Below, in pieces: positions 1 to 64,000 of a DNA stretch of 64,000 nucleotides. Within the stretch, counting starts at the first letter, position 1. The number at the start of each line of letters is the position of its first letter. This DNA is from a virus. Location: positions 48,940-112,939 of IMG/VR virus record IMGVR_UViG_3300044878_000082, one strand, 5' to 3'. The notes under the pieces are model-generated. The model had not been told where the DNA came from. It did not search any database and saw nothing but the letters and a program-made list of their open reading frames with translations. The position numbers and the translations under genes are program-made.

Positions 1-78
1 TTCTTCGAAGTGACCTTCCGCCGAGTGGCCCGTGATACCTATATCGGTGCTAGCCCGGTTTCAATCGAATACCAGTAA
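1..78 (+). CDS. 3' end of a gene entering from upstream (partial)
   Basis: Frame 1 is open from base 1 (FFEVTFRRVARDTYIGASPVSIEYQ) to TAA at 76-78. Confidence 0.55.
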   Translation, partial: FFEVTFRRVARDTYIGASPVSIEYQ

Positions 79-105
79 TGCAACCTTTATTTAGGAAACG
101 TGCGA

Positions 106-549
106 ATGGCCGTTGAAAACGATGTAACTGATGTAGCTTTCCAACACGAGACTATCGTGAAGAACATGTATCAACTCAGTGCTGGTCCTTTACTGAGCTT
201 TCTCTCCAAGGTGTACAGTATCGACAAGGCACCGTTCACCGAGGAAACTGAAGCCGTCAAGACCCACATCTACTGGGGCTTTGATCGTACCTTCAACATC
301 CATCTTAAGAAATCCGATGGTCACGAGTGTATCTTCAAGATCATTCCAAGCCCTCGGTCGAATGATCGCATTCGCATTCAGTGTTCGGTCCCGATGTCGG
401 TCCTGAGTTCGAAACGTAAGAATAGTCAGGCAATTGGCCTACCGTACTGGTTCCACCGTTTGATCCTGTTGTACTCGAAGACTATTCGAACCAACAGACC
501 CGCAGAAGGCACCATGTTGCCACACTGCTCCTTCCCAACTTTCTTCTAA
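106..549 (+). CDS. Hypothetical protein
   Basis: ATG at 106 preceded by AGGA; no recognisable motif. Confidence 0.6.
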   Translation: MAVENDVTDVAFQHETIVKNMYQLSAGPLLSFLSKVYSIDKAPFTEETEAVKTHIYWGFDRTFNIHLKKSDGHECIFKIIPSPRSNDRIRIQCSVPMSVLSSKRKNSQAIGLPYWFHRLILLYSKTIRTNRPAEGTMLPHCSFPTFF

Positions 550-570
550 TCCCTAACCTGAGTAGGTTTT

Positions 571-975
571 ATGGCTCTCACAATTCTGCTTTTCAAAGAC
601 ACCCCGTTCGAAGACGTACACAGCCAAACCGAACATTTCCTGAGTCTGCTCAGCATCTGCGACGGCAAACACATCCGTGGCACCTGTAAGCACACCACGT
701 TCGACGTTGACGGGATTGTGCAACATGGTTACATCCTCGACATCGAAGACGAGGTCATCCACACCGACGACCTGTGGGTTATCTACGTGGGTCTCGAAAA
801 CGCGGTCGATCCCAAGTTCCGTGAACTGGGTACGGAAGTGTCGAACATGGTTGGTGCACCTATGCTGATCGGCTACGTAGTGGCTGGTAACGGCGTGCTT
901 CAATACAGTGGCGGCGCTAAGTACATCCGCGATCTCCACGCTACACATCGGCGGGCTGACATAGCCGCTGTCTAA
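571..975 (+). CDS. Hypothetical protein (134 aa)
   Basis: Co-directional with the upstream gene and followed by a terminator hairpin. Confidence 0.65.
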   Translation: MALTILLFKDTPFEDVHSQTEHFLSLLSICDGKHIRGTCKHTTFDVDGIVQHGYILDIEDEVIHTDDLWVIYVGLENAVDPKFRELGTEVSNMVGAPMLIGYVVAGNGVLQYSGGAKYIRDLHATHRRADIAAV

Positions 976-978
976 CAC

Positions 979-1034
979 ACGGCATAAAAGCAGGGGCTCG
1001 CACCCCTGCTTTTTTTTTTTGGCTTTTATGCCGT
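979..1034. terminator. Bidirectional terminator hairpin with GGCATA/TATGCC flanks
   Basis: AAAAGCAGGGG-CTCGCA-CCCCTGCT followed by a T run; outer 13-bp inverted repeat ACGGCATAAAAGC/GCTTTTATGCCGT; lies between convergent genes. Confidence 0.85.
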
Positions 1035-1035
1035 C

Positions 1036-3927
1036 TTAATGGTTGTCTTTCCGAGGACGCTTGCTGCGTTCCAAGAAGTCTGCCAGTGCACCACCACCGC
1101 CATTGGATTGACCCAAGTCGGCTTCTTCACTTACATCCTCCTCTTCTTCCTCAGCATCCGGTTCAGGCTCTTCTTCCTCTTCCTCAGAAGCGTCAGGTTC
1201 CTCCTCCCCTTCGGTGTCGTCTCCAGCGTCGGCATCATCACCGCCTCCTTCGTCGTCACCCATATCCCCTAGATCGTCATCTCCACCTAGGTCATCGTCG
1301 CCCATGTCATCATCGTCACCACCCATTCCGTCGTCATCGCCGGAAGAGTCGTCGCTGTAGTCATCACCGCCACTCGAACCACCACCTACTTCGATGTCCT
1401 TGTCAGCTTCCACAGCTTCAGTCAACTCGTTGCGTTTCTTTTGAGCTTCCGCAACTTGAATCATGTAACCTTGGATACTTGCCGCAATGGCATCAACGTG
1501 TTCGGTGTGAGTCGTGAGCAAGTCGATCATCGGGTGCTTCTCTTCCGTGAAGGTCACCAGATCAGCCAACTCAGGCATGACGTTGTTGTCACGCAACCAC
1601 TTACGTTTGAAGTGCGCCAACATGGCCGCCTTCACAACCTCTACCGAATCAGCTTGATCGCCCAACGAGGTACCATCGAGGAAGTCAGCGTTGAAGTATG
1701 CTTCGAGGCACTTCTCCAGACCTTCGATGTACTTGTCGTAAGCTTCCATCTGACGTTCCAGCGTAATGCTGTCTGGACGTGGTAAGGTTACGGTCAACGA
1801 GTTGATGAACTCTGCTACGATGGCATCAACATCCACGTTAACGTCGGTTGGGTCGTTGTCGTCAGCTTTCGCTGCGTCATCGGCCTTCTGCAACATCTTC
1901 TTGTTGGCTTCCACGGTCTTGCGGAGCTTGTCCATCAAGTTACCGGAGTTCAGCACGTACTTACGGATAAACTCACCCAACAGCGCGGTGAACTTGTCTT
2001 GGTACAACATCACTCGTTTGGTCAGCAACAGGTTCGAGGTCACAATAGAAGTAGCGAACTCAACGTTGTAGCCGTTGTCCACAGTCTCAGGCGACAAGCC
2101 CAAGGACATCAGGAACTGCTTCTTCAGGTTGTCTTCGAGGTCAGTGTTCGGTGCAGCTACTGAACGTTGACGGTCTTCAACTTCCATCCGAGTCTCAGGA
2201 TACGCAGGAGAACCCTGGACGTTCAAGTCAACGCCTGCGTTTTGCAGGAAGTTAACAATGTCCACAGGAGAAGACGCACCCAGTGGGTACGACGCCTGAC
2301 GAGTCTGAGTGTAGTTGTGGACGAGCTTCTCGACAGTACCAGACGGATCTGGGTCAGCCGGATCGAGTGTAATGTTCAGACCCGTGTGAGGGGTCGAGTT
2401 CTTGATAGCCGCCATGGTGTTGGACAGCATCATCATTACACGCAACGAAGCGAGGATCTTGTTGTCTTCGAGCAGCGACTTACCCACGCCGTAGCGGTTG
2501 TAGTCAAAGGCGAAGTACGTAACCAGTTCCGCAGGCACGAACAGCAACTGAGTGGACATGTTGGCAAAGGTACGCGCCAGCATGATACGGTACACTTCCA
2601 ACGGACGAGAGATCTCGATGTTGTCGGCGTAGATACCGTTTCGCAGACGAGCGATCAGGTCTTCCTCTACGAGCTGTGCGTAGATCCGTGTGGCTTCTTC
2701 GGTGTCGATGTCCGAACGTTGTTGGTAGCCTTCAACCGTACGTTGACCTTGGGAGATCAACTGACTGGCCATGTCCTTGTTGATGGACATGTTCATGTTC
2801 AGATCGTTGTAGTACTCAGACCGGTTAGCCTTCACCACTGGGTTGCCTTGTGGATCGAGAATCACAAAGTAGCCGATGTGTTCATCAGGCGAGCCTGGAA
2901 CGTGTACGGGGATGATCGACTCTGACGGCAGACGCATGACCAGTGGGTGACCCACGGTAGCACGTTTGATCTGCTCACCAGTCTTCACACCTACAACTGG
3001 ACGAGCCGCTTGCAGACGGGGACGGTAGAACGACATTTCGATGTCATCACGAGACACCTCATTGTTGGACTCCATACCAAAGCCTTGACGCTTAAAGGTA
3101 GCCGCCAAATGCTTACGACGTTGCAGCTCGTGGACGAACGGAGCCTTCAACAGATCCGGGTTGTCCGAGACCGAGATCTTGGTGTCAAACCCTTTCTTCG
3201 CCAGACGTGGACGCAGCATCCGGAAGTTCTGGGTGTAGTACTGGTTCATGTCCTCCATGGACACTTTCATGCGGTTCTTCGGTACGGACTTACCGTCTTC
3301 GAAGGTGGAGTCACCCAAAACGCCGATGGAGAAGTTGAACAGACCACTGGTGTCAACCCGGCCTTCCATACCTACACCGGCACGTTCCCCGTTGATGATT
3401 TCATCCACAGATGACTCTGGAATGATCATTACAGGGTAGGAGCCCTTCTTAAACAGGACGTCTGACAAAATACCCGGCAGTTGGGGATCTATTTTATAGA
3501 CTTTGGTGAAAAATTCTTCGACTACACTGAGGAGTACACCAGTGATCTCCCCCTTCAAAGAAGACTCGTTACAGACGTAGTTCAACTCCGTCGTAACCAT
3601 GTCTTTCGGCGAAAGGATACTGCTGACCAGAATCTGTTCTGCCAGCTCGGTATCTGGGAGCATCTGGTAAAGGTTTTCTGCATCGGTCACGTTACCGGCG
3701 GTAATGTCCGAGACTTTATTCAGATAACCAGTTGTGGGGATGTCGACGCCTCGTGAGGGACTGACGGAGTTGCTGTTCCCCAGTGACTCATTGTTCCTTA
3801 CAAGTTTGCTAACAACAGCGGTGGCTAGGGGCTTCTTCTTGAGCAGCCCGAGTTTCTCGAAACGCCGCTTTTGACTATCCAGCCCCAGCATTTGTAGCTG
3901 GTTAGAGTCAGAATCAGAACCAGACAT
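1036..3927 (-). CDS. Portal protein (phiKZ gp129-like) with long acidic C-terminal tail
   Basis: 963 aa; LPDTELAEQILVSSILSPKDM, HPLVMRLPSESIIPVHVPG and GLSPETVD segments recalled from phiKZ-like portals; divergent from a gp128-like gene; D/E/G-rich C-terminus. Confidence 0.8.
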   Translation of the reverse strand: MSGSDSDSNQLQMLGLDSQKRRFEKLGLLKKKPLATAVVSKLVRNNESLGNSNSVSPSRGVDIPTTGYLNKVSDITAGNVTDAENLYQMLPDTELAEQILVSSILSPKDMVTTELNYVCNESSLKGEITGVLLSVVEEFFTKVYKIDPQLPGILSDVLFKKGSYPVMIIPESSVDEIINGERAGVGMEGRVDTSGLFNFSIGVLGDSTFEDGKSVPKNRMKVSMEDMNQYYTQNFRMLRPRLAKKGFDTKISVSDNPDLLKAPFVHELQRRKHLAATFKRQGFGMESNNEVSRDDIEMSFYRPRLQAARPVVGVKTGEQIKRATVGHPLVMRLPSESIIPVHVPGSPDEHIGYFVILDPQGNPVVKANRSEYYNDLNMNMSINKDMASQLISQGQRTVEGYQQRSDIDTEEATRIYAQLVEEDLIARLRNGIYADNIEISRPLEVYRIMLARTFANMSTQLLFVPAELVTYFAFDYNRYGVGKSLLEDNKILASLRVMMMLSNTMAAIKNSTPHTGLNITLDPADPDPSGTVEKLVHNYTQTRQASYPLGASSPVDIVNFLQNAGVDLNVQGSPAYPETRMEVEDRQRSVAAPNTDLEDNLKKQFLMSLGLSPETVDNGYNVEFATSIVTSNLLLTKRVMLYQDKFTALLGEFIRKYVLNSGNLMDKLRKTVEANKKMLQKADDAAKADDNDPTDVNVDVDAIVAEFINSLTVTLPRPDSITLERQMEAYDKYIEGLEKCLEAYFNADFLDGTSLGDQADSVEVVKAAMLAHFKRKWLRDNNVMPELADLVTFTEEKHPMIDLLTTHTEHVDAIAASIQGYMIQVAEAQKKRNELTEAVEADKDIEVGGGSSGGDDYSDDSSGDDDGMGGDDDDMGDDDLGGDDDLGDMGDDEGGGDDADAGDDTEGEEEPDASEEEEEEPEPDAEEEEEDVSEEADLGQSNGGGGALADFLERSKRPRKDNH

Positions 3928-3974
3928 TATACAACTCCCAGTGACGTTTTAAAAGTTGATTGGAGGACCTAGAC

Positions 3975-6806
3975 GTGTCCAACGCTTACTATAGACTCTA
4001 CGTTGACTCCATGATTCTCATGGCGAAAACGATTGTCATCAAGAGTGAAGCGACTGCTAACGCGATGAACGTTGGGTTGAACGAACGGGGACTGGACGTT
4101 GATGAAAACGATCCAACCACCTGGAAGTACTACCTCAACCTGTCGGGACGTTATCATTCGACTGACACACCGATGACAGTGACGTCGTTGGATACTCGTG
4201 AAGAGATTCCATTCGATGTCCAAACGCTTTCAGTACATCGCAGAACTTTGCGGGACTACGCTTTCGGTACACGTTTCTATGAGCAATTGGTTAACCGGTA
4301 CCCTGAGCAGAGAGATCTGATTCACGGTATCTTGAATCCGGTGGACATTGACGTAGCGATAGCCGCACCAGATGGTAAGATCCTCTACATCGACCAGTTC
4401 CTGATCGAAGAGAACGAAACCAACTTGGTGAGCCAGATCCAAGACCGCATCGACGCATTCATGCTACGGTACAACGTGGCTGAGTTCGTTATGGTTGACG
4501 ACCTCTATCCAGCCGCTCACTTGGCGCTACTGTTCTTAAATTTACCCCTGTTCATTGAGGACGCACGACTCACGAACTGTCATACGGAACAGGTTCACAG
4601 TTTCCATATTCGACAGTACCTGGCCAGTCACGGGAGACTGGACACGTATATCTCCCACCTCGACAAAGAGCAGATGCTCTTCCTTTATAGGAACATTCTG
4701 TACATCCAGCGCAACGCTGGTAAACAGGATACCTTCGAGTGGTTGATCGACAAAATCATGACACACCGCATGTTACCGGTGGCTGAGTTCAATTTACATC
4801 ATAACGTAAGTGAGCAGCCGGACAACTTGTACCCGACGGTGGAAGTAAAGCGTGTTGACCTGACGCGCTTTAAGAGTGGCAACCCGATCGACACGTTCTC
4901 TGTGGAAGAGATCTGTAACCGAGCAGCGTTTGTAGCGCCCGGTAACTACGATCAACTCGACGCTACGATTGCTAAAGTCACCGACCAGATGACCCACAGC
5001 TCTAGTAACAAACTCAAGACCAAAATGCTTGAGTCTTCCGTCGTCGACCGCAGTAACGATTACGCCCTCACGTTCTCAGACGTGTTGCTGAACCACTGGC
5101 TGTACTTTGCTCAAGAAGGTTGGTACAAGACGATCATCTCGTTTGACAACCCCCTGACTGGCGATCAGTTGTGGTACAGCGCGAAAGATGCGTTCATCTT
5201 GTGGATCTACGCCCTCAACCGTTCTCTGGGTCAAGACCTGACTTGGGTTCCAAATCCTGACGCGGTGATGGTGCGTAAACAGTTCCTCCCGACCCGTGCT
5301 GACCTACGTAAGATCACCGAGTCCAAGCGTGTCCCTGACTCTGTACTGGATGCTTTGCTGAAAGACCAACCCGTCTTGAATGACTTGGTCTCGGTGGAAG
5401 CGTTCTACGACAAGTGTGTTCAGATCCACCATGCGTGGAAAGAGCACAACTGGATCTACACCAGTCAGGAACATTACGAGGCCCGTGGTCAAGCCGAAGC
5501 GGCTGCACTACACCTGTACCAGAACAAGAACTGTCAGCTCGATAACGGCACGCCGATTACCTACGACCAATGGTTGCGGGAACATCAGCTTGACGTCACC
5601 AACTTCTCTAAAGCGGAGTTTGAGCTGTTAGCGGCTAACCTGCTGGCACTATCCACCGGTACCAACTTACACGTCACAGTGAGCTTAGAAGAGCTTCAGG
5701 CCGCAATGATTCGCCTGATGACTCAACTGAGCAGTTACTCGGTGCAATTCCTTCGGGAGCTGCGCGGTACTAACATGATCTCACTGAACTGGTCGGCTAT
5801 TCGACAAGGTGACGATGACGGTCAGGGTGAGGGTCACATGTACGTGCACGAGGCTAACGTCTACGTGCAAAACATGGATGGTAAGGGTAGCCACTATCAA
5901 GCCGAGACGCTGGACAACGCTACGTTTGAAATCACGAACAGCGCTGGCGAACACGGCGACAGTGGCAAGTACGACAACACGGTTAACTTCGCGTCTGACG
6001 GTTACTCCAAGTTCAAGATGCGTTTGACAATCCCGACCATCTACTGTTCGGTACCGGATGTCAAACCGCTAGAGCTGGACGACGTCATCAACCAGCAAGC
6101 TATTCCGGAATACCTGTACCTGCGGATGGCACCACCGAACATCGGTAACTACATCCACATCAACACGGTTCTGACTGAAACTGACCTTGACGGGTTTGTG
6201 TACTCACCGACTCCGGTGATTCCATGGGCCGACGTAACGTTGAATGGTTTCGACTACCCACTGTTCGATGAGACCGCACTCAACCTGAAAGACTTGACCG
6301 GTTTCGACTACGACGTGATCCCTGTGGATAAGTTGTTGTTGGCTAACCAACTGAGTGGGTTCGAGTACGAGGTGTTGGGTGTTAAGCTGGCGCTGACCAA
6401 CTACCTAGGTGGGTTTGAATACGCCACCATCGACGGCAGACTGTCACTCTCGACGAACCAGTCTGGGTTTGACTACCGTGAGACACCGGTTCCTCCACTG
6501 GATCTGAACCTAGAGCTGAGTGGACTGGAATACAACCCGGTTGTGTTGGAGTTGGATCTGTTGGACGGCTTGGCGGGCTTGGAATATGAAGTTCCAGCCA
6601 AACGTCTGAACCTGAACACCAACCTCAACGGTTATGACTACCCAGTTGCTGATGATCCACTGTTCATCAACTTGGGCGACTTCGATTACATCCCTGATCT
6701 GTCTAACCTGATACTACGCACCCGCTTGCCGGGCTTGGTGTTGAGGCAGGATGATGTTCCGAAGATGCGTCTTAACGGCTTGGTGTTGAATCCGCCACTC
6801 GAGTAA
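3975..6806 (+). CDS. Virion structural protein (phiKZ gp128-like) with C-terminal LxG(F/L)xY repeats
   Basis: GTG at 3975 after GGAGGA; TWKYYLNLSGRYH, CHTEQVHSFHIRQYLASH and MTQLSSYSVQF motifs typical of the family. Confidence 0.8.
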   Translation: MSNAYYRLYVDSMILMAKTIVIKSEATANAMNVGLNERGLDVDENDPTTWKYYLNLSGRYHSTDTPMTVTSLDTREEIPFDVQTLSVHRRTLRDYAFGTRFYEQLVNRYPEQRDLIHGILNPVDIDVAIAAPDGKILYIDQFLIEENETNLVSQIQDRIDAFMLRYNVAEFVMVDDLYPAAHLALLFLNLPLFIEDARLTNCHTEQVHSFHIRQYLASHGRLDTYISHLDKEQMLFLYRNILYIQRNAGKQDTFEWLIDKIMTHRMLPVAEFNLHHNVSEQPDNLYPTVEVKRVDLTRFKSGNPIDTFSVEEICNRAAFVAPGNYDQLDATIAKVTDQMTHSSSNKLKTKMLESSVVDRSNDYALTFSDVLLNHWLYFAQEGWYKTIISFDNPLTGDQLWYSAKDAFILWIYALNRSLGQDLTWVPNPDAVMVRKQFLPTRADLRKITESKRVPDSVLDALLKDQPVLNDLVSVEAFYDKCVQIHHAWKEHNWIYTSQEHYEARGQAEAAALHLYQNKNCQLDNGTPITYDQWLREHQLDVTNFSKAEFELLAANLLALSTGTNLHVTVSLEELQAAMIRLMTQLSSYSVQFLRELRGTNMISLNWSAIRQGDDDGQGEGHMYVHEANVYVQNMDGKGSHYQAETLDNATFEITNSAGEHGDSGKYDNTVNFASDGYSKFKMRLTIPTIYCSVPDVKPLELDDVINQQAIPEYLYLRMAPPNIGNYIHINTVLTETDLDGFVYSPTPVIPWADVTLNGFDYPLFDETALNLKDLTGFDYDVIPVDKLLLANQLSGFEYEVLGVKLALTNYLGGFEYATIDGRLSLSTNQSGFDYRETPVPPLDLNLELSGLEYNPVVLELDLLDGLAGLEYEVPAKRLNLNTNLNGYDYPVADDPLFINLGDFDYIPDLSNLILRTRLPGLVLRQDDVPKMRLNGLVLNPPLE

Positions 6807-6814
6807 CTTACCGT

Positions 6815-6866
6815 GGACTCTCACACATCCTTTTAACCGAGGGTGTGTGGAGTCCTTTCTTTTTTT
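6815..6866 (+). terminator. Intrinsic terminator
   Basis: GGACTC-TCACACA...TGTGTG-GAGTCC stem followed by TTTCTTTTTT. Confidence 0.75.
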
Positions 6867-6884
6867 GTCTGAGGAGTGAAGATA

Positions 6885-8135
6885 GTGCTTGACACAATCG
6901 GTTTGCTCACCTTATCTCCTCGAGCGGCTTTGCTGGAACTGATCAACTCGCGGAATGACGTACAGTTACAGGATGACTGGATTGCCATCTTGAACCCTAC
7001 GGTTGTCTCGGGTCGTGAAACCGAAGTGACGCTCAAGGTGCGAAAGAGCTTTGATCCGTTCGCCCCCGTTCCGTTTCAAGGGGAGACCAAATTCACCTAT
7101 AACCGTTTGGACATCACAGAGTTCTTCATGGGTGCGAAGATCAACCTGACGATGCCCTTACCGACGACTACCAGTGCGTTCTTGGAGGTGTTGACCAACG
7201 AGTACGGCTACGTGTTTGATTCGGATGATTTCTATGAAGACATCATTACTGTGGCCAATGCTCATGGCTATCGGTTGCGTGCTACTCCTCGTTCTCTACG
7301 GTGGATTGGGGAGTACGCTGTAAACCTGATGCCTCGGGAAGACCTCGAACTGATGGCTAAGGTAACGGACTTGGGTTCCTTGAATCCAGTGCTGCACCAA
7401 GGGCGTCCGTTTGTCACCCACAACAAACCGTTCACTGACGGTCTCTACTACGGTAGTTACCTCAAGAACATCCGTAAAGGGGTGATCGTTGACGGTGTGT
7501 ACCTCGCCAGCATCATGGGGAGCATCTATTCCGGCCTCAACGTGGGCGTAGGGAAGACTTGGACGTACAGTCCTACTGCTGGGCCTAAGAACCTTTACGG
7601 TGCTCAGGTGAAGTATAACGGACATGTGGAGGACATTGGGGCTGTTCCGTACAACAAGAACGCCACCAAGGTTTTGATCATCGAGCTGAACCCGACGCTC
7701 TGTACAGACGTCGCCGGTACACTCGTCATCTATTACAACTCCCGCATCAACGTGGTGATTCCAGAGTTCCCGATTGTCTACAAGCAACCGGCTGAACTGT
7801 TGGGTCTGGGTCAAGTCCACGGGCACAGCTACCCTGCACAGATTGTCCAGTATCCATCGGACTACGAGTTCAAAACTGACGGGTTGAACATCGACTTCTT
7901 GAACACGATTTATCGTCAAGAGAATGCGGTGGGCGAAGATCGCTTTAAGTGTGTGAAGCGTCCGTCGCTGAATAACCTCTACGGGGCGAAGGTGTTGTTC
8001 AACGGGTACAACCGGAAGTGGCCTGAAGCATACAACGTGTACTTCGGTTACATCTGGGTGATCCAACTCAACGAGCAGTACTGTACGAACCTACGGGGCA
8101 ACCTGTTGATCCACTATAACCTGTCGAAGCTGTAA
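6885..8135 (+). CDS. Virion structural protein (FTYNRLD family, gp130-like) with duplicated C-terminal domain
   Basis: FTYNRLD and SLRWIG motifs; two copies of NLYGA(Q/K)V..NG...L...CT...G.L.I.YN; GTG at 6885 has better RBS spacing than 6876. Confidence 0.7.
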   Translation: MLDTIGLLTLSPRAALLELINSRNDVQLQDDWIAILNPTVVSGRETEVTLKVRKSFDPFAPVPFQGETKFTYNRLDITEFFMGAKINLTMPLPTTTSAFLEVLTNEYGYVFDSDDFYEDIITVANAHGYRLRATPRSLRWIGEYAVNLMPREDLELMAKVTDLGSLNPVLHQGRPFVTHNKPFTDGLYYGSYLKNIRKGVIVDGVYLASIMGSIYSGLNVGVGKTWTYSPTAGPKNLYGAQVKYNGHVEDIGAVPYNKNATKVLIIELNPTLCTDVAGTLVIYYNSRINVVIPEFPIVYKQPAELLGLGQVHGHSYPAQIVQYPSDYEFKTDGLNIDFLNTIYRQENAVGEDRFKCVKRPSLNNLYGAKVLFNGYNRKWPEAYNVYFGYIWVIQLNEQYCTNLRGNLLIHYNLSKL

Positions 8136-8146
8136 GGAGTCTCACT

Positions 8147-8719
8147 GTGTTGGAATTAGCAACTGTTTTAAAGAGCACGGGCAATGAGACTCTGGTCGCG
8201 TTGTTCCAAGACTCGAATGACGTCTATCTGGACATGGGTCACTTAGACCTGACTTACTCCAGTGCTGCGGACACGATCAACGTCGTCGCTACGGCTCGTG
8301 TGACGGCTCTGGATGGTACGGCGGGTAAGTACAAAGGGGCGTTCACCGTGAAGTATAAACGCGGTAACGTGACGGCACTGATGAACGGTGTGGTGCAACT
8401 CCCTTTCCCTGCGGTGTTCCCATTCACCTTCGCTACCCTCAAGGCGGGTCTCAAAGCCCAGTACGGTTTGGTTATCGAGGCACAGGACGTGTTGATCCCC
8501 AATACGACCACGGTGATGACTGACGCTACTTCGATCACGGCTGGTATGGCGGTGTCGGGTGTGGTGGAACTGAAGGTGGCTGATAAGTCTCCTCGGTTCA
8601 TTCCGAAGTCGGCGAATGGTGGTAGCTTCTTCATTAAAGTGGTTGACCCTGCGGGCGGTCAATTGGATTACTTGGCGGGCACTACGACGCTGGGTTCTGT
8701 CACTACGATGGACGCTTAA
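8147..8719 (+). CDS. Virion structural protein, probable paralog of the upstream N-terminal domain
   Basis: AAGGAG RBS; G.FTVKYKR and YGLVIE..D resemble GETKFTYNR and YGYVFDSDD upstream. Confidence 0.6.
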   Translation: MLELATVLKSTGNETLVALFQDSNDVYLDMGHLDLTYSSAADTINVVATARVTALDGTAGKYKGAFTVKYKRGNVTALMNGVVQLPFPAVFPFTFATLKAGLKAQYGLVIEAQDVLIPNTTTVMTDATSITAGMAVSGVVELKVADKSPRFIPKSANGGSFFIKVVDPAGGQLDYLAGTTTLGSVTTMDA

Positions 8720-8721
8720 AG

Positions 8722-8753
8722 TAGAGGGAGGCTTCGGCCTCCTTCTATGCCGT
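8722..8753 (+). terminator. Hairpin followed by TATGCCGT
   Basis: TAGAGGGAGGC-TTCG-GCCTCCTTCTA-TGCCGT; no U-tract. Confidence 0.75.
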
Positions 8754-8836
8754 TATGTACAGTTATACTGTGAACCAGATTAATTTAGTTGGCCCTGTGT
8801 CGACTCTGTCACTCCTTGTTGATAAAGGTTTTTCAA

Positions 8837-9703
8837 ATGAAAACGATTACCCGTAGTGTCTGGGGTTCATCCCTTCAGACCTCTTTGCTTCTGGGTCAAC
8901 GCCCAACGATTCTGGACCACACCACGCTTAACGAGAAGTTCAATGTCTTCCCAGACGAAGAACTCAGCCTAACTGAGCGACCGGCCATGCAGTACTACTG
9001 TATCGGCAACGGTGGCCACAAGAACATGGTAGGCGCCGATGGGGTTCCTTACACATCTCCTTTGCCACACCGAGCTTCCGACGCTGCTCTGTATCGTCAC
9101 TTGCCTTTTGTACTGCGCCGTGTCGATAATGACCTAGACGTCATTGCGCGTGGTCGTTACGCACTGCGTGTCCTGCTGACCATCGGTGGCGTGAACTACT
9201 GGGCTTACTACCTCAAGCGCATCAGCTTGTCGAACACCGCCCCGGCCATCAACCACACCATCGTCGACGGTGACCAGAAGTCCACCGAACCGTACGTGCC
9301 GAACCTGGCCAACCTGAACCCGACGCCACCTGTGATGTCGAACACCGGTGTGATCAGTTCGTCTGGCGACTACCTGTCGACCTCGAGCATCCTGACGCTG
9401 ATCTTCAGCGAAGCCGACGTGAAAGAACTGATCGACGCTTGCCGCATCATGTTCGACAACGAAGCCTACGCTGTGATCTCCGAGATCGGCCTGTGCTCCG
9501 GTATGGATCGCACCCTGACCGTGCCGGGTCCTGGTAACACGCAATTCAACATGAAAGAAGTGATCGCCTGTCAGATCAACTCCTTCATCACCACTCACCA
9601 CTCCGTAGCCTTCACCAACAAAGGCTTCACTCAGGACATCGAACTGGGTGCTACCGAGCCGTTGCTGTCTGACGCCGACTACGTGAGTGCTAACAACGGT
9701 TAA
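8837..9703 (+). CDS. Virion structural protein (phiKZ gp139-like)
   Basis: TTLNEKF, YYCIGNGGH, PFVLR..DNDL, YWAYYLKRI, ISEIGLCSG and ELGATEPL motifs. Confidence 0.8.
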   Translation: MKTITRSVWGSSLQTSLLLGQRPTILDHTTLNEKFNVFPDEELSLTERPAMQYYCIGNGGHKNMVGADGVPYTSPLPHRASDAALYRHLPFVLRRVDNDLDVIARGRYALRVLLTIGGVNYWAYYLKRISLSNTAPAINHTIVDGDQKSTEPYVPNLANLNPTPPVMSNTGVISSSGDYLSTSSILTLIFSEADVKELIDACRIMFDNEAYAVISEIGLCSGMDRTLTVPGPGNTQFNMKEVIACQINSFITTHHSVAFTNKGFTQDIELGATEPLLSDADYVSANNG

Positions 9704-9709
9704 TCGCTT

Positions 9710-10300
9710 ATGTTGTTTATCCCAGAACACAGTCGTTACTTTCGTGTAGGCGCGATCGACCCCGGTACAGACACGTTGGGGACTAGCATCCTCGACGTGG
9801 ATCTTTTCACTGGCGAGATTATCCTTCGGGACGTCAACACCCTACACGGGAGCCGTAACATGCGTCGGTATCCCGGCGTAGAAGAAGTACATGGCAGTCG
9901 ATGGGCTAAACTCCATTCCCATGGCGTGGAGCTGTTGAACTGGATGCGATACTTTGGTATCCATTCCTTGATCTGCGAATCGCCCTTTCTAGGGCGGTTT
10001 CCACAGGCATTCGAAGCACTGGTTGAATGTAAAACTGCTATTCGCCGGGCACTGTACGAATACGATTTGTGTATGCCATTGGAAACAGTCGATCCCCCGT
10101 CTGCAAAGATGGCGGTAGGGGTGTCGGGCAAGAGCAAGAACAAGGACGATGTCAAGTGGGCCATTCTGAAGTTACCTAACTTCCGAAATGAGTCTGGGAA
10201 GCGCATCGAAGATCTCGATGAGCACTCCACTGACAGCATCGCGGTGGGTTACTTCAAATGCTTAGCGTTAATCAATTTCGTTAAGGGTGCGGGGATATGA
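9710..10300 (+). CDS. ruvC: RuvC-like Holliday junction resolvase
   Basis: RuvC acidic motifs in order: AIDPGTDTLG, ICESPF, PPSAKMAVG...KDDV, DEHSTDSIAVG. Confidence 0.85.
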   Translation: MLFIPEHSRYFRVGAIDPGTDTLGTSILDVDLFTGEIILRDVNTLHGSRNMRRYPGVEEVHGSRWAKLHSHGVELLNWMRYFGIHSLICESPFLGRFPQAFEALVECKTAIRRALYEYDLCMPLETVDPPSAKMAVGVSGKSKNKDDVKWAILKLPNFRNESGKRIEDLDEHSTDSIAVGYFKCLALINFVKGAGI

Positions 10301-10539
10301 ATTCACGGATGGCGTTAATTTTTAAGGGGACAGGAAAACACAGTCTCCGACTACTTCTTATTACCGGTCTGTTCTACGGACTGTACTGGTACTACGATGA
10401 CACTGCTAAAGCTTTAGCCGAAGCTGCTCAAAAGGCAGAGAGCTTGGAAGGAACCAATCAGCAGTTGGAACTAGAGGCAAAAGGATTGAAGACTCAAACC
10501 AGGGTCCAGATTATCCAGAGACACCAGATGGATGGTTGA
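10297..10539 (+). CDS. Small membrane protein (TM plus coiled coil; inner-spanin-like topology)
   Basis: ATGA overlap with ruvC; hydrophobic LLLITGLFYGLYWYY followed by a heptad-like helix. Confidence 0.6.
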   Translation: MNSRMALIFKGTGKHSLRLLLITGLFYGLYWYYDDTAKALAEAAQKAESLEGTNQQLELEAKGLKTQTRVQIIQRHQMDG

Positions 10540-10572
10540 TACATAGCACGCATAGCGAGCAAGGGGAGCAAT

Positions 10573-10989
10573 ATGAACATCGGAGGCGCGCTAGGGGTTC
10601 TCGGCTCTGAGGCTATCGGCACTAAGTCATGGGGAGGAATGATCGTCAAGATCTGCAACTTCCATCTGCCAGACGACAAGCTGGTAACTCTGACCGACAC
10701 TGGTGACGAAGTCATGGGTAAGGTTGTGGCCATGGATGATAAAGTCCAAGTCACGATTCTGACCATGGACATCGGTAACCTGGACGGCTTCGATCCAAGC
10801 TCATCCCGTGGGGTGAATGTGATGAAAGCCGGTGCGGTAATCATTGCGTTGGCTATGGTGGTGATTGGAGCGATGTCGACCTTTATGTACTCCAATGAAG
10901 AAGGTGGGATGGACGTCCAAGTCCTGAACTCAATCTTCAGTACCGGCATGGAGCTGGTGAAGTTGTTGCTCGGGGTACAAGGGGCATAA
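10573..10989 (+). CDS. Membrane protein with C-terminal TM helix
   Basis: AAGGGGAG RBS; AGAVIIALAMVVIGAMSTFM hydrophobic segment. Confidence 0.7.
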   Translation: MNIGGALGVLGSEAIGTKSWGGMIVKICNFHLPDDKLVTLTDTGDEVMGKVVAMDDKVQVTILTMDIGNLDGFDPSSSRGVNVMKAGAVIIALAMVVIGAMSTFMYSNEEGGMDVQVLNSIFSTGMELVKLLLGVQGA

Positions 10990-11021
10990 CGAGAGAGGGC
11001 TCACGCCCTCTCTCTATGCCG
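10983..11021. terminator. Bidirectional hairpin with GGCATA/TATGCC flanks
   Basis: GGCATAAC-GAGAGAGGGC-TCAC-GCCCTCTCTC-TATGCCG between convergent genes. Confidence 0.8.
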
Positions 11022-11025
11022 CCTG

Positions 11026-12573
11026 TTAGGCGAGTTCAGACATCATCTTCTTGGAGTCAGCCAGTTTACTGAGAGGGTGGGTGATGTGATCGCCCCACTC
11101 CATCACGGTTGTTTCCATGATACCCACCGCACGAATGTACGAGGTAAAGTACTTCACGGGTTCGTCGTTCATCCACCGAATCACCGCCGCCACTTGACGC
11201 TGTACCGAAGGACTAGCCTTCGAGCTGATCGCCCACGCTTGAATACGTTCGTAAACTTCCAGTACTTTATCGAACTTAGTCAGCGCGTCATCAATCGAAC
11301 CGTTGAAGTTACTCAGCAGCGTAACTGTAACGATACCAGCCGACGCCTTGGATACTTCCCCGTACTGTGGGAAACGGATCTTCAATTGTTTGCTGATCTG
11401 ACTACTGGAGACTGGAATCGAGCTGAACGCAGCGAGTTGCATCAGGTTTGGATTGTGCTCACCCACCTTTACCAGAGCCGAACCACACGGCATCGTGTCA
11501 TCGGTACCAACGAAGCTACGGAAGATCTTGTAGACTTCTGCCCGTTCGGTTTTCGTCTGTTCCGCTAGATGACGAATCGCGTTGGACTTGGTGCCATCGT
11601 ACGCAACCCCACTGGTAAATACTTTCTCAGCCTTCAGTGCGATCTTCATCAGCTCAGCCGCCAACAACTTACCTTGGGAGCGACCTTCTTTACCACGGAA
11701 GGCAGTGTCCCAGACCATCTCGTTGACGTCATCATGAGAGATCAGAACGTGGTCTTTGGCGGTATCGCGGAAGGTTCGTTGACCGTTAGCCGCCATGGCT
11801 GTGATCAGTGCGTGTTTAGCGTGACCGATCTGTAACTCGGAGACCGCTTTCACGTCCTTCTTGCGCATGGCAACAATGTCTTGACCATCGACAGTCATCG
11901 GTCGGGACGAGTCCACCGGACCATCGCTGGAACGCACCACAACGTGTGCTGCCGCTGGAGTGAGCAGTACCAGTTGTTCTGGCTTCTCTTTCCCCAATGG
12001 CGTGGTTGCGAGGTTGTCTAGGACGCGTTGTACCGAGGAGACGTCCTTCAGGTGCTTGAGGAGGTTCTTCTCAGCCAACTTAGAGATCGCCGCATCGTTA
12101 CCGCCTTCCTTGGCTTTCTCCAGTTGGAACTTGATCTTCTTCTCTTTGCGTTTACCGAACCCAAAGATCAGGAGAAAGAAGTCACGGATACCACGCAGGA
12201 TCTTACGGATCAGGGCAACCATCCCTTCCCAGATCTTGGCTATCCCTTGGGCCAGCCCTTCCATTGAAATCTGGCGACCGTCTTCGTCATTCGCTTCCAT
12301 CGACGGCGTGCGAATAACCAAACCGATACGCTGGTGTACCGACTGAAACGAGTGACCGATAAACACGCGGTCCATTCGAGTCAGTTGGCTCGTACCTTCA
12401 ATGTCGTCGAGGATACTTTCCAGCGTGGCTACAATTTCAGCAGTGGTATCGTGGTCGGCGATGGATTGACCAACTTCAATACCTGCAACGGTTACGTCAT
12501 ACTGCGTGTGTTCGACTGAGTCGTCGTGATCAGCGAAGTGTTCCTGATCGAAGTGCTGTGCGAGGTTGCTCAT
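11026..12573 (-). CDS. Internal head/ejection protein with prohead-protease S-M-E sites
   Basis: Acidic N-terminus, PSME and ISME sites, then amphipathic IAKIWEGMVALIRKILRGIRDFF; pattern of phiKZ-like head paralog families. Confidence 0.75.
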   Translation of the reverse strand: MSNLAQHFDQEHFADHDDSVEHTQYDVTVAGIEVGQSIADHDTTAEIVATLESILDDIEGTSQLTRMDRVFIGHSFQSVHQRIGLVIRTPSMEANDEDGRQISMEGLAQGIAKIWEGMVALIRKILRGIRDFFLLIFGFGKRKEKKIKFQLEKAKEGGNDAAISKLAEKNLLKHLKDVSSVQRVLDNLATTPLGKEKPEQLVLLTPAAAHVVVRSSDGPVDSSRPMTVDGQDIVAMRKKDVKAVSELQIGHAKHALITAMAANGQRTFRDTAKDHVLISHDDVNEMVWDTAFRGKEGRSQGKLLAAELMKIALKAEKVFTSGVAYDGTKSNAIRHLAEQTKTERAEVYKIFRSFVGTDDTMPCGSALVKVGEHNPNLMQLAAFSSIPVSSSQISKQLKIRFPQYGEVSKASAGIVTVTLLSNFNGSIDDALTKFDKVLEVYERIQAWAISSKASPSVQRQVAAVIRWMNDEPVKYFTSYIRAVGIMETTVMEWGDHITHPLSKLADSKKMMSELA

Positions 12574-12585
12574 GTCTAGATTCCA

Positions 12586-13263
12586 TTAGGCGATGAACTT
12601 CTGTCCACGCACGTATTTTTCTTGTACCTTCGCCGCACATTCTGCTTTGGTGACGAGGCCGTCCTTGTTGATGTCAAGACCCTTGTTCTGAACGTACGCA
12701 GTAGGGCGCACTTTCTGATCAAAGATCACGAATTCTTCTGGCTTACCCACAGCCGCTGGCCAGAGGATACGCATGTACACGTCGCTGAGGGTCTTCAGCT
12801 TACCCTTGTACGGTTTGAAGAAGTTGTACACGTACTCGAGCTGCTCCAACGCGGTCATCTTGAGCAGAGCCTCGACCGTAGTGCCTGCATCTTTGGCTGC
12901 GGCGTCACCGAACTGGATCAAACCATAGTAAGGGGCGCCAGCGCCGTTCTTGATCGTCGGTGAGAAGGTTTCACCGGTTTCGAAGGCCATACTCGCCATC
13001 AACCAGTTAGGCCCCTCAGGAGGCATCTCAAGAGCTTTGGCGATAGTCCGTACTCGGAGTACGAATTCTTTCGGGACTTTGGTAGCCCAGATAATGCGGG
13101 TGGCGTCAAATTCAGGATACACGACTTTATCTCCTTGTGACTTGTCCCAAGCCGCTTGACTCTGAGGTCCCCAGATACCGTCGATGATCCCTTCATACAG
13201 ACCCAGTTCTTTCAGTTTGCGCTGCTTCTCTTTAATAGCGCCTTTGTCTACGACTTGAAACAT
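12586..13263 (-). CDS. Endolysin: peptidoglycan-binding domain plus lysozyme-like/lytic transglycosylase domain
   Basis: QRKLKELGLYEGIIDGIWGPQSQAA (PG_binding_1-like); MAFETG catalytic Glu; GLIQF; YVQNKGLDINKDG. Confidence 0.9.
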   Translation of the reverse strand: MFQVVDKGAIKEKQRKLKELGLYEGIIDGIWGPQSQAAWDKSQGDKVVYPEFDATRIIWATKVPKEFVLRVRTIAKALEMPPEGPNWLMASMAFETGETFSPTIKNGAGAPYYGLIQFGDAAAKDAGTTVEALLKMTALEQLEYVYNFFKPYKGKLKTLSDVYMRILWPAAVGKPEEFVIFDQKVRPTAYVQNKGLDINKDGLVTKAECAAKVQEKYVRGQKFIA

Positions 13264-13307
13264 TGTGGTCACCTTGATGGGGTATTTAGAACTTACATAA
13301 CATGGCC

Positions 13308-13347
13308 GCATAAGAGGAGGACCGAAGTCCTCCTCCTTTTATGCCGT
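13308..13347 (-). terminator. Hairpin with GCATA/TATGCC flanks
   Basis: GCATAA-GAGGAGGAC-CGAA-GTCCTCCTC-CTTTTATGCCGT after the adhesin gene. Confidence 0.8.
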
Positions 13348-13794
13348 TGGACCGAGTAGTCGACCGGGTACCAAACCAGTACTGGCGATGAGGTAACCCA
13401 CGTTGACGATGGACCGACCGGGTGCAGCACCTGGACCGTAGAAGTTTTGGGAGCTACCAATAGAGCCCCCAGATGCACCGGGTTGACCGAGGTCACCACC
13501 TTTACCTTGGTAGGGGTTGTCGTAACTGGTGAGACCACCAGCCGTCTCCGTACCATTGTAACCTACGTATCGGTAGTTCGCTGACCACGTAACGTCCCCG
13601 CCGGCCCCTGGGTTGATGCCAGCACCTCCGCCGCCAGGACAGTTGTTACTGTTACTACCACCGGTCTCACCAGAACCCCCACCTCCGCCACCACCACCAC
13701 CGATGTAACCGTTGTTGGTGATCGTCGTAGGGAACTCGAGCAACAAAGCATCGCTCCCAGGTTGAGCTGGCACAACTGTAAACTGATAACCCAT
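13339..13794 (-). CDS. gp38-like polyglycine adhesin, C-terminal part
   Basis: TITNNGYIGGGGGGGGG, GGGGAG, GKGGDLGQPG, GAAPGRSI and terminal GRLLGP match T-even gp38 glycine-rich motifs; own RBS AAGGGAGGAGGT. Confidence 0.8.
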   Translation of the reverse strand: MGYQFTVVPAQPGSDALLLEFPTTITNNGYIGGGGGGGGGSGETGGSNSNNCPGGGGAGINPGAGGDVTWSANYRYVGYNGTETAGGLTSYDNPYQGKGGDLGQPGASGGSIGSSQNFYGPGAAPGRSIVNVGYLIASTGLVPGRLLGPTA

Positions 13795-13808
13795 TACAAC
13801 CTCCTCCC

Positions 13809-14225
13809 TTAGTGAGTACCACGGTCAGGTTCGTGTGGTGTACCTGTCCGGGTCACGTTACCACCCTTACCACCAGCACCTTCAATGTAACCGTTGTTGA
13901 TGATGGTTAGGGTAGAACCGGCTGGGAAGCCACCAGTCCGCAATGCAAAGTTACCCGGCGTCCCACCAATCTTACCGTTGTTGATAAAGATAAAATTGCT
14001 AGGTGACTGTGGATAACCAAAGCACGCAGCGATGTTCATGTTGTATCCGTACCCAACGTGGGTATAGATCTGTGCACCTGGCCAGACTTCTTTCCAAGTA
14101 GACGCATCAACCTTGACCATCACACGCTTGGCTTTGTACCAGTTGTTGTCACCCAGTTTAATGAACGGAGTTTTGACTGGAGTGAAGACCCCTGGGGATA
14201 ACTTGACCGCAATTTTCTGTGTCAT
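13809..14225 (-). CDS. gp38-like adhesin, N-terminal part
   Basis: Trp-rich WYKAKRVMVKV...WKEVW head, then GFPAGSTLTIINNGYIEGAGGKGG. Confidence 0.75.
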   Translation of the reverse strand: MTQKIAVKLSPGVFTPVKTPFIKLGDNNWYKAKRVMVKVDASTWKEVWPGAQIYTHVGYGYNMNIAACFGYPQSPSNFIFINNGKIGGTPGNFALRTGGFPAGSTLTIINNGYIEGAGGKGGNVTRTGTPHEPDRGTH

Positions 14226-14240
14226 CGGACAGGCCTTTTA

Positions 14241-15857
14241 TCAGTAGGTGAACCAGACATCACCTACAGCACCCCAGGCGCCGTTAGGGTCAGCCGTGGA
14301 GATCAGGAGGGCACGTTTACCCATGGTGCCGACTTGGTTATACGCAGCAGCCAAGATCGACGCAGTGGTGTTACCTTCCAGTGCAGCAGCGTTCACTGCG
14401 GTACCGTTAGCAGGCAGACGCAGACCCACGAGATAGTTCACGTCAGCCACCGTATACGCACCCACCATCGCAGCGGTTGTCCCGTGTGGGTTACCGGATA
14501 CAATCTTGGCGTGAGCATCCATAGCAGCAGTCTGGAACGCAATGGCCTGAGCAGTGAGCAACGGCGTCATGTACTTGGTGTTGATCGTGCCCGCTTGTGC
14601 TTCAGCAGTCGATGCTACACCGTAGTCCAACACGTTACCCAACCCTACTTGCGCCTTGGTAGTTGCGTGCGGGTTGTTGGTGTTGGTGATGTGGTTGTTC
14701 AACGGAACCAAGGCTTGTTGAGCAATCGCCTGAGCAGTCCGCAGTGGAGTCATATACTTCAGGTTCGAAGTACCGGCCTCCGCTTCAGCTTGCACCGCGA
14801 GATCGTAGTTCTGCACGCTACCGAGTCCCACTTGCGCTTTAGTCGTGTTGTGGGGGTTGGTCTGGTCGTTGATGTGCGTGTTCAGCGGCACGACTGCTTG
14901 AGCCGTAATCGCTTGCTTCGTGGTCAACGGCGTGAGGTAACGATCGGAACGAGTCCCTGCTTCCGCTTCAGCTTGGGTGGCTGGCTGGTAGTTTTCTACC
15001 AAGCTCAGACCAACCTGTGCTTTAGTCGTAGCGTGAGGGTTCGTCTTGTCCGCGATGTGTGCGTTGAGTGGTGCCAGTGCTTGAGTGGCGATCGCTTGTG
15101 CTGTGAGCAGCGGAGTCATGTACTTATTGTTAACAGTACCGGCCTGTGCTTCAGCAGTGGTAGCAATCGCGTAGTTCTGTACCAACCCCAAGCCTACTTG
15201 CGCCTGCGTTACCGCGTGCGGGTTAGCCTTGTTGTTCTCGTGCGCTTCGAAGTCAGCCCGTTGCTCAGTGATCTGTGCTTGGAGCAAACCGTCCTGGTAG
15301 TTGATGAACTGACGCAATTCATCGTGAGCAGCTTCGTCGCCGATCAGGATAGCGTTACGCAGTGCATCCAACGCTTCCACGAGGTATTCGAAACCGTACA
15401 GGTCACCGATGTCGTGGAGGTGAGGAGCAGGAGGGAAAGCGGTGGGTTTACCGAGAATGGAACCCCACTCCACTGCACGCTCGTCGATGTCGAGGTTCTC
15501 GATCATCTTCGCCAAGGCCGAAGCCGAGGTACTGAACACACCACCAACTACTTGGTAAGTGAACAGCAAGCTATCCCGGACAGCAGGATCAGTGACCACA
15601 ACGACGGCACAAATCTCTTTGTCCATCGCCAGTGTGGCATCTTGTTGCAGTTGTGCTGCGATGTAGTGAACACCCTTGGTGAGCACCCGACCGGTCGCCG
15701 CCTCAGTGACAATCATCGACTCTGTGAAGTAAGAGCCGTAGTTGGGAACGAATGCCCGGTTACGAGCAGGTCCCAAGTCATGAGGTTCGTTGATGACCAG
15801 GTTGTTCGGGTTGATCCCGGTAGGGTCTTCTGGGTACTTGAGAATGATTGTGCCCAT
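14241..15857 (-). CDS. Tail fibre protein (phiKZ gp145/146-like) with NPH repeats
   Basis: YPEDPTG start; FPPAPHLH; five NPH motifs (four full ~61-aa repeats); ends GDVWFTY. Confidence 0.85.
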   Translation of the reverse strand: MGTIILKYPEDPTGINPNNLVINEPHDLGPARNRAFVPNYGSYFTESMIVTEAATGRVLTKGVHYIAAQLQQDATLAMDKEICAVVVVTDPAVRDSLLFTYQVVGGVFSTSASALAKMIENLDIDERAVEWGSILGKPTAFPPAPHLHDIGDLYGFEYLVEALDALRNAILIGDEAAHDELRQFINYQDGLLQAQITEQRADFEAHENNKANPHAVTQAQVGLGLVQNYAIATTAEAQAGTVNNKYMTPLLTAQAIATQALAPLNAHIADKTNPHATTKAQVGLSLVENYQPATQAEAEAGTRSDRYLTPLTTKQAITAQAVVPLNTHINDQTNPHNTTKAQVGLGSVQNYDLAVQAEAEAGTSNLKYMTPLRTAQAIAQQALVPLNNHITNTNNPHATTKAQVGLGNVLDYGVASTAEAQAGTINTKYMTPLLTAQAIAFQTAAMDAHAKIVSGNPHGTTAAMVGAYTVADVNYLVGLRLPANGTAVNAAALEGNTTASILAAAYNQVGTMGKRALLISTADPNGAWGAVGDVWFTY

Positions 15858-15878
15858 GATTACCTATTCCTTAATTGT

Positions 15879-18320
15879 TCAAAGAGCGGTGATCGTTCCG
15901 TCGGCATTCAGGTAGAACCTAGCCCCGGTTTCCGCATTCACCATGGTACGTGGAGCACCAAACACGTCCTGAGCTTTCAACCCAGGAAGCAACGCCCACA
16001 CCCCGTTTGAGTAACGGTAAACTTTGTTCGATGCCACGTCGACCACGATGTCAAACAACGTACCACCCTTGAAGGATCGCAGGTTGAAGTAAGACGCCGG
16101 TTGCGAGATGTTCAAGAACCCCCATGGCTTGGCACCACGGAACTGAGCAGCTAACCCTGTTTGTGGCAAGGTGTAGTTGATCGTTGTAGCCGGATCTAAC
16201 AACAGCGAGTTCCACTGACTGGTGGTGATCTTGAAGTTGTCGCCGTTCCGAATAGCCTTCACTCGAATCGAGCGACCGCGCCAACCACCATCGGTTGGGA
16301 AGTTCGGGTTCGAGTACCACGGGATCGCACTGTTCTGTGCCACCACACCCGCAGCCGCAGAGAACGTTTGGATCGTCAACGGAGCCACCACAGCGGGGAA
16401 CCCACCCATGCTCACGTTGAAGGTCAGCCGGTTGTTCACCCCACCAGATCGGTTAAAGGCCAACACCAAACCGTTCATGTCATCGTCAGCGTTATCTGAC
16501 TTAATGACCACGTCGATCTCGTAGTTGTCTACCGATTCTGGAGAGACGAAACCTACCCAGTTAGCCGTGTTCAATGGCATCACCGCAGCCTGCTTAGCGT
16601 CGTCCCAAACCCACGCCGCAGCTTCACCCGTAGCACCCACCCCTTGCGGGAAGTACTCGTTGTTGGAGAAGCGGTCCCAGGTATTGAAGACCGTGGCTTG
16701 TGATGGCGGCACCAGACGACTCATCGCATCCGCAGCCAAAGGCCCCGAAGGATAGATGTAGGCATTCATGGTGGGGAGATCCAACTTGTCCGTCAACCAC
16801 TGACGCAACGTAATCAAGTTCCGAGCCGAGTCACCCGAGAGGTAGTTCTGAAGGTGTGAGTAGTCCAAGTTCATCTGACCCACTGCAACCTTCATCACGT
16901 CTCGAGCAGGGATCGAACCAAAGCCGTCAGCTTGGAGTTTCTTGATCAACGTCGGGAGTTGCACCGAACCTGTAGGATCAGGTTGGTAACGGTTCACCGG
17001 AAGCTGACGAGAGAACTGGAACGGACTGGTGATGCGTACGTTAAACACGTCACCTTTCTTCACGGGGACAAACTGACTACCACCAGCGTACCACGATTCC
17101 GAAGAACCCAGTGCGTCAGTGAAATCCAGTTCAGCCACTCGTGTCGAGTTGAGCAACACGTCCCCTTCAATCGTCCCCAGTCCAGCGCCCACAACCTCAA
17201 CCGAGAACGTACGAGAGTTACTGAAGCCCGCAGGCAACGAGTTGATCTCTACCCCGTTACCGTCCAAGATCTTGAGCAACTGTCCCGTGGCGATCACGTA
17301 GACAAAGCTGTACAGCTCGATCGCACCATTCTTGAGTACCGCAATCGCCTTAACAGTGTTGACACCGTTGTTAGCAATCGACACTCCGGGAATGTCTGCC
17401 GCTGTCCATTTCTGGAACGTTGGTAGAATCACCTTAGACTCCGAACCACCCGCAGCAATGTTCTCTGCGTTGGTCATCCCAGCGTACAGTGGATGGTCGC
17501 CATAGTTAGCACGAATGAAACCCACGTTCACTGGAGTGCGGTCGTAGTTACCGTTGAAGAACGCACCGAAGTTCGCAGCAATCCGGTTAGCCGTGGCGTA
17601 GAAGCCCGTACCGTCTGGATGTACCCGAACCTTGTTGATGTCGGTGAACGCTGTCGAACCGTGGTCGGTGATGAACGCAATCCCATTGCCATTCTGACGA
17701 TAGGTTGCAAAGTCAGTGATCGCCGAGTTCGTGATCAAGTCAGCGTTGGTGGCTTGGTAAGCCGTGGAGAAGAACACCACACAGCAGTACTGATCCAGTT
17801 CCGCCAGCGTCGGGTTCAACTGACCACCCGCGTAGTCACTCACGTCTTTGAAGGTCGGGGTGTAACCAGCGATCGCACAGATGTTGGTCATGGAAGTGAA
17901 GAAGCCGTTAGCAGCCGTACTCTTCACTGGGTAAGGACCTGTGGAGATGATGTCACCCATCACCAACACCTTCTTGTTACCAGCCGCTACTTTCGCAGGG
18001 TTGGCACAGAAGTTCAGTGCGTTGTACATGTACTTCCACTGGGCAGCCAAACTCGCAAACGGAGTACCCGGAGCTGGACCTACGTTGTTGTAGAACTTTG
18101 GAAACCCGCCGTCGTAAACAACGTTCCCTGTCCCGTCTTGCGTCACCGCAATAAAAGGATTAGGAGGCACCAAGGTGTCGTAAGCGATGTACTTCGAGAT
18201 CGCCGGAGCTGGACCATTCTGGTTGAAGCTAACGAAGTCGACGTCAGACGACAGCACCCAGCCCGCGTTCTGTGCTTCGAGGTAATACCCAGGAGGAACG
18301 CTTAGTGCTAAGTTAGCCAT
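15879..18320 (-). CDS. Tail-associated protein: GATase-like domain plus ConA/lectin-like domain
   Basis: LDQYCCVVF, NGNGIAFITDH and DHPLYAG segments; C-terminal YEIDVVIKSDNADDDMNGLVLAF; lies in the fibre operon. Confidence 0.65.
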   Translation of the reverse strand: MANLALSVPPGYYLEAQNAGWVLSSDVDFVSFNQNGPAPAISKYIAYDTLVPPNPFIAVTQDGTGNVVYDGGFPKFYNNVGPAPGTPFASLAAQWKYMYNALNFCANPAKVAAGNKKVLVMGDIISTGPYPVKSTAANGFFTSMTNICAIAGYTPTFKDVSDYAGGQLNPTLAELDQYCCVVFFSTAYQATNADLITNSAITDFATYRQNGNGIAFITDHGSTAFTDINKVRVHPDGTGFYATANRIAANFGAFFNGNYDRTPVNVGFIRANYGDHPLYAGMTNAENIAAGGSESKVILPTFQKWTAADIPGVSIANNGVNTVKAIAVLKNGAIELYSFVYVIATGQLLKILDGNGVEINSLPAGFSNSRTFSVEVVGAGLGTIEGDVLLNSTRVAELDFTDALGSSESWYAGGSQFVPVKKGDVFNVRITSPFQFSRQLPVNRYQPDPTGSVQLPTLIKKLQADGFGSIPARDVMKVAVGQMNLDYSHLQNYLSGDSARNLITLRQWLTDKLDLPTMNAYIYPSGPLAADAMSRLVPPSQATVFNTWDRFSNNEYFPQGVGATGEAAAWVWDDAKQAAVMPLNTANWVGFVSPESVDNYEIDVVIKSDNADDDMNGLVLAFNRSGGVNNRLTFNVSMGGFPAVVAPLTIQTFSAAAGVVAQNSAIPWYSNPNFPTDGGWRGRSIRVKAIRNGDNFKITTSQWNSLLLDPATTINYTLPQTGLAAQFRGAKPWGFLNISQPASYFNLRSFKGGTLFDIVVDVASNKVYRYSNGVWALLPGLKAQDVFGAPRTMVNAETGARFYLNADGTITAL

Positions 18321-18330
18321 GGCTTACTCC

Positions 18331-18705
18331 TCAGGGCAGTCTCGGGACGTCAATTCGAACGTGTACGTCAATCGACACGTCGCTGATATTCACCACGCGA
18401 ATGTATCGGTTAGCTCGGACCGCGTGAACCACCGTGGTCTCAGAGTTGATGTACATGTTCAGTGTAGAAGAAGCCGGCACCACGTCCTTGATACGCACCG
18501 TGACTTGAGCAGCGTCTTTATCAAACACTGCGTGCTTGGTACCCAAAAGGGTTTGCAAGTCGTACTCTTTGTTGGCCCCAGCGGCAATGGTTACAAACTC
18601 AGACACCGTACGTTTGTGAACGTGGTGAACCAAGTCAGTCACTACCGATAGGGCCGTATCAACGCTGTTCTTCAACCCGTTGAGTAAAGCCGCTGTAATT
18701 GTCAT
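18331..18705 (-). CDS. Small tail-associated protein (124 aa)
   Basis: N-terminal amphipathic helix like its neighbours plus a beta-rich domain; AGGA RBS. Confidence 0.65.
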   Translation of the reverse strand: MTITAALLNGLKNSVDTALSVVTDLVHHVHKRTVSEFVTIAAGANKEYDLQTLLGTKHAVFDKDAAQVTVRIKDVVPASSTLNMYINSETTVVHAVRANRYIRVVNISDVSIDVHVRIDVPRLP

Positions 18706-18757
18706 GGGTTTATCCTATCGTGCGTATTTTTTTACAGCTCATCACAGGATAAGTCTC

Positions 18758-21616
18758 TTAAGTCCAACTCAGGGAGTCAGGGTCTGTCGGAGAACCCGTG
18801 GAGACCGGAATGGCGGAACCGACCGGCAGATTCGACACACGGTAGTTATCCAAACGGGTCACTTTGTTCACGTTGATCGAGGTGATCTTCGTGGCGTCAG
18901 TGATCACTTTACCGATGTACATGCACACACTTGATTCAGCTTGAACGGTCTGACTGATCTCGTATTGCGCAACCCCACCGATCAACTTAACGTAGATGTA
19001 GAACGTCTTGTTGGCGTAGGCTCCGAACATGGTGGACAAGTTCAGAGAGGTCGGTAGGAGGGTGAACGCTTGACCACTGAGCACCACCGGAGTGGCTTCC
19101 GTGAAGTACACCACCCAACCCTGTGACACGTCTTGCGACACCAACACCTTAAAGGAGGACTGTGGTGGGTTACCCGCCCACGCATCGAACTGGGCTTCTG
19201 TGGTACCAATCGGAGCAAACACTGACTTGGTCAAGTCGTCCGAGAAGTCCGTAGCCTCAACCCCACGCATCTGACCAAACCCGAGAGTCGGCGAAGCGTA
19301 GTAGTGATACGTACTGTGGCGCAGGGTGAAGCTGTTCGCCCCGAAGCCTTGGTTGAAGACGAACTGACCAGAGGTCTTGTTGTACTTAAACCGAAGGGAG
19401 AAGTTTGGCGAACTACCCGTCACCGACGTTTGTGGTAATGGGGTCAGACCGATCAAGAACGCGTTGGCAACCTCGTAGATGATCACACCACCCAACAACG
19501 GGATGTCGTTCTGGATGGTAGGAATCCCCGTACCGTAACCAGCGCCGACAATCACAAACTGTGGAGAGATCGTCCCTAGACTCAAGTCTGTAACCGCTTG
19601 GGCGTTACCACCGGTGATGGTGAACGGAACCACCCAAATACACGCCGTGTTATCCGCCAACAAAGCTGTCAGCAAACCGAACGGTTTCACCACGGTGTTC
19701 TGTGGTACGACCGCTTCGATGTACGTCGCTTTGGCACTACCGATACCCAATGCGGCAATAGCCAGCGTCTTGAGTTTCGTCAAGGCGGCTTGACTGATCG
19801 ACACAGCCCCTGAGGACGTGAAGTCGGGGTTTAGAACCTGTTTCCCCGATAACCGGTAGCCATCCATGAAACGTGCCCCAGAGAGCTTCACAGTGGCTCC
19901 TGAGACCTCCACCACTGGAGCATTAAAGATGTTGGGATCAACACCTTGGTCAGCCACAGTGCCCCGGACAGCAGAAGGACGGTAGCCAGAGAACGAACCA
20001 TTGTAGATCGACTGGTACGTGTAGGTCGGTGCAGCCTCGAGATCGGAGAATGCCAAACCTTCAGCAATCAGACCAGCCTTGTTCAGACCCACGGCACTGA
20101 TCATCATCCGGGTATCAGACATCGGAATCGGCCCCACCAACTGACCGCCAATCGCAGAACCGAAGTTGGCGGTCACGTTAACAGAAGCCATGTTCGCCAC
20201 CGTGTTCTGGAACGACTTCAGGGCTTCGTACTTGTTCGTCCAGTTGGTGATGTCCACTCGAGTCAGGGTCTGTTGACCAGCAATCTGACCCACTCGGAAT
20301 TGGAACAACTTCGGCCCACCTTGATAGCAGTTCGAGGCGTAACTGTTCCAAGGGAATGCTGTACCGTCAGCATAGTTCGCGGTGTTGAATACTGGGCCAG
20401 ACGGCACAATAGTAGTGCCGTTGTCGTTCACCTTGGATTGGGTGGTGAAGCCTGGGTCCAGTGAAGCCGTTTTAGTCGCAGGGTCAAACACCCAACTGAA
20501 CGTGATGTTCGTGTAGCACGCACGGGTGGCGTTGTTGAAGTACGTCATCCCGATTGCTTTCGTACGGATCTTCCCATCGGGTGCCACCGCAGAAACCAGA
20601 TAAGGAATCTCGTAGTGGAAAACGTTGGTTGCGAGGTACGTACCGGTCTCCATCAACACGAGGGGTTTGTCCGCCGCCACGTAGCTGGACAGCTTGTTAG
20701 CGAGGCGAATGGTCGCCTGTCCAGTAACCGTCCCGCTGAAACCGTTGACCGTAATACCAGTCACTTGAGTGTAAGTGACGTTACCGCCCGCTTGAATAGC
20801 CGCCACTGGAATCGTGTACACGGCGATGTCAAATGGGTCTTGGTTGGCACCGGCTGGGATAAACAGGTAGACGAAGGCTCCGGCCACCATGGCCTCACCG
20901 CGCCCAAGGTTGTTCCACGCCGCAACAGTGATAATCGCCCCAACATGTTCCCTGTCATCCAGTGTCCCGTTGGTCAACGAGATGAAGTAATCACCCAGCA
21001 CACCGTTGGCATCCTGAAGACGACCCATCACCACACTGTCACTACAGTTGATGATGTAAGCTGCTGTGGTACCGGCTGGGAAATACGTCGGTTGGTAACG
21101 ACGGTTGGTCTTGATCGGTTGGAGGTTCGCAGTGGTCAGGGCGTCCTTCAAGTAGGCATAGAAAGCACCGCGAGTAGAACCGTTACCACCGTTACGCAGG
21201 TACACCAACGTACCGTCATCCTCCAGCGCCATCGCTGTGTCTTTTGGAGACAGCAACGTAGTCCCGGATTCAAAGGAACCCGCAACACCAGCCGGCAGAT
21301 ACGACAGTGCCCCGTACCGACTGAGGGGTAGTAAACCCACCGGGATCAACGAGTTCACTTTGTCAGTGATCTCTGTCTGGCTGTACGCACCAGCCTGTGC
21401 GGCTGTAACCGTGTGAGGGTTATTGGTTAAACCGGCGTGGGCAGTCACCACACCTTTTGCTTGAGCCGATACCTCAGCAAAGGTCTTACCCTCCAGCTTC
21501 TGACTGTCATCCGCCAACAGGGTCGGAACTACTCGGCTGACAATCTTGTCTTTCGTGGTTGCCAAGAAAGCATCTAACGACGCCTTTAGGTCCAAGAGTT
21601 GTTGAGTCAGGCTCAT
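18758..21616 (-). CDS. Tail fibre/receptor-binding protein, phiKZ gp131 family (paralog 1)
   Basis: LPLSRYG, EDDGTLVYLRNG and C-terminal KVTRLDNYRVS...GSAIPVSTG. Confidence 0.8.
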   Translation of the reverse strand: MSLTQQLLDLKASLDAFLATTKDKIVSRVVPTLLADDSQKLEGKTFAEVSAQAKGVVTAHAGLTNNPHTVTAAQAGAYSQTEITDKVNSLIPVGLLPLSRYGALSYLPAGVAGSFESGTTLLSPKDTAMALEDDGTLVYLRNGGNGSTRGAFYAYLKDALTTANLQPIKTNRRYQPTYFPAGTTAAYIINCSDSVVMGRLQDANGVLGDYFISLTNGTLDDREHVGAIITVAAWNNLGRGEAMVAGAFVYLFIPAGANQDPFDIAVYTIPVAAIQAGGNVTYTQVTGITVNGFSGTVTGQATIRLANKLSSYVAADKPLVLMETGTYLATNVFHYEIPYLVSAVAPDGKIRTKAIGMTYFNNATRACYTNITFSWVFDPATKTASLDPGFTTQSKVNDNGTTIVPSGPVFNTANYADGTAFPWNSYASNCYQGGPKLFQFRVGQIAGQQTLTRVDITNWTNKYEALKSFQNTVANMASVNVTANFGSAIGGQLVGPIPMSDTRMMISAVGLNKAGLIAEGLAFSDLEAAPTYTYQSIYNGSFSGYRPSAVRGTVADQGVDPNIFNAPVVEVSGATVKLSGARFMDGYRLSGKQVLNPDFTSSGAVSISQAALTKLKTLAIAALGIGSAKATYIEAVVPQNTVVKPFGLLTALLADNTACIWVVPFTITGGNAQAVTDLSLGTISPQFVIVGAGYGTGIPTIQNDIPLLGGVIIYEVANAFLIGLTPLPQTSVTGSSPNFSLRFKYNKTSGQFVFNQGFGANSFTLRHSTYHYYASPTLGFGQMRGVEATDFSDDLTKSVFAPIGTTEAQFDAWAGNPPQSSFKVLVSQDVSQGWVVYFTEATPVVLSGQAFTLLPTSLNLSTMFGAYANKTFYIYVKLIGGVAQYEISQTVQAESSVCMYIGKVITDATKITSINVNKVTRLDNYRVSNLPVGSAIPVSTGSPTDPDSLSWT

Positions 21617-21630
21617 TTCGAAATCCTTGT

Positions 21631-21653
21631 AAGAAAAGGGGCCCGAAGGCCCC
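21631..21653 (-). terminator. Intrinsic terminator
   Basis: Minus strand GGGGCC-TTCG-GGCCCC-TTTTCTT. Confidence 0.75.
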
Positions 21654-21658
21654 AGTCG

Positions 21659-24541
21659 TTAAGACCAGCTCAGGGTAGCGGCTGCACTTGGTAGACCACT
21701 GCTGACTGGGATCGCTGAACCGCGCGATACGTTACTGAGACGGTAGGTGTCGAGACGAGTTACTTTGTCGATGTCGATCTCGGTAATGGCCGATGCACTG
21801 GTCTTGATGGTACCGATCCACATCACCGATTCCGACTCGTTCAACTTGGTGAGTGACAATCGGTACTGGGCGACACCCACCTGCACCGAGACGTACACGT
21901 AGAACGTCTTGTTGGTGTAGTTACCGGGGAACAACACCGACAGGTCGAACGAGGTGTTACTCAAGGTGAAACTACGCCCTGAGATAATCACCGGGACCGT
22001 GTCTGTGAAGTACACGATCCACCCTTCTGCCACGTCTTGGGAGACAATCACCACGGAGGTGTTCTCTGCTGCTGAGACCCAAGTCAAGAACTCGGCTTTG
22101 GTTTTAGCAACCTTACGCCAGATCAACTTGGTGTAATAGTCAGTGGCGTAAACGTTCCCCAGACCCAACAGAGGCATCGCCCCATAGCGAGTACCAACCT
22201 GCGACGTCCCTGCCGTACCACCACCTGCACCTTGGGTGCTGCCGTCACGGTTCACGAAGAAACGATAGGCCATGTAGTTGGAGCCGCTGGTCAGCGCATG
22301 GAGGTTCAGAGTTTCCCCTGCCACCATGAAACCTTCCGGCACTTCGTACATGTGGATGGAAGACGACCGGATGTTATCGGTGCTGTAACTAACGGACGAA
22401 CCGACGTTGATCCCGATGCTGTAGTTCAGGATCAACCCACCGTCAGTCATCGAGGCGATCGTACCCGTACGAGACGACAGGTTGACTTTGGTGATGAAGA
22501 ACCGACGGTTGTAGTCTTCCTCAACCACCATCGTTACAGCGTAAGGAATGGTTCCGGCTTTCTGTGGGATTACCAGCTCGATCGAAGACGTCTTGACTGT
22601 CTGTAACCCGTAAGTCGCAATGATCGTCGCCTTCAACGCCTGCAACTGCGCCAGCGTACAGTCCACCGTCCCCACTGTCGTGAAGTCAGCGTTGATATTG
22701 ATGGGACGAGACTGACGGAAGCTCTCAGACAGTACTGAACCCAAACAGGTGGTACCGTTGTCATCCACCTCGTTGATGCACCCACGGAACAGATCGTGTT
22801 CAGCAAGGTTCGGATAGGCTACCCGTTCAGTCCGAGGTTTGTACCCAGACAGTGTGCCGAACTTTACCGACTTGTAGGTCGAGTTGGGAGCCGCTGGCGC
22901 ACCTGACGGAGCGTAGCGGATCTTCACCAAGGATTGACCACCAGTCGAACGACGGCAGTAAACCATGGCTTGATTATCACCGAGTAGACGGAGGCTGTCA
23001 AACGAGTCCCCACACTCCGAACCGTACGACACCGGTATGCTGATACGTAGCGAAGACGATCGTGACACCAGCGGCACCTGAAGGGCATCAAAGACACTGG
23101 TGAACGACGACAACTGAGCACGGTGTAGGGTATCCAGATTCGCCGCACTGTAACTGACCGTACCGGTGAAGAACAACCCCGATTCAGTGAAATACGTCCG
23201 GTAGGAGTAGTCGAAGAGACTCGCCCCTTCCAAAATCCCCGTGGTGTCCCGAATGCCACCAGTAGACATCGCAATCGTACCGTCACCAGCCAACGTAAAC
23301 TCAAGCGGTTGACGACACGCTGGGTCGAGTGCAGCTTCTCCAGTCAGGATGTTGAAGGTAAAGCTGAGCAGGAACTTCATCGACTGAAGTCCTTTACCGG
23401 GAGCGCTGTAACGACCGTCCCAGTAACACAGCGTCCGCATGATGGTTTTGTCAGCGTTGAAAGCCGACTGGGTCATCATACGACCACTACCGGTCATGAT
23501 CCGCCCACCTTGGAAGTACGCGGTACCGTTGTTGTGGTAGACCAGTGCTGGTGTTCCCGGAGCGTTGGTGTCCGACACGTCGGCAAAACGAATCATCGCT
23601 GGGTCGTTGAACACAGCGTCCAAGAAGCCAGTGGACTGTCCGATGGTTACAGCTTCTGGTACCACGGTTTTACCCAGACCGAAGTCAGCGAGTTTCACGC
23701 GATACAACGTGTACGCAACTGGGTTCGAGAAGGCTGCCGATTCAGGACTTGGGGTGGCGAGCAAGTAAACGTAATCTTTACCGATCACACACTCACTGAC
23801 GTTCAGCTTGGCTTCTTCAGTAGCAGCCAAGAACACACCGGTATGTCCGGCAGCGTCCAGTGAACCATTGGTCAGAGCGATGAAGGCTTGACCTAAGGTG
23901 TCATTGGACTCCATGATACGTCCGGCCACCACACCCGTACCACCTTGGTAGATGTAGGCGACTTCCTGACCGATAGCTAAGAACGGAGGACGATAACGAG
24001 TACCCGTCACCACAATCTTCGCACCCACAAAGGTGCTGGCTGCTTTGGCGATGTAACCGTAGTATGCCCCGAGGACGGAACCGTTCGTACCGTTACGCAA
24101 GAAGACGAGTGTGCCGTTGTCTTCGAGTTGGAAGCTGTATTGCTCCCGTTGGTTGATCGCACCAGTACCAGTGTCTTTAACAGTCGTGGCACCTTCGAAG
24201 GAACCTGACACACCCACCGGCAGGTAATCCAGTGAACCAAAGCGAGAGATTGGGAGAATCCCCTGAGGGATAATCTTGTTCAGCAACGCGTCCGATTCGG
24301 CAATGGTGAACGTGCCGATACTGGCAGCCGTTTCACCGTGCGGGTTGTCTTTACGACCGGTGTGTCCCGTAACAGTGGGAGCAACATCAGCGTTAAGCTC
24401 TGCGGGAGTCTTACCTCCCAACTTTGTGGCGTTGTCTGCCAGCGAGGACAGATTGGTCTTCTTCTTAATAGCAGTCACCAGCACCGGGTAGTACGTGTTG
24501 ATTGACGTGCTCAGAGACGCAATGAGGGAGGCGATAGACAT
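21659..24541 (-). CDS. Tail fibre/receptor-binding protein, gp131 family (paralog 2)
   Basis: Start MSIASL at 24541; LPISRFG, EDNGTLVFLRNG, KVTRLDTYRLS...GSAIPVSSG. Confidence 0.8.
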   Translation of the reverse strand: MSIASLIASLSTSINTYYPVLVTAIKKKTNLSSLADNATKLGGKTPAELNADVAPTVTGHTGRKDNPHGETAASIGTFTIAESDALLNKIIPQGILPISRFGSLDYLPVGVSGSFEGATTVKDTGTGAINQREQYSFQLEDNGTLVFLRNGTNGSVLGAYYGYIAKAASTFVGAKIVVTGTRYRPPFLAIGQEVAYIYQGGTGVVAGRIMESNDTLGQAFIALTNGSLDAAGHTGVFLAATEEAKLNVSECVIGKDYVYLLATPSPESAAFSNPVAYTLYRVKLADFGLGKTVVPEAVTIGQSTGFLDAVFNDPAMIRFADVSDTNAPGTPALVYHNNGTAYFQGGRIMTGSGRMMTQSAFNADKTIMRTLCYWDGRYSAPGKGLQSMKFLLSFTFNILTGEAALDPACRQPLEFTLAGDGTIAMSTGGIRDTTGILEGASLFDYSYRTYFTESGLFFTGTVSYSAANLDTLHRAQLSSFTSVFDALQVPLVSRSSSLRISIPVSYGSECGDSFDSLRLLGDNQAMVYCRRSTGGQSLVKIRYAPSGAPAAPNSTYKSVKFGTLSGYKPRTERVAYPNLAEHDLFRGCINEVDDNGTTCLGSVLSESFRQSRPININADFTTVGTVDCTLAQLQALKATIIATYGLQTVKTSSIELVIPQKAGTIPYAVTMVVEEDYNRRFFITKVNLSSRTGTIASMTDGGLILNYSIGINVGSSVSYSTDNIRSSSIHMYEVPEGFMVAGETLNLHALTSGSNYMAYRFFVNRDGSTQGAGGGTAGTSQVGTRYGAMPLLGLGNVYATDYYTKLIWRKVAKTKAEFLTWVSAAENTSVVIVSQDVAEGWIVYFTDTVPVIISGRSFTLSNTSFDLSVLFPGNYTNKTFYVYVSVQVGVAQYRLSLTKLNESESVMWIGTIKTSASAITEIDIDKVTRLDTYRLSNVSRGSAIPVSSGLPSAAATLSWS

Positions 24542-24560
24542 GAGGAGATTCCTAAATAAA

Positions 24561-25271
24561 CTACGTAGACCATGCCAAGGTGGCAGGTGCATCCGGTGTA
24601 CCGTTGGAGACTGGGATGGCCGAACCAATCGGTAGGTTGGAGACACGGAAGGTATCCAAGCGCGTCACCTTTTTCAGAGTGACCGTCGCAATGGTACTGG
24701 TGCCCGTTGTGAGGGTCCCGAGGTACATGTTGGTGATCGTCTCAGCAATCTGCGAGGCCGAGATCAACAGACTTGGCACCCCACCGATCAGACGAACGTA
24801 AACATAGAACGTACGGTTAGCGTACGCTCCAGGGAACAGAGTAGACATGTCGACCGAGATTACCGGTAGGGTGTATGCACCACCAGCCATGATCAACGGG
24901 ATAGCTGCCGTTGTACTGAACACCCACCCTAAGAAAGAGGTGGGGACGGGAGCAGTGTCTAGCGTTCCGAAACGACTGATCGGAAGAATCCCTGAAGGGA
25001 GCAGGAGATTGAATACAGCGTCGAACCCAGCTTGATCGTAAGCGCCCACTTGGGCTGCGGTTACGGTGTGGGGGTTCGCTTTGTTGCTAGCGTGAGTGGC
25101 CAGTGCGGTAGTGGCATCACTAACAGCTTGAGCTAATGTACGACCATTGAGCTTTGAGGAATTCTGCGACTGGAAGGACGCGGCGGTCTTCTTACCCAAG
25201 GCAGTCACAATCTCCGCATAGAACTGGTTAATCTGGTTGGTCAACGCGTTGAGTACGGTTGCGAGGCTCAT
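24561..25271 (-). CDS. Short gp131-family paralog lacking the central domain
   Basis: 236 aa; LPISRFG joined almost directly to the C-terminal KVTRLDTFRVS...GSAIPVSNG domain. Confidence 0.8.
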   Translation of the reverse strand: MSLATVLNALTNQINQFYAEIVTALGKKTAASFQSQNSSKLNGRTLAQAVSDATTALATHASNKANPHTVTAAQVGAYDQAGFDAVFNLLLPSGILPISRFGTLDTAPVPTSFLGWVFSTTAAIPLIMAGGAYTLPVISVDMSTLFPGAYANRTFYVYVRLIGGVPSLLISASQIAETITNMYLGTLTTGTSTIATVTLKKVTRLDTFRVSNLPIGSAIPVSNGTPDAPATLAWST

Positions 25272-25312
25272 GGGAGAGTCCTTGTGTAGAGTGGAACATA
25301 AAAACAACTATC

Positions 25313-25342
25313 AGGGTTATCGGGGTTTCGCCCGATAACCCT
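25313..25342 (-). terminator. Terminator-like hairpin
   Basis: AGGGTTATCGGG-GTTTCG-CCCGATAACCCT immediately after the 778-aa fibre stop codon. Confidence 0.7.
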
Positions 25343-25347
25343 TTAAG

Positions 25348-27684
25348 TTATCCGATTGCTTGAAGTGCTGCGGTTGCTGAGGTAAACGAGGTGGTCAGAG
25401 TGGTCACCAGAGTTTCGATGTCAGCAGTGTTACCCGCTACCGGAATGACTACAGAGCCAGCCGGTTGAGTGGTCATCACAGTCGCCGTTTTGTCGATAGT
25501 GATGTAGTCTTTACCTGACACTACAGTCAGGGTGGTCGTAGCGAACTTAGCGTTCGTTTTGTACCACAGACGGAACACGCCAGCCACTTTGGTGTACATC
25601 AGTTCCAAGTTGCTCACGTTACCCGACAGGATCGTTACCGACGCACCGAGGTCGACTGGGTCGATGTTGATGATACCGGTCACGCTCTGGTTGTTTGCAC
25701 TCACCAGACCGTTGAACATCACCGTCATGTCTTCGGTGTCACCGGCTTGCGGCGACGCCATCATGATTGGAACCCACTTGTACGTGGCATCGTTTGCCAG
25801 CACGTAGTTAGGCACCAGCAACTGACGGGTGTACGGAATCAAAATCTCAGCGTAGCTAACAACCTGATCCAGCGAACGACCTTCCAGTTGGTTGGCGTTA
25901 TCCACACCGGCAATCTGAATCGACTGCACGATTTCGTCCAACGTCTTACCAGCCAGCTTGAACGAGTTGGCTACACCGGCAGCGTCAATCTCGGCGTAGA
26001 TCTGGGCAAGCGAACGACCTTCGAGCTTGAAGCTGTCAGCCGCTTTCTGCGCTTGTGCAGCAGTCAGGGTTTGCTGGTAGGTGTGACCTTCCAACAGAGC
26101 CGAGTCCGCAGCTTGAGCAGTCTTGTCCAACTTGGCCAAGAACTTGGTGTCCAGTGTCCCCGAGGTGTACGTACCAACTTGAGCAGCCGTCACTGCGTGC
26201 GGGTTGTTCTTATCACCAACGTGGGCGGTGAAGTCCGTCAGAACCCATTCGTCGATGGCAGACTTAACCAACAGTGGGGTCATATAACGAATGTTACTGG
26301 TACCCGCTTGTGCTTCAGCGACGCTGGCAATCGAGTAGTTCTGAACGACGCTCAACCCAACCTGTGCTTTCGTCACAGCGTGCGGGTTGTTGTTGTCGGA
26401 CAAGTGAGCCCCGATAGAACCACTGGCCAACGCCTCGATCGCTTTACGGGTCATCAACGCCGTCATGTAGACCGTGTTGCTCAGACCTGCTTCTGCTTCG
26501 GTTTGTGTGGCGATCAGATAGTTCTGAACGTTACCCAAACCTACCTGAGCCTTGGTGGTCAAGTGAGGGTTGTTGGTCGCATTGATGTGCAAGTCCATCG
26601 AGTCTTTTACCAAGACCTGAATCTGCTTTGCAGTCATCAACGGGGTCATGTAACGGTCGTTACGAGAAGCAGCTTCTGCTTCCGCCACGTTCGCCAACGG
26701 CCAGTTCTCCACAGACCCCAAACCAACTTGTGCTTTGGTAGTGCTGTGTGGGTTGTTCAAGTCCGCCAAGTGCGTCGCCAACCCAGCATTCGCCAACGCA
26801 ACAATTGCTTGCTTGGTTTGCAATGGGGTCATGTACTTGTTGGAGACGGCACCCGCTTCGGCTTCGGCTTGGGTAGCCACACCGTAGTTCAGAACTGAAC
26901 CCAACCCGACCTGCGCCTTAGTTACGGCGTGTGGGTTGTTCAAGTCGTTGCGGTGTGTGTCCAGCAACGGAACCATGTAGGAGTCAACGAAGTTCTTGGT
27001 GCGAACAGGCGTCATGTAGCGAGTGTTCAGAGAACCCGCTTGGGCCTCGGAAATGTTCGCCAACGGGAAGTTCTGAACTTGGTCAAGACCGACTTGGTCT
27101 TTCGTTACCGAGTGAGGGTTGGCTTTGTCTGCAATGTGCTGGGCAAAGTTGCTGCCTGCCGAATCGCGGATAGCCACCGTCATGTCGTTCAGGATGGGGA
27201 TCAGATCATCCACACCTCTGAGGTCATCGAGGTCCCACTGGTGGTCGATCGGGGGGAACTGGTATGGAACATCAACCACTTCTTCCCACGTCGTGATTCG
27301 AGGGTTCGTTTGGGTATTCGTCAGACGGGTGAGGTCAGACGAGGTATCCAGAATCCAATCACCACCGATGGTTTGATAGCTGATCTCGAGAACGCCCGTG
27401 AGGGTTTTGTCGAGCATCGTAATCGAACCGTACACTCGCCGAGCCACGCCGTGTGAAGCTGCGTGGAAGTAGTGAGTGCAATGGTAATCCTTACCTTCGA
27501 CGAGGAGCTTACCCGATGGACGATGGATAACGCGCAACGAGTCCCGGAAGTAAGGGGCTTGCTTAGGGACTATGAAGTAAAAGTCCTTCCATGCCGGTGG
27601 AGACAGGACGTGTCGCTCGTTAGCAACAGCGTTCGATGTCGCCGAACCGGTAGGGTCAAAAGGGTAAGTATAGGTTTGCGCCAT
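25348..27684 (-). CDS. Tail fibre protein (phiKZ gp145/146-like) with NPH repeats
   Basis: YPFDPTG start after AGGAG; six NPH motifs; four S/AxxLEG-like repeats; C-terminal helix. Confidence 0.85.
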   Translation of the reverse strand: MAQTYTYPFDPTGSATSNAVANERHVLSPPAWKDFYFIVPKQAPYFRDSLRVIHRPSGKLLVEGKDYHCTHYFHAASHGVARRVYGSITMLDKTLTGVLEISYQTIGGDWILDTSSDLTRLTNTQTNPRITTWEEVVDVPYQFPPIDHQWDLDDLRGVDDLIPILNDMTVAIRDSAGSNFAQHIADKANPHSVTKDQVGLDQVQNFPLANISEAQAGSLNTRYMTPVRTKNFVDSYMVPLLDTHRNDLNNPHAVTKAQVGLGSVLNYGVATQAEAEAGAVSNKYMTPLQTKQAIVALANAGLATHLADLNNPHSTTKAQVGLGSVENWPLANVAEAEAASRNDRYMTPLMTAKQIQVLVKDSMDLHINATNNPHLTTKAQVGLGNVQNYLIATQTEAEAGLSNTVYMTALMTRKAIEALASGSIGAHLSDNNNPHAVTKAQVGLSVVQNYSIASVAEAQAGTSNIRYMTPLLVKSAIDEWVLTDFTAHVGDKNNPHAVTAAQVGTYTSGTLDTKFLAKLDKTAQAADSALLEGHTYQQTLTAAQAQKAADSFKLEGRSLAQIYAEIDAAGVANSFKLAGKTLDEIVQSIQIAGVDNANQLEGRSLDQVVSYAEILIPYTRQLLVPNYVLANDATYKWVPIMMASPQAGDTEDMTVMFNGLVSANNQSVTGIINIDPVDLGASVTILSGNVSNLELMYTKVAGVFRLWYKTNAKFATTTLTVVSGKDYITIDKTATVMTTQPAGSVVIPVAGNTADIETLVTTLTTSFTSATAALQAIG

Positions 27685-27787
27685 ACCGTTGACTCCTGTT
27701 AAAACAGCGAATGTTATAGTTGCCTGTAAAAGAATACGCACCATACTATTACCCGGCTCGTGTTCCGCCCTTCAAGAGAATTTAGCC

Positions 27788-29032
27788 ATGTACTCACTCG
27801 TAAAATCGTTAGCCAGAACGCGTGGTCGTACTGGTAGTTGGTCAGAAGTTGATCTTTCAGAGATGGATGTCTTCAAGCTCTGGACAGATTACTCTCGGAT
27901 CTACTTGATCTTGACCAACCCAGTGGTTGTTGGACAGGTGTCGTTGGACTTGGATGAAGTCCGCAGTCGCATCACTCTGGTACGTCCGGGCACTACGGTA
28001 ACGCAATGGTTGGCCGGGTTGGGGAATCAATCTCTTCCCACTTCCAATGTGATCCCAGCGATCAAACCGAAGTACGTTCAGTACCGTGACGCAGTGCAAG
28101 CTGGTTACAGCCTGATGCCGATTCACCGCACTATTGCTCCGGGTAACGACGTTGCACCGATTGACCGGACTGACTTGCTGTTGACCAAACCAGAGCTGGA
28201 CTACCAAGAGTTCTTCGAGAACTGTGTAGTGGACGTTAACGGTCTACTCCACTACTCGGACTACGACTCCCACGGTATCCACGTTTACGGGGCGGGTTCG
28301 ACTGGCCGGATCAGTAATGACAACCACGTTGGTGTACTGAACTTCAAAGCCCTCGGTGGGGTGCGGTGTATTCCAATCACGGAAGACATGATCACTGCGG
28401 GCGGTACGGTAGCCGAACTCAACATCAACGCCATTATCTCCACGGAAGAATCATTCGTGGGTAAGACGGTGATGTTCAGCTTCATGGGTTACTTGCTCCC
28501 GATGGAGCGTGCGTTCCGTCGGATTGGGGACTCGAGCTTCAGTCTGGACTTGCGCAACCAGATTGTGGCTGACTGGTTCTTTGACGCTAAGCGTTCACTC
28601 GACCTGACCACTGTGGAAAACCACCTGACCTACAAGAACGGTGGTTACGACCAAATCGGACTGGATGAGTTCTCCAGTGACGCAGTGGTGAAAGCGTTGT
28701 TGACTCTGCCACAGTCTTTCCTGATTGTGATCAACAACAACGACGTCTACGTCGACCGTGAACAGTTGGGTGTGACACAGACACCTGATCGTTACTTCAC
28801 TCAGACCAAACCTATCTGGCCAGTGATCTTCGGTAAAGGTCGGATCTTCGACTACTGGTCGATCCGGGAAGGGGACACTTACGTTCTGGCTGGTGCTGAC
28901 AACCAACGCCCAGAGTACAACTTTGAAACCACGGACTGGGGACTGGGGACTTCGATTGACAACACGCAGTCGACAATCAATCCTTTCCGGTTCTCCAAGG
29001 CGTACTTCCTGAAGATCGGTTCTGACATGTGA
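27788..29032 (+). CDS. Virion structural protein (phiKZ-like conserved)
   Basis: NCVVDVNGLLH and LTLPQSFLI motifs; adjacent to the spike genes. Confidence 0.65.
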   Translation: MYSLVKSLARTRGRTGSWSEVDLSEMDVFKLWTDYSRIYLILTNPVVVGQVSLDLDEVRSRITLVRPGTTVTQWLAGLGNQSLPTSNVIPAIKPKYVQYRDAVQAGYSLMPIHRTIAPGNDVAPIDRTDLLLTKPELDYQEFFENCVVDVNGLLHYSDYDSHGIHVYGAGSTGRISNDNHVGVLNFKALGGVRCIPITEDMITAGGTVAELNINAIISTEESFVGKTVMFSFMGYLLPMERAFRRIGDSSFSLDLRNQIVADWFFDAKRSLDLTTVENHLTYKNGGYDQIGLDEFSSDAVVKALLTLPQSFLIVINNNDVYVDREQLGVTQTPDRYFTQTKPIWPVIFGKGRIFDYWSIREGDTYVLAGADNQRPEYNFETTDWGLGTSIDNTQSTINPFRFSKAYFLKIGSDM

Positions 29033-29071
29033 CGGCATACAGCGGGAGGCTTTCGGGCCTCCCGCTATGCG
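29032..29071. terminator. Bidirectional hairpin with GGCATA/TATGC flanks
   Basis: ACGGCATAC-AGCGGGAGGC-TTTCGG-GCCTCCCGCT-ATGCG between convergent genes. Confidence 0.8.
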
Positions 29072-29335
29072 CTATTCAATCGACCACGTACCGTGACCTG
29101 TTGCTGAGTCACCACAACTGGCGTGATTACCGGCTCTAACCACCGGGATACCGTTCCAAGTCATCCACCCCGAACCCTCAACCATCTTAGGGCCTGCGTG
29201 AGCGCCTGTACCGTGTCCTGCGACGTCATCACCTAACAGGGATACCTTTGCACCATCTAAGGTGAAGTTGGCTGCTCCCGGCCCTGTGATCACTCCGCCT
29301 GCGGTGGCGATACCTACTTGAGAAATACCTGGCAT
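29072..29335 (-). CDS. PAAR-domain spike tip protein
   Basis: GAKVSLLGD..AGHG..AH, EGS....NGIPVVRAG..ASCG; ATG overlaps the spike stop codon. Confidence 0.9.
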   Translation of the reverse strand: MPGISQVGIATAGGVITGPGAANFTLDGAKVSLLGDDVAGHGTGAHAGPKMVEGSGWMTWNGIPVVRAGNHASCGDSATGHGTWSIE

Positions 29336-30099
29336 CAACTACCCCCTTCGAACTTCGGAGTTTTCCAGACTGTACCACCCGGTGTCAGAGAGACTTGTGT
29401 CCCACCTACATCGAAGGCCAACTCGTCGATGGCTTTGATGTTAACCCGAGTCTTGTCCAAGATAACGTGGCAACCGTCTTGGTTAGCAATCAGGATCTTG
29501 TGTTCGTCCGAGTCAATCTGAACGATCTGCCCTACGTCATCTTGTAGCGTAAGGGTGGACTCCGCCGCATTGATCTGCGCGAGGTAGGCAAACTTCTCAC
29601 CGTTGGCTGTACTGGTCTCCACCGTGATGGTTTTCTGGTGGGTCGACACTTCCATGTAGTAGCAGCTATTAATGTCGATACCGGAAGTACCTTCATCTTT
29701 AGTCGCACTGAATGCAAAGACCACGGTCTCCAGCTTTCGCAAGTGTCCGTCGAGTCCAGCAATTGTCCAGTAGTACTTGTCGTCATCCGCAGCTTGCCAC
29801 AGGTAAACCCGTTCACCCCGTCGAACGTCTGGTGAGGTAACCCGGTTACTCCCGAGAGGTAGCCACGTAGCGGTCACCGTGCTGTCTACAATCGCTTTAG
29901 AGGAGAAACTCTGTCCCGACCCATCTACCCCTGACACTTCAACCGGAGTAGGGTTAGACTTCAGCTCACCGTTGAGCATGGACTGACTTTCAATCGGTGT
30001 AGCGTGAATCTCATTACACCAACTGCCGTCGGCGTTCTGCATGGGTTTGTTTTCAGCAACAATGCCCAAGGAGACAATCTTAAAACACGTACCGTCCAT
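29335..30099 (-). CDS. Baseplate central spike (phiKZ gp164-like)
   Basis: ATWLPLGSNRVTSPDVRRGERV OB-fold-type motif and beta-helix-like C-terminal half; coupled to PAAR. Confidence 0.85.
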   Translation of the reverse strand: MDGTCFKIVSLGIVAENKPMQNADGSWCNEIHATPIESQSMLNGELKSNPTPVEVSGVDGSGQSFSSKAIVDSTVTATWLPLGSNRVTSPDVRRGERVYLWQAADDDKYYWTIAGLDGHLRKLETVVFAFSATKDEGTSGIDINSCYYMEVSTHQKTITVETSTANGEKFAYLAQINAAESTLTLQDDVGQIVQIDSDEHKILIANQDGCHVILDKTRVNIKAIDELAFDVGGTQVSLTPGGTVWKTPKFEGGS

Positions 30100-30193
30100 T
30101 GAGGGACTCCTTAATAAAGGGCTTTCAAATCATACGTTAATTATTATCCACGCTCTGTACTCTATGTTAGTAACATTGGGGAAGCTATTTATA

Positions 30194-32650
30194 ATGCAAA
30201 TGCTAGAGATGTTAATGGAAGGCAGTCGTAGACTGATGCTGAATAACATCAAGCGCCTTCACTATAAGCCAACCGCACTGTACCAAATCATCTTAGGCAC
30301 TAACGGTAGTGGCAAGAGTTCTGTAGTCAACGATGCAACCCCGTTACCAGCCGACCCCAAGGATTACATCAAGGGTGGGATGAAGATGACGAAGTGGGAG
30401 CACGAAGGACACGAGTACGTTCTCACTTCTACCTTTAAGGGTAGCGCTAAGCATTCCTTCTTGAAGAACGGGGTAGAACTGAACCCTGGGGGCACCATCT
30501 CAGTCCAGAAAGAACTGGTCTGGCAAGAATTCCGTATCACCGACATGATCCACGAATTGATTACGGGTCAAGTCCTGTTCTCCGATATGTCCACTGCTGA
30601 TCGTCGTAAGTGGCTGACTATGCTCAGCGACACTGACTTCACCTTCGCACTGAACATGTTCAAGAAATACAGCAGCTCTGCCCGAGACGCACAGGGTACG
30701 TTCAAAGAGCTGTCTGAGCGTTTGGTTAACGAACAGAAGAAACTCAAAGCGTTGGGTGACACTGACGAGTGGGCAGCAGAAGCCGAACACCTCCAGAAAG
30801 AATTGGAGATCCTGTTCCTCAGTCGTTCCAACCGTAACCTCTCCGGTGGTGAGCAACGCATTGCCAAGATGATTGACTGGGAATGTCAGATGGCTGACCG
30901 TATGCTCGCAATGGGTAATCCCATTAAAGGCAAGTTCAGTTCCATGGAAGAACTCAACGACCGGATCAACACGCTGGATAAAGAAGCGAACCTCGTCAAA
31001 GGTTTGCGGGAGTGGACGACTGAAGCCCTCGAAGACTTACACCAGTTGCAGAAAACAGTGGAAGGTGGGGGTGTTGAGTCCCTAGAGGAAGCTGAGGCCG
31101 AGCTAGTGCGCTTACAAGCCACCGTAGACGAGCTACAGACGCATCTGGTGAAGTGGAAAGAGTTCGGGGAGGCTGACCCACGCGCTATGCTCAATTCGAT
31201 TGAGAGCGTACAGGAGGAGCTGTCAGACGTTCTGCGTAACATTCCGAACAACTCCGACAAACACTTCAATAAACAGACGGTACAAGAAGCTCGGGACTCT
31301 CGACTGGATTTCAAGAAGAATGTCGAACTCTTCGCTAACCGTGTGGCTAAAGAAGAAGCAACCCTCGAGCACATTGCTGGCGCTTGCAAGACCGAGTGTC
31401 CACAGTGTTCTTACGCATGGCTACCGGGTATCTCGGTGGGTCGACAGCAAGCGGCTGAAGATGCGGTCATCGAGTTCCGTCAGAAATGGCAGGATGCGAC
31501 CGACAACCTCCAAGCCGTAGAGAAGTACCTCGAGGAAGCCAGTGAGTTCTCTGGTTACTTCATGCGCTTCCGTGCTCTGGTCTCGAACAACCCGTCGCTG
31601 GAACTGTTCTGGAATGCGATGCTGGACGTCGATGCGGTCAACAACGATCCCAAGTCGTGGTTAGCCGAGTTCAGTGGCTTCTCTAAGGACGCTCGTGTCT
31701 GGTTGGAGATCCATACCGCGATGCAACGAATCGACAAGCTGGAGCTGACTGTAGACGCTCTACGCAAGTCCAACGGTTCAGAACAACTGTCGGTGCGGAT
31801 TGAACAGAACAACCAGAAGATCTCTGCTCTGACTGAACAGATGATCGAACTGGAAACCAGTCGTGGTGAGCTGGTGGTGATGCGTCAGAAGGCTGAGCAA
31901 CTGGTACAGATGGATGTTCAACTGCGTCAGGGTTATGACAAGTCTCAGGCGGCGTTCGATGACTACGTGGTCGAGATGCGTGATGACTCGATCGCTGAGG
32001 TGACACGTTCGTATCAGTCCCGTCTGGCTTTCCTGAACGGTAAGTTGAACGAGAAGAAAACCATCCAGTCGCTGTTGGAAGACATGGAGCGGTTCCGTTC
32101 TGAGGTTGAGTTGAAGCAAAAGGCCAACAAGCTGATTGCTGACATCCTCTCGCCGAAAGACGGTTTCATTGCTGAGCAGATGTCTGGCTTTATCGCAGGC
32201 TTCACTGAGCACTTGAATGCGATCATCGAGAACGTGTGGACGTACCAGATGGAAGTGCAGGCCTGTGGGATTGAGTCGGGTGAACTCAACTACCGTTTCC
32301 CTGTTCGGATTGATGGTGATCCCAATGGTCCTGACGATGTCTACCGGACTTCCAAGGGTCAGAAAGAAATGATCAACTTCTCATTCGTATTGTTGGTGAT
32401 GTTCTATCTACGTCTGACGAACTACCCGTTGTACCTAGATGAACTGGGCGCTACCTTCGATGAAACCCATCGCCTGAACGTGATGAACTTCATTAAAGAC
32501 TTGGTGGAATCGAAAGGTTTCTCTCAAGTGTTCATGATCTCTCACTACGCTTCTTCTCACGGTGCATTCACCCAAGCAGAAGTGATGGTGATGGATTCGA
32601 GTAACATCTCTGTCCCGGTGAAACACAACCAACACGTTACAATGGTCTGA
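30194..32650 (+). CDS. sbcC: SbcC/Rad50-like SMC ATPase
   Basis: Walker A GTNGSGKS, coiled coils, zinc hook CPQC, signature SKGQ, Walker B LYLDE, H-loop ISH. Confidence 0.9.
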   Translation: MQMLEMLMEGSRRLMLNNIKRLHYKPTALYQIILGTNGSGKSSVVNDATPLPADPKDYIKGGMKMTKWEHEGHEYVLTSTFKGSAKHSFLKNGVELNPGGTISVQKELVWQEFRITDMIHELITGQVLFSDMSTADRRKWLTMLSDTDFTFALNMFKKYSSSARDAQGTFKELSERLVNEQKKLKALGDTDEWAAEAEHLQKELEILFLSRSNRNLSGGEQRIAKMIDWECQMADRMLAMGNPIKGKFSSMEELNDRINTLDKEANLVKGLREWTTEALEDLHQLQKTVEGGGVESLEEAEAELVRLQATVDELQTHLVKWKEFGEADPRAMLNSIESVQEELSDVLRNIPNNSDKHFNKQTVQEARDSRLDFKKNVELFANRVAKEEATLEHIAGACKTECPQCSYAWLPGISVGRQQAAEDAVIEFRQKWQDATDNLQAVEKYLEEASEFSGYFMRFRALVSNNPSLELFWNAMLDVDAVNNDPKSWLAEFSGFSKDARVWLEIHTAMQRIDKLELTVDALRKSNGSEQLSVRIEQNNQKISALTEQMIELETSRGELVVMRQKAEQLVQMDVQLRQGYDKSQAAFDDYVVEMRDDSIAEVTRSYQSRLAFLNGKLNEKKTIQSLLEDMERFRSEVELKQKANKLIADILSPKDGFIAEQMSGFIAGFTEHLNAIIENVWTYQMEVQACGIESGELNYRFPVRIDGDPNGPDDVYRTSKGQKEMINFSFVLLVMFYLRLTNYPLYLDELGATFDETHRLNVMNFIKDLVESKGFSQVFMISHYASSHGAFTQAEVMVMDSSNISVPVKHNQHVTMV

Positions 32651-32779
32651 TTACCGCACTAATGGTTTGATAACTCCACCTTCACGTATAAGGTGAAAGG
32701 AGCGTCAACCACCGCTCAGTCACCACCCTAACGCTGGGCGGTGCGGTACTCTTTTAAACCCACTGTAAAGGTAATACGC

Positions 32780-33463
32780 ATGAACCTTATTGAAACTCTG
32801 GTCAGCAAGGCCGCTGAGGAAGCTTGCGAGTTGGGTAAAGCTCTCTTGAAGCTGAACTCTGCTGGCATCAAAGCCACTGACTCCGAATCGGGTGAGCCGC
32901 TGGTCCTCGATGCGATCAAGCAGCTCAACGAAATCCTGGCCTGTGTGGAACTGCTGCGTGACCGTGGTATTCCTCTGGCTGGTATCGGTGATCCGGTAGC
33001 CATCGGTGAAGCCAAAGGTGCAATCGTTCAGGATATGGAAGAGGCCATGAAGAATGGTACTCTGGTTCTGTCCGAAGACGACCAAAACCCACGCCCTGAA
33101 GGGGTGAACGACGCTAGCAACGGTATGCCAGAAGATGGCGCCGGTGGCGACGGAGACCAAGGCAATGGCGACGATCAAAACCTGGGTGCTGATGGCACTG
33201 ACCCAAGTGGTGCTGACGGTACTGCTGACGACACCGGCACTGGCGATGGTTCCGACGACCTCGGCGACAACGCTGGTGGTGGAGACGATTCGGGTGACGA
33301 GGAAGGCTCCGGCGACGATACTTCCGGTGATGACACCGGCACCGGGGACGATGTCGGAGACGACGACCTGGAAGAGGAAGAGTCAGAAGATGACGAATCC
33401 GAAGAAGACGACGACTCTTCTGAAGAAGAAGAGGAAGAAGAACCTGGTACTAACGACGTGTAA
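32780..33463 (+). CDS. MazG-like helical domain plus long acidic tail
   Basis: AEEACELGKALLK and QLNEILACVELL segments; C-terminal ~130 aa dominated by D/E/G/S/T. Confidence 0.55.
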   Translation: MNLIETLVSKAAEEACELGKALLKLNSAGIKATDSESGEPLVLDAIKQLNEILACVELLRDRGIPLAGIGDPVAIGEAKGAIVQDMEEAMKNGTLVLSEDDQNPRPEGVNDASNGMPEDGAGGDGDQGNGDDQNLGADGTDPSGADGTADDTGTGDGSDDLGDNAGGGDDSGDEEGSGDDTSGDDTGTGDDVGDDDLEEEESEDDESEEDDDSSEEEEEEEPGTNDV

Positions 33464-33475
33464 TAAGGCGGCTTA

Positions 33476-33841
33476 ATGATGAGTGATCTCGATTCGCTGG
33501 GTGTAGTGGAAAAGGTTGAAGACTTCTTACTGGAGCAGCACGAGCTGATCTCTGGGGTACCGATCTTCTACATCCCAAAACGTGATGGTGTCCCGTGTGC
33601 CATTGGTGACTGCGAAGTACTCGAAGCGTATAACTACTGCTTCTCTCCGGTTGCTATGGACATTCAGGTAACACCATGTATGGAAGTGGCGTGGGATCAC
33701 TACGCAGTCTGCCTGTACCGTGGGGTGATGGGTCGAGCTACAGCAGCTTTCGGTTTCTCAGGTTCCGACCTGAACGCCAACAAGCTGGGGTGGTTCTCTC
33801 GTTACCCTGACCAAGATCTTCGTTGGGAGTACTCCGTGTGA
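33476..33841 (+). CDS. Hypothetical protein
   Basis: 121-aa ORF tiling the operon. Confidence 0.6.
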   Translation: MMSDLDSLGVVEKVEDFLLEQHELISGVPIFYIPKRDGVPCAIGDCEVLEAYNYCFSPVAMDIQVTPCMEVAWDHYAVCLYRGVMGRATAAFGFSGSDLNANKLGWFSRYPDQDLRWEYSV

Positions 33842-34350
33842 GTAGAGCCTTCGTTCATGGTTACATTCCCCAGTCTGCGCTGTTCCAGTACCACCCGGCT
33901 TACGCACGCATGCGTGATGGGTTGTTCAAGGACCACCGCGACATGACCTTCAACCGAACCTTTGATGGTGAAAACCAACTTACGTTCGAGATGACCGTGA
34001 ACGCCCTGCTCCACATGTTTACTGAAGCGGGAGTTGTACTCCTGTTCAGTCAGCCGGAGATAGTGGCGGAGCAACTGCAACGTGCTAACGAATTCGCTTA
34101 CGAGCTTTGTATTGATCGTGGGCGTAATCAGTTTGACCTTCAAGTCACACTGGCCGTGCTGTACGTGCAGTTACTGTTCCCAGTGACGAACAACCGTCGT
34201 CAGGCTCGCCAGAAAGCCATGGAACGTTTCTTGACTCGAGACCTGCACGGTGTCTGGTCGGATGCTTTCATTGCCTGGTTGGTCGAGTTGCTATTCGTTC
34301 AAGAGTACGCCAACTCCCGTGGAATCACGTACTTCCGTTTCGTCGCATAA
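33838..34350 (+). CDS. Hypothetical protein
   Basis: GTGA overlap with the upstream stop, GGGAG RBS; ends at a hairpin. Confidence 0.6.
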   Translation: MSRAFVHGYIPQSALFQYHPAYARMRDGLFKDHRDMTFNRTFDGENQLTFEMTVNALLHMFTEAGVVLLFSQPEIVAEQLQRANEFAYELCIDRGRNQFDLQVTLAVLYVQLLFPVTNNRRQARQKAMERFLTRDLHGVWSDAFIAWLVELLFVQEYANSRGITYFRFVA

Positions 34351-34383
34351 AAGGAGAGGGCGCGAGCCCTCTCCCTATGCCGT
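34345..34383. terminator. Bidirectional hairpin with GCATA/TATGCC flanks
   Basis: GCATAAAA-GGAGAGGGC-GCGA-GCCCTCTCC-CTATGCCGT. Confidence 0.8.
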
Positions 34384-34997
34384 CACAAAATGTTGTGTGC
34401 CTTCAACAGATCCACCAACACTTGGTTCTGTTCAGTCAACGTCGTCACCTGTGCCCGGAGTGCAATGTTCTCAGCCCGATAGGTGGTGCGTCGATTGATT
34501 GCCGCCAAGCGTGCTACTTCAGCCACTTCGTGTTGCGCTGGAGTGATCAGCCCTGAAGAAGCAGCCCGATGGATTTTCACCACAGGTTCTTTCCCCACGA
34601 CGTCAGAAGCCAACCCAGCGATCTCCAGTTGCAAGTTCGCCAGATTCATGAAGTCCGGCAAAGCACCGAAGTCCAATGAGCACACGATGTGGTTGTAGGT
34701 TACTGCGTCGAAGTTGGGGAACGACTCGATGTAAGAATCCGGTACGTAGATCGGAGACTCAGTATCGGACATCAGGGTGACAATCTTCTTGCCAGCCTTA
34801 TAGTCACGGTCGTATTCCACCTTGGTCAGGCCAGCGTGGATATAGATGTTGTTGAGGACATCCACGTCACCAGCCAAACACTCGTCAAACGTACGCAGAG
34901 CCGAGCACGTATAAAGGACGGTAGGTAATGCGGTGAAAGGTTCAACTAACGTGTAGCGACCTCTCGTTAACAGCGGAGGAGTGATACCAGCCATCAT
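34383..34997 (-). CDS. Conserved phiKZ-like (probably virion) protein
   Basis: IYVPDSYIESFP and LDFGALP motifs; C-terminal coiled coil. Confidence 0.65.
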   Translation of the reverse strand: MMAGITPPLLTRGRYTLVEPFTALPTVLYTCSALRTFDECLAGDVDVLNNIYIHAGLTKVEYDRDYKAGKKIVTLMSDTESPIYVPDSYIESFPNFDAVTYNHIVCSLDFGALPDFMNLANLQLEIAGLASDVVGKEPVVKIHRAASSGLITPAQHEVAEVARLAAINRRTTYRAENIALRAQVTTLTEQNQVLVDLLKAHNIL

Positions 34998-35002
34998 TCA
35001 CC

Positions 35003-36322
35003 TCAGATGTCGAGCATTGAGTACTTGGTCACGACCAGATACAGAATGTCATTCATGGACGCCGCAATGTAAACGATACCATTACGAGTAACCCGAGACA
35101 TGCCGAGTGGAATGTCGGAGAACAGCGTAGCCTTTTCCGCAACGATCAGCATCGAGTACAGCAGGTTGACGAAGTCTTGCGTCGCCAATTGCATCCGGTT
35201 GAAGTCTGGGGAGTTGGTCGACACGTTGATGTAGTCAGGCCACTGGTCGTTGAACTTGCTCACGCCACCACGGTTGTACGGACCACCAACAACAGACATA
35301 GCCAACGAACCGTACAGCACGCTCGAGACACACAGGTTCTCGTCGATGTGGAGTTGGGTGTAGTTCTTGCCCTTGATGGTCAGGTTCGAAACCGAGATGA
35401 CGTCTTTAGCCCGAACAGTTGGCGAGTACACACCGTTGATGATCGTCTTTTGTTCGATCGCTACTTCGTCCCAGAACGGGGTAACAATGAACTCAGTCGA
35501 CGTGAAGATGTCTGGAAAGATGTCCATCCATTCTTCTTCGGTATGTTGTGAGTTAGCCAGAATCCATTTGGCCAGTTCTTGCTTGATGATGTCTGGGTTA
35601 TTACCCGCCGGACCCCAGATGATGATGGTCCAGTTGGTGTCCAGAGAAATGAATGGCGCGAGCTGAGCGAAGTACTTGTAGACCTTGTTCATCATCACGG
35701 TTTCAGGCTTACGGTTTTTCAACACGTCAGCCTTTTCCAGAGCAGAGGTCAGAGACCACGCTTCAACCGCCGCCTTCACGATCAGGGGGTCTTTGAAGAA
35801 GTCGTCCAGCACGGCGATGGGTGGAACGAAACCAATTTCGTACTCATCGTACTGACGACGGAAAGAGTCATCGGCATACCACAGACGTACACGGTTGTCC
35901 TCAGCATCGTTCAGCTTGTAGCTGACCCACTCAGGCATCCAGCGCACACCGTCACCGACGATCTCACCGAAAGCCAACTCCAAGTGAGTCTGGCCGAAAC
36001 TGGCGATCATCGCTGAAGCGAAGGCATCACGATCTTCGGAGATCTCTTGTGCCAAGGACTTGGTGTAGATCCATTGGCTGAGATTCAGTGCAGCGTTCTG
36101 GTGGATTACCGGAGTAGTGATCTGAGTTTCAGCACCATCGACCGCAGTACGTTGACTCAGGAAACTAACTAGTTTAGAATCAGCGTACAGTGGGTTGGTG
36201 TATTGTCCCTTCTCCTTAGAGAAGGTTGCACAATGGGTTGAGAGTTCCCCAAGAGGTGCAATTACGTCGAATGAGTTGTTAGCCAATGGCGCGAAGACCA
36301 TAAACCCTTTAAGATTATACAT
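35003..36322 (-). CDS. Virion structural protein (phiKZ gp157-like)
   Basis: MYNLKGF start after GAGGT; PLGELS, FRRQYDEYEI, WGPAGNN and FPDIFTSTEF motifs. Confidence 0.7.
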   Translation of the reverse strand: MYNLKGFMVFAPLANNSFDVIAPLGELSTHCATFSKEKGQYTNPLYADSKLVSFLSQRTAVDGAETQITTPVIHQNAALNLSQWIYTKSLAQEISEDRDAFASAMIASFGQTHLELAFGEIVGDGVRWMPEWVSYKLNDAEDNRVRLWYADDSFRRQYDEYEIGFVPPIAVLDDFFKDPLIVKAAVEAWSLTSALEKADVLKNRKPETVMMNKVYKYFAQLAPFISLDTNWTIIIWGPAGNNPDIIKQELAKWILANSQHTEEEWMDIFPDIFTSTEFIVTPFWDEVAIEQKTIINGVYSPTVRAKDVISVSNLTIKGKNYTQLHIDENLCVSSVLYGSLAMSVVGGPYNRGGVSKFNDQWPDYINVSTNSPDFNRMQLATQDFVNLLYSMLIVAEKATLFSDIPLGMSRVTRNGIVYIAASMNDILYLVVTKYSMLDI

Positions 36323-36402
36323 GTAAGGACCTCGAGGGTGGGTAGGGTTCAGTAAGAATTTACCTATACCATTCTTGAGCATTAGACGGAGCAAAGTTTA
36401 CC

Positions 36403-36825
36403 ATGATCGCCAATGCTGTTCTTTTGTTCAAGTTTCTTTTGAAGCTGTGGCCATTTGTGAAGGAAGTGTTCTTCAAGAACAAAGACTTCCAAGCGGCTAT
36501 CGTCAGCAACAAAAGTATCGTAATGCTGCTCTGCTCATCGTTGGTGCTCCTGTTGTTGACTGTAGGTAACGCTAAGAGTTCTCATGAGTATGCTCGGTTG
36601 TACGATCGAGTGTTGAGAGAGAGTCGAGAGACTACTACGAAGTACCAGAGTCTGATTACTGACCACGCCGATCTGGCTGGTAAGTGCGAAGCCCTGCGTG
36701 ATGAACACCACTCGCAAGAGATAGATCATGCTGCCGTGAAGGCTGAAAAGATCTGGCTGGAGAAACGTGTTGCTGATTTGGAGTTGAGTCTCGAGTACGA
36801 ACGTAACCGAGGCAAGCGCAAGTAA
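36403..36825 (+). CDS. Membrane protein with C-terminal coiled coil
   Basis: GGAG RBS; LWPFVKEVF; hydrophobic IVMLLCSSLVLLLLTV. Confidence 0.65.
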   Translation: MIANAVLLFKFLLKLWPFVKEVFFKNKDFQAAIVSNKSIVMLLCSSLVLLLLTVGNAKSSHEYARLYDRVLRESRETTTKYQSLITDHADLAGKCEALRDEHHSQEIDHAAVKAEKIWLEKRVADLELSLEYERNRGKRK

Positions 36826-36880
36826 GTAATTACGGTCACCACGAATCTCTTGAGAAGAACTAACTTTTAGGAACAACCCG

Positions 36881-38413
36881 ATGAGCAAAGAGGAAGCAAG
36901 CCTTCACGCCGTGATCTACACCGACGGTGGCTGTAAGCCGTCTCGCGGCGTTGGTGGCTGGGGTATCCACGGATACATCTATACTACCGAGAAAGGGAAA
37001 CAAGGTACTGGGTGTCCCCAACAAGTCACCAACTTTGGGTACATCGAGCCAGCGGAGGGAGCAGCCGGTAGCTCCTTCTTTAACTACAAGTCTGCGGATC
37101 GTGATCCTGAGGTCGAGCGTTTTACCGACCCACAGATCAGACTCGTTACTCCACTGCGTTATGTGGATGGGTACGGTTCGCAAATCCCGGAGTCGACCAA
37201 CAACATTGCCGAAGTCACTGGTTTGCTGGAAGCCTTACAGGTTGCCATCGAAGAGAAAGTGGAAACGGTGATGCTGGTGATCGACAGCAAATATGCCCTG
37301 AATGGCCTGATGAACTGGTCGGGTAAGTGGGCAGCCAACGGTTGGGTTCGTCCTGACACCACACCAGTGGCAAACGCTGAGCTGTGGAAACTCGTTGTGG
37401 AAGCCAAACGTATCCTCGTAGAACGGGGTACAGAGATCTTCACGCGTTGGGTACGGGGTCACAGTGGCGATCTCGGTAACGATGCGGTTGACCTGTTGGC
37501 TACGTCGGCAGTGATTGCCGGCAAGAAAGGTTTGTCGATTCGTTCTGTTGAACTGGTTGAAGCAAAAGGTTACTGGAGCTTCAAGGCCGATTACAACCGC
37601 ATGATCTCGCATCCATACTGGTACTTCAATACCAACGTGGGCGGCACTCAGAAGAGTCCGGACGGTCGTGTGGTCTACTACCTCGGTGAACACGGTGCAG
37701 AAGACGATTTCGTAGGCAAGCCTGTCAGCTCGGCTTCCTTCTCGGTGCTGTTCCTCAAAGAGCGCAACCCTGTACTGGAGATGATCACCGCACACCAGGA
37801 TTCTCTGGACACCGGTGGCTTCAACAGCATGGTCATCGGTCGACTCAGCAACATTACCTCGGCTAAAGTCTACACCGAGTTGGAGAAGTATGGGGCTCAG
37901 TTCCTCCACAACGCCAACTACGGGAAGATGGATCTGTTCACGCCGAATGACTTGCTCCTGACGAAAGAACTCCGTCCGCCTCGTATCGCCTTCCGTGTGA
38001 TGCAGCAGATGGGCGTCATGGAAAGCATGTTGATCGACTATATCAGCAACCCTACTGCGAAGGGGGTCGTTGTTAACGACATTACAGGTCTACTCTATGA
38101 GGTGAATACCGCCAAGAAGAAACCTGTTACGAAGTTGCTCCCTGCAATCAACAGTACGGTCAAACGTCTGGAGATTGAAGCGGCGTATGACACAGGCGCG
38201 AAGGCGGGTGTGTTTAAGCTCCCGGTTACGATCGGGATCGACATTGCAAACCGTAATACGCTGTCGGCGTTGGCGGCCTTGAATCCCAAAGTCCATTTGA
38301 TCACATGGCGTGAGAGCGATACGGCCTTCCGTTACGCTACCATCATTCAGACGGACGATGACATTGGTATTTGGGCTGGTATTTATTCCAACATTTGTCT
38401 ATTGACCAGTTGA
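36881..38413 (+). CDS. rnhA: Ribonuclease HI with large C-terminal extension (phiKZ gp155-like)
   Basis: IYTDGGC, TNNIAE, IDSKY, W..NGW, VANAELW and WVRGHSGDLGNDAVDLLA motifs. Confidence 0.92.
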   Translation: MSKEEASLHAVIYTDGGCKPSRGVGGWGIHGYIYTTEKGKQGTGCPQQVTNFGYIEPAEGAAGSSFFNYKSADRDPEVERFTDPQIRLVTPLRYVDGYGSQIPESTNNIAEVTGLLEALQVAIEEKVETVMLVIDSKYALNGLMNWSGKWAANGWVRPDTTPVANAELWKLVVEAKRILVERGTEIFTRWVRGHSGDLGNDAVDLLATSAVIAGKKGLSIRSVELVEAKGYWSFKADYNRMISHPYWYFNTNVGGTQKSPDGRVVYYLGEHGAEDDFVGKPVSSASFSVLFLKERNPVLEMITAHQDSLDTGGFNSMVIGRLSNITSAKVYTELEKYGAQFLHNANYGKMDLFTPNDLLLTKELRPPRIAFRVMQQMGVMESMLIDYISNPTAKGVVVNDITGLLYEVNTAKKKPVTKLLPAINSTVKRLEIEAAYDTGAKAGVFKLPVTIGIDIANRNTLSALAALNPKVHLITWRESDTAFRYATIIQTDDDIGIWAGIYSNICLLTS

Positions 38414-38427
38414 ACTGAGAACGCCCT

Positions 38428-38835
38428 ATGAACCCTATTACCTCCATCACGGAGCGGGTAAGTCGTCTTAACCACAGACTGCTAACTCGTCTCTTGCGGG
38501 TAGGGTTGCCACGGTATGGCAAAAGACTGTTCTTTGTAGTCAGTCTTTTCGCCGGCTTGAAGCAACTCTCCCACACCGAGTTGAAAGATCTTGAACTGCT
38601 GAATGAGAAGATGGGTTTGGCTTCTTGTGCTGAAGCTCTTGAGATTCCAGCTCTATTCTCCAAACGGATTTGGCAGAACTGTGACTTGGACAAAGCTGTT
38701 GCCTGTGGTTCGCTTAAAGCGGGTGCTGATCAGGTAGTGCAAGCGATGCCCTCATGGATGCAATACGGCGACACTGCCAAAATGGTAGAAGATGCCCGAA
38801 CTGTCATTCAAACGGCACGGTTGGGGTTGGCCTAA
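38428..38835 (+). CDS. Hypothetical protein
   Basis: 135-aa ORF between RNase H and a hairpin. Confidence 0.6.
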   Translation: MNPITSITERVSRLNHRLLTRLLRVGLPRYGKRLFFVVSLFAGLKQLSHTELKDLELLNEKMGLASCAEALEIPALFSKRIWQNCDLDKAVACGSLKAGADQVVQAMPSWMQYGDTAKMVEDARTVIQTARLGLA

Positions 38836-38843
38836 TAAAGCCA

Positions 38844-38893
38844 GCATAGCAGACTGACTACCTAGCCTCAGCCGGGTAGTCAGTCTTTATGAC
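38844..38893. terminator. Bidirectional hairpin with GCATA/TATGA flanks
   Basis: GCATAGC-AGACTGACTACC...GGTAGTCAGTCT-TTATGAC. Confidence 0.75.
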
Positions 38894-38895
38894 GC

Positions 38896-39708
38896 TTACA
38901 AGCGCTTCAATGCATCAACCGACGCCTGAACCGTACTGGCCAGTTCAGTCATCAGGTAGCCGGTGATCGAGTAGAATTCCACCGAGCGAGCAACAATCAG
39001 GCAACGCTTAGCCAGTTCCGAGATGGTGATACCGGAAGCCTTGTAGACTTCTGGTTCTTCCTGGATGCGCTGAGCCAGCTTGAGCAGTTGTTCGTTCAGG
39101 GTGTCCACTTCGTTCAGTACCGCAGTGCGGTTAACGGTTTGGTAGCCCACGACCAGTTGGTTGGTCTTCGTCAGGATCTCGTCCCATTCAGCGTTTTGCT
39201 TCACGAGCTTACCGTACTCGTGTTTGGTCTGGGAGCTGGCGCGGTTAACGCACTTCTCCAGAGCCTTCTTGCACTTGTCGATGTCGGAGTCGTCAAACTT
39301 CAACACGTCCTGCTTGACAGCGATGGTGCTGAGCGACTCAGGGTCGCCCAAGAGGCTTCCGATCCACGCGTTGAACGGTACCAGTTGTTCGGCGTAGACT
39401 TCCTTAGCGAGCGCTACAGAGCCTTCTACGGCGTTCAGGTAATTGAGGTACGTGGTTTGCAAACCAGCGGGACCGTAGATCGCTGTCTTACGATGGGCTG
39501 AGTAGTCCACCGATTTAGCGATGCTGGTTTTCTTGTCGCACTTAACCAACGGGATCAACATCTGATCGTTGGCGAGGTACGAACTGATAGTGTCGCCAAT
39601 GCCACGAGCGTACGCAGGGAAGACTTTGGTCAGTGCAGTCAGAGAAGCACGTAGGTTAAACGCCTCCATTGACAGGACACTGGCCTGTTGTTCTAAAGAG
39701 ATTTGCAT
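38896..39708 (-). CDS. Virion head protein (phiKZ gp153-like) with S-x-E processing sites
   Basis: ISLE and LSME near the N-terminus; helical; divergent from uvsX. Confidence 0.7.
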   Translation of the reverse strand: MQISLEQQASVLSMEAFNLRASLTALTKVFPAYARGIGDTISSYLANDQMLIPLVKCDKKTSIAKSVDYSAHRKTAIYGPAGLQTTYLNYLNAVEGSVALAKEVYAEQLVPFNAWIGSLLGDPESLSTIAVKQDVLKFDDSDIDKCKKALEKCVNRASSQTKHEYGKLVKQNAEWDEILTKTNQLVVGYQTVNRTAVLNEVDTLNEQLLKLAQRIQEEPEVYKASGITISELAKRCLIVARSVEFYSITGYLMTELASTVQASVDALKRL

Positions 39709-39822
39709 GGGGTCACCTTAAGTGGGAAAGCTCGGTTGAGCAAAGACACATAAAATTAAACTCACGGGACGTATCAAATGAGTTTAAACAATACTTTTCC
39801 ATTCCACATCAGTGAGTAAAGC

Positions 39823-41244
39823 ATGGAATTAGATGATTTCTTCGAACAGGCTCCACGCCTTCGCCCAATCTTTAACTTGGGCTGCCTGTTTGACATTCCG
39901 ACAGGACGTTACTACAAGGGCAAACATGGGGAGATGATTCTCTGTGGTGGTCTGGCGTCGTTCACCGGCATTGCTGGTCGCGGCAACATGGGTAAGTCGC
40001 TGATTGCCCACTTCATGATTCTTCGGATCATGGCCCGTTACATGGCTAAGGCTAACTTCTACGATACCGAGACGTCCATGACTCTCGAACGTCTGTACCA
40101 GTTGGCTATGCAGTTCCCTGAGCTGATGGGTGAAGATCTGGCTGAGCTGAAGAAGCTCGTCCTGACCGACTCCACCATGGTCTCGGGTAACAAGTGGTTC
40201 GACAAGTTCCGTGACATGTCCAACCTCAAGAAGAAAGAGCAGAAGTCGTTGTACAAGACCATGCCTTTCATCGACAACAAAGGCGAGTTCATCAAAGCGA
40301 TCATGCCGCACTTGTTCGAGATCGACTCCCTCAGTATGTTCATCACGGACTCTGTGGAAGGCATCTACGACAAGAACGAGATCGGTGACTCCGGTGCCAA
40401 CACCGACGCCTTGCGTTCTGCTGCGGCTAAAACGCAGATGCTGATGCAGATGCCAAACCTGACCGCTGGTGCGAACAACCTCGTGATTGCTACTGCTCAC
40501 GTTGGCGACAAGCATCAACTCGATCAGTACGCACCTGATCCGAAGAAGCTGGCCTTCCTCAAAGGGAAGAACGTCTTCAAGAACGTTCCTGAGAAGTTTA
40601 CGTTCCTCACGAACAACCTGTGGTACTGCAACTCGGTCACTGTCCTTCAGAACAAGGCTACCAAAGCTCCTGAGTTCCCTGCTGGACCAGAAGACAACCT
40701 TGAAGGCGACACTGACCTGAACTTGCTCGTATTGCAGAACCTGCGAGCTAAGAGCGGCCCTACAGGGATGCCGTTCGAAGTTATCTACTCTCAGCGTGAA
40801 GGCTTGCTGGTGGGGATGACTGAGTTCAACTACTGCAAGTTCTTCAAGTACGGTATCGGCGGTCATGACCGTGCCTACTACATCGAGCTGTGTCCGGAAG
40901 TCACCATGCAGCGTACAACCGTGCGTGGCAAGATCCGTGACACCCCGCGCCTGCAACGTGCGCTGGAGATCCAGTCGGAAATGTGCCAGATGGAAAACCT
41001 CGGCTTTGTACAAGCCCGTGGTTACCTGATGGAGCCGAAGGAACTCTACGAGAAGATCAAGGCGATGGGCTACAACTGGGATGAGCTGCTGGATACTCGT
41101 GGCTACTGGGACTTCGAAGAGAACAAGAACCCGAAGAACTTCTTGTCGACCTTCGACCTCCTGCGTATGGCTAAGGGTGAGTACGTTCCTTACTGGTACA
41201 AAGGTAAGGTCAACATCTCGGAACTCAAAGCGGCAGCAGCGTGA
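39823..41244 (+). CDS. uvsX: UvsX/RecA-like recombinase (phiKZ gp152-like)
   Basis: NLGCLFDIPTG, Walker A GRGNMGKS, YDTE, Walker B FEIDSLS, LRAKSGPTG. Confidence 0.88.
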   Translation: MELDDFFEQAPRLRPIFNLGCLFDIPTGRYYKGKHGEMILCGGLASFTGIAGRGNMGKSLIAHFMILRIMARYMAKANFYDTETSMTLERLYQLAMQFPELMGEDLAELKKLVLTDSTMVSGNKWFDKFRDMSNLKKKEQKSLYKTMPFIDNKGEFIKAIMPHLFEIDSLSMFITDSVEGIYDKNEIGDSGANTDALRSAAAKTQMLMQMPNLTAGANNLVIATAHVGDKHQLDQYAPDPKKLAFLKGKNVFKNVPEKFTFLTNNLWYCNSVTVLQNKATKAPEFPAGPEDNLEGDTDLNLLVLQNLRAKSGPTGMPFEVIYSQREGLLVGMTEFNYCKFFKYGIGGHDRAYYIELCPEVTMQRTTVRGKIRDTPRLQRALEIQSEMCQMENLGFVQARGYLMEPKELYEKIKAMGYNWDELLDTRGYWDFEENKNPKNFLSTFDLLRMAKGEYVPYWYKGKVNISELKAAAA

Positions 41245-41414
41245 TGGAAAGAACCATCGGTGGTCTGAAACGATACGACCTCGTCCAGAAGTGCTACGCT
41301 CTGGTCACTGAGGATCGAATGTCCTTCTGGGAATCCACAAAGCGGCGCTTGGAACTTCGAAAGATTTCTCTAGGCGGCGTCTTGAGGATGTGTACCGCGC
41401 AAGCAAAACAATAA
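41244..41414 (+). CDS. Small basic protein (56 aa), absent from the ORF track
   Basis: TGATG overlap with uvsX; MERTIGGLKRYDLVQKC...AQAKQ; fills the gap to the next gene. Confidence 0.5.
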   Translation: MERTIGGLKRYDLVQKCYALVTEDRMSFWESTKRRLELRKISLGGVLRMCTAQAKQ

Positions 41415-41428
41415 AATGGAGCTTACAG

Positions 41429-41632
41429 ATGGAATGGCTGATACTGGCGTTGGTTGTTGGGGTACTCCTCTTTGGTGCATGGTTGTCGTGTAGCAATGAG
41501 ATTGATGAATGGAACGAAGGCATCTGTCCTGAATCGGGTGAGCCTTGGGTTTTGATCGACAACAGTGAAGCCGGACGTCTGTACAGCGACGGGCGTGGTA
41601 ATACGATCTGGATGTCGTGGTTCTACCCTTAA
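41429..41632 (+). CDS. Small membrane-anchored protein (67 aa)
   Basis: GGAG RBS; TM WLILALVVGVLLFGAWL; WNEGICPESGEPW. Confidence 0.7.
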   Translation: MEWLILALVVGVLLFGAWLSCSNEIDEWNEGICPESGEPWVLIDNSEAGRLYSDGRGNTIWMSWFYP

Positions 41633-41671
41633 GCATAGCGGCCTAACCTTCGGGTTAGGCTTTTATGCCGT
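41633..41671 (+). terminator. Hairpin with GCATA/TATGCC flanks
   Basis: GCCTAACC-TTCG-GGTTAGGC-TTTTATGCCGT. Confidence 0.85.
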
Positions 41672-41677
41672 TTCCTC

Positions 41678-41714
41678 AAATAAAAAAATCTCAGATATAT
41701 ATTACTCCAGTGAA
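41678..41714 (+). promoter_or_regulatory. phiKZ-type early promoter
   Basis: A-tract followed by an exact TATATTAC at 41698-41705, directly after a terminator and before a small-gene operon. Confidence 0.75.
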
Positions 41715-41766
41715 TAGGATAGCAATATCGTGTTCATTAATCTCAATCCTTAGAAGGAATGTAACA

Positions 41767-42045
41767 ATGCAACCTACTGATCTCGGTAACGAACCTACCA
41801 ACGTCTGGGCTTTGATGAGCGCAGCCGATCACCAAGGTATTGAAACCATCACTACGGGGATGGCGATTACCGGTGGGGTGTTGGTGAAGAACGTCACCAT
41901 CGTTCGTGAGAGCAAAGGTTTCGCCTGTGATAAGAACACTGTTGGCACTTCGGAGTCGACTGTCTTTATCCCAGGTGTGGAGTTGGTTCGTGGTTCCCGT
42001 GCTGGGTTCTACGAAATCAACTACATGCCAGGCAACCGTAACTAA
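41767..42045 (+). CDS. Early hypothetical protein (92 aa)
   Basis: AGAAGGA RBS; ATG at 41767. Confidence 0.7.
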   Translation: MQPTDLGNEPTNVWALMSAADHQGIETITTGMAITGGVLVKNVTIVRESKGFACDKNTVGTSESTVFIPGVELVRGSRAGFYEINYMPGNRN

Positions 42046-42051
42046 ACAACC

Positions 42052-42074
42052 CCGCCCTCTTCGGAGGGCAACCC
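42052..42074 (+). repeat. 23-nt hairpin repeat, copy 1
   Basis: CCGCCCTCTTCGGAGGGCAACCC, identical to 42703-42725. Confidence 0.9.
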
Positions 42075-42101
42075 AATCTAAAGTTCTATGGAGAACTAGC
42101 T

Positions 42102-42689
42102 ATGTCCGCACTGCTGAAACTGAAACCTGCTATGGATTTCCTCCGTAAGCAAACCTCCATCGTGGTTGATGGTCAGGTGATCGAACACTGTCACTTCGGT
42201 GTGGTGGAATCGCCGACTGGTAATCCTGGTCTGGTGATGCTGCCTCGCACCGATGGTCAACTGCGTGTTCTGGAACTGGTGAACGACCAAGTCGTCCCAT
42301 CGGTCTGGATCACCAAACTGATTCCTCACCACTTCCGTGGGTCGCTTGGTAAGGATCTCGACGAAGCTGTGGCGGTGTTCAACCGTCAGATGCAGTTCAA
42401 GATCCTGCTGGTGGTGACCTTCGGCCAAGTGGCTGAGGAAGTCTTTGAAGTGAACCCAACGGTGGTTCGCGAACTGGAGCTGGCTTTGTTGGCCGGTCGT
42501 GTTGAGGCTTCCCGCTTCTACATCTATCTGGATGAAGAAGGCGGCACCAAGATGTTGGTGATGACGCCAGACAACGAGTACGAAGTGCTGGGTAAATCCA
42601 AGCACAGTGCTACGTTGATCGTCAGGACTCCGATCACGGCGTTGGTGGCGGAGAAGATCCGCAACAACGAACCATGGACTGAGTGCTAA
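42102..42689 (+). CDS. Early hypothetical protein (195 aa)
   Basis: GGAG RBS within a repeated leader. Confidence 0.7.
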   Translation: MSALLKLKPAMDFLRKQTSIVVDGQVIEHCHFGVVESPTGNPGLVMLPRTDGQLRVLELVNDQVVPSVWITKLIPHHFRGSLGKDLDEAVAVFNRQMQFKILLVVTFGQVAEEVFEVNPTVVRELELALLAGRVEASRFYIYLDEEGGTKMLVMTPDNEYEVLGKSKHSATLIVRTPITALVAEKIRNNEPWTEC

Positions 42690-42702
42690 GTCCTCCGTAA
42701 CA

Positions 42703-42725
42703 CCGCCCTCTTCGGAGGGCAACCC
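42703..42725 (+). repeat. 23-nt hairpin repeat, copy 2
   Basis: Identical to 42052-42074. Confidence 0.9.
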
Positions 42726-42755
42726 TAATCCTAAATCCTTAGAAGGAATTACACC

Positions 42756-43061
42756 ATGTGCACATTTACCTCGATCCTGACTCGCGCTCTGCAAATCAAC
42801 TCCTTGGCAATGGTTGAAGAAGCTATGGCTGAACACAACCGCCTGACCGAAGCCGAGAACATCGTTTACTGGAAACGGTTCGATGAGATCCGTCGTACCC
42901 GTAAAGAAATGCAAGACAACTCCATCACAGCGATCTACATTGACTCGCTGAAGTACGACATGAACGTGATCAATCGCGATCAAGGTCGTCGTACGATTGC
43001 TCTGAAGCGTTACACCGACATGATCATGGCTAATGTTTCCCCTGTTAAAAACGCAGCATAA
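42756..43061 (+). CDS. Early hypothetical protein (101 aa)
   Basis: AGAAGGA RBS within a repeated leader. Confidence 0.7.
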   Translation: MCTFTSILTRALQINSLAMVEEAMAEHNRLTEAENIVYWKRFDEIRRTRKEMQDNSITAIYIDSLKYDMNVINRDQGRRTIALKRYTDMIMANVSPVKNAA

Positions 43062-43088
43062 ATCTAAAGTTCTGTGGAGAACGAAACT

Positions 43089-43301
43089 ATGTGGTACAAA
43101 AGAAAGAATCTGGCTGGTGGCGTTATGGTTATCAGCGGTGAGATTGTAAACCTGTGCACTCTGGACTTCTCGGAAGACGGTTGCGTACAGAACACAGTCG
43201 GTGATCGACTGGACCCAGTAGACTTCCCAGTGGAAGAGTTGTCCTACGCCATGCGCGATTGGGAAAACACTTCGCTGTGGAGTGAAGGTCGGGTTTGGTA
43301 A
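43089..43301 (+). CDS. Early hypothetical protein (70 aa)
   Basis: ATG at 43089 after the GGAGAAC leader. Confidence 0.65.
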   Translation: MWYKRKNLAGGVMVISGEIVNLCTLDFSEDGCVQNTVGDRLDPVDFPVEELSYAMRDWENTSLWSEGRVW

Positions 43302-43337
43302 GACGCAACAATAATCTTAGGTTCTGTGGAGAACGAT

Positions 43338-43733
43338 ATGAATACTGCAAAAGTCAATGCTGGTCGGGTGTTGATCCAGTCCAAGCAAATCGAATTGAAA
43401 AACCTCATGACTAAGTTCAGGCGCTCTGCCGAACTCTACAGTCGGTGGGTAGCGCAACACAAAAAGGAACAACCCGCGTACACCGAAGAGAACATGGAGA
43501 CTCTGGCTCTCCATGTGATCCACGCGGTGCTGGTGGGTGACCTGTATATGGTCCAGTTCTGGGCTGCCTGTTGCACCCATGTCAAGAATGATCTTGACAC
43601 TGCGATCAAACGCGAAATCCGCTTTCGTCATCAGGTCGACCGTGTCGTGAAAATCGTCGAGGCGTATCGAGATCTGATCTCAGCCAAAGGTGCAGAAATC
43701 CAAGAACTCTACCGCTCGCTCGAGCAGGGTTGA
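43338..43733 (+). CDS. Early hypothetical protein (131 aa)
   Basis: ATG at 43338 after the GGAGAAC leader. Confidence 0.7.
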   Translation: MNTAKVNAGRVLIQSKQIELKNLMTKFRRSAELYSRWVAQHKKEQPAYTEENMETLALHVIHAVLVGDLYMVQFWAACCTHVKNDLDTAIKREIRFRHQVDRVVKIVEAYRDLISAKGAEIQELYRSLEQG

Positions 43734-43747
43734 GTTTAACCGATAAC

Positions 43748-43781
43748 AAATAGCCCTGCTTGTACAGAGGGTTATTTTTTT
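43748..43781 (+). terminator. Intrinsic terminator closing the early operon
   Basis: AAATAGCCCT...AGGGTTATTTTTTT. Confidence 0.75.
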
Positions 43782-43856
43782 GTCTCCAGTAATTCTTAAT
43801 ATAACGAGGTAACTATATAGGTGGTGTCCCCTTAACTAACTTTCGAGGCTTAAAGA

Positions 43857-44135
43857 ATGAATTCCTTTTTCGATTCAGTCGTACAATGCTTGAGTAAACA
43901 CAGTCGTGATGCGGCGACCAAGCTCCACCATCACACGCCGAGTGCGGCACTGAACGTTAGTCCCATTGCTCACATCAACAACTACCTGCGGGTTCAGTTG
44001 GGTATGTTGCCGTGCTCCACGGTTGCCGAACGTGAGTGCCTGATGGACGATGTCTCCGAACGCGAATGGCTACGCTTGTTCAACAAACACGTAGCTCCAA
44101 CGATTGCAGCTTACGGGTTGCCTGCCTGGAAATAA
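43857..44135 (+). CDS. Hypothetical protein (92 aa)
   Basis: GAGG upstream; first gene of the operon containing the RNAP subunit. Confidence 0.65.
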   Translation: MNSFFDSVVQCLSKHSRDAATKLHHHTPSAALNVSPIAHINNYLRVQLGMLPCSTVAERECLMDDVSEREWLRLFNKHVAPTIAAYGLPAWK

Positions 44136-44139
44136 GATC

Positions 44140-44739
44140 ATGAACACTGGTTCCCTGAGTCGTTTCTTTTTACCCAATGGTGGCGTTGACGTGTTTGCTT
44201 TGGCTGTCGAGTCTACCAGACTTTCTCAGAGGGGAATCGAGATGCCTGTTGGGTTTGACCAGACCTTGATGAACAGCGTCAGCAGTAACAGAGAATGTAC
44301 CGATGCAATGCCTTCGTTTGAAGTGCGGCATCAAACCCGTGGTCTTTACGACGTCGTACACTTGCTGGTGTATTGCCCAGACTTCGTAGGGGACATGGTG
44401 TCGATTGAGAACACCGTACTGGCTTTACTGAAAGACCTTGGCTGGGACCCAGAACTACCGCGTGTCGGTGCTGTTGTCCACATGGCCGGAGGAGACGGTT
44501 TCGTCAACGCAATGACGTACGTAGTTGCACGCCAGCGCTTACCCCACCACAGCGTATGGTTATCGAAGGATAATGGAGAAGCCCAAGAGGCGCTAGATCA
44601 CGAGTTGAAGCAATGTACCCACGCAGTCGAATTCACTTCACGACGTATGGCTACACAGTGCTACTCGCAGCAGTCTCACTTCGGTAATCTGGCCTACAAC
44701 CACGGACTGTCTTACCTTAAGTTCGTTTTGAATGAGTGA
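44140..44739 (+). CDS. Hypothetical protein
   Basis: ATG at 44140 just after the upstream stop. Confidence 0.6.
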   Translation: MNTGSLSRFFLPNGGVDVFALAVESTRLSQRGIEMPVGFDQTLMNSVSSNRECTDAMPSFEVRHQTRGLYDVVHLLVYCPDFVGDMVSIENTVLALLKDLGWDPELPRVGAVVHMAGGDGFVNAMTYVVARQRLPHHSVWLSKDNGEAQEALDHELKQCTHAVEFTSRRMATQCYSQQSHFGNLAYNHGLSYLKFVLNE

Positions 44740-44770
44740 TCCTATAGGGAACTAATTAGGATCACTTACC

Positions 44771-45442
44771 ATGGGCAATCGTAAAGCTGCTACCGATATG
44801 ATCTTGAAGTACATCGAGAAGATCTTACCCGGTAGCCCGAATACCGCGTTCTACGTGAAACGTTTGGCAGAGATGTCAGACGCAGAGTTCGCCAAGTTCA
44901 TGAAGAATCTGGAGGACGGGACTGAGATCCTGACCATCAAGACTCCGAACCTGTCGAAACAGAAGTTGGACTTACAACGCAACTTGGGAATCGCCAAGGA
45001 GCTGGGTCACGACTTCTTCCAATACCTGATCCTGACGGACCCGACTACCGGTGAGGTCTACAAGACTCCTGTGAAGTATCTGGTCATTGACGTTCCACTA
45101 CGGCGTCAGGTTCAATTGTTGCAGAGTAAAGCGACCATCCCTGAGAACAACAAGCACATCGACGAACTGTCTGGCCAATCCACCGGCCCCTCCAAAGGTT
45201 CGAAGATCTCCTTCCCTGAACTTCAGGTGTTGTTTGCTCAGGGTCTGGATTCAACGATCACCGAGCTGATCAAGTTCCGTGGTGGTGACGCCAAGGCCTT
45301 TAACGCCATGAACCGTGCCATCATCGAGAACGGTGGGGTGAGTATTGAATACCTCGCTCAGTTTGGTACCAAGGTTAAGTCGGTGACTACCCTGTCGACC
45401 CTGCTTAAAACCATCCACCTCGATAACACACTGGACAAGTAA
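44771..45442 (+). CDS. Virion RNA polymerase beta C-terminal subunit (phiKZ gp149-like)
   Basis: TDPTTG, RRQVQLLQSK, DELSGQ, SKGSKISFPELQVL (RpoB GQRFGEME equivalent) and ELIKFRGGD. Confidence 0.85.
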   Translation: MGNRKAATDMILKYIEKILPGSPNTAFYVKRLAEMSDAEFAKFMKNLEDGTEILTIKTPNLSKQKLDLQRNLGIAKELGHDFFQYLILTDPTTGEVYKTPVKYLVIDVPLRRQVQLLQSKATIPENNKHIDELSGQSTGPSKGSKISFPELQVLFAQGLDSTITELIKFRGGDAKAFNAMNRAIIENGGVSIEYLAQFGTKVKSVTTLSTLLKTIHLDNTLDK

Positions 45443-45918
45443 TGAAAGAATTGCTGAATGACATTACCGCCGCTCTGCGTCGTCGCTTCAATGCGATGCT
45501 GGATGACGAAGGTAAGGTGCATGTGGTGGAGTTTCTTTTTTTCCTCCAGAATGACATCCGTCTGAATCAGTTGGCCACCGAGACCCAGATCGAAGAACTG
45601 TGGGAACACATCCGTGACAAAGAGGCACTGGTTGACTTTGTCCACGGTGGTAGCCAACAAATGCGTTTCATCTTGGGTGACGAAGAGTGGAGTGCTCTGG
45701 TTGCTCGGTTGGCTGACGCATTCACGGTTAACTACGAGGCCAGTATCGAACTGTCCGAAGAGCAGACCATCGGTGAAGACCTGCTGGAGCGTATGGTTTC
45801 CAAACCTAACCTCACTGTCTTCTTGACTCACTATCCGTGGCTGGTGCTGGTACTACTGATCGACTTGTTGGATCTCGACGTTGTACTAGCCGGCCAGCGA
45901 CCTGAAGAGGCTGCGTAA
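45442..45918 (+). CDS. Hypothetical protein
   Basis: TAATG overlap with the upstream gene. Confidence 0.7.
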   Translation: MKELLNDITAALRRRFNAMLDDEGKVHVVEFLFFLQNDIRLNQLATETQIEELWEHIRDKEALVDFVHGGSQQMRFILGDEEWSALVARLADAFTVNYEASIELSEEQTIGEDLLERMVSKPNLTVFLTHYPWLVLVLLIDLLDLDVVLAGQRPEEAA

Positions 45919-46622
45919 TGGATCAACACATCCTCTGTGAGATTGATGCCCTGATTGACACCCGACTACCTTCCATAGCTCGGGTTAATCCAGACGCTGC
46001 GGCCAAGATGGTGAACGACTACTACTGGTTGCGTCTGTCTGACGACTTCGAGAAGTACACGGGTGGGTTGGTGACGAACGAGGCTTACAAAGCTCAGTAC
46101 GCCAAACGGGACGTTGACACACTACGGGGTGGGTTGGGCACAGAGATGTGTTTGTCTCTGACCAGCATCTTTGCAAACCTGTGTGACCAGCGGATCAACA
46201 CGCCTCTGGTAACAGACGTTAAGCTGACCATCAACTTCTATCCGTACATCTTGGCGGAAGAAGAGATCGAGGCTTTCCTCACCAGCATTGCCGTGTTCAC
46301 CAACAACGAAGTCAAGTTGGGCCATGTGTGGTTGTCGCCTGATGAAATCACTCCAGCGTTCTTGGATGCAGACTACTCAGCCTACATCCTCTACGACTTC
46401 AACAACTGGATGCGGTTTCAAGAGCAACGGTTTATCGACAAGGTAATTCCCAGCATCACCGTGTTTGCTCCGGCAATCTCTGCGGTGGGGGATTTCACTG
46501 AGGAAGACATTACAGTGGCTAACGTGGGTGTGGTGTCTCCCTTTGAGATGCTGGAGTTCACGAGCAAACTGTACATGAACCTTCAGTTGGTTGCGGTTGA
46601 CCAGTTCTGTCCTGTTCGGTAA
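45918..46622 (+). CDS. Conserved phiKZ-like protein (gp147-like)
   Basis: EIDALIDTRL and INFYPY.L motifs; TAATG overlap. Confidence 0.7.
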   Translation: MDQHILCEIDALIDTRLPSIARVNPDAAAKMVNDYYWLRLSDDFEKYTGGLVTNEAYKAQYAKRDVDTLRGGLGTEMCLSLTSIFANLCDQRINTPLVTDVKLTINFYPYILAEEEIEAFLTSIAVFTNNEVKLGHVWLSPDEITPAFLDADYSAYILYDFNNWMRFQEQRFIDKVIPSITVFAPAISAVGDFTEEDITVANVGVVSPFEMLEFTSKLYMNLQLVAVDQFCPVR

Positions 46623-46659
46623 CGGCATAAGGAGAGGCCACAAGGCCTCTCTCTATGAC
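46622..46659. terminator. Bidirectional hairpin with GGCATA/TATGA flanks
   Basis: ACGGCATAAG-GAGAGGCC-ACAA-GGCCTCTC-TCTATGAC. Confidence 0.75.
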
Positions 46660-46697
46660 CGTATTTAAAATTACGGTGTATGACGATACTATGTCGT

Positions 46698-47123
46698 TCA
46701 CTCGTCTTCGAAGTCTTTTACGAATTCGCCGAAGTTCATGTTCGCTGTACCGATGCTCATTTCCCCAGGAACTGGCTCTACCTTGGGTAGCTTGTGGAGT
46801 TCGCCGTCAACGTACTGCTCAATCAGCAACCCACCACCCACGGTGGAGTTACCGTTCTCGTACGGAATGTTCGAGCCGAACTTACGCACAACGTCAGCGA
46901 TTACACTGGCCACGTACTTATCAGAGTCAGCCAGTTTCTCTGCCGCACCGATTCGCTTGTTGCCCAAGGCCTGACGGTCCATGTCATTCCACAGGGTCAT
47001 TAACTGCCCTTGTGTATCAGTATCACTGGGCCAACCATTTTTCAACAACTCTGCCTCAAGAGCCTTACGTTGCTTTTGGGTAAACCGCAGAATGTTGTCG
47101 TCCGTTAAAAGGTCCTCAGACAT
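46698..47123 (-). CDS. Hypothetical protein (141 aa)
   Basis: GAGGAA RBS on the minus strand. Confidence 0.7.
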   Translation of the reverse strand: MSEDLLTDDNILRFTQKQRKALEAELLKNGWPSDTDTQGQLMTLWNDMDRQALGNKRIGAAEKLADSDKYVASVIADVVRKFGSNIPYENGNSTVGGGLLIEQYVDGELHKLPKVEPVPGEMSIGTANMNFGEFVKDFEDE

Positions 47124-47139
47124 GTTCAGTTCCTCGCTT

Positions 47140-47172
47140 AAAAAGATTACAAATGTATATTATTCCATTGAA
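47140..47172 (+). promoter_or_regulatory. Second early-type promoter candidate
   Basis: A-tract plus TATATTAT-TCCATTGAA, versus TATATTAC-TCCAGTGAA at 41698. Confidence 0.5.
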
Positions 47173-47178
47173 GCTAGT

Positions 47179-47769
47179 TTGAGAAAACTGCTTAGTGGAG
47201 TAGTTGGAAAGAAACCCACGTTGCAGAATCAAATCGAATCGGTGATCCTGAAGTATACAGTTGACGGAGTCGTTCATGCCGACGTACGTTACTGCATGGA
47301 TTTGGCACGGTTGGTTGATCCCGCACAACTCAAGCGATACACACCATTGATGGGACTTTCTATCAATGTCAGTGTGATCAACCCGACGGTACATTCCTTG
47401 TTACTGTTGCTGAACGAGTGTTCACGCATCGTACATGACAAAGGCTTAGTGCCTGAACGTATCCAGAAAAGCCGTAACCTACCCGGAAACGTGCGTGTTG
47501 TAAAACTGGACGACTACCTGTCTACGGACAAGGGTCATCAACTAGAACCTGTGGAGGTTTATAATGCCCTCAATCTACAACTGGAGTATCTCCAGAAAGC
47601 TTTACTCGTCGAATCCGCTGATTCCAAAAGTGGGGTCGATTACTACACCCGTCAATTCACGCACCTGATGGGTGATGTGGAAGCCGTAGTTAAAGCTTTC
47701 CTGGAGGTCCAAACGTATGCAAAACAAGGAACTCAATCAGGTACTCAGCTCCAAAACCAAAAGGGCTGA
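47179..47769 (+). CDS. Hypothetical protein (start uncertain)
   Basis: The track start at 46981 overlaps the opposite gene; in-frame TTG at 47179 chosen downstream of the promoter-like motif. Confidence 0.55.
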   Translation: MRKLLSGVVGKKPTLQNQIESVILKYTVDGVVHADVRYCMDLARLVDPAQLKRYTPLMGLSINVSVINPTVHSLLLLLNECSRIVHDKGLVPERIQKSRNLPGNVRVVKLDDYLSTDKGHQLEPVEVYNALNLQLEYLQKALLVESADSKSGVDYYTRQFTHLMGDVEAVVKAFLEVQTYAKQGTQSGTQLQNQKG

Positions 47770-48193
47770 GGAAGCCACTGGTACATTGAGCAAGCTGTTT
47801 CGACAGATCTTGAGTGATCAGAACTTCAGCATGAATACGTGGAACCGTAACATGCTGCGGTACCTGAAAGATCCCCGTAACCGTATCCCGCAAAACTCTC
47901 GAGACATGTCCTCAGCACGAGGCAACCTGTCGAAAGAACTCTTGAAGCGTTCCATGACTTGGGGCGTCTTTGAGAAAGCAATTCGATTCCTGAATCCGTG
48001 GCGTGTGCGGCTGACTCTGGAATTCGAATGGCGCTCTGGACTCAAGACTGAGTACTCGGCGATCATTCATGTGGGTGACAAGTCTGAGCAAGAGACTGAA
48101 GAATCCGCTATCCCCGTCAAGCATCCTGGCGTGACTGCTGCGAACCTCGATGAGGCTATCAAGGCAATCATGGACGCACACAAAGATACTTGA
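47717..48193 (+). CDS. Conserved basic hypothetical protein
   Basis: GGAGGT RBS; LSKLFRQIL and RGNLSKELL..SMTW.VF.K motifs. Confidence 0.7.
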   Translation: MQNKELNQVLSSKTKRAEEATGTLSKLFRQILSDQNFSMNTWNRNMLRYLKDPRNRIPQNSRDMSSARGNLSKELLKRSMTWGVFEKAIRFLNPWRVRLTLEFEWRSGLKTEYSAIIHVGDKSEQETEESAIPVKHPGVTAANLDEAIKAIMDAHKDT

Positions 48194-48200
48194 CTTCCTG

Positions 48201-48228
48201 GCCGCTTCTAACGAGGCGGCTTTATGCC
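48201..48228 (+). terminator. Hairpin followed by TTTATGCC
   Basis: GCCGCTTC-TAAC-GAGGCGGC-TTTATGCC. Confidence 0.65.
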
Positions 48229-48250
48229 CTAAAGAAAGAAGGTTTACAGA

Positions 48251-48757
48251 GTGGAAGACTGGCACCCGAAGTTCGATGGGATCACTCATCTGAACGTTTA
48301 CACCAAGGCGAAGACGCCACTGGGACTGAAGCTGACTAACTTCGCCCATGAACCTTTCCGGCACCCGTTGTTGGGTAAGTTCGAATCCTCCGAGGGACTC
48401 CATTACTTCCTGAAGACAGGACGCAAGTTTCAGGAGTTCCGTAACCTCTGGGGTTACAAAGCAAAAGAGATGGGCGTGAGTCTGTGTCGCGATCCTGCGA
48501 ACGTGACTTTCGATCTCCAGTTTGACTGGATGTTCCGTATCGGCCTAGTGGCCAAGATTACACAGAACCCAGAGCTGTTCGAGATGTTCATCGACAGCGA
48601 GCTACCGTTTACCCATTACTATTACTATGGAGACCCTGACTCCTTGGATAAATGTAAAGTGGTCAACGCCAAGGAAACAGGAACGTTGGTGACCGACTTG
48701 GAGGACATTCGTGCCTTCTTGAAAGCCGGTCATACTGGTTTGATTGGGAAGAAATAA
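48251..48757 (+). CDS. NADAR-like protein (putative ADP-ribosyl hydrolase)
   Basis: LTNFAHEPF, GKFESSEG...LK, AKEMG, AKITQNPEL and LEDIRAFL follow NADAR motif order. Confidence 0.65.
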   Translation: MEDWHPKFDGITHLNVYTKAKTPLGLKLTNFAHEPFRHPLLGKFESSEGLHYFLKTGRKFQEFRNLWGYKAKEMGVSLCRDPANVTFDLQFDWMFRIGLVAKITQNPELFEMFIDSELPFTHYYYYGDPDSLDKCKVVNAKETGTLVTDLEDIRAFLKAGHTGLIGKK

Positions 48758-48759
48758 AG

Positions 48760-49068
48760 ATGAGTTTGGAAACTGTTTTGAAGTGCCGTATTGTTGGTGA
48801 GGACACTCCGCTTCCTAAGCTGAATCCAACCGACATGACCTACTGGCGTAAAGTTAATGGCCGTACGTATCACGACCACTTGGTTCGCTTGGTACCACCG
48901 ACCATGGCTGGCTTTGAATTCCATCAGCCTGAAGACGTGCAAGATGGCGACTTCGTGCAGATCGGTAAGCTGTTGTACCCTCCTGCTGTGTTCATGCAGA
49001 AACTGGAAGCCGCTGGTTTCCTGAAGCTGTGTAAACTGGAGCGCCCAGTCGGCACCCAGCATTTCTAA
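48760..49068 (+). CDS. Hypothetical protein (102 aa)
   Basis: Starts 3 nt after the upstream stop and ends before a terminator. Confidence 0.6.
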   Translation: MSLETVLKCRIVGEDTPLPKLNPTDMTYWRKVNGRTYHDHLVRLVPPTMAGFEFHQPEDVQDGDFVQIGKLLYPPAVFMQKLEAAGFLKLCKLERPVGTQHF

Positions 49069-49077
49069 GCTCTACGA

Positions 49078-49110
49078 AAGAAGGAGGGGTTCGCCCCTTC
49101 TTTTTTTTTT
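49078..49110 (+). terminator. Intrinsic terminator
   Basis: AAGGAGGGG-TTCG-CCCCTTC followed by ten T. Confidence 0.85.
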
Positions 49111-49130
49111 GCCTCGTTTAGGAGATAACC

Positions 49131-50135
49131 GTGTCTACAGGTAAGATTGCAAGTTCTCTGTTTAAGTCTGGACCGGTGGATGCACTTCTAACGGTCGATA
49201 CCTACAAGCAGAAGGGTAACACCAACCTCAACTCGTTACCTGACGTTCTCAAGAACTTCAGTGCGGATGCGGCACAAACCATCCGTAAGAACCCAGCGAT
49301 GCTCAAACGCATTATGTCTGACGTTACGGCGGCTAAGAGTGGTCGTCTGTCGAAGGTTGATGCGTTGCTACGAATCGGTAAGAGCATGGGTTCCTCAGGT
49401 TTGATTAAGGGCCTGACGGGTACGATGCAGAACACGATGTTCTCGGCCTTTGAAGAGTTCGGGGTTTCGAAAGGAACCGTGGCTTCTATCATGGGGGCGA
49501 CGAAGACTGGGGTGAAAGCCTACATGTCGGGTAACTTGGACGACGTGAACGGACTGGCTAGTTTGGCTCGTCAGTTGACCGGTAAGTCTGATGTGTTCAG
49601 TGTGTTCGACTTGGCAGCAGAAGCAGCGATGGCTTCAACCATCATTGACTACGCGATCAGGTCGGGTGCTACTGATCTGATGCAGGAAGCGGTGGCTTCA
49701 GTGAGCGATCGGTCTGTCACCCTCCATGCGTTCAATAAGACGTATACGGTGGCCGTACTGTCGAGTAATATCGAAGCTTTGCGGATCATGGGTGAAACGA
49801 TGACGGCAGGGGGTGTGTTAAGCACGCTACCAGACGCCTGTAAGCGCATCCTGATGTTTTACAAGTTCGCCGATAAAACCACACCGGCTCAGTACGAAGA
49901 GCGCACCACCGAGCTGCTAGCGGTCTTGAATCACATCAACCCGAATTGGGCTAAGTACCAACGCAACGGGGAGATGATTGACAACCTCGAGATGTTCACT
50001 TACGCCTCAGCTAACGCCCTGACGTTACTCGGTCGTAAACCTGAATACGAGTTGCCAGTAATGATTGCTCCGTCACACAAAGCAGCGGCGTTACCGACAC
50101 TGATTCGTCAGTACTACCCTGGTGTCAATTTGTAA
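49131..50135 (+). CDS. Probable virion protein (334 aa)
   Basis: AGGAG RBS plus GTG; convergent with the tail genes. Confidence 0.6.
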   Translation: MSTGKIASSLFKSGPVDALLTVDTYKQKGNTNLNSLPDVLKNFSADAAQTIRKNPAMLKRIMSDVTAAKSGRLSKVDALLRIGKSMGSSGLIKGLTGTMQNTMFSAFEEFGVSKGTVASIMGATKTGVKAYMSGNLDDVNGLASLARQLTGKSDVFSVFDLAAEAAMASTIIDYAIRSGATDLMQEAVASVSDRSVTLHAFNKTYTVAVLSSNIEALRIMGETMTAGGVLSTLPDACKRILMFYKFADKTTPAQYEERTTELLAVLNHINPNWAKYQRNGEMIDNLEMFTYASANALTLLGRKPEYELPVMIAPSHKAAALPTLIRQYYPGVNL

Positions 50136-50137
50136 GC

Positions 50138-50174
50138 GCATAACGAGGCTCCCCGAAGGGAGCCTCTATGCCGT
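50138..50174. terminator. Bidirectional hairpin with GCATA/TATGCC flanks
   Basis: GCATAAC-GAGGCTCCC-CGAA-GGGAGCCTC-TATGCCGT. Confidence 0.85.
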
Positions 50175-50177
50175 CTG

Positions 50178-52136
50178 TTACCCGATCCCTGTACCGATGG
50201 CAAAGGCTGAGATCAACCGCGCCGGTGCAGTGTTCATGAACCAGTTGGCGAAGTGCGACTTGGAGAACCACGTATCCATCGAACCCATTTGTTTCGCAAG
50301 GTTCAACCGCAACTTCTGATACGTGTATGTTTGCTCCACCAGTGACATGCTACTGAGGATCGCAAGGTAGTCTGAGAACATGGTGTCCTCAGCGAATACA
50401 CCTTTAGCGAAGTCAGTGCCTGCAACCAGAGATGCACCAGCAGCCAGAGCTTTAACGCCACCACCACCGGCAATAGCGGTAGCCACGCCCAAACCAACGC
50501 CTACTGCGTCGTTCAGTTTGAAGCCTGCGTTGATCGGCATGTGCATGATGGAGGACATGTCCACCACCGAGAACGTCACGTCGATACCCAGTGCTTCACC
50601 GTCTTGCGTCCAACCCAAGTTACCAGTACCACGAGTGATACTCAGCGACTCGATCATCCCCAGACGAGTTTGTGCCCGGCCTTTACTGAACAGCTCACAA
50701 AGGAACGGAGCGGTGTACGACTGTTTACCCGTAGAGATCGGCAACGCAGCAGCCAGCAACATCGACAGGGGAACAAACAAGTCGGTGAAGCGGGACATCT
50801 TGTTGCCGTACGGAGTCCGCAGTTTGATGGTGTAGTCCATCCGAGGGAGGTTCGCCGAAGACGATTCCCACATCTTTGGAATGTCCGCAATGGCCATACC
50901 CGAGAATGCCATCAAGCCCGAGAGCTTCACAGATTCCAGTGCACCACCAATGAAGCTACCCACCATGGACATAGCTTCGTCGACAAAGTTAATGCCCGAC
51001 TGACCATCAGCAGAACTGAAACGTGCCCCACGACCAGCAGCCGACAACCCGTTCAGTTTCGAGGAGATGTCTGACTCACGCGCACTGGAGTTGAAACTCT
51101 CCGATGCAGTCCCGGTGTGTTCCACGTTGAACGTGACCCATTGACCACCGTCGTTGTGCTCGGCTTCCACGAAGTCCAGAAAGTTCTTCTTGTACTCACG
51201 CTTGTCGCCCGTCTGCTCAGCCGCACCGTCATCCGTATCGGACTTCCGTTCGTTGAGACCTTGATAGGCGGAGAGGTAAGACTCGAAGTCTTTGTAGATG
51301 CGGTTGTCCGAGAGCTGAGGGTTTTCTTTGAACCCCAAGATCGCATTGCGGATTGCAGAAGGCGTCTCTCGAGTCTCGAGGATCTCTGCCATCTTGTCAC
51401 GTTGACTGTTCGCCAGTCGCTGTGCTTTGGTTGCCATGGAGTACACGTCGAGCTGACCTGACTCATGCCACAGACCCGGATTGAGCTTGTGGTAGAGCTT
51501 GGCTGTTTCGGCGGTGTTCTCGAGAGTGCCCGGCATGGTTTTCTTTTCGTCGTCCTGGAACGTACGAGGAGTCAAACCCATATTCACGGCGATACCGTTG
51601 GCGATGGTGTTCACAGCGTTCCAATACAAAGGCATCGCTGGTTTGAGGTAGTAGTACTTCGACGTAGGGCGACCCAAGAAGAAGTTCAGTGCCGAACCTG
51701 CGGTGATAAACAACTGTGCAGGAATGGTGATAATCGTCCCGATCAACTTACCCAAAGCAAACGAGATCTCGTTAGCCCGGCCTGTTCGCGCTAGGGTAGC
51801 CGCTTGCGGGTTATAGAAGTTGAAGAAGAAGTTCGTGAGGGAGTTGAACTCCGGTACACCGAAACGCATGTGGATCAGTTGTGCGTTGTCGTCGATGGCC
51901 TCACTGTAGTAACGACCCTGCCCCGTGGACTTACTGTACAAGCTAGGTACCACCAAGTCAGCATAACGAGTAAACTGAGGAGGAGGGTTAATCGCAAAGT
52001 TACCCCCTAACGTCGTATCGGTAAACTTGAACCGAGCATCAGTCAGGGTACGACGAATCGAGTCAGCATTCGCAATAGCCTTTCGGGGCAACATAAACGA
52101 TTGTCTGATCCAGTCTGTGTCCTTTAATTGGGCCAT
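50178..52136 (-). CDS. Virion tail/baseplate protein (phiKZ gp182-like)
   Basis: KFTDTTLGGNFAINPPPQFTRYAD, GRYYSEAIDD, YYYLKPAMPLYW and GMIESLSITRG; follows the gp181-like gene. Confidence 0.8.
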   Translation of the reverse strand: MAQLKDTDWIRQSFMLPRKAIANADSIRRTLTDARFKFTDTTLGGNFAINPPPQFTRYADLVVPSLYSKSTGQGRYYSEAIDDNAQLIHMRFGVPEFNSLTNFFFNFYNPQAATLARTGRANEISFALGKLIGTIITIPAQLFITAGSALNFFLGRPTSKYYYLKPAMPLYWNAVNTIANGIAVNMGLTPRTFQDDEKKTMPGTLENTAETAKLYHKLNPGLWHESGQLDVYSMATKAQRLANSQRDKMAEILETRETPSAIRNAILGFKENPQLSDNRIYKDFESYLSAYQGLNERKSDTDDGAAEQTGDKREYKKNFLDFVEAEHNDGGQWVTFNVEHTGTASESFNSSARESDISSKLNGLSAAGRGARFSSADGQSGINFVDEAMSMVGSFIGGALESVKLSGLMAFSGMAIADIPKMWESSSANLPRMDYTIKLRTPYGNKMSRFTDLFVPLSMLLAAALPISTGKQSYTAPFLCELFSKGRAQTRLGMIESLSITRGTGNLGWTQDGEALGIDVTFSVVDMSSIMHMPINAGFKLNDAVGVGLGVATAIAGGGGVKALAAGASLVAGTDFAKGVFAEDTMFSDYLAILSSMSLVEQTYTYQKLRLNLAKQMGSMDTWFSKSHFANWFMNTAPARLISAFAIGTGIG

Positions 52137-52162
52137 AACCTGATCTCGTTTAAGGTAAAGGA

Positions 52163-52184
52163 AGAGTGGGGTTGCCCCCACTCT
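52163..52184 (-). terminator. Hairpin between the gp181-like and gp182-like genes
   Basis: AGAGTGGGG-TTGC-CCCCACTCT. Confidence 0.55.
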
Positions 52185-52187
52185 AAG

Positions 52188-55100
52188 TTACTTCGCTTGA
52201 ATCCGCTTCATGCTGATCGGAGTCATCCGGACAGGCACGTCGGTAGGCTTCGGCGGAGCGTTACTGCGTGAGGACTGAGGCTCTGAACGAGCAGGCTCTT
52301 GTCCAGTAGGTGTAGAGCTACCTTCAACCAGCTTCTGAATGCCTTGGTCGATGTTATCCAACGACTGAGCCATCTTCAACTGAGTCTCCAGTTGCTTCTT
52401 CATTACTTCCGCAACACCACTGAAGTTCTGATTCAACTGAGCGTTCGATTCCTGGTCTTGCAACGAGGTCGCTTGCGCTTGTCTTTCAGCTTGTGCTTTA
52501 CGGATCACCGCAGCTTCTGCAACGATGCTACTGCCACCCAACGCAGGTTCACCAGGACCCACACCACCCGCAGGAACATTGCTGGTCACTGGGGCTACGG
52601 TGGTTGGTGCACTCGCATTCGGAGTAGGCATCATCACGCCAACGGTTTTAGCCATCGGGGAGAGAGAGTTCGCAGGAGCCTCAACAGACGGAGCTGCTGG
52701 AGGAGTGTCACCTGCTGGAGCACCCGGAGTAGGAGCCGAGGCCGGAGCCATGATTCCTACAGTACCAGCACCAGTCGGAGCTGCCGAAGCAGACGGACTA
52801 GGAGCTGCACCAGCACCACCGATAGGAGTGATCCCAGGGATGCTTGGGCTTGGTGTGGCGGTAGATACGTCAGCGGAGAACCCGCCAGCACTACGAGCAT
52901 CACCAGCGTACTTCGTCCGATGGACTTTAACCCGACGGTCAATCTCGGCGTAAACCTGAGCCACTGTGCGTGGACGACCGTCTGCAAAGAAGATCGACTT
53001 GTTCGCAGAAGCAGCTTGCGGCATCAGCGTAGCAGCGTTGGCTTGAGGATCAGCCTTCAACAGCTTAGCAGCACCACCAGGGCCCAAGAAGTGAGCGAGG
53101 TAGATGTCCGTGTCTGAAGGAGCCCGACCTGTCTTAGCTTTCAGGATCTCAGAGTTCTCACGGATGTACTCAGCACCCATCAAGGCATTGGCACGCGGGT
53201 CAGACGGAGGCGTGTTAGGATCGAGTCCATACTTCGCACCGTACTTCGCCATCATGGTTTTCCAAGTACCGCTGATGAACTGGTACAAGCCTGTAGCTGA
53301 AGACGTACTGGCTTTGACTCGCCCTCGGAAGCCTGACTCAATCGACGCCATGGTGGCCATCAATCCAGGGTCAACCCCGACCATCTTCGACACAGCGATG
53401 ATCATGTCTTTGTAGGTTGAGTACTCACCATCTGGACCTGTGACTTCTGGCAACCCGGCAATTGTACCACCGGAACCAGCACCCACATCCAACGTACCCA
53501 AACCGCCGGTCGTGTAGCCCGCATCACCACCCGCCATCGGTAGAACACCGTACATGGCTTTGAGCAACGCTTTAGGAGCACCACTACGCTCGGCAACACC
53601 ACGGTCCTTATACAAAGGACTAGGGGGACCATTCGCACCAGAACCACCCGTGACTTTATCCACCAGTGCCTGAACCTTCGCCGCTTGCCCCGTCTTGACC
53701 TTCTCGTTCAGAGTCTCTTTGTTAGCAGCCTCTTGCAGAGCGTCCATGAACGGTTTAACGATGCTGGAGTCAGTACCGAGTTGATAGTTGTCGAACGGTG
53801 AAGCCGAAACAGACCAGACAGACACGCCGTCTTTCTCTTCGTTACTGGTAGCGCCGTTAATGAAGCGAGCAATCTCGTAGGCTTGAGACGCTTTGATACG
53901 GTCGTAGGCTTCGAATGGATTACCGTTAGCCAGGAACTTTTGCACTGCGGTCAGATACGAGATCAGGACAGGCAGGAAACGATCACTGAACCACTTCATC
54001 CAACGGGTCTTGATTTCTTCTGAATCAGGCGAGGAGGTGAATGTTGCACCCAACTCTTTCCAGACGTCATCAGTGTCCCCGTCCCATTCCGCTTTCTTCA
54101 TTCCGTTGTAAGAGATGTCTTTGATGACTAGCTCTTCCAGTCTGGAGATCGGAGACGCTTTCACGTACTCCATTGACAACAGACCGTACAGTCGGTAACG
54201 AATAGACGTCAGTGGGTCGATCTCGCGGTTCAAGATACTAGGGACTTTGAACTCCTTCCCCATGATCTTGTCTTTGAGCCAGTTGAACGCCATGATCCCC
54301 AAACCAATACCCGGCATCACTTTCGCAATGTCCGTAGCGTGGTCAGAGATCCAACCGCCAGCTTTCTCAGCCAAACCCGAGAGCCCAGTCATGTCCGCCA
54401 GCTTCTTCAACCCTTTGGCCGCTAAGCCTACTGGACTGAGCATCGCTGCGAGATTACCAGCCTTGGAGAGCAAGCTCTCTTTCGGTGCAGCAGGATCTTT
54501 CTTCTCCGGCAGACTCTCTTTGATGTGTGCAACCACTTCGTCGTAAACCCGCTTGACATCAGACGGACCCATCGACAAAGCGTCTTCACCAAATGGACTG
54601 GTCATCTCCCCGTAGGTAGCTTCCGCATCATCGACTTGGACACCTTCGAGGAACTTCAGTTTGTCTTCGATCTTCACTGCTTCGTCAGCGTCTTCGATCT
54701 TGGTAGACGTCGAGTACTTCTGAAGCATTTTCATGTGACTAACGAACACTGGACCGAAACGAGTTTCGAACCACTTACCGAAGCGTTGGATAGCCTCAGG
54801 GTCATCTTCCTTAATCCCGAAGATCTCACGGACACGTTTAACGTCAACGTTCTTCCAATCAATCGTTGGGGCTTTGGAGTTGAACTTGATGTTCGGACCA
54901 ATAATGCTTTCCAACTCAAACACTTTGCTGGTTTGGTCGTCATCGTCGTAGTTGAGACCGTACTGTGCTACTCGGTATTTCAACAGGTCAGAGTTCTTGG
55001 ATTTCTTGTAGGACTTCCAAGCCTTGTACCCGAGGTACCCAACAGCCGCAGCAGCAGCAATACCCAACACCACTGGAGCACCCAGTACACCGACAGCCAT

Positions 55101-58100
55101 TGAGCCAACTGCCCAAGCACCACGGAGTAACGTACCAGTACCACCCAGTGCGACACGACCCACGCCCATTGCAGCGCGACCGAGCATTCCACCGGCACCC
55201 ATCAGACCACGCCCTACCGAAGCGACGCCACGTCCCATCTTCCCGAGTGTCTTACCACCGGGGATCAAGTTGGACAGACCCTTCAGTACGCTCAGAGACT
55301 TAGCCATCGTCATCAAAGCTTTCGGCAGACTCAGAAGGTTCTTCGCCATCCCCATCACACCGCCAGCAATCATGCCTAGCAGACCGAGGAGACCGCCCTT
55401 CTTCTCACCTTTACCTTTGTTGCGTTCTTCCTCGCGGGCTTTCTGTTTGGCTTCACGTTCCTCACGGTTCTTCTTGCGATTTGCACTGAGCATCTCACCA
55501 GCACCGTTACGAACACCGTCTCCATCAAAGTCGCCTTTAACCTTCTTCGGCGAGTTAGCACGGATAGCGTCTCGAATCTCTTCGAGCAGAAGGATTTGGT
55601 ATTCACCAATCACTTCCATCATTTCTGAACTACCGCCCATCCCAGGCATCTTGACGCCCTTGAGCACCCCTTTGCCTTTGTTGAAGAGGTTACCAGCGCC
55701 CTTCTTCAGGCCGCCCAGAGTTTTAGCCATCGTGTTCTTGGTGAAGTTGAAAGCTTTCTTACCGAGACTGAACGCCCCGCCAACCAGCTTCTTAGCACCG
55801 TCCCACGCAGCACGACCCAACGACTTGAATTTCTTCCCGGAGATGTCTACCAGACCCTGTTTCAAAGATTCCAGAGAGATAACAACGTTACCTTCCAGAT
55901 CGTAGACCGTACCTTTAATGTCGGTCATCTTCTTAATAGGGGAACCGTCAGAGTTCTTGTAGCCACCCGCAGCCATCACGGTAGCCAAGAGCACCGGTAC
56001 CGGATTGCCCGGCAGGTACATGTCTCGTGGACGTTCTACAAAGTTCTTCACCGTGTTGTAAGTACCTTTGATAGCGTCCTTAATCCCACGGAACGGAGAA
56101 GTGATCATGCTGTTCAAACGACCAGCCCACTTCGTCCCAAAGTCTTTGATCTTGGTAAACATTGGACGAGCGTGTTCATCCACCAAGCCTTTTGCAAACT
56201 GCTCAGCGGTTAGAACGTAAGCGCCCGCTTTGTTCTTCACTGGACCTTTGACATCCTTCCACGCAGTGATCGGCGTACCGTCTTCGTTGAAGTATTCACC
56301 GGCCTTGAGTTGAGCCCATGTCAGGATCGGTCGGCCCGTTCCTTTGATGTAAACGTCGCCCCACTCATTCAGCTTGTCTTTGGCTTTACCGAAGAGCATG
56401 TTACCCACGCCTTTAGCGCCAGCCCACGCTCCCTTAAAGCCACCCTTGATCAGTTTGCCTTGCAGACCCATCGCACCTTTGTAGAAGCCTCCGACTTTGC
56501 CGAAGCCCCACTTGCCAGCGTTCTTGATCTTACCCAACCCACGGCCCAACAACCCTTTCGCCTTCTCAGGATCGAACGGGATACCCATGGACATGGTTTG
56601 CAACTGACCCGAGGCGAGGAGTTCGTAGACATTGGCCAAGTGCTGCGCCAGCTCGTCATTCCCTGCCTTGTAGGCGTCGATCATTTTGTCCACACAAGTG
56701 CATTCTTCCTCACTTGCTTTAGGATCACTGCGTGCAGCATCAGCGTACTGCGCTAACGCTTGCGGGTTGGCGATACCCTTACGGATGTCCTCCAACAGCA
56801 GCATCTGGTACTCACCGATGGTCTCCATGAACTCGTTAGGGTTCTTAGGTGTGTCTAGCCCCCCAGGATTCGCCCCAGCAGCTTGAGGAGCGTCGCTGGC
56901 ATTGCGAAGATCGCCAAGAGGACCTCCACCACCTGGACGATTGTTAAGACCGTTAGGAGGATTACCATCAGGAGGATTTCTGTCAGCAGTTGGTTCACCG
57001 AAACCTCCATTCCGTAGGATGTCTACGATACGCTCTTGTGATACTTTACGAGCGTCGCCCTCCCCGGTAACCAGTCCCAGTGCTCGCATACTCTCGAGTT
57101 GACCAGAATCAATCAGACCTTTAATAGCGTCAGTCGGGTTGTTGACGCCTTCGCGGATCTTCAAGAACTCTTTCGAGTATTTATTCTGATTCTCTTCACC
57201 AACGTCGTCGCTGAACATGTAAGACAGTTGCAGAGCGTCATCGTCGCTCAAGTCTTTCCATTGATCCACGTCAGAGAACTTCTTGACATCGAAACGACCT
57301 TGTCCTGACGCCGCTTCCCCAATGAACTTGTCATAGAGCGCTTTACGTTGGGTGTCGTTCAGCTTCTTCCCGTGTTGGGTTTCCAGACCGTCAATCAGGC
57401 TGTTGGTGGTGTCCTTAACCTTGTCGAAGTTTTTGGTTTGGTCAAACAGCGCCGAACCCATGGACTTGGTGACTTTATCCATCGAGGCAAAGCTACCGTC
57501 CTTCAGGTCGTAACTCAACCGTTGGATGGTTGGGTCGCCTGTGCGGATGATGGCCAACTCATGGTGAATCCGTGACAGGTAGCCAGGGATAATGTCCGTG
57601 AGGGTTTTACGAGCCAGATGGTTGAACGGCACTGCGTCCTGAGACTTGGTCAGGTCAGTGTCACCGAGACCGGAATCCACCACCTCAGTAGGAGATAGGT
57701 TCTTAAAGCCCCGCAGAGCTTTGTTGAACCACTCCGACCCAGTGTTCTCACCCTTGTCGCTCTTCGCCCAATCGGACGCCAGAGAAGCAAAGTTATCCAC
57801 CCCGTATTCGAGCTTGTTACCCCACTTCGCAATCCCAGGGTTCTTCTCGAGGAGCGGCTTGGCGAACTTGGAAAGCTTGTTGCCAATCCAACCACCCGCC
57901 TGACCACCGATGAACCCACCCGCCGTGGTGTACTTGTCTGACTTCTCACCAATGTCAGCCATGGACTCTTGAGCATCCAACAGCGCGTCACCGGTCATGA
58001 TCCCTTGCATCGCAGCGTCCTTAAACGCCCCGATGTTGGCCTTACCGGCTTTGATGATATTGTCTTTGTACTTGTCGATGTAACCTTTAGCGAACTGATT

Positions 58101-58958
58101 CACTTTCGACGAAGCGGCGTTCAACAACCGTTCACGGAACAAGTGACTGGCTTGCTCACCCATGTTCGACTTAACGTACTCAGGGAGCGCGGTGTTCTTG
58201 GCGATGATGTCGAGTTGCTGTTTGGATTCTTTCGAGGAAGCCTTGTGCAACTCGTACGTGTCACGCAGAGTGAAGTACTGGAGGAATTGCAGTTCCAGAT
58301 GCTTCTTCTGATACTTCGACGCAATTTGGTCTTGGTAGGCAACCTGACGGTTAATCCCACTCAGGATCGCATTGAGGGTTTGCAACTCAGTCTTGAACCG
58401 AGCTGTTTCCTGTTTGGTTTTGGTGGCGTCCGCTACCTCGTCTTCTGCCTTGTCGCGAGCATCGTTCTCCATTTGAAGCTTGAAGATGTCCGCAACTTCA
58501 GAGTTGATCTGAGCGTCACGAGTCTGATCTACCGACGGACCTTTAAAGTCGTGGTCAGTAGTCATGTCCTCCAGTTTCTTTTGAAGTTTCTCTGGCAGTA
58601 AACTTTTGGTGAGAGGCAGAACCCGTCTGGCGACGCGCTTTGCGTCTTTTATTACAGGCTTCAATTCCTCGGCGGTCGTATGGTATAGTTCGCGTCCAGT
58701 TGACGCTATGGTATCGGCGAGATTAGTCGCTTTACCATAGCCTTCTGGTAACGCATCCAGGGCCATCTTGCGAACCCTGGTGGGGTCTGTCAGTTCTTCA
58801 GCCGCACCTTTTAAGAACGAGGTTGCAACTTTGACAACAGGTTTGCGATCATCTGTGGGAGGCGGTGCATCGAAGTCAGCAAAGTCATCATTGCCGAAGT
58901 CCATGTCATCCCAATTCAAGTCATCGTCATCCCCAATTTCGTTCTTATCCTTAGCCAT
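52188..58958 (-). CDS. Tail-associated lytic transglycosylase / tape-measure-like protein (phiKZ gp181-like)
   Basis: 2256 aa; SLT motifs MASIESGF, SSATGLYQFISGTW and YLAHFLGPGGA; hydrophobic G/A-rich middle. Confidence 0.9.
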   Translation of the reverse strand: MAKDKNEIGDDDDLNWDDMDFGNDDFADFDAPPPTDDRKPVVKVATSFLKGAAEELTDPTRVRKMALDALPEGYGKATNLADTIASTGRELYHTTAEELKPVIKDAKRVARRVLPLTKSLLPEKLQKKLEDMTTDHDFKGPSVDQTRDAQINSEVADIFKLQMENDARDKAEDEVADATKTKQETARFKTELQTLNAILSGINRQVAYQDQIASKYQKKHLELQFLQYFTLRDTYELHKASSKESKQQLDIIAKNTALPEYVKSNMGEQASHLFRERLLNAASSKVNQFAKGYIDKYKDNIIKAGKANIGAFKDAAMQGIMTGDALLDAQESMADIGEKSDKYTTAGGFIGGQAGGWIGNKLSKFAKPLLEKNPGIAKWGNKLEYGVDNFASLASDWAKSDKGENTGSEWFNKALRGFKNLSPTEVVDSGLGDTDLTKSQDAVPFNHLARKTLTDIIPGYLSRIHHELAIIRTGDPTIQRLSYDLKDGSFASMDKVTKSMGSALFDQTKNFDKVKDTTNSLIDGLETQHGKKLNDTQRKALYDKFIGEAASGQGRFDVKKFSDVDQWKDLSDDDALQLSYMFSDDVGEENQNKYSKEFLKIREGVNNPTDAIKGLIDSGQLESMRALGLVTGEGDARKVSQERIVDILRNGGFGEPTADRNPPDGNPPNGLNNRPGGGGPLGDLRNASDAPQAAGANPGGLDTPKNPNEFMETIGEYQMLLLEDIRKGIANPQALAQYADAARSDPKASEEECTCVDKMIDAYKAGNDELAQHLANVYELLASGQLQTMSMGIPFDPEKAKGLLGRGLGKIKNAGKWGFGKVGGFYKGAMGLQGKLIKGGFKGAWAGAKGVGNMLFGKAKDKLNEWGDVYIKGTGRPILTWAQLKAGEYFNEDGTPITAWKDVKGPVKNKAGAYVLTAEQFAKGLVDEHARPMFTKIKDFGTKWAGRLNSMITSPFRGIKDAIKGTYNTVKNFVERPRDMYLPGNPVPVLLATVMAAGGYKNSDGSPIKKMTDIKGTVYDLEGNVVISLESLKQGLVDISGKKFKSLGRAAWDGAKKLVGGAFSLGKKAFNFTKNTMAKTLGGLKKGAGNLFNKGKGVLKGVKMPGMGGSSEMMEVIGEYQILLLEEIRDAIRANSPKKVKGDFDGDGVRNGAGEMLSANRKKNREEREAKQKAREEERNKGKGEKKGGLLGLLGMIAGGVMGMAKNLLSLPKALMTMAKSLSVLKGLSNLIPGGKTLGKMGRGVASVGRGLMGAGGMLGRAAMGVGRVALGGTGTLLRGAWAVGSMAVGVLGAPVVLGIAAAAAVGYLGYKAWKSYKKSKNSDLLKYRVAQYGLNYDDDDQTSKVFELESIIGPNIKFNSKAPTIDWKNVDVKRVREIFGIKEDDPEAIQRFGKWFETRFGPVFVSHMKMLQKYSTSTKIEDADEAVKIEDKLKFLEGVQVDDAEATYGEMTSPFGEDALSMGPSDVKRVYDEVVAHIKESLPEKKDPAAPKESLLSKAGNLAAMLSPVGLAAKGLKKLADMTGLSGLAEKAGGWISDHATDIAKVMPGIGLGIMAFNWLKDKIMGKEFKVPSILNREIDPLTSIRYRLYGLLSMEYVKASPISRLEELVIKDISYNGMKKAEWDGDTDDVWKELGATFTSSPDSEEIKTRWMKWFSDRFLPVLISYLTAVQKFLANGNPFEAYDRIKASQAYEIARFINGATSNEEKDGVSVWSVSASPFDNYQLGTDSSIVKPFMDALQEAANKETLNEKVKTGQAAKVQALVDKVTGGSGANGPPSPLYKDRGVAERSGAPKALLKAMYGVLPMAGGDAGYTTGGLGTLDVGAGSGGTIAGLPEVTGPDGEYSTYKDMIIAVSKMVGVDPGLMATMASIESGFRGRVKASTSSATGLYQFISGTWKTMMAKYGAKYGLDPNTPPSDPRANALMGAEYIRENSEILKAKTGRAPSDTDIYLAHFLGPGGAAKLLKADPQANAATLMPQAASANKSIFFADGRPRTVAQVYAEIDRRVKVHRTKYAGDARSAGGFSADVSTATPSPSIPGITPIGGAGAAPSPSASAAPTGAGTVGIMAPASAPTPGAPAGDTPPAAPSVEAPANSLSPMAKTVGVMMPTPNASAPTTVAPVTSNVPAGGVGPGEPALGGSSIVAEAAVIRKAQAERQAQATSLQDQESNAQLNQNFSGVAEVMKKQLETQLKMAQSLDNIDQGIQKLVEGSSTPTGQEPARSEPQSSRSNAPPKPTDVPVRMTPISMKRIQAK

Positions 58959-59019
58959 GGTTACGCTCCCGGCTCTTGGGTGAAGTATTGGTATTCATAT
59001 AAATTCCTGAGAGTTGCCA

Positions 59020-60651
59020 ATGAAAAATAGTCAGATTCCTTTTAACGTTTCCATCTTGAATCTTACTCCTGAGAAACTCAAGATGTTACGTCCCGTAAAG
59101 TCCCCGGACGTTTACGATCAAGTTACTGGCAACTTCCATGAAGATGGGCTGTTCTCAGTGTTGACTTTTGGTCGAGTGGGTGACGAAATTCGAGATCAGA
59201 AGTTCTCTTATATCGACATGCACTTGAATGTCCTTCATCCTACTATTTACCGCGCTTTGGTGCAGTTGCGTTCTCTGTATCGCGACATCATGGGTGGTAC
59301 TGCTTACGCCCAGTGGAGTAACGAGGAAAACGACTTCGTCCCAGCCAACGAAATGACTGGTGAGACGGGCTACGCTTTCTTCTTGAAGCACTGGAAGAAG
59401 ATCAAGTTCAAAGACTCCAAGTCTCCGGTTCGTATTGAACGAATCAAGATGATTCAGAAGTACATCGCGATCTCCACCACCAAACAAATGCTCGTGATGC
59501 CAGCCGGCTTGCGCGACTTTGTAATTGATGCCAGTGGACGTGGTACTGAGGACGAAATCAACGACGTGTACCGTCGTGTCCTCGGAGCCTCTAAAGTCAT
59601 CGTAGGGGCTGACGGAGCAGAAACCTCCCCGTTGTACGACAACAGTCGTAAGTCGCTCCAGATGGGCTTCAACGAGATCTACGACACTGTCCTGTCGATG
59701 ATTACCGGGAAGAAAGGTTTTATCCAAGAGAAGTTCGGTTCGCGTCGTATCTTTAACGGTACTCGAAACGTAATCTCGGCGATGGATACCTCCACAGCGG
59801 ATCTGGATGGCGTGCAAGCTCCTGACTACACGGACACCATCCTCGGTCTGTTCCAAGTGATCAAAGGTGCGCTACCTCTGACCATCAACTTGCTGCGCAA
59901 CGGTTGGTTGGGTGAAGTGTTCTCGGTCGGTGGTTCGGCCACTACTGCGAAACTGGTGGATGCCAAGACTCTGAAGTCAGAGATGGTTGACTTGCCTTCG
60001 GACACTCGTGACCGTTGGATCACCGTGGAAGGTTTGGAGAAGGTCATCGAGTCGTATCGAATCGTTGAGAACCGTCACAAGCCGATCATCGTGGAAGGAC
60101 GTTACCTCGGTCTGATCTACAAAGGTCCGGACATGACGTACCGTATCTTTGGTGACATCGAGGAACTCCCCGAGGGGTTCGATCGCAAGTACGTGGAACC
60201 GATCACGTTGGTTGAACTGCTCTACCTGTCGGGCTACCGCAAGTGGAACACGCTGAAGACCATCGTGACTCGTTACCCAGTAATTGGTATCGGCTCGACT
60301 TATCCTTCCACCATCTACACCAAGACCAGCATTGTGGGCGAGATGCGCTACGAGCTGGATCAGAACTGGCAGAAGATGGGCGATGAGTTTATGACGTTGG
60401 AATTCCCGACCCGTGAACCAAATGCTTTCGTGGACAGCCAAGTAATTCACCCTTCACGCCTTGCAGGTCTGGATGCCGACTTTGACGGTGACACGGCTTC
60501 GTCCACACTGGTCTACACCTCTGAGGCCATTGACGAGATCGACAAGCTGCTCAACAGTCGTGAAGCATTCCTCGACCCCCGTGGCGGCTTCCGTGCTTCG
60601 TGTAACGTGACCACGGTGAAACTCGTTTTGAGAAATATGACCGGAGATTAA
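59020..60651 (+). CDS. Virion RNA polymerase beta'-like catalytic subunit (phiKZ gp180-like)
   Basis: GLFS..FG, PAGLRD, GKKG, SRRIFNGTRNV, TRYP and catalytic LDADFDGD. Confidence 0.92.
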   Translation: MKNSQIPFNVSILNLTPEKLKMLRPVKSPDVYDQVTGNFHEDGLFSVLTFGRVGDEIRDQKFSYIDMHLNVLHPTIYRALVQLRSLYRDIMGGTAYAQWSNEENDFVPANEMTGETGYAFFLKHWKKIKFKDSKSPVRIERIKMIQKYIAISTTKQMLVMPAGLRDFVIDASGRGTEDEINDVYRRVLGASKVIVGADGAETSPLYDNSRKSLQMGFNEIYDTVLSMITGKKGFIQEKFGSRRIFNGTRNVISAMDTSTADLDGVQAPDYTDTILGLFQVIKGALPLTINLLRNGWLGEVFSVGGSATTAKLVDAKTLKSEMVDLPSDTRDRWITVEGLEKVIESYRIVENRHKPIIVEGRYLGLIYKGPDMTYRIFGDIEELPEGFDRKYVEPITLVELLYLSGYRKWNTLKTIVTRYPVIGIGSTYPSTIYTKTSIVGEMRYELDQNWQKMGDEFMTLEFPTREPNAFVDSQVIHPSRLAGLDADFDGDTASSTLVYTSEAIDEIDKLLNSREAFLDPRGGFRASCNVTTVKLVLRNMTGD

Positions 60652-60654
60652 TCC

Positions 60655-63600
60655 ATGATTCTGTACCCCATTTGGTATCGTCGGTTCGGTGTGCGTCGTC
60701 TACCGAACTTCACGCTACCTGTTACGTTCGGGATCAGTAAGTTGTCGCTTCCACAGGGGGCGGTGATCAACTGGTTCCCTGAGGACACTGTGGCCTTCGG
60801 TCCGGGTGTTGAAGACTGTCTGATCAAGACCGCAGAACGCATGGTCTTTGTCGAACACATCACCGAGATGCAAAGCGACATTGGTAATCCGAAGCCGACC
60901 CCATTCATCATGGGTAAGCCACTGCGGGACTATCAACGGAAGAACCGGACTAAGCTCCGTCTGTTGACCAACCCGCAAGCGGCGTTTGCAAACCCTCGGA
61001 CCATCGTGCTCGAGAACTTTGCCCCGTTGTTGTTCACCAAGCGTTACACCACCAGCTTCTTTGCTAACTACTACCGTTGGGTGAATATTCGCCACACGAT
61101 GTGGAAGCACATGGACAAGCTGATCGACTCGCAGCCTGAACGTTGCCAGTTCGTACGGATGATCCTACCACCGGTGTTGCCTGCCCTGCCGGCTTTGCGA
61201 TTGGCTGAGAAGCGTATCGACCGGACTACCTTGAGCAAGCTCCAGGGTTGGGAAACCTACAACCTGTTGGACATGTTCCAGTGGTTGGGTGAACTGCGTG
61301 CTGAGTCGCCGATGGGTAACCTCAAGCCTGAGAATTACTCCAAGGTCAACATGGTGTTCCAGAGCCAAGACAAATGGTTCTGTATCAACCTTGGTTTGCT
61401 GGACTCGTGGCGGGCGAAGATTGTCGACGGGAAGAAGACCGATGGGGTTGACCCGTTCGTCTTGCAGAAACGTTTCCTCAAGGCAATGATGACTCTGCAA
61501 GAAGCCCACACCATCGTGGACATCGAAGACGAGGCCGAACAGGAAGACGATGAAGACGATCTCCACGGCGTCGACAACGAGAAGCCTAAGACGCCTAAGC
61601 GTCGTGCGGAGGACTTCGAACCGGTTGCCCTGACTGACGAAGAGGAGATGATCTCTGACGCCAGCTTCCAAGAAGAGATGGAACGTCATCTGAAGGAAGA
61701 CTTGGAGCAGGCCAAGAAAGACGGCTTGATGGACGATGATCTGGATAACGACCTTGACGGGTTGCAGATGATCGAAGAAAACGCTGCCGAGGCTGAAGAC
61801 GACGCGATTACTGCCACTGACCTGATTGTGATCGGGGGTGAACGTAAGAGCATGGACCAAGGGATCATCGAGAAGGCCAATGAACTGGCTGACACGGGTA
61901 TGGTCTCCGGGGCTGAGTATCGTCGCTTGATGAAACTTGCCAACAGCTATAAAGAGATCCCGAACCCGTACGGTAAAGGAACTCTGGCTGACCACATGGT
62001 CATCAAACCTGAGTCGCTGAAGATCACCAAGCCGGTGTTTATTCCAGACTCCCCGACGGTATTCGACAAGTCGATGTTGCAATCGTCTTTGCTCGAGTTC
62101 GACAAACGTTACATCGAAGACATCCTTCCTAAGGACGTGGTGAATTCGGTGATGTCGATTCAGAATGCTGGCGTGGCGGTTACCTCGTACGAAGTTGAGG
62201 ACGTGGAAGACGTTCTGAACCACTACGAGATCCACACCATCAAACTGACTCCGGCCACTGGTCAGAGTTCGACCATTCGTTTCAAGATTCCTAAGGTGGA
62301 TTCTGATGGATCATATCTGGCAAACGGCGTCCGGTACAGTCTTCGTAAGCAACGTGGCGATGTACCAATTCGCAAGGTTAGTTCGTCCCGTGTTGCTCTC
62401 ACTAGTTATTACGGTAAAGTCTTTGTTGACCGCTCCGAACGAGCAGTAAACGATTACCCGAAATGGCTGTGCAACAAGATCCGAGCCATCGGTCTGGATG
62501 ACGCTGACAAACGTGTGACGGACATGAAGCCGTCGAACGTGTTCGATCACCTACTCAACGTTCCCAAGCTGTACAGTACGCTGGCTCAACACTTCCGTCG
62601 TTTCAAAGCGGTGGGGATTGAGTTCAACCTGGAATACACCAAGCGTGAAGAAGAGTTTGGTGCCAAGGCTGTCCAAGCGGCAGAAGGTAAAGGGCTGACG
62701 GTTATCGGTCGTAAAGGTACTGAACTGGTGCTGGTCGATCAATACGACACCCTCTACGCGGTCAAGCCTAAAGGGCTGGAACCTCTCGGCAAGATCGAAG
62801 AGCTGTTGGAACTCGACATCACCAATGCTCCAATGGAGATGGCGGAGCTGCGGGTATTCAACAAGACCATTCCTTTGGGTCTGGTGCTCAGCTACTACCT
62901 CGGTCTGGAACGTGTCATCAAGTCACTCAAGCCTTCCTCGTTCCGTCGCAGTCCTGTCGGTGAACGACTGAAGCTGGCTGACGGTGAATACGTGGTTCGT
63001 TTCGCTGACGAGAACCTGATCTTCCATCGTGACGACAAAGTCATTGCGCTGTTGATGGAAGGCTTTAACACGTACGCCAAAACGATCAAGAACTACAGCG
63101 TTCAAGACTTCAACCGCAAGGACGTGTACCTCAACGTTCTGGAAACCAACAAGATCGGTGTGCGCTTCTTGCGTGAGCTGGATCTGTTGCGTGACATGTT
63201 TGTCGATCCGGTCACCTACGACTTGCTCGTAGAGATGAAAGAACCAACCCAGTGGGAAGGACTGCTGACTCGTGCAGTGGAACTGTTGATCACGGATTGG
63301 GCACCGGCTGAGACCGACATGGAGTACATGCGGATCAAAGGCTACGAACGTATTGCTGGCGCTGTGTATGCAGAGATCGTTCGCTCGACTCGTATCCACA
63401 ATGCTCGCCGTGGTAGTTCAGGTAACAAACTGGAGATGGCTCCCCACGCTATCTGGCAGTCGATCCAAGAAGACCCGTCGAAAGGTCTAGTGGAAGAGTC
63501 CAACCCCATTGAGTGCTTGCGTACTCAAGAGGCTGTGACCTTCGGTGGTGTGGGTGGTCGTTCCCGTCGTTCGATGGTCAAACGTTCTCGCGTGTTCCAC

Positions 63601-64000
63601 CCGAACGACATGGGGGTAATCTCCGAGTCGACAGTGGACTCCGGCGACGTAGCTATCTCGACGTTCCTGACTGCTGACCCAAACTTCACTTCGCTACGTG
63701 GTATCTCTGGTCGTTACAAGCCAGGTGTGGACGGTGCTACTAAGTTGATCTCAACCGCTGCGTTGGTATCGCCTTGTGCTGACCGAGATGACCCTAAGCG
63801 GGTTAACTTTATTGGCATTCAGTATCACTCGACCATGTTCTCTGAAGGTTATCAAGTCCAGCCGGTTCAGACTGGCTACGACGAAGTAATCGCTCACCGT
63901 GTGAATGACCTGTTTGCTTACACGGCGAAAGACGATGGACAGATCACGGCTGTGAGTGACGATGCCATTACCGTGCAATATAAAGACGGTAGCACCAAGT
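60655..64000 (+). CDS. Virion RNA polymerase beta-like subunit (phiKZ gp178-like), 3' end beyond the window
   Basis: Not in the ORF track. ATG at 60655 gives MILYPIWYRRFGVRR; the same frame gives SRVFHPNDMGVISESTVDSG and DRDDPKRVNF near the end (RpoB-like). Confidence 0.9.
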   Translation, partial: MILYPIWYRRFGVRRLPNFTLPVTFGISKLSLPQGAVINWFPEDTVAFGPGVEDCLIKTAERMVFVEHITEMQSDIGNPKPTPFIMGKPLRDYQRKNRTKLRLLTNPQAAFANPRTIVLENFAPLLFTKRYTTSFFANYYRWVNIRHTMWKHMDKLIDSQPERCQFVRMILPPVLPALPALRLAEKRIDRTTLSKLQGWETYNLLDMFQWLGELRAESPMGNLKPENYSKVNMVFQSQDKWFCINLGLLDSWRAKIVDGKKTDGVDPFVLQKRFLKAMMTLQEAHTIVDIEDEAEQEDDEDDLHGVDNEKPKTPKRRAEDFEPVALTDEEEMISDASFQEEMERHLKEDLEQAKKDGLMDDDLDNDLDGLQMIEENAAEAEDDAITATDLIVIGGERKSMDQGIIEKANELADTGMVSGAEYRRLMKLANSYKEIPNPYGKGTLADHMVIKPESLKITKPVFIPDSPTVFDKSMLQSSLLEFDKRYIEDILPKDVVNSVMSIQNAGVAVTSYEVEDVEDVLNHYEIHTIKLTPATGQSSTIRFKIPKVDSDGSYLANGVRYSLRKQRGDVPIRKVSSSRVALTSYYGKVFVDRSERAVNDYPKWLCNKIRAIGLDDADKRVTDMKPSNVFDHLLNVPKLYSTLAQHFRRFKAVGIEFNLEYTKREEEFGAKAVQAAEGKGLTVIGRKGTELVLVDQYDTLYAVKPKGLEPLGKIEELLELDITNAPMEMAELRVFNKTIPLGLVLSYYLGLERVIKSLKPSSFRRSPVGERLKLADGEYVVRFADENLIFHRDDKVIALLMEGFNTYAKTIKNYSVQDFNRKDVYLNVLETNKIGVRFLRELDLLRDMFVDPVTYDLLVEMKEPTQWEGLLTRAVELLITDWAPAETDMEYMRIKGYERIAGAVYAEIVRSTRIHNARRGSSGNKLEMAPHAIWQSIQEDPSKGLVEESNPIECLRTQEAVTFGGVGGRSRRSMVKRSRVFHPNDMGVISESTVDSGDVAISTFLTADPNFTSLRGISGRYKPGVDGATKLISTAALVSPCADRDDPKRVNFIGIQYHSTMFSEGYQVQPVQTGYDEVIAHRVNDLFAYTAKDDGQITAVSDDAITVQYKDGSTK

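Follow-up and report, generated by a model that had tools for sequence, protein, structure and literature searches.

Hairpin-TATG elements at gene ends of an uncultivated phiKZ-like jumbo phage as probable terminators of the phiKZ and 201phi2-1 type

Transcription terminators of phiKZ-like jumbo phages were mapped on the RNA level for two members of the lineage. For phiKZ, ONT-cappable-seq revealed 61 terminators with a common hairpin and the motif YTTATKYYGT (Putzeys et al., 2024; PMC10914365). In 201phi2-1 the same method showed the YTTATKYYGT motif in 59 terminators, and a second motif is often present that lengthens the terminator stem (motif A/B; PMC11512511). Eight 201phi2-1 terminators of this type halted the host polymerase as well when assayed with a reporter in uninfected cells. 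The conserved terminator motif as such is therefore already in the literature, and a preliminary description of the DNA analyzed here was right in presuming that it might have been noticed in related genomes, as it was published for phiKZ and 201phi2-1 in 2024. Placing the quoted 201phi2-1 3' ends on the genome locates all eight 1-2 nt past the G of the motif and ~8 nt past the stem; at the 3' end at 230,027 an A replaces this G. For phiKZ, 76 of the 133 3' ends could be placed using the bioRxiv supplement, and among these 76 the ends adjoining TATG are found at positions -1 (8), +1 (8) and +2 (9) relative to the G. Within this set of placed ends, RNAs of both relatives end between the nucleotide preceding the G and the second nucleotide following it, at a distance of ~6-9 nt from the stem, with the nanopore 3' ends being accurate to ~2 nt and the RNA possibly trimmed after release.

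The DNA studied here, a stretch of 64,000 nt referred to as the window, lies within a 113-kb fragment of an uncultivated phiKZ-like jumbo phage with a GC content of 52%. The phage belongs to the phiKZ lineage, as shown by virion proteins with 30-44% identity to the homologues of PhiPA3, Noxifer, Xoo-sp14 and phiKZ and by the early-promoter box TATATTAC common to this phage and phiKZ. A megablast search against a phage collection gave no match, and relatives, among them G001-G005, were reached via protein comparison. An Rfam scan of the window yielded no family at gathering score, and the sequencing runs listed for the stretch comprise a sediment metagenome only and no RNA run.

Judged by sequence, eleven hairpins in the window appear to be copies of the known phiKZ-type terminator and not a new RNA signal. 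We assign a probability of roughly 85% to the reading that these sites are intrinsic-type terminators, i.e., hairpin-dependent and probably factor-independent, as typical of phiKZ-like jumbo phages; factor independence is based on a predictor and on the host-polymerase reporter. Identity of form with the elements of the relatives suggests that the copies in the window mark RNA 3' ends. All eleven hairpins are present at the positions given in the preliminary description and all fold, with energies of -15.5 to -32.7 kcal/mol and z-scores of -3.2 to -8.3 compared to dinucleotide shuffles. The TATGC(C) or TATGAC reported to follow soon after the stem was recovered as (Y)(T)TATG, mostly TATGCCGT, 0-4 nt past the stem at ten of the eleven sites, the conserved word TATGCCGT being longer than described before. 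The tail TTATGCCGT is an exact fit to the published YTTATKYYGT consensus. An upstream mirror, CATA, is present at 9/11 sites, mostly as GCATA and extending up to ACGGCATA. The statement that the hairpins mostly lack a U-tract holds only in part, since the stem is usually followed by a short U/A-rich stretch of 1-4 pyrimidines and then UAU.

Based on our own, crude gene calls, the motif occurs on both strands at all convergent junctions (7/7), as had been described, and these are candidate bidirectional terminators. The first of them, at 979-1034 (hairpin 986-1013; -26.7 kcal/mol, z -5.7), carries TATGCCGT directly after the hairpin on the minus strand; on the plus strand the hairpin is followed by an 11-T run and TATGCCGT only at 1027, in line with the earlier observation that TATG lies farther out here. 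This site is conserved in G001 and G002. At 10983-11022 (hairpin 10991-11014; -32.7 kcal/mol, z -7.7), GGCATA at 10983 and TATGCC at 11015 flank a hairpin whose loop is reverse-complemented in orthologs. Similarly, the element at 29034-29071 (hairpin 29041-29066; -26.8 kcal/mol, z -4.6) is flanked by GGCATA at 29034 and TATGCG at 29066, and in G001, G002 and G005 loops are flipped and stems replaced. Orthologs in relatives were also found for the site at 34345-34383 (hairpin 34353-34374, TATGCCGT at 34376; -25.0 kcal/mol, z -4.8). The long imperfect hairpin 38851-38886 within 38844-38893 (TATGAC at 38888; -28.7 kcal/mol, z -5.6) is almost unchanged across four relatives. For the site at 46624-46662 (hairpin 46632-46651, TATGACCGT at 46654; -27.6 kcal/mol, z -8.3) G003, G004 and G005 carry other stems, and at 50138-50174 (hairpin 50145-50166, TATGCCGT at 50167; -23.6 kcal/mol, z -4.8) six genomes have four different stems between nearly unchanged flanks.

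The remaining four sites agree with the preliminary description as well, again according to our own gene calls: two carry the motif on the sense strand only and two on both strands. The one-sided sites, candidate unidirectional terminators at co-directional junctions, are located on the plus strand at 8721-8753 (hairpin core 8727-8742, TATGCCGT at 8746-8753; -20.7 kcal/mol, z -5.5), with an additional TATG beginning at 8754, and at 48200-48228 (TATGCC at 48223; -15.5 kcal/mol, z -3.2). In G001 and G002 the former retains the motif with a replaced stem, and the latter is retained with stem changes in five relatives. A two-sided element at 13308-13347 (hairpin 13314-13335; -23.5 kcal/mol, z -4.7) lies between two minus-strand genes, flanked by GCATA at 13308 and TATGCCGT at 13340. 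The second, a putative two-sided terminator at 41633-41671 (hairpin 41641-41660, TATGCCGT at 41664; -22.5 kcal/mol, z -5.1), has an A-run behind it as well as, near 41690, a TATATTAC box resembling an early promoter; an equivalent arrangement of terminator and early promoter follows the major head gene of phiKZ. About 12 further copies are present in the 49 kb of the contig left of the window. Copies are located at gene ends only, after stop codons, and the distance from the motif to the next start codon is 14-43 nt at co-directional junctions. All one-sided copies of the contig (8/8) are in sense orientation relative to the flanking genes, which argues for a role coupled to transcription.

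The genome-wide enrichment check proposed beforehand showed that hairpin-TATG combinations occur far above background and not by chance. The contig contains 15 copies of TATGCCGT compared to 2.1 +/- 1.2 in shuffles, and 31 of its 274 TATG copies (11.3%) lie <=4 nt after a hairpin, compared to 0.9-3.0% for eleven permutations of TATG. Perfect hairpins with a 3' TATG and a 5' CATA occur eight times in the contig and never in 30 shuffles. Among all 256 tetramers TATG ranks first in post-hairpin enrichment in nine of nine phiKZ-lineage genomes tested (the contig itself, two near-complete relatives, phiKZ, 201phi2-1, Xoo-sp14, Goslar, RSL2 and Deimos-Minion). Outside of the lineage it is not the top tetramer after hairpins, ranking 160th in T4 and 53rd in AR9; among the genomes tested, only those of the nucleus-forming phiKZ lineage show the motif. 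The tail consensus is TATG-C-C-G-T with a spacer of 0-4 nt, in agreement with TTAT(K)YYGT. The GC-rich stem-loop is conserved in structure rather than in sequence. In five close relatives, compensatory substitutions alter the stems of orthologous sites, with the flanking motif remaining constant. Pairing was found in 97.1% of the cells, changes on both sides in 321 cells compared to 70.8 in shuffles, and a covariation score of 0.64 compared to 0.25 in shuffles. A MAFFT alignment of 16 sites was not structure-consistent and was replaced by five seeds of the same geometry and a covariance model, R1, which misses the sites at 38844, 41633 and 48201. As R1 includes TATG and favors purine-rich 5' arms, its hit list serves as a census rather than as independent evidence.

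Next to these elements the window contains a second class of ordinary T-tract terminators, and the coexistence of two classes, as stated in the preliminary description for 6815, 21631 (minus strand), 43748 and 49078, was confirmed in that all four lack TATG. They are located at 6815-6867 (plus strand; T-tract also in G001 and G002), at 21626-21653 (serving minus-strand genes), at 43748-43782 (plus strand; T-tract also in four relatives), closing the operon of small genes that begins at the box near 41690 described above, and at 49078-49113 (plus strand; a 10-T run followed by GCC, with a T-tract in 5/5 relatives). A canonical run of ~6-8 U right after the stem is restricted to four or five such separate T-tract sites; the tails at the hairpin-TATG sites are of the form Y(0-4)-TATG. 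A division in which T-tract terminators serve early operons of the virion RNAP and TATG terminators serve later genes was considered. The first terminator past 55 early-promoter boxes is of the T-tract type in 16 and of the TATG type in 39 cases, compared to 46 and 193 overall. A clean partition was rejected since this excess is weak and inflated by orthologous repeats and a crude detector.

Mechanistically, termination at the TATG sites might proceed as follows. The GC-rich hairpin would form in the nascent RNA, the polymerase would stop behind it, in the weak and short sequence (Y)UUAU-G-Y-Y, and the released RNA would end between 1 nt ahead of the G and 2 nt past it. At convergent junctions, the palindrome ACGGCATA ... 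TATGCCGT provides each strand with a hairpin and TATGCCGT, so that one element could stop transcription from both directions. The U at -1 and the G at +1 after a hairpin may constitute a hairpin-stabilized pause making up for the short U-run. In E. coli, hairpin-dependent pausing was shown to be stimulated when a non-template +1G occupies the core recognition pocket, and a mutant of this pocket has lowered termination (PMC4499132; PMC6336406). For the non-virion RNAP (nvRNAP) the pause is possibly reinforced by a beta-lobe pocket binding the non-template TATG; phiKZ GP123 was reported to bind non-template TATG (IUCrJ 2026). The suggestion of the preliminary description that the phage RNAP reads the element as a terminator is in essence correct in view of the mapped 3' ends of phiKZ and 201phi2-1, although it is not strictly specific for the phage RNAP, as eight such elements stop the host polymerase.

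We tentatively propose, while regarding it as rather doubtful, that the nvRNAP beta-lobe pocket which recognizes the TATG of late promoters also reads the terminator TATG on the non-template strand, this pocket acting as promoter reader and as sequence-specific trigger of pausing and termination. TATG might then, with equally guarded expectation, be more than a degenerate U-tract. The connection to the late-promoter core TATG drawn in the preliminary description is a possible lead in this respect. If true, this would explain why the motif is confined to the lineage with TATG promoters and absent from AR9 and T4, why coding sequence avoids TATG on both strands, a depletion that is family-wide, and why bases just past the RNA 3' end are conserved. 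The CCGT past the mapped 3' end is conserved, for which a purely RNA-hairpin model has no explanation. In the literature searched, no report was found on the family-wide TATG depletion, on AR9 lacking the motif or on a link between terminators and the beta-lobe pocket. The sharing of TATG by promoter and terminator, its depletion and its absence in AR9 offer a concrete and cheap test of one pocket word, the question at stake being whether a core pocket of a multisubunit RNAP reads one word for initiation and termination. Independently of the pocket, a hairpin followed by TATGCCGT can be used to mark the ends of transcription units of uncultivated chimalliviruses; standard programs for terminator prediction that depend on a U-run will miss most of these sites.

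The conservation of TATGCCGT exceeds the needs of a hairpin terminator, and the restriction to nucleus-forming phages, among the genomes tested, would also fit an RNA tag, in which a phage protein recognizes the hairpin and the UAUGCC tail and either cleaves the RNA, protects it or labels it for transport out of the nucleus. However, part of the conserved CCGT is located past the mapped 3' end and would therefore be missing from the mature RNA, the ends placed in the relatives lie at a canonical distance from the stem, and elements of this type terminate the host RNAP in the absence of infection. Neither a candidate binding protein nor evidence of cleavage was found, leaving the processing and export readings of the preliminary description without support, and we judge such a role to be quite unlikely. 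Very improbable is also a combination of terminator and late promoter, in which the TATG behind the hairpin serves as start site with G as +1 and the polymerase, after stopping, begins anew for the following gene. TATG with a G start is the phiKZ late-promoter core (Yakunina, 2015), and the 14-43 nt to the next start codon are a plausible leader length. Yet none of 34 phiKZ hairpin-TATG sites has its G within 5 nt of a mapped start, as far as covered by 59 of the 149 phiKZ start sites from one 100-kb interval; the nearest start in this set uses a second TATG 6 nt farther on. At the seven convergent junctions, such promoters would yield only antisense RNA into the facing gene. The proposed doubling as promoter thus found no backing in this part of the phiKZ data, phiKZ being the phage in which initiation at the G was tested. 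A role on the DNA level, with the palindrome acting as a binding site or a cruciform for a protein of replication, recombination or packaging, would suit the many perfect interrupted palindromes and the reverse-complemented ortholog loops, which show a palindrome able to invert. It is extremely improbable, however, given half-site spacings varying from 24 to ~40 nt, the uniform sense orientation of one-sided copies, the restriction of copies to gene ends and the fact that any palindrome is known to give rise to loop inversion.

Compared to known systems, the elements share with the phiKZ late promoter the same tetranucleotide on the non-template strand, whereas late promoters such as the model promoter P119L have no upstream hairpin and the mapped starts considered above avoid hairpin-TATG sites. 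With the his-type pause, which has a pyrimidine at -1 and a non-template G at +1 in the core recognition pocket, they share an RNA hairpin followed by a 3'-end U with G next, and hairpin pauses last longer in E. coli through the pocket contact; however, the his-type signal is a pause of the E. coli RNAP and not a release, and we infer its transfer to the phage enzymes. Canonical bacterial Rho-independent terminators have a GC-rich hairpin as well, and the 3' ends of the relatives ~6-9 nt past the stem and the activity with the host RNAP in the reporter add to this likeness. They differ in having a run of 6-8 U where 1-4 pyrimidines and UAU-G-C-C with conserved G and following bases are present here, and this true T-tract class coexists in the genome. 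Closest are the terminators of phiKZ and 201phi2-1, which are RNA-mapped, whereas those of this phage are known from sequence alone. The tail is almost fixed as TATGCCGT here and mostly TATGTTGT or TTATT in phiKZ, and the 5' arms are often purine-rich here and pyrimidine-rich in phiKZ and 201phi2-1. In all three phages a GC-rich stem-loop is followed by YTTATKYYGT, the elements lie at gene ends and are bidirectional in form at convergent genes, and an upstream mirror extends the stem.

The 112,939-bp viral IMG/VR contig (CheckV completeness 41%), of which the window (GC content 52%) forms the right-hand 64 kb, belongs to a distant, uncultivated jumbo phage of the phiKZ lineage, because the window's large proteins hit PHROG families for virion structural proteins and share 30–44% identity with those of PhiPA3, Noxifer, Psa21, Xoo-sp14, phiKZ and 201phi2-1. 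By sequence reading, GC-rich hairpins are present at all eleven positions named in the preliminary description (979, 8722, 10983, 13308, 29032, 34345, 38844, 41633, 46622, 48201 and 50138), and their RNA folds of −15.5 to −32.7 kcal/mol were never matched by dinucleotide shuffles. The conserved downstream word is (Y)(T)TATGCCGT, longer than the TATGC(C) described at first, and two-sided sites carry upstream its reverse complement ACGGCATA. The contig contains 15 copies of TATGCCGT, where 2.1 are expected. The suspected enrichment of TATG behind hairpins was borne out, with 31 of 274 copies (11.3%) lying within 4 nt after a hairpin compared with 0.9–3.0% for the word's eleven permutations, and doubly flanked hairpins number eight in the contig and none in shuffles. 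About a dozen more copies of the element lie in the left 49 kb. With our own crude gene calls, the described layout was recovered: all seven convergent junctions are two-sided, as are 13308 and 41633, and 8722 and 48201 carry TATG in sense only. The second class also stands, namely four T-tract terminators (6815, 21631 on the minus strand, 43748 and 49078) lacking the TATG word. The hairpin-TATG observation is correct and statistically solid.

The comparison covered five IMG/VR relatives at 73–91% protein identity, of which two measure about 238 kb. At orthologous junctions the stems are exchanged through fully compensated changes, with four different stems near 50156, while the flanking GCATAA and TATGCCGT are retained; orthologs of T-tract terminators are likewise T-tract. 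A covariance model (R1) seeded from five sites yielded 145 matches in 805 kb, in whose alignment 97.1% of cells are paired, both-side changes affect 321 cells (70.8 in shuffles) and the score is 0.64 compared with at most 0.13 for slid controls; as this alignment was fitted to the model, these figures lean towards structure, and the independent support for structure is the ortholog comparison. The loops at 11001–11004, 29051–29056 and 34362–34365 are often the exact reverse complement of those in three relatives (G001, G002 and G005) with the arms kept, and therefore bidirectional terminator palindromes invert in evolution.

The kind of element is an already published terminator, as the preliminary description had allowed for. 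In two ONT-cappable-seq studies, a stem-loop followed by YTTATKYYGT is common to 61 phiKZ terminators (PMC10914365), and in 201phi2-1 a similar motif A (59 sites) co-occurs with a stem-lengthening motif B (PMC11512511), to which the upstream mirror word of the window corresponds. Published 3′ ends were placed on the fetched genomes of both phages. All eight 201phi2-1 ends quoted in the paper's text lie 1–2 nt after the G, about 8 nt past the stem, with an A replacing the G at position 230,027. Among 76 phiKZ ends from the preprint's Table S4, those adjoining TATG lie at −1 (8), +1 (8) and +2 (9) relative to the G. For two relatives it is shown that RNA 3′ ends fall at elements of this form, and the copies in the window probably act likewise. 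In a reporter assay, the 201phi2-1 elements also terminated host RNA polymerase, and the signal is therefore not exclusive to phage enzymes.

Of the RNA signals initially considered, the terminator is supported by these mapped ends, the promoter is not supported, and the processing or export tag is without evidence. A terminator doubling as late promoter was suggested by the phiKZ late-promoter core TATG with its G as start site (Yakunina 2015). Against this, the model late promoter P119L has no hairpin upstream, initiation at convergent junctions would yield antisense RNA only, and none of 34 phiKZ hairpin-TATG sites has a start within 5 nt of its G among 59 starts taken from Table S3 in the same interval; six of these 59 sit 6–40 nt downstream of a hairpin-TATG, one using a separate second TATG. 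Each of the contig's eight one-sided copies points in the sense direction, which suits a stop signal coupled to transcription and speaks against a symmetric site on the DNA. A second TATG directly follows the terminator tail at 8746–8757, as at phiKZ start site P049, where the second copy is the mapped start; conservation of the window's second TATG does not extend to G001 or G002.

Further hairpins were noted nearby. Directly after the 46622 terminator, an AT-rich hairpin (46657–46684), kept in G001 and G002, is followed by TATGAC and two further TATG copies within 20 nt. A perfect 12-bp hairpin at 25313–25342, after a minus-strand gene ending at 25348, is followed on that strand by T-rich sequence and a TATG only about 14 nt past the stem and may be a variant terminator. 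At 52163–52184, a 9-bp GC-rich hairpin without T-run or TATG spans the 6-nt interval separating two virion genes of the minus strand, overlapping both gene ends. In the ordinary terminators, the T-runs at 49104–49113, 6856–6867 and 43775–43782 close with a G and then C/T and C, much as G-C-C comes after TAT in the main class. A single A may be the chief difference between the two classes. Assigning the T-tract class to early operons gave weak enrichment (16/55 vs. 46/239; counts not independent), and no partition is claimed. A strongly conserved early-promoter-like box TATATTAC, matching that of phiKZ, lies at about 41685–41700 with conserved flanks on both sides and recurs at contig positions 14326, 18713, 27090, 37647, 43382 and 96095; in the contig and all five relatives it is always intergenic and directed into small-gene operons. 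Site 41633, with terminator, A-run and box, is laid out exactly like the phiKZ major head gene terminator.

Regarding the mechanism, a hairpin with U at −1 and G at +1 resembles a hairpin-stabilised pause. In E. coli, a non-template +1G in the core recognition pocket prolongs hairpin pauses, and termination falls in a mutant of this pocket (PMC4499132, PMC6336406). GP123, the beta-like protein of the phiKZ non-virion RNA polymerase, has its binding site for non-template TATG under the beta-lobe (IUCrJ 2026). If also formed in elongation, this candidate contact would hold the active site over the UAU/G step, the position of the mapped 3′ ends in the relatives. TATG is about two-fold depleted on both strands of 84 contig coding sequences (sense 131 vs. 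251 expected from synonymous-codon shuffles, z −10; antisense 36 vs. 77, z −5.7), with ratios of 0.7–1.1 for other TA-containing words.

By a second-order Markov model, TATG/CATA is among the 4–13 most underrepresented tetramers in each of the nine genomes examined from the phiKZ lineage (the contig of the window, G001, G002, phiKZ, 201phi2-1, Xoo-sp14, Goslar, RSL2 and Deimos-Minion); its depletion rank is 83 in T4 and 31 in AR9. When all 256 tetramers were compared by the fraction of copies starting 0–4 nt after a perfect hairpin, TATG ranked first in 9/9 of these genomes (P 2e-3 to 6e-53; weakly in Goslar), with the extended consensus TATG-Y-Y-G-T throughout. This family-wide extent, the AR9 contrast, the depletion and the beta-lobe hypothesis are not stated in the literature searched and are increments on a known system. 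In the same tetramer test TATG reached only rank 160 in T4 and rank 53 in Bacillus phage AR9, whose split RNA polymerases are related, yet whose late promoter differs.
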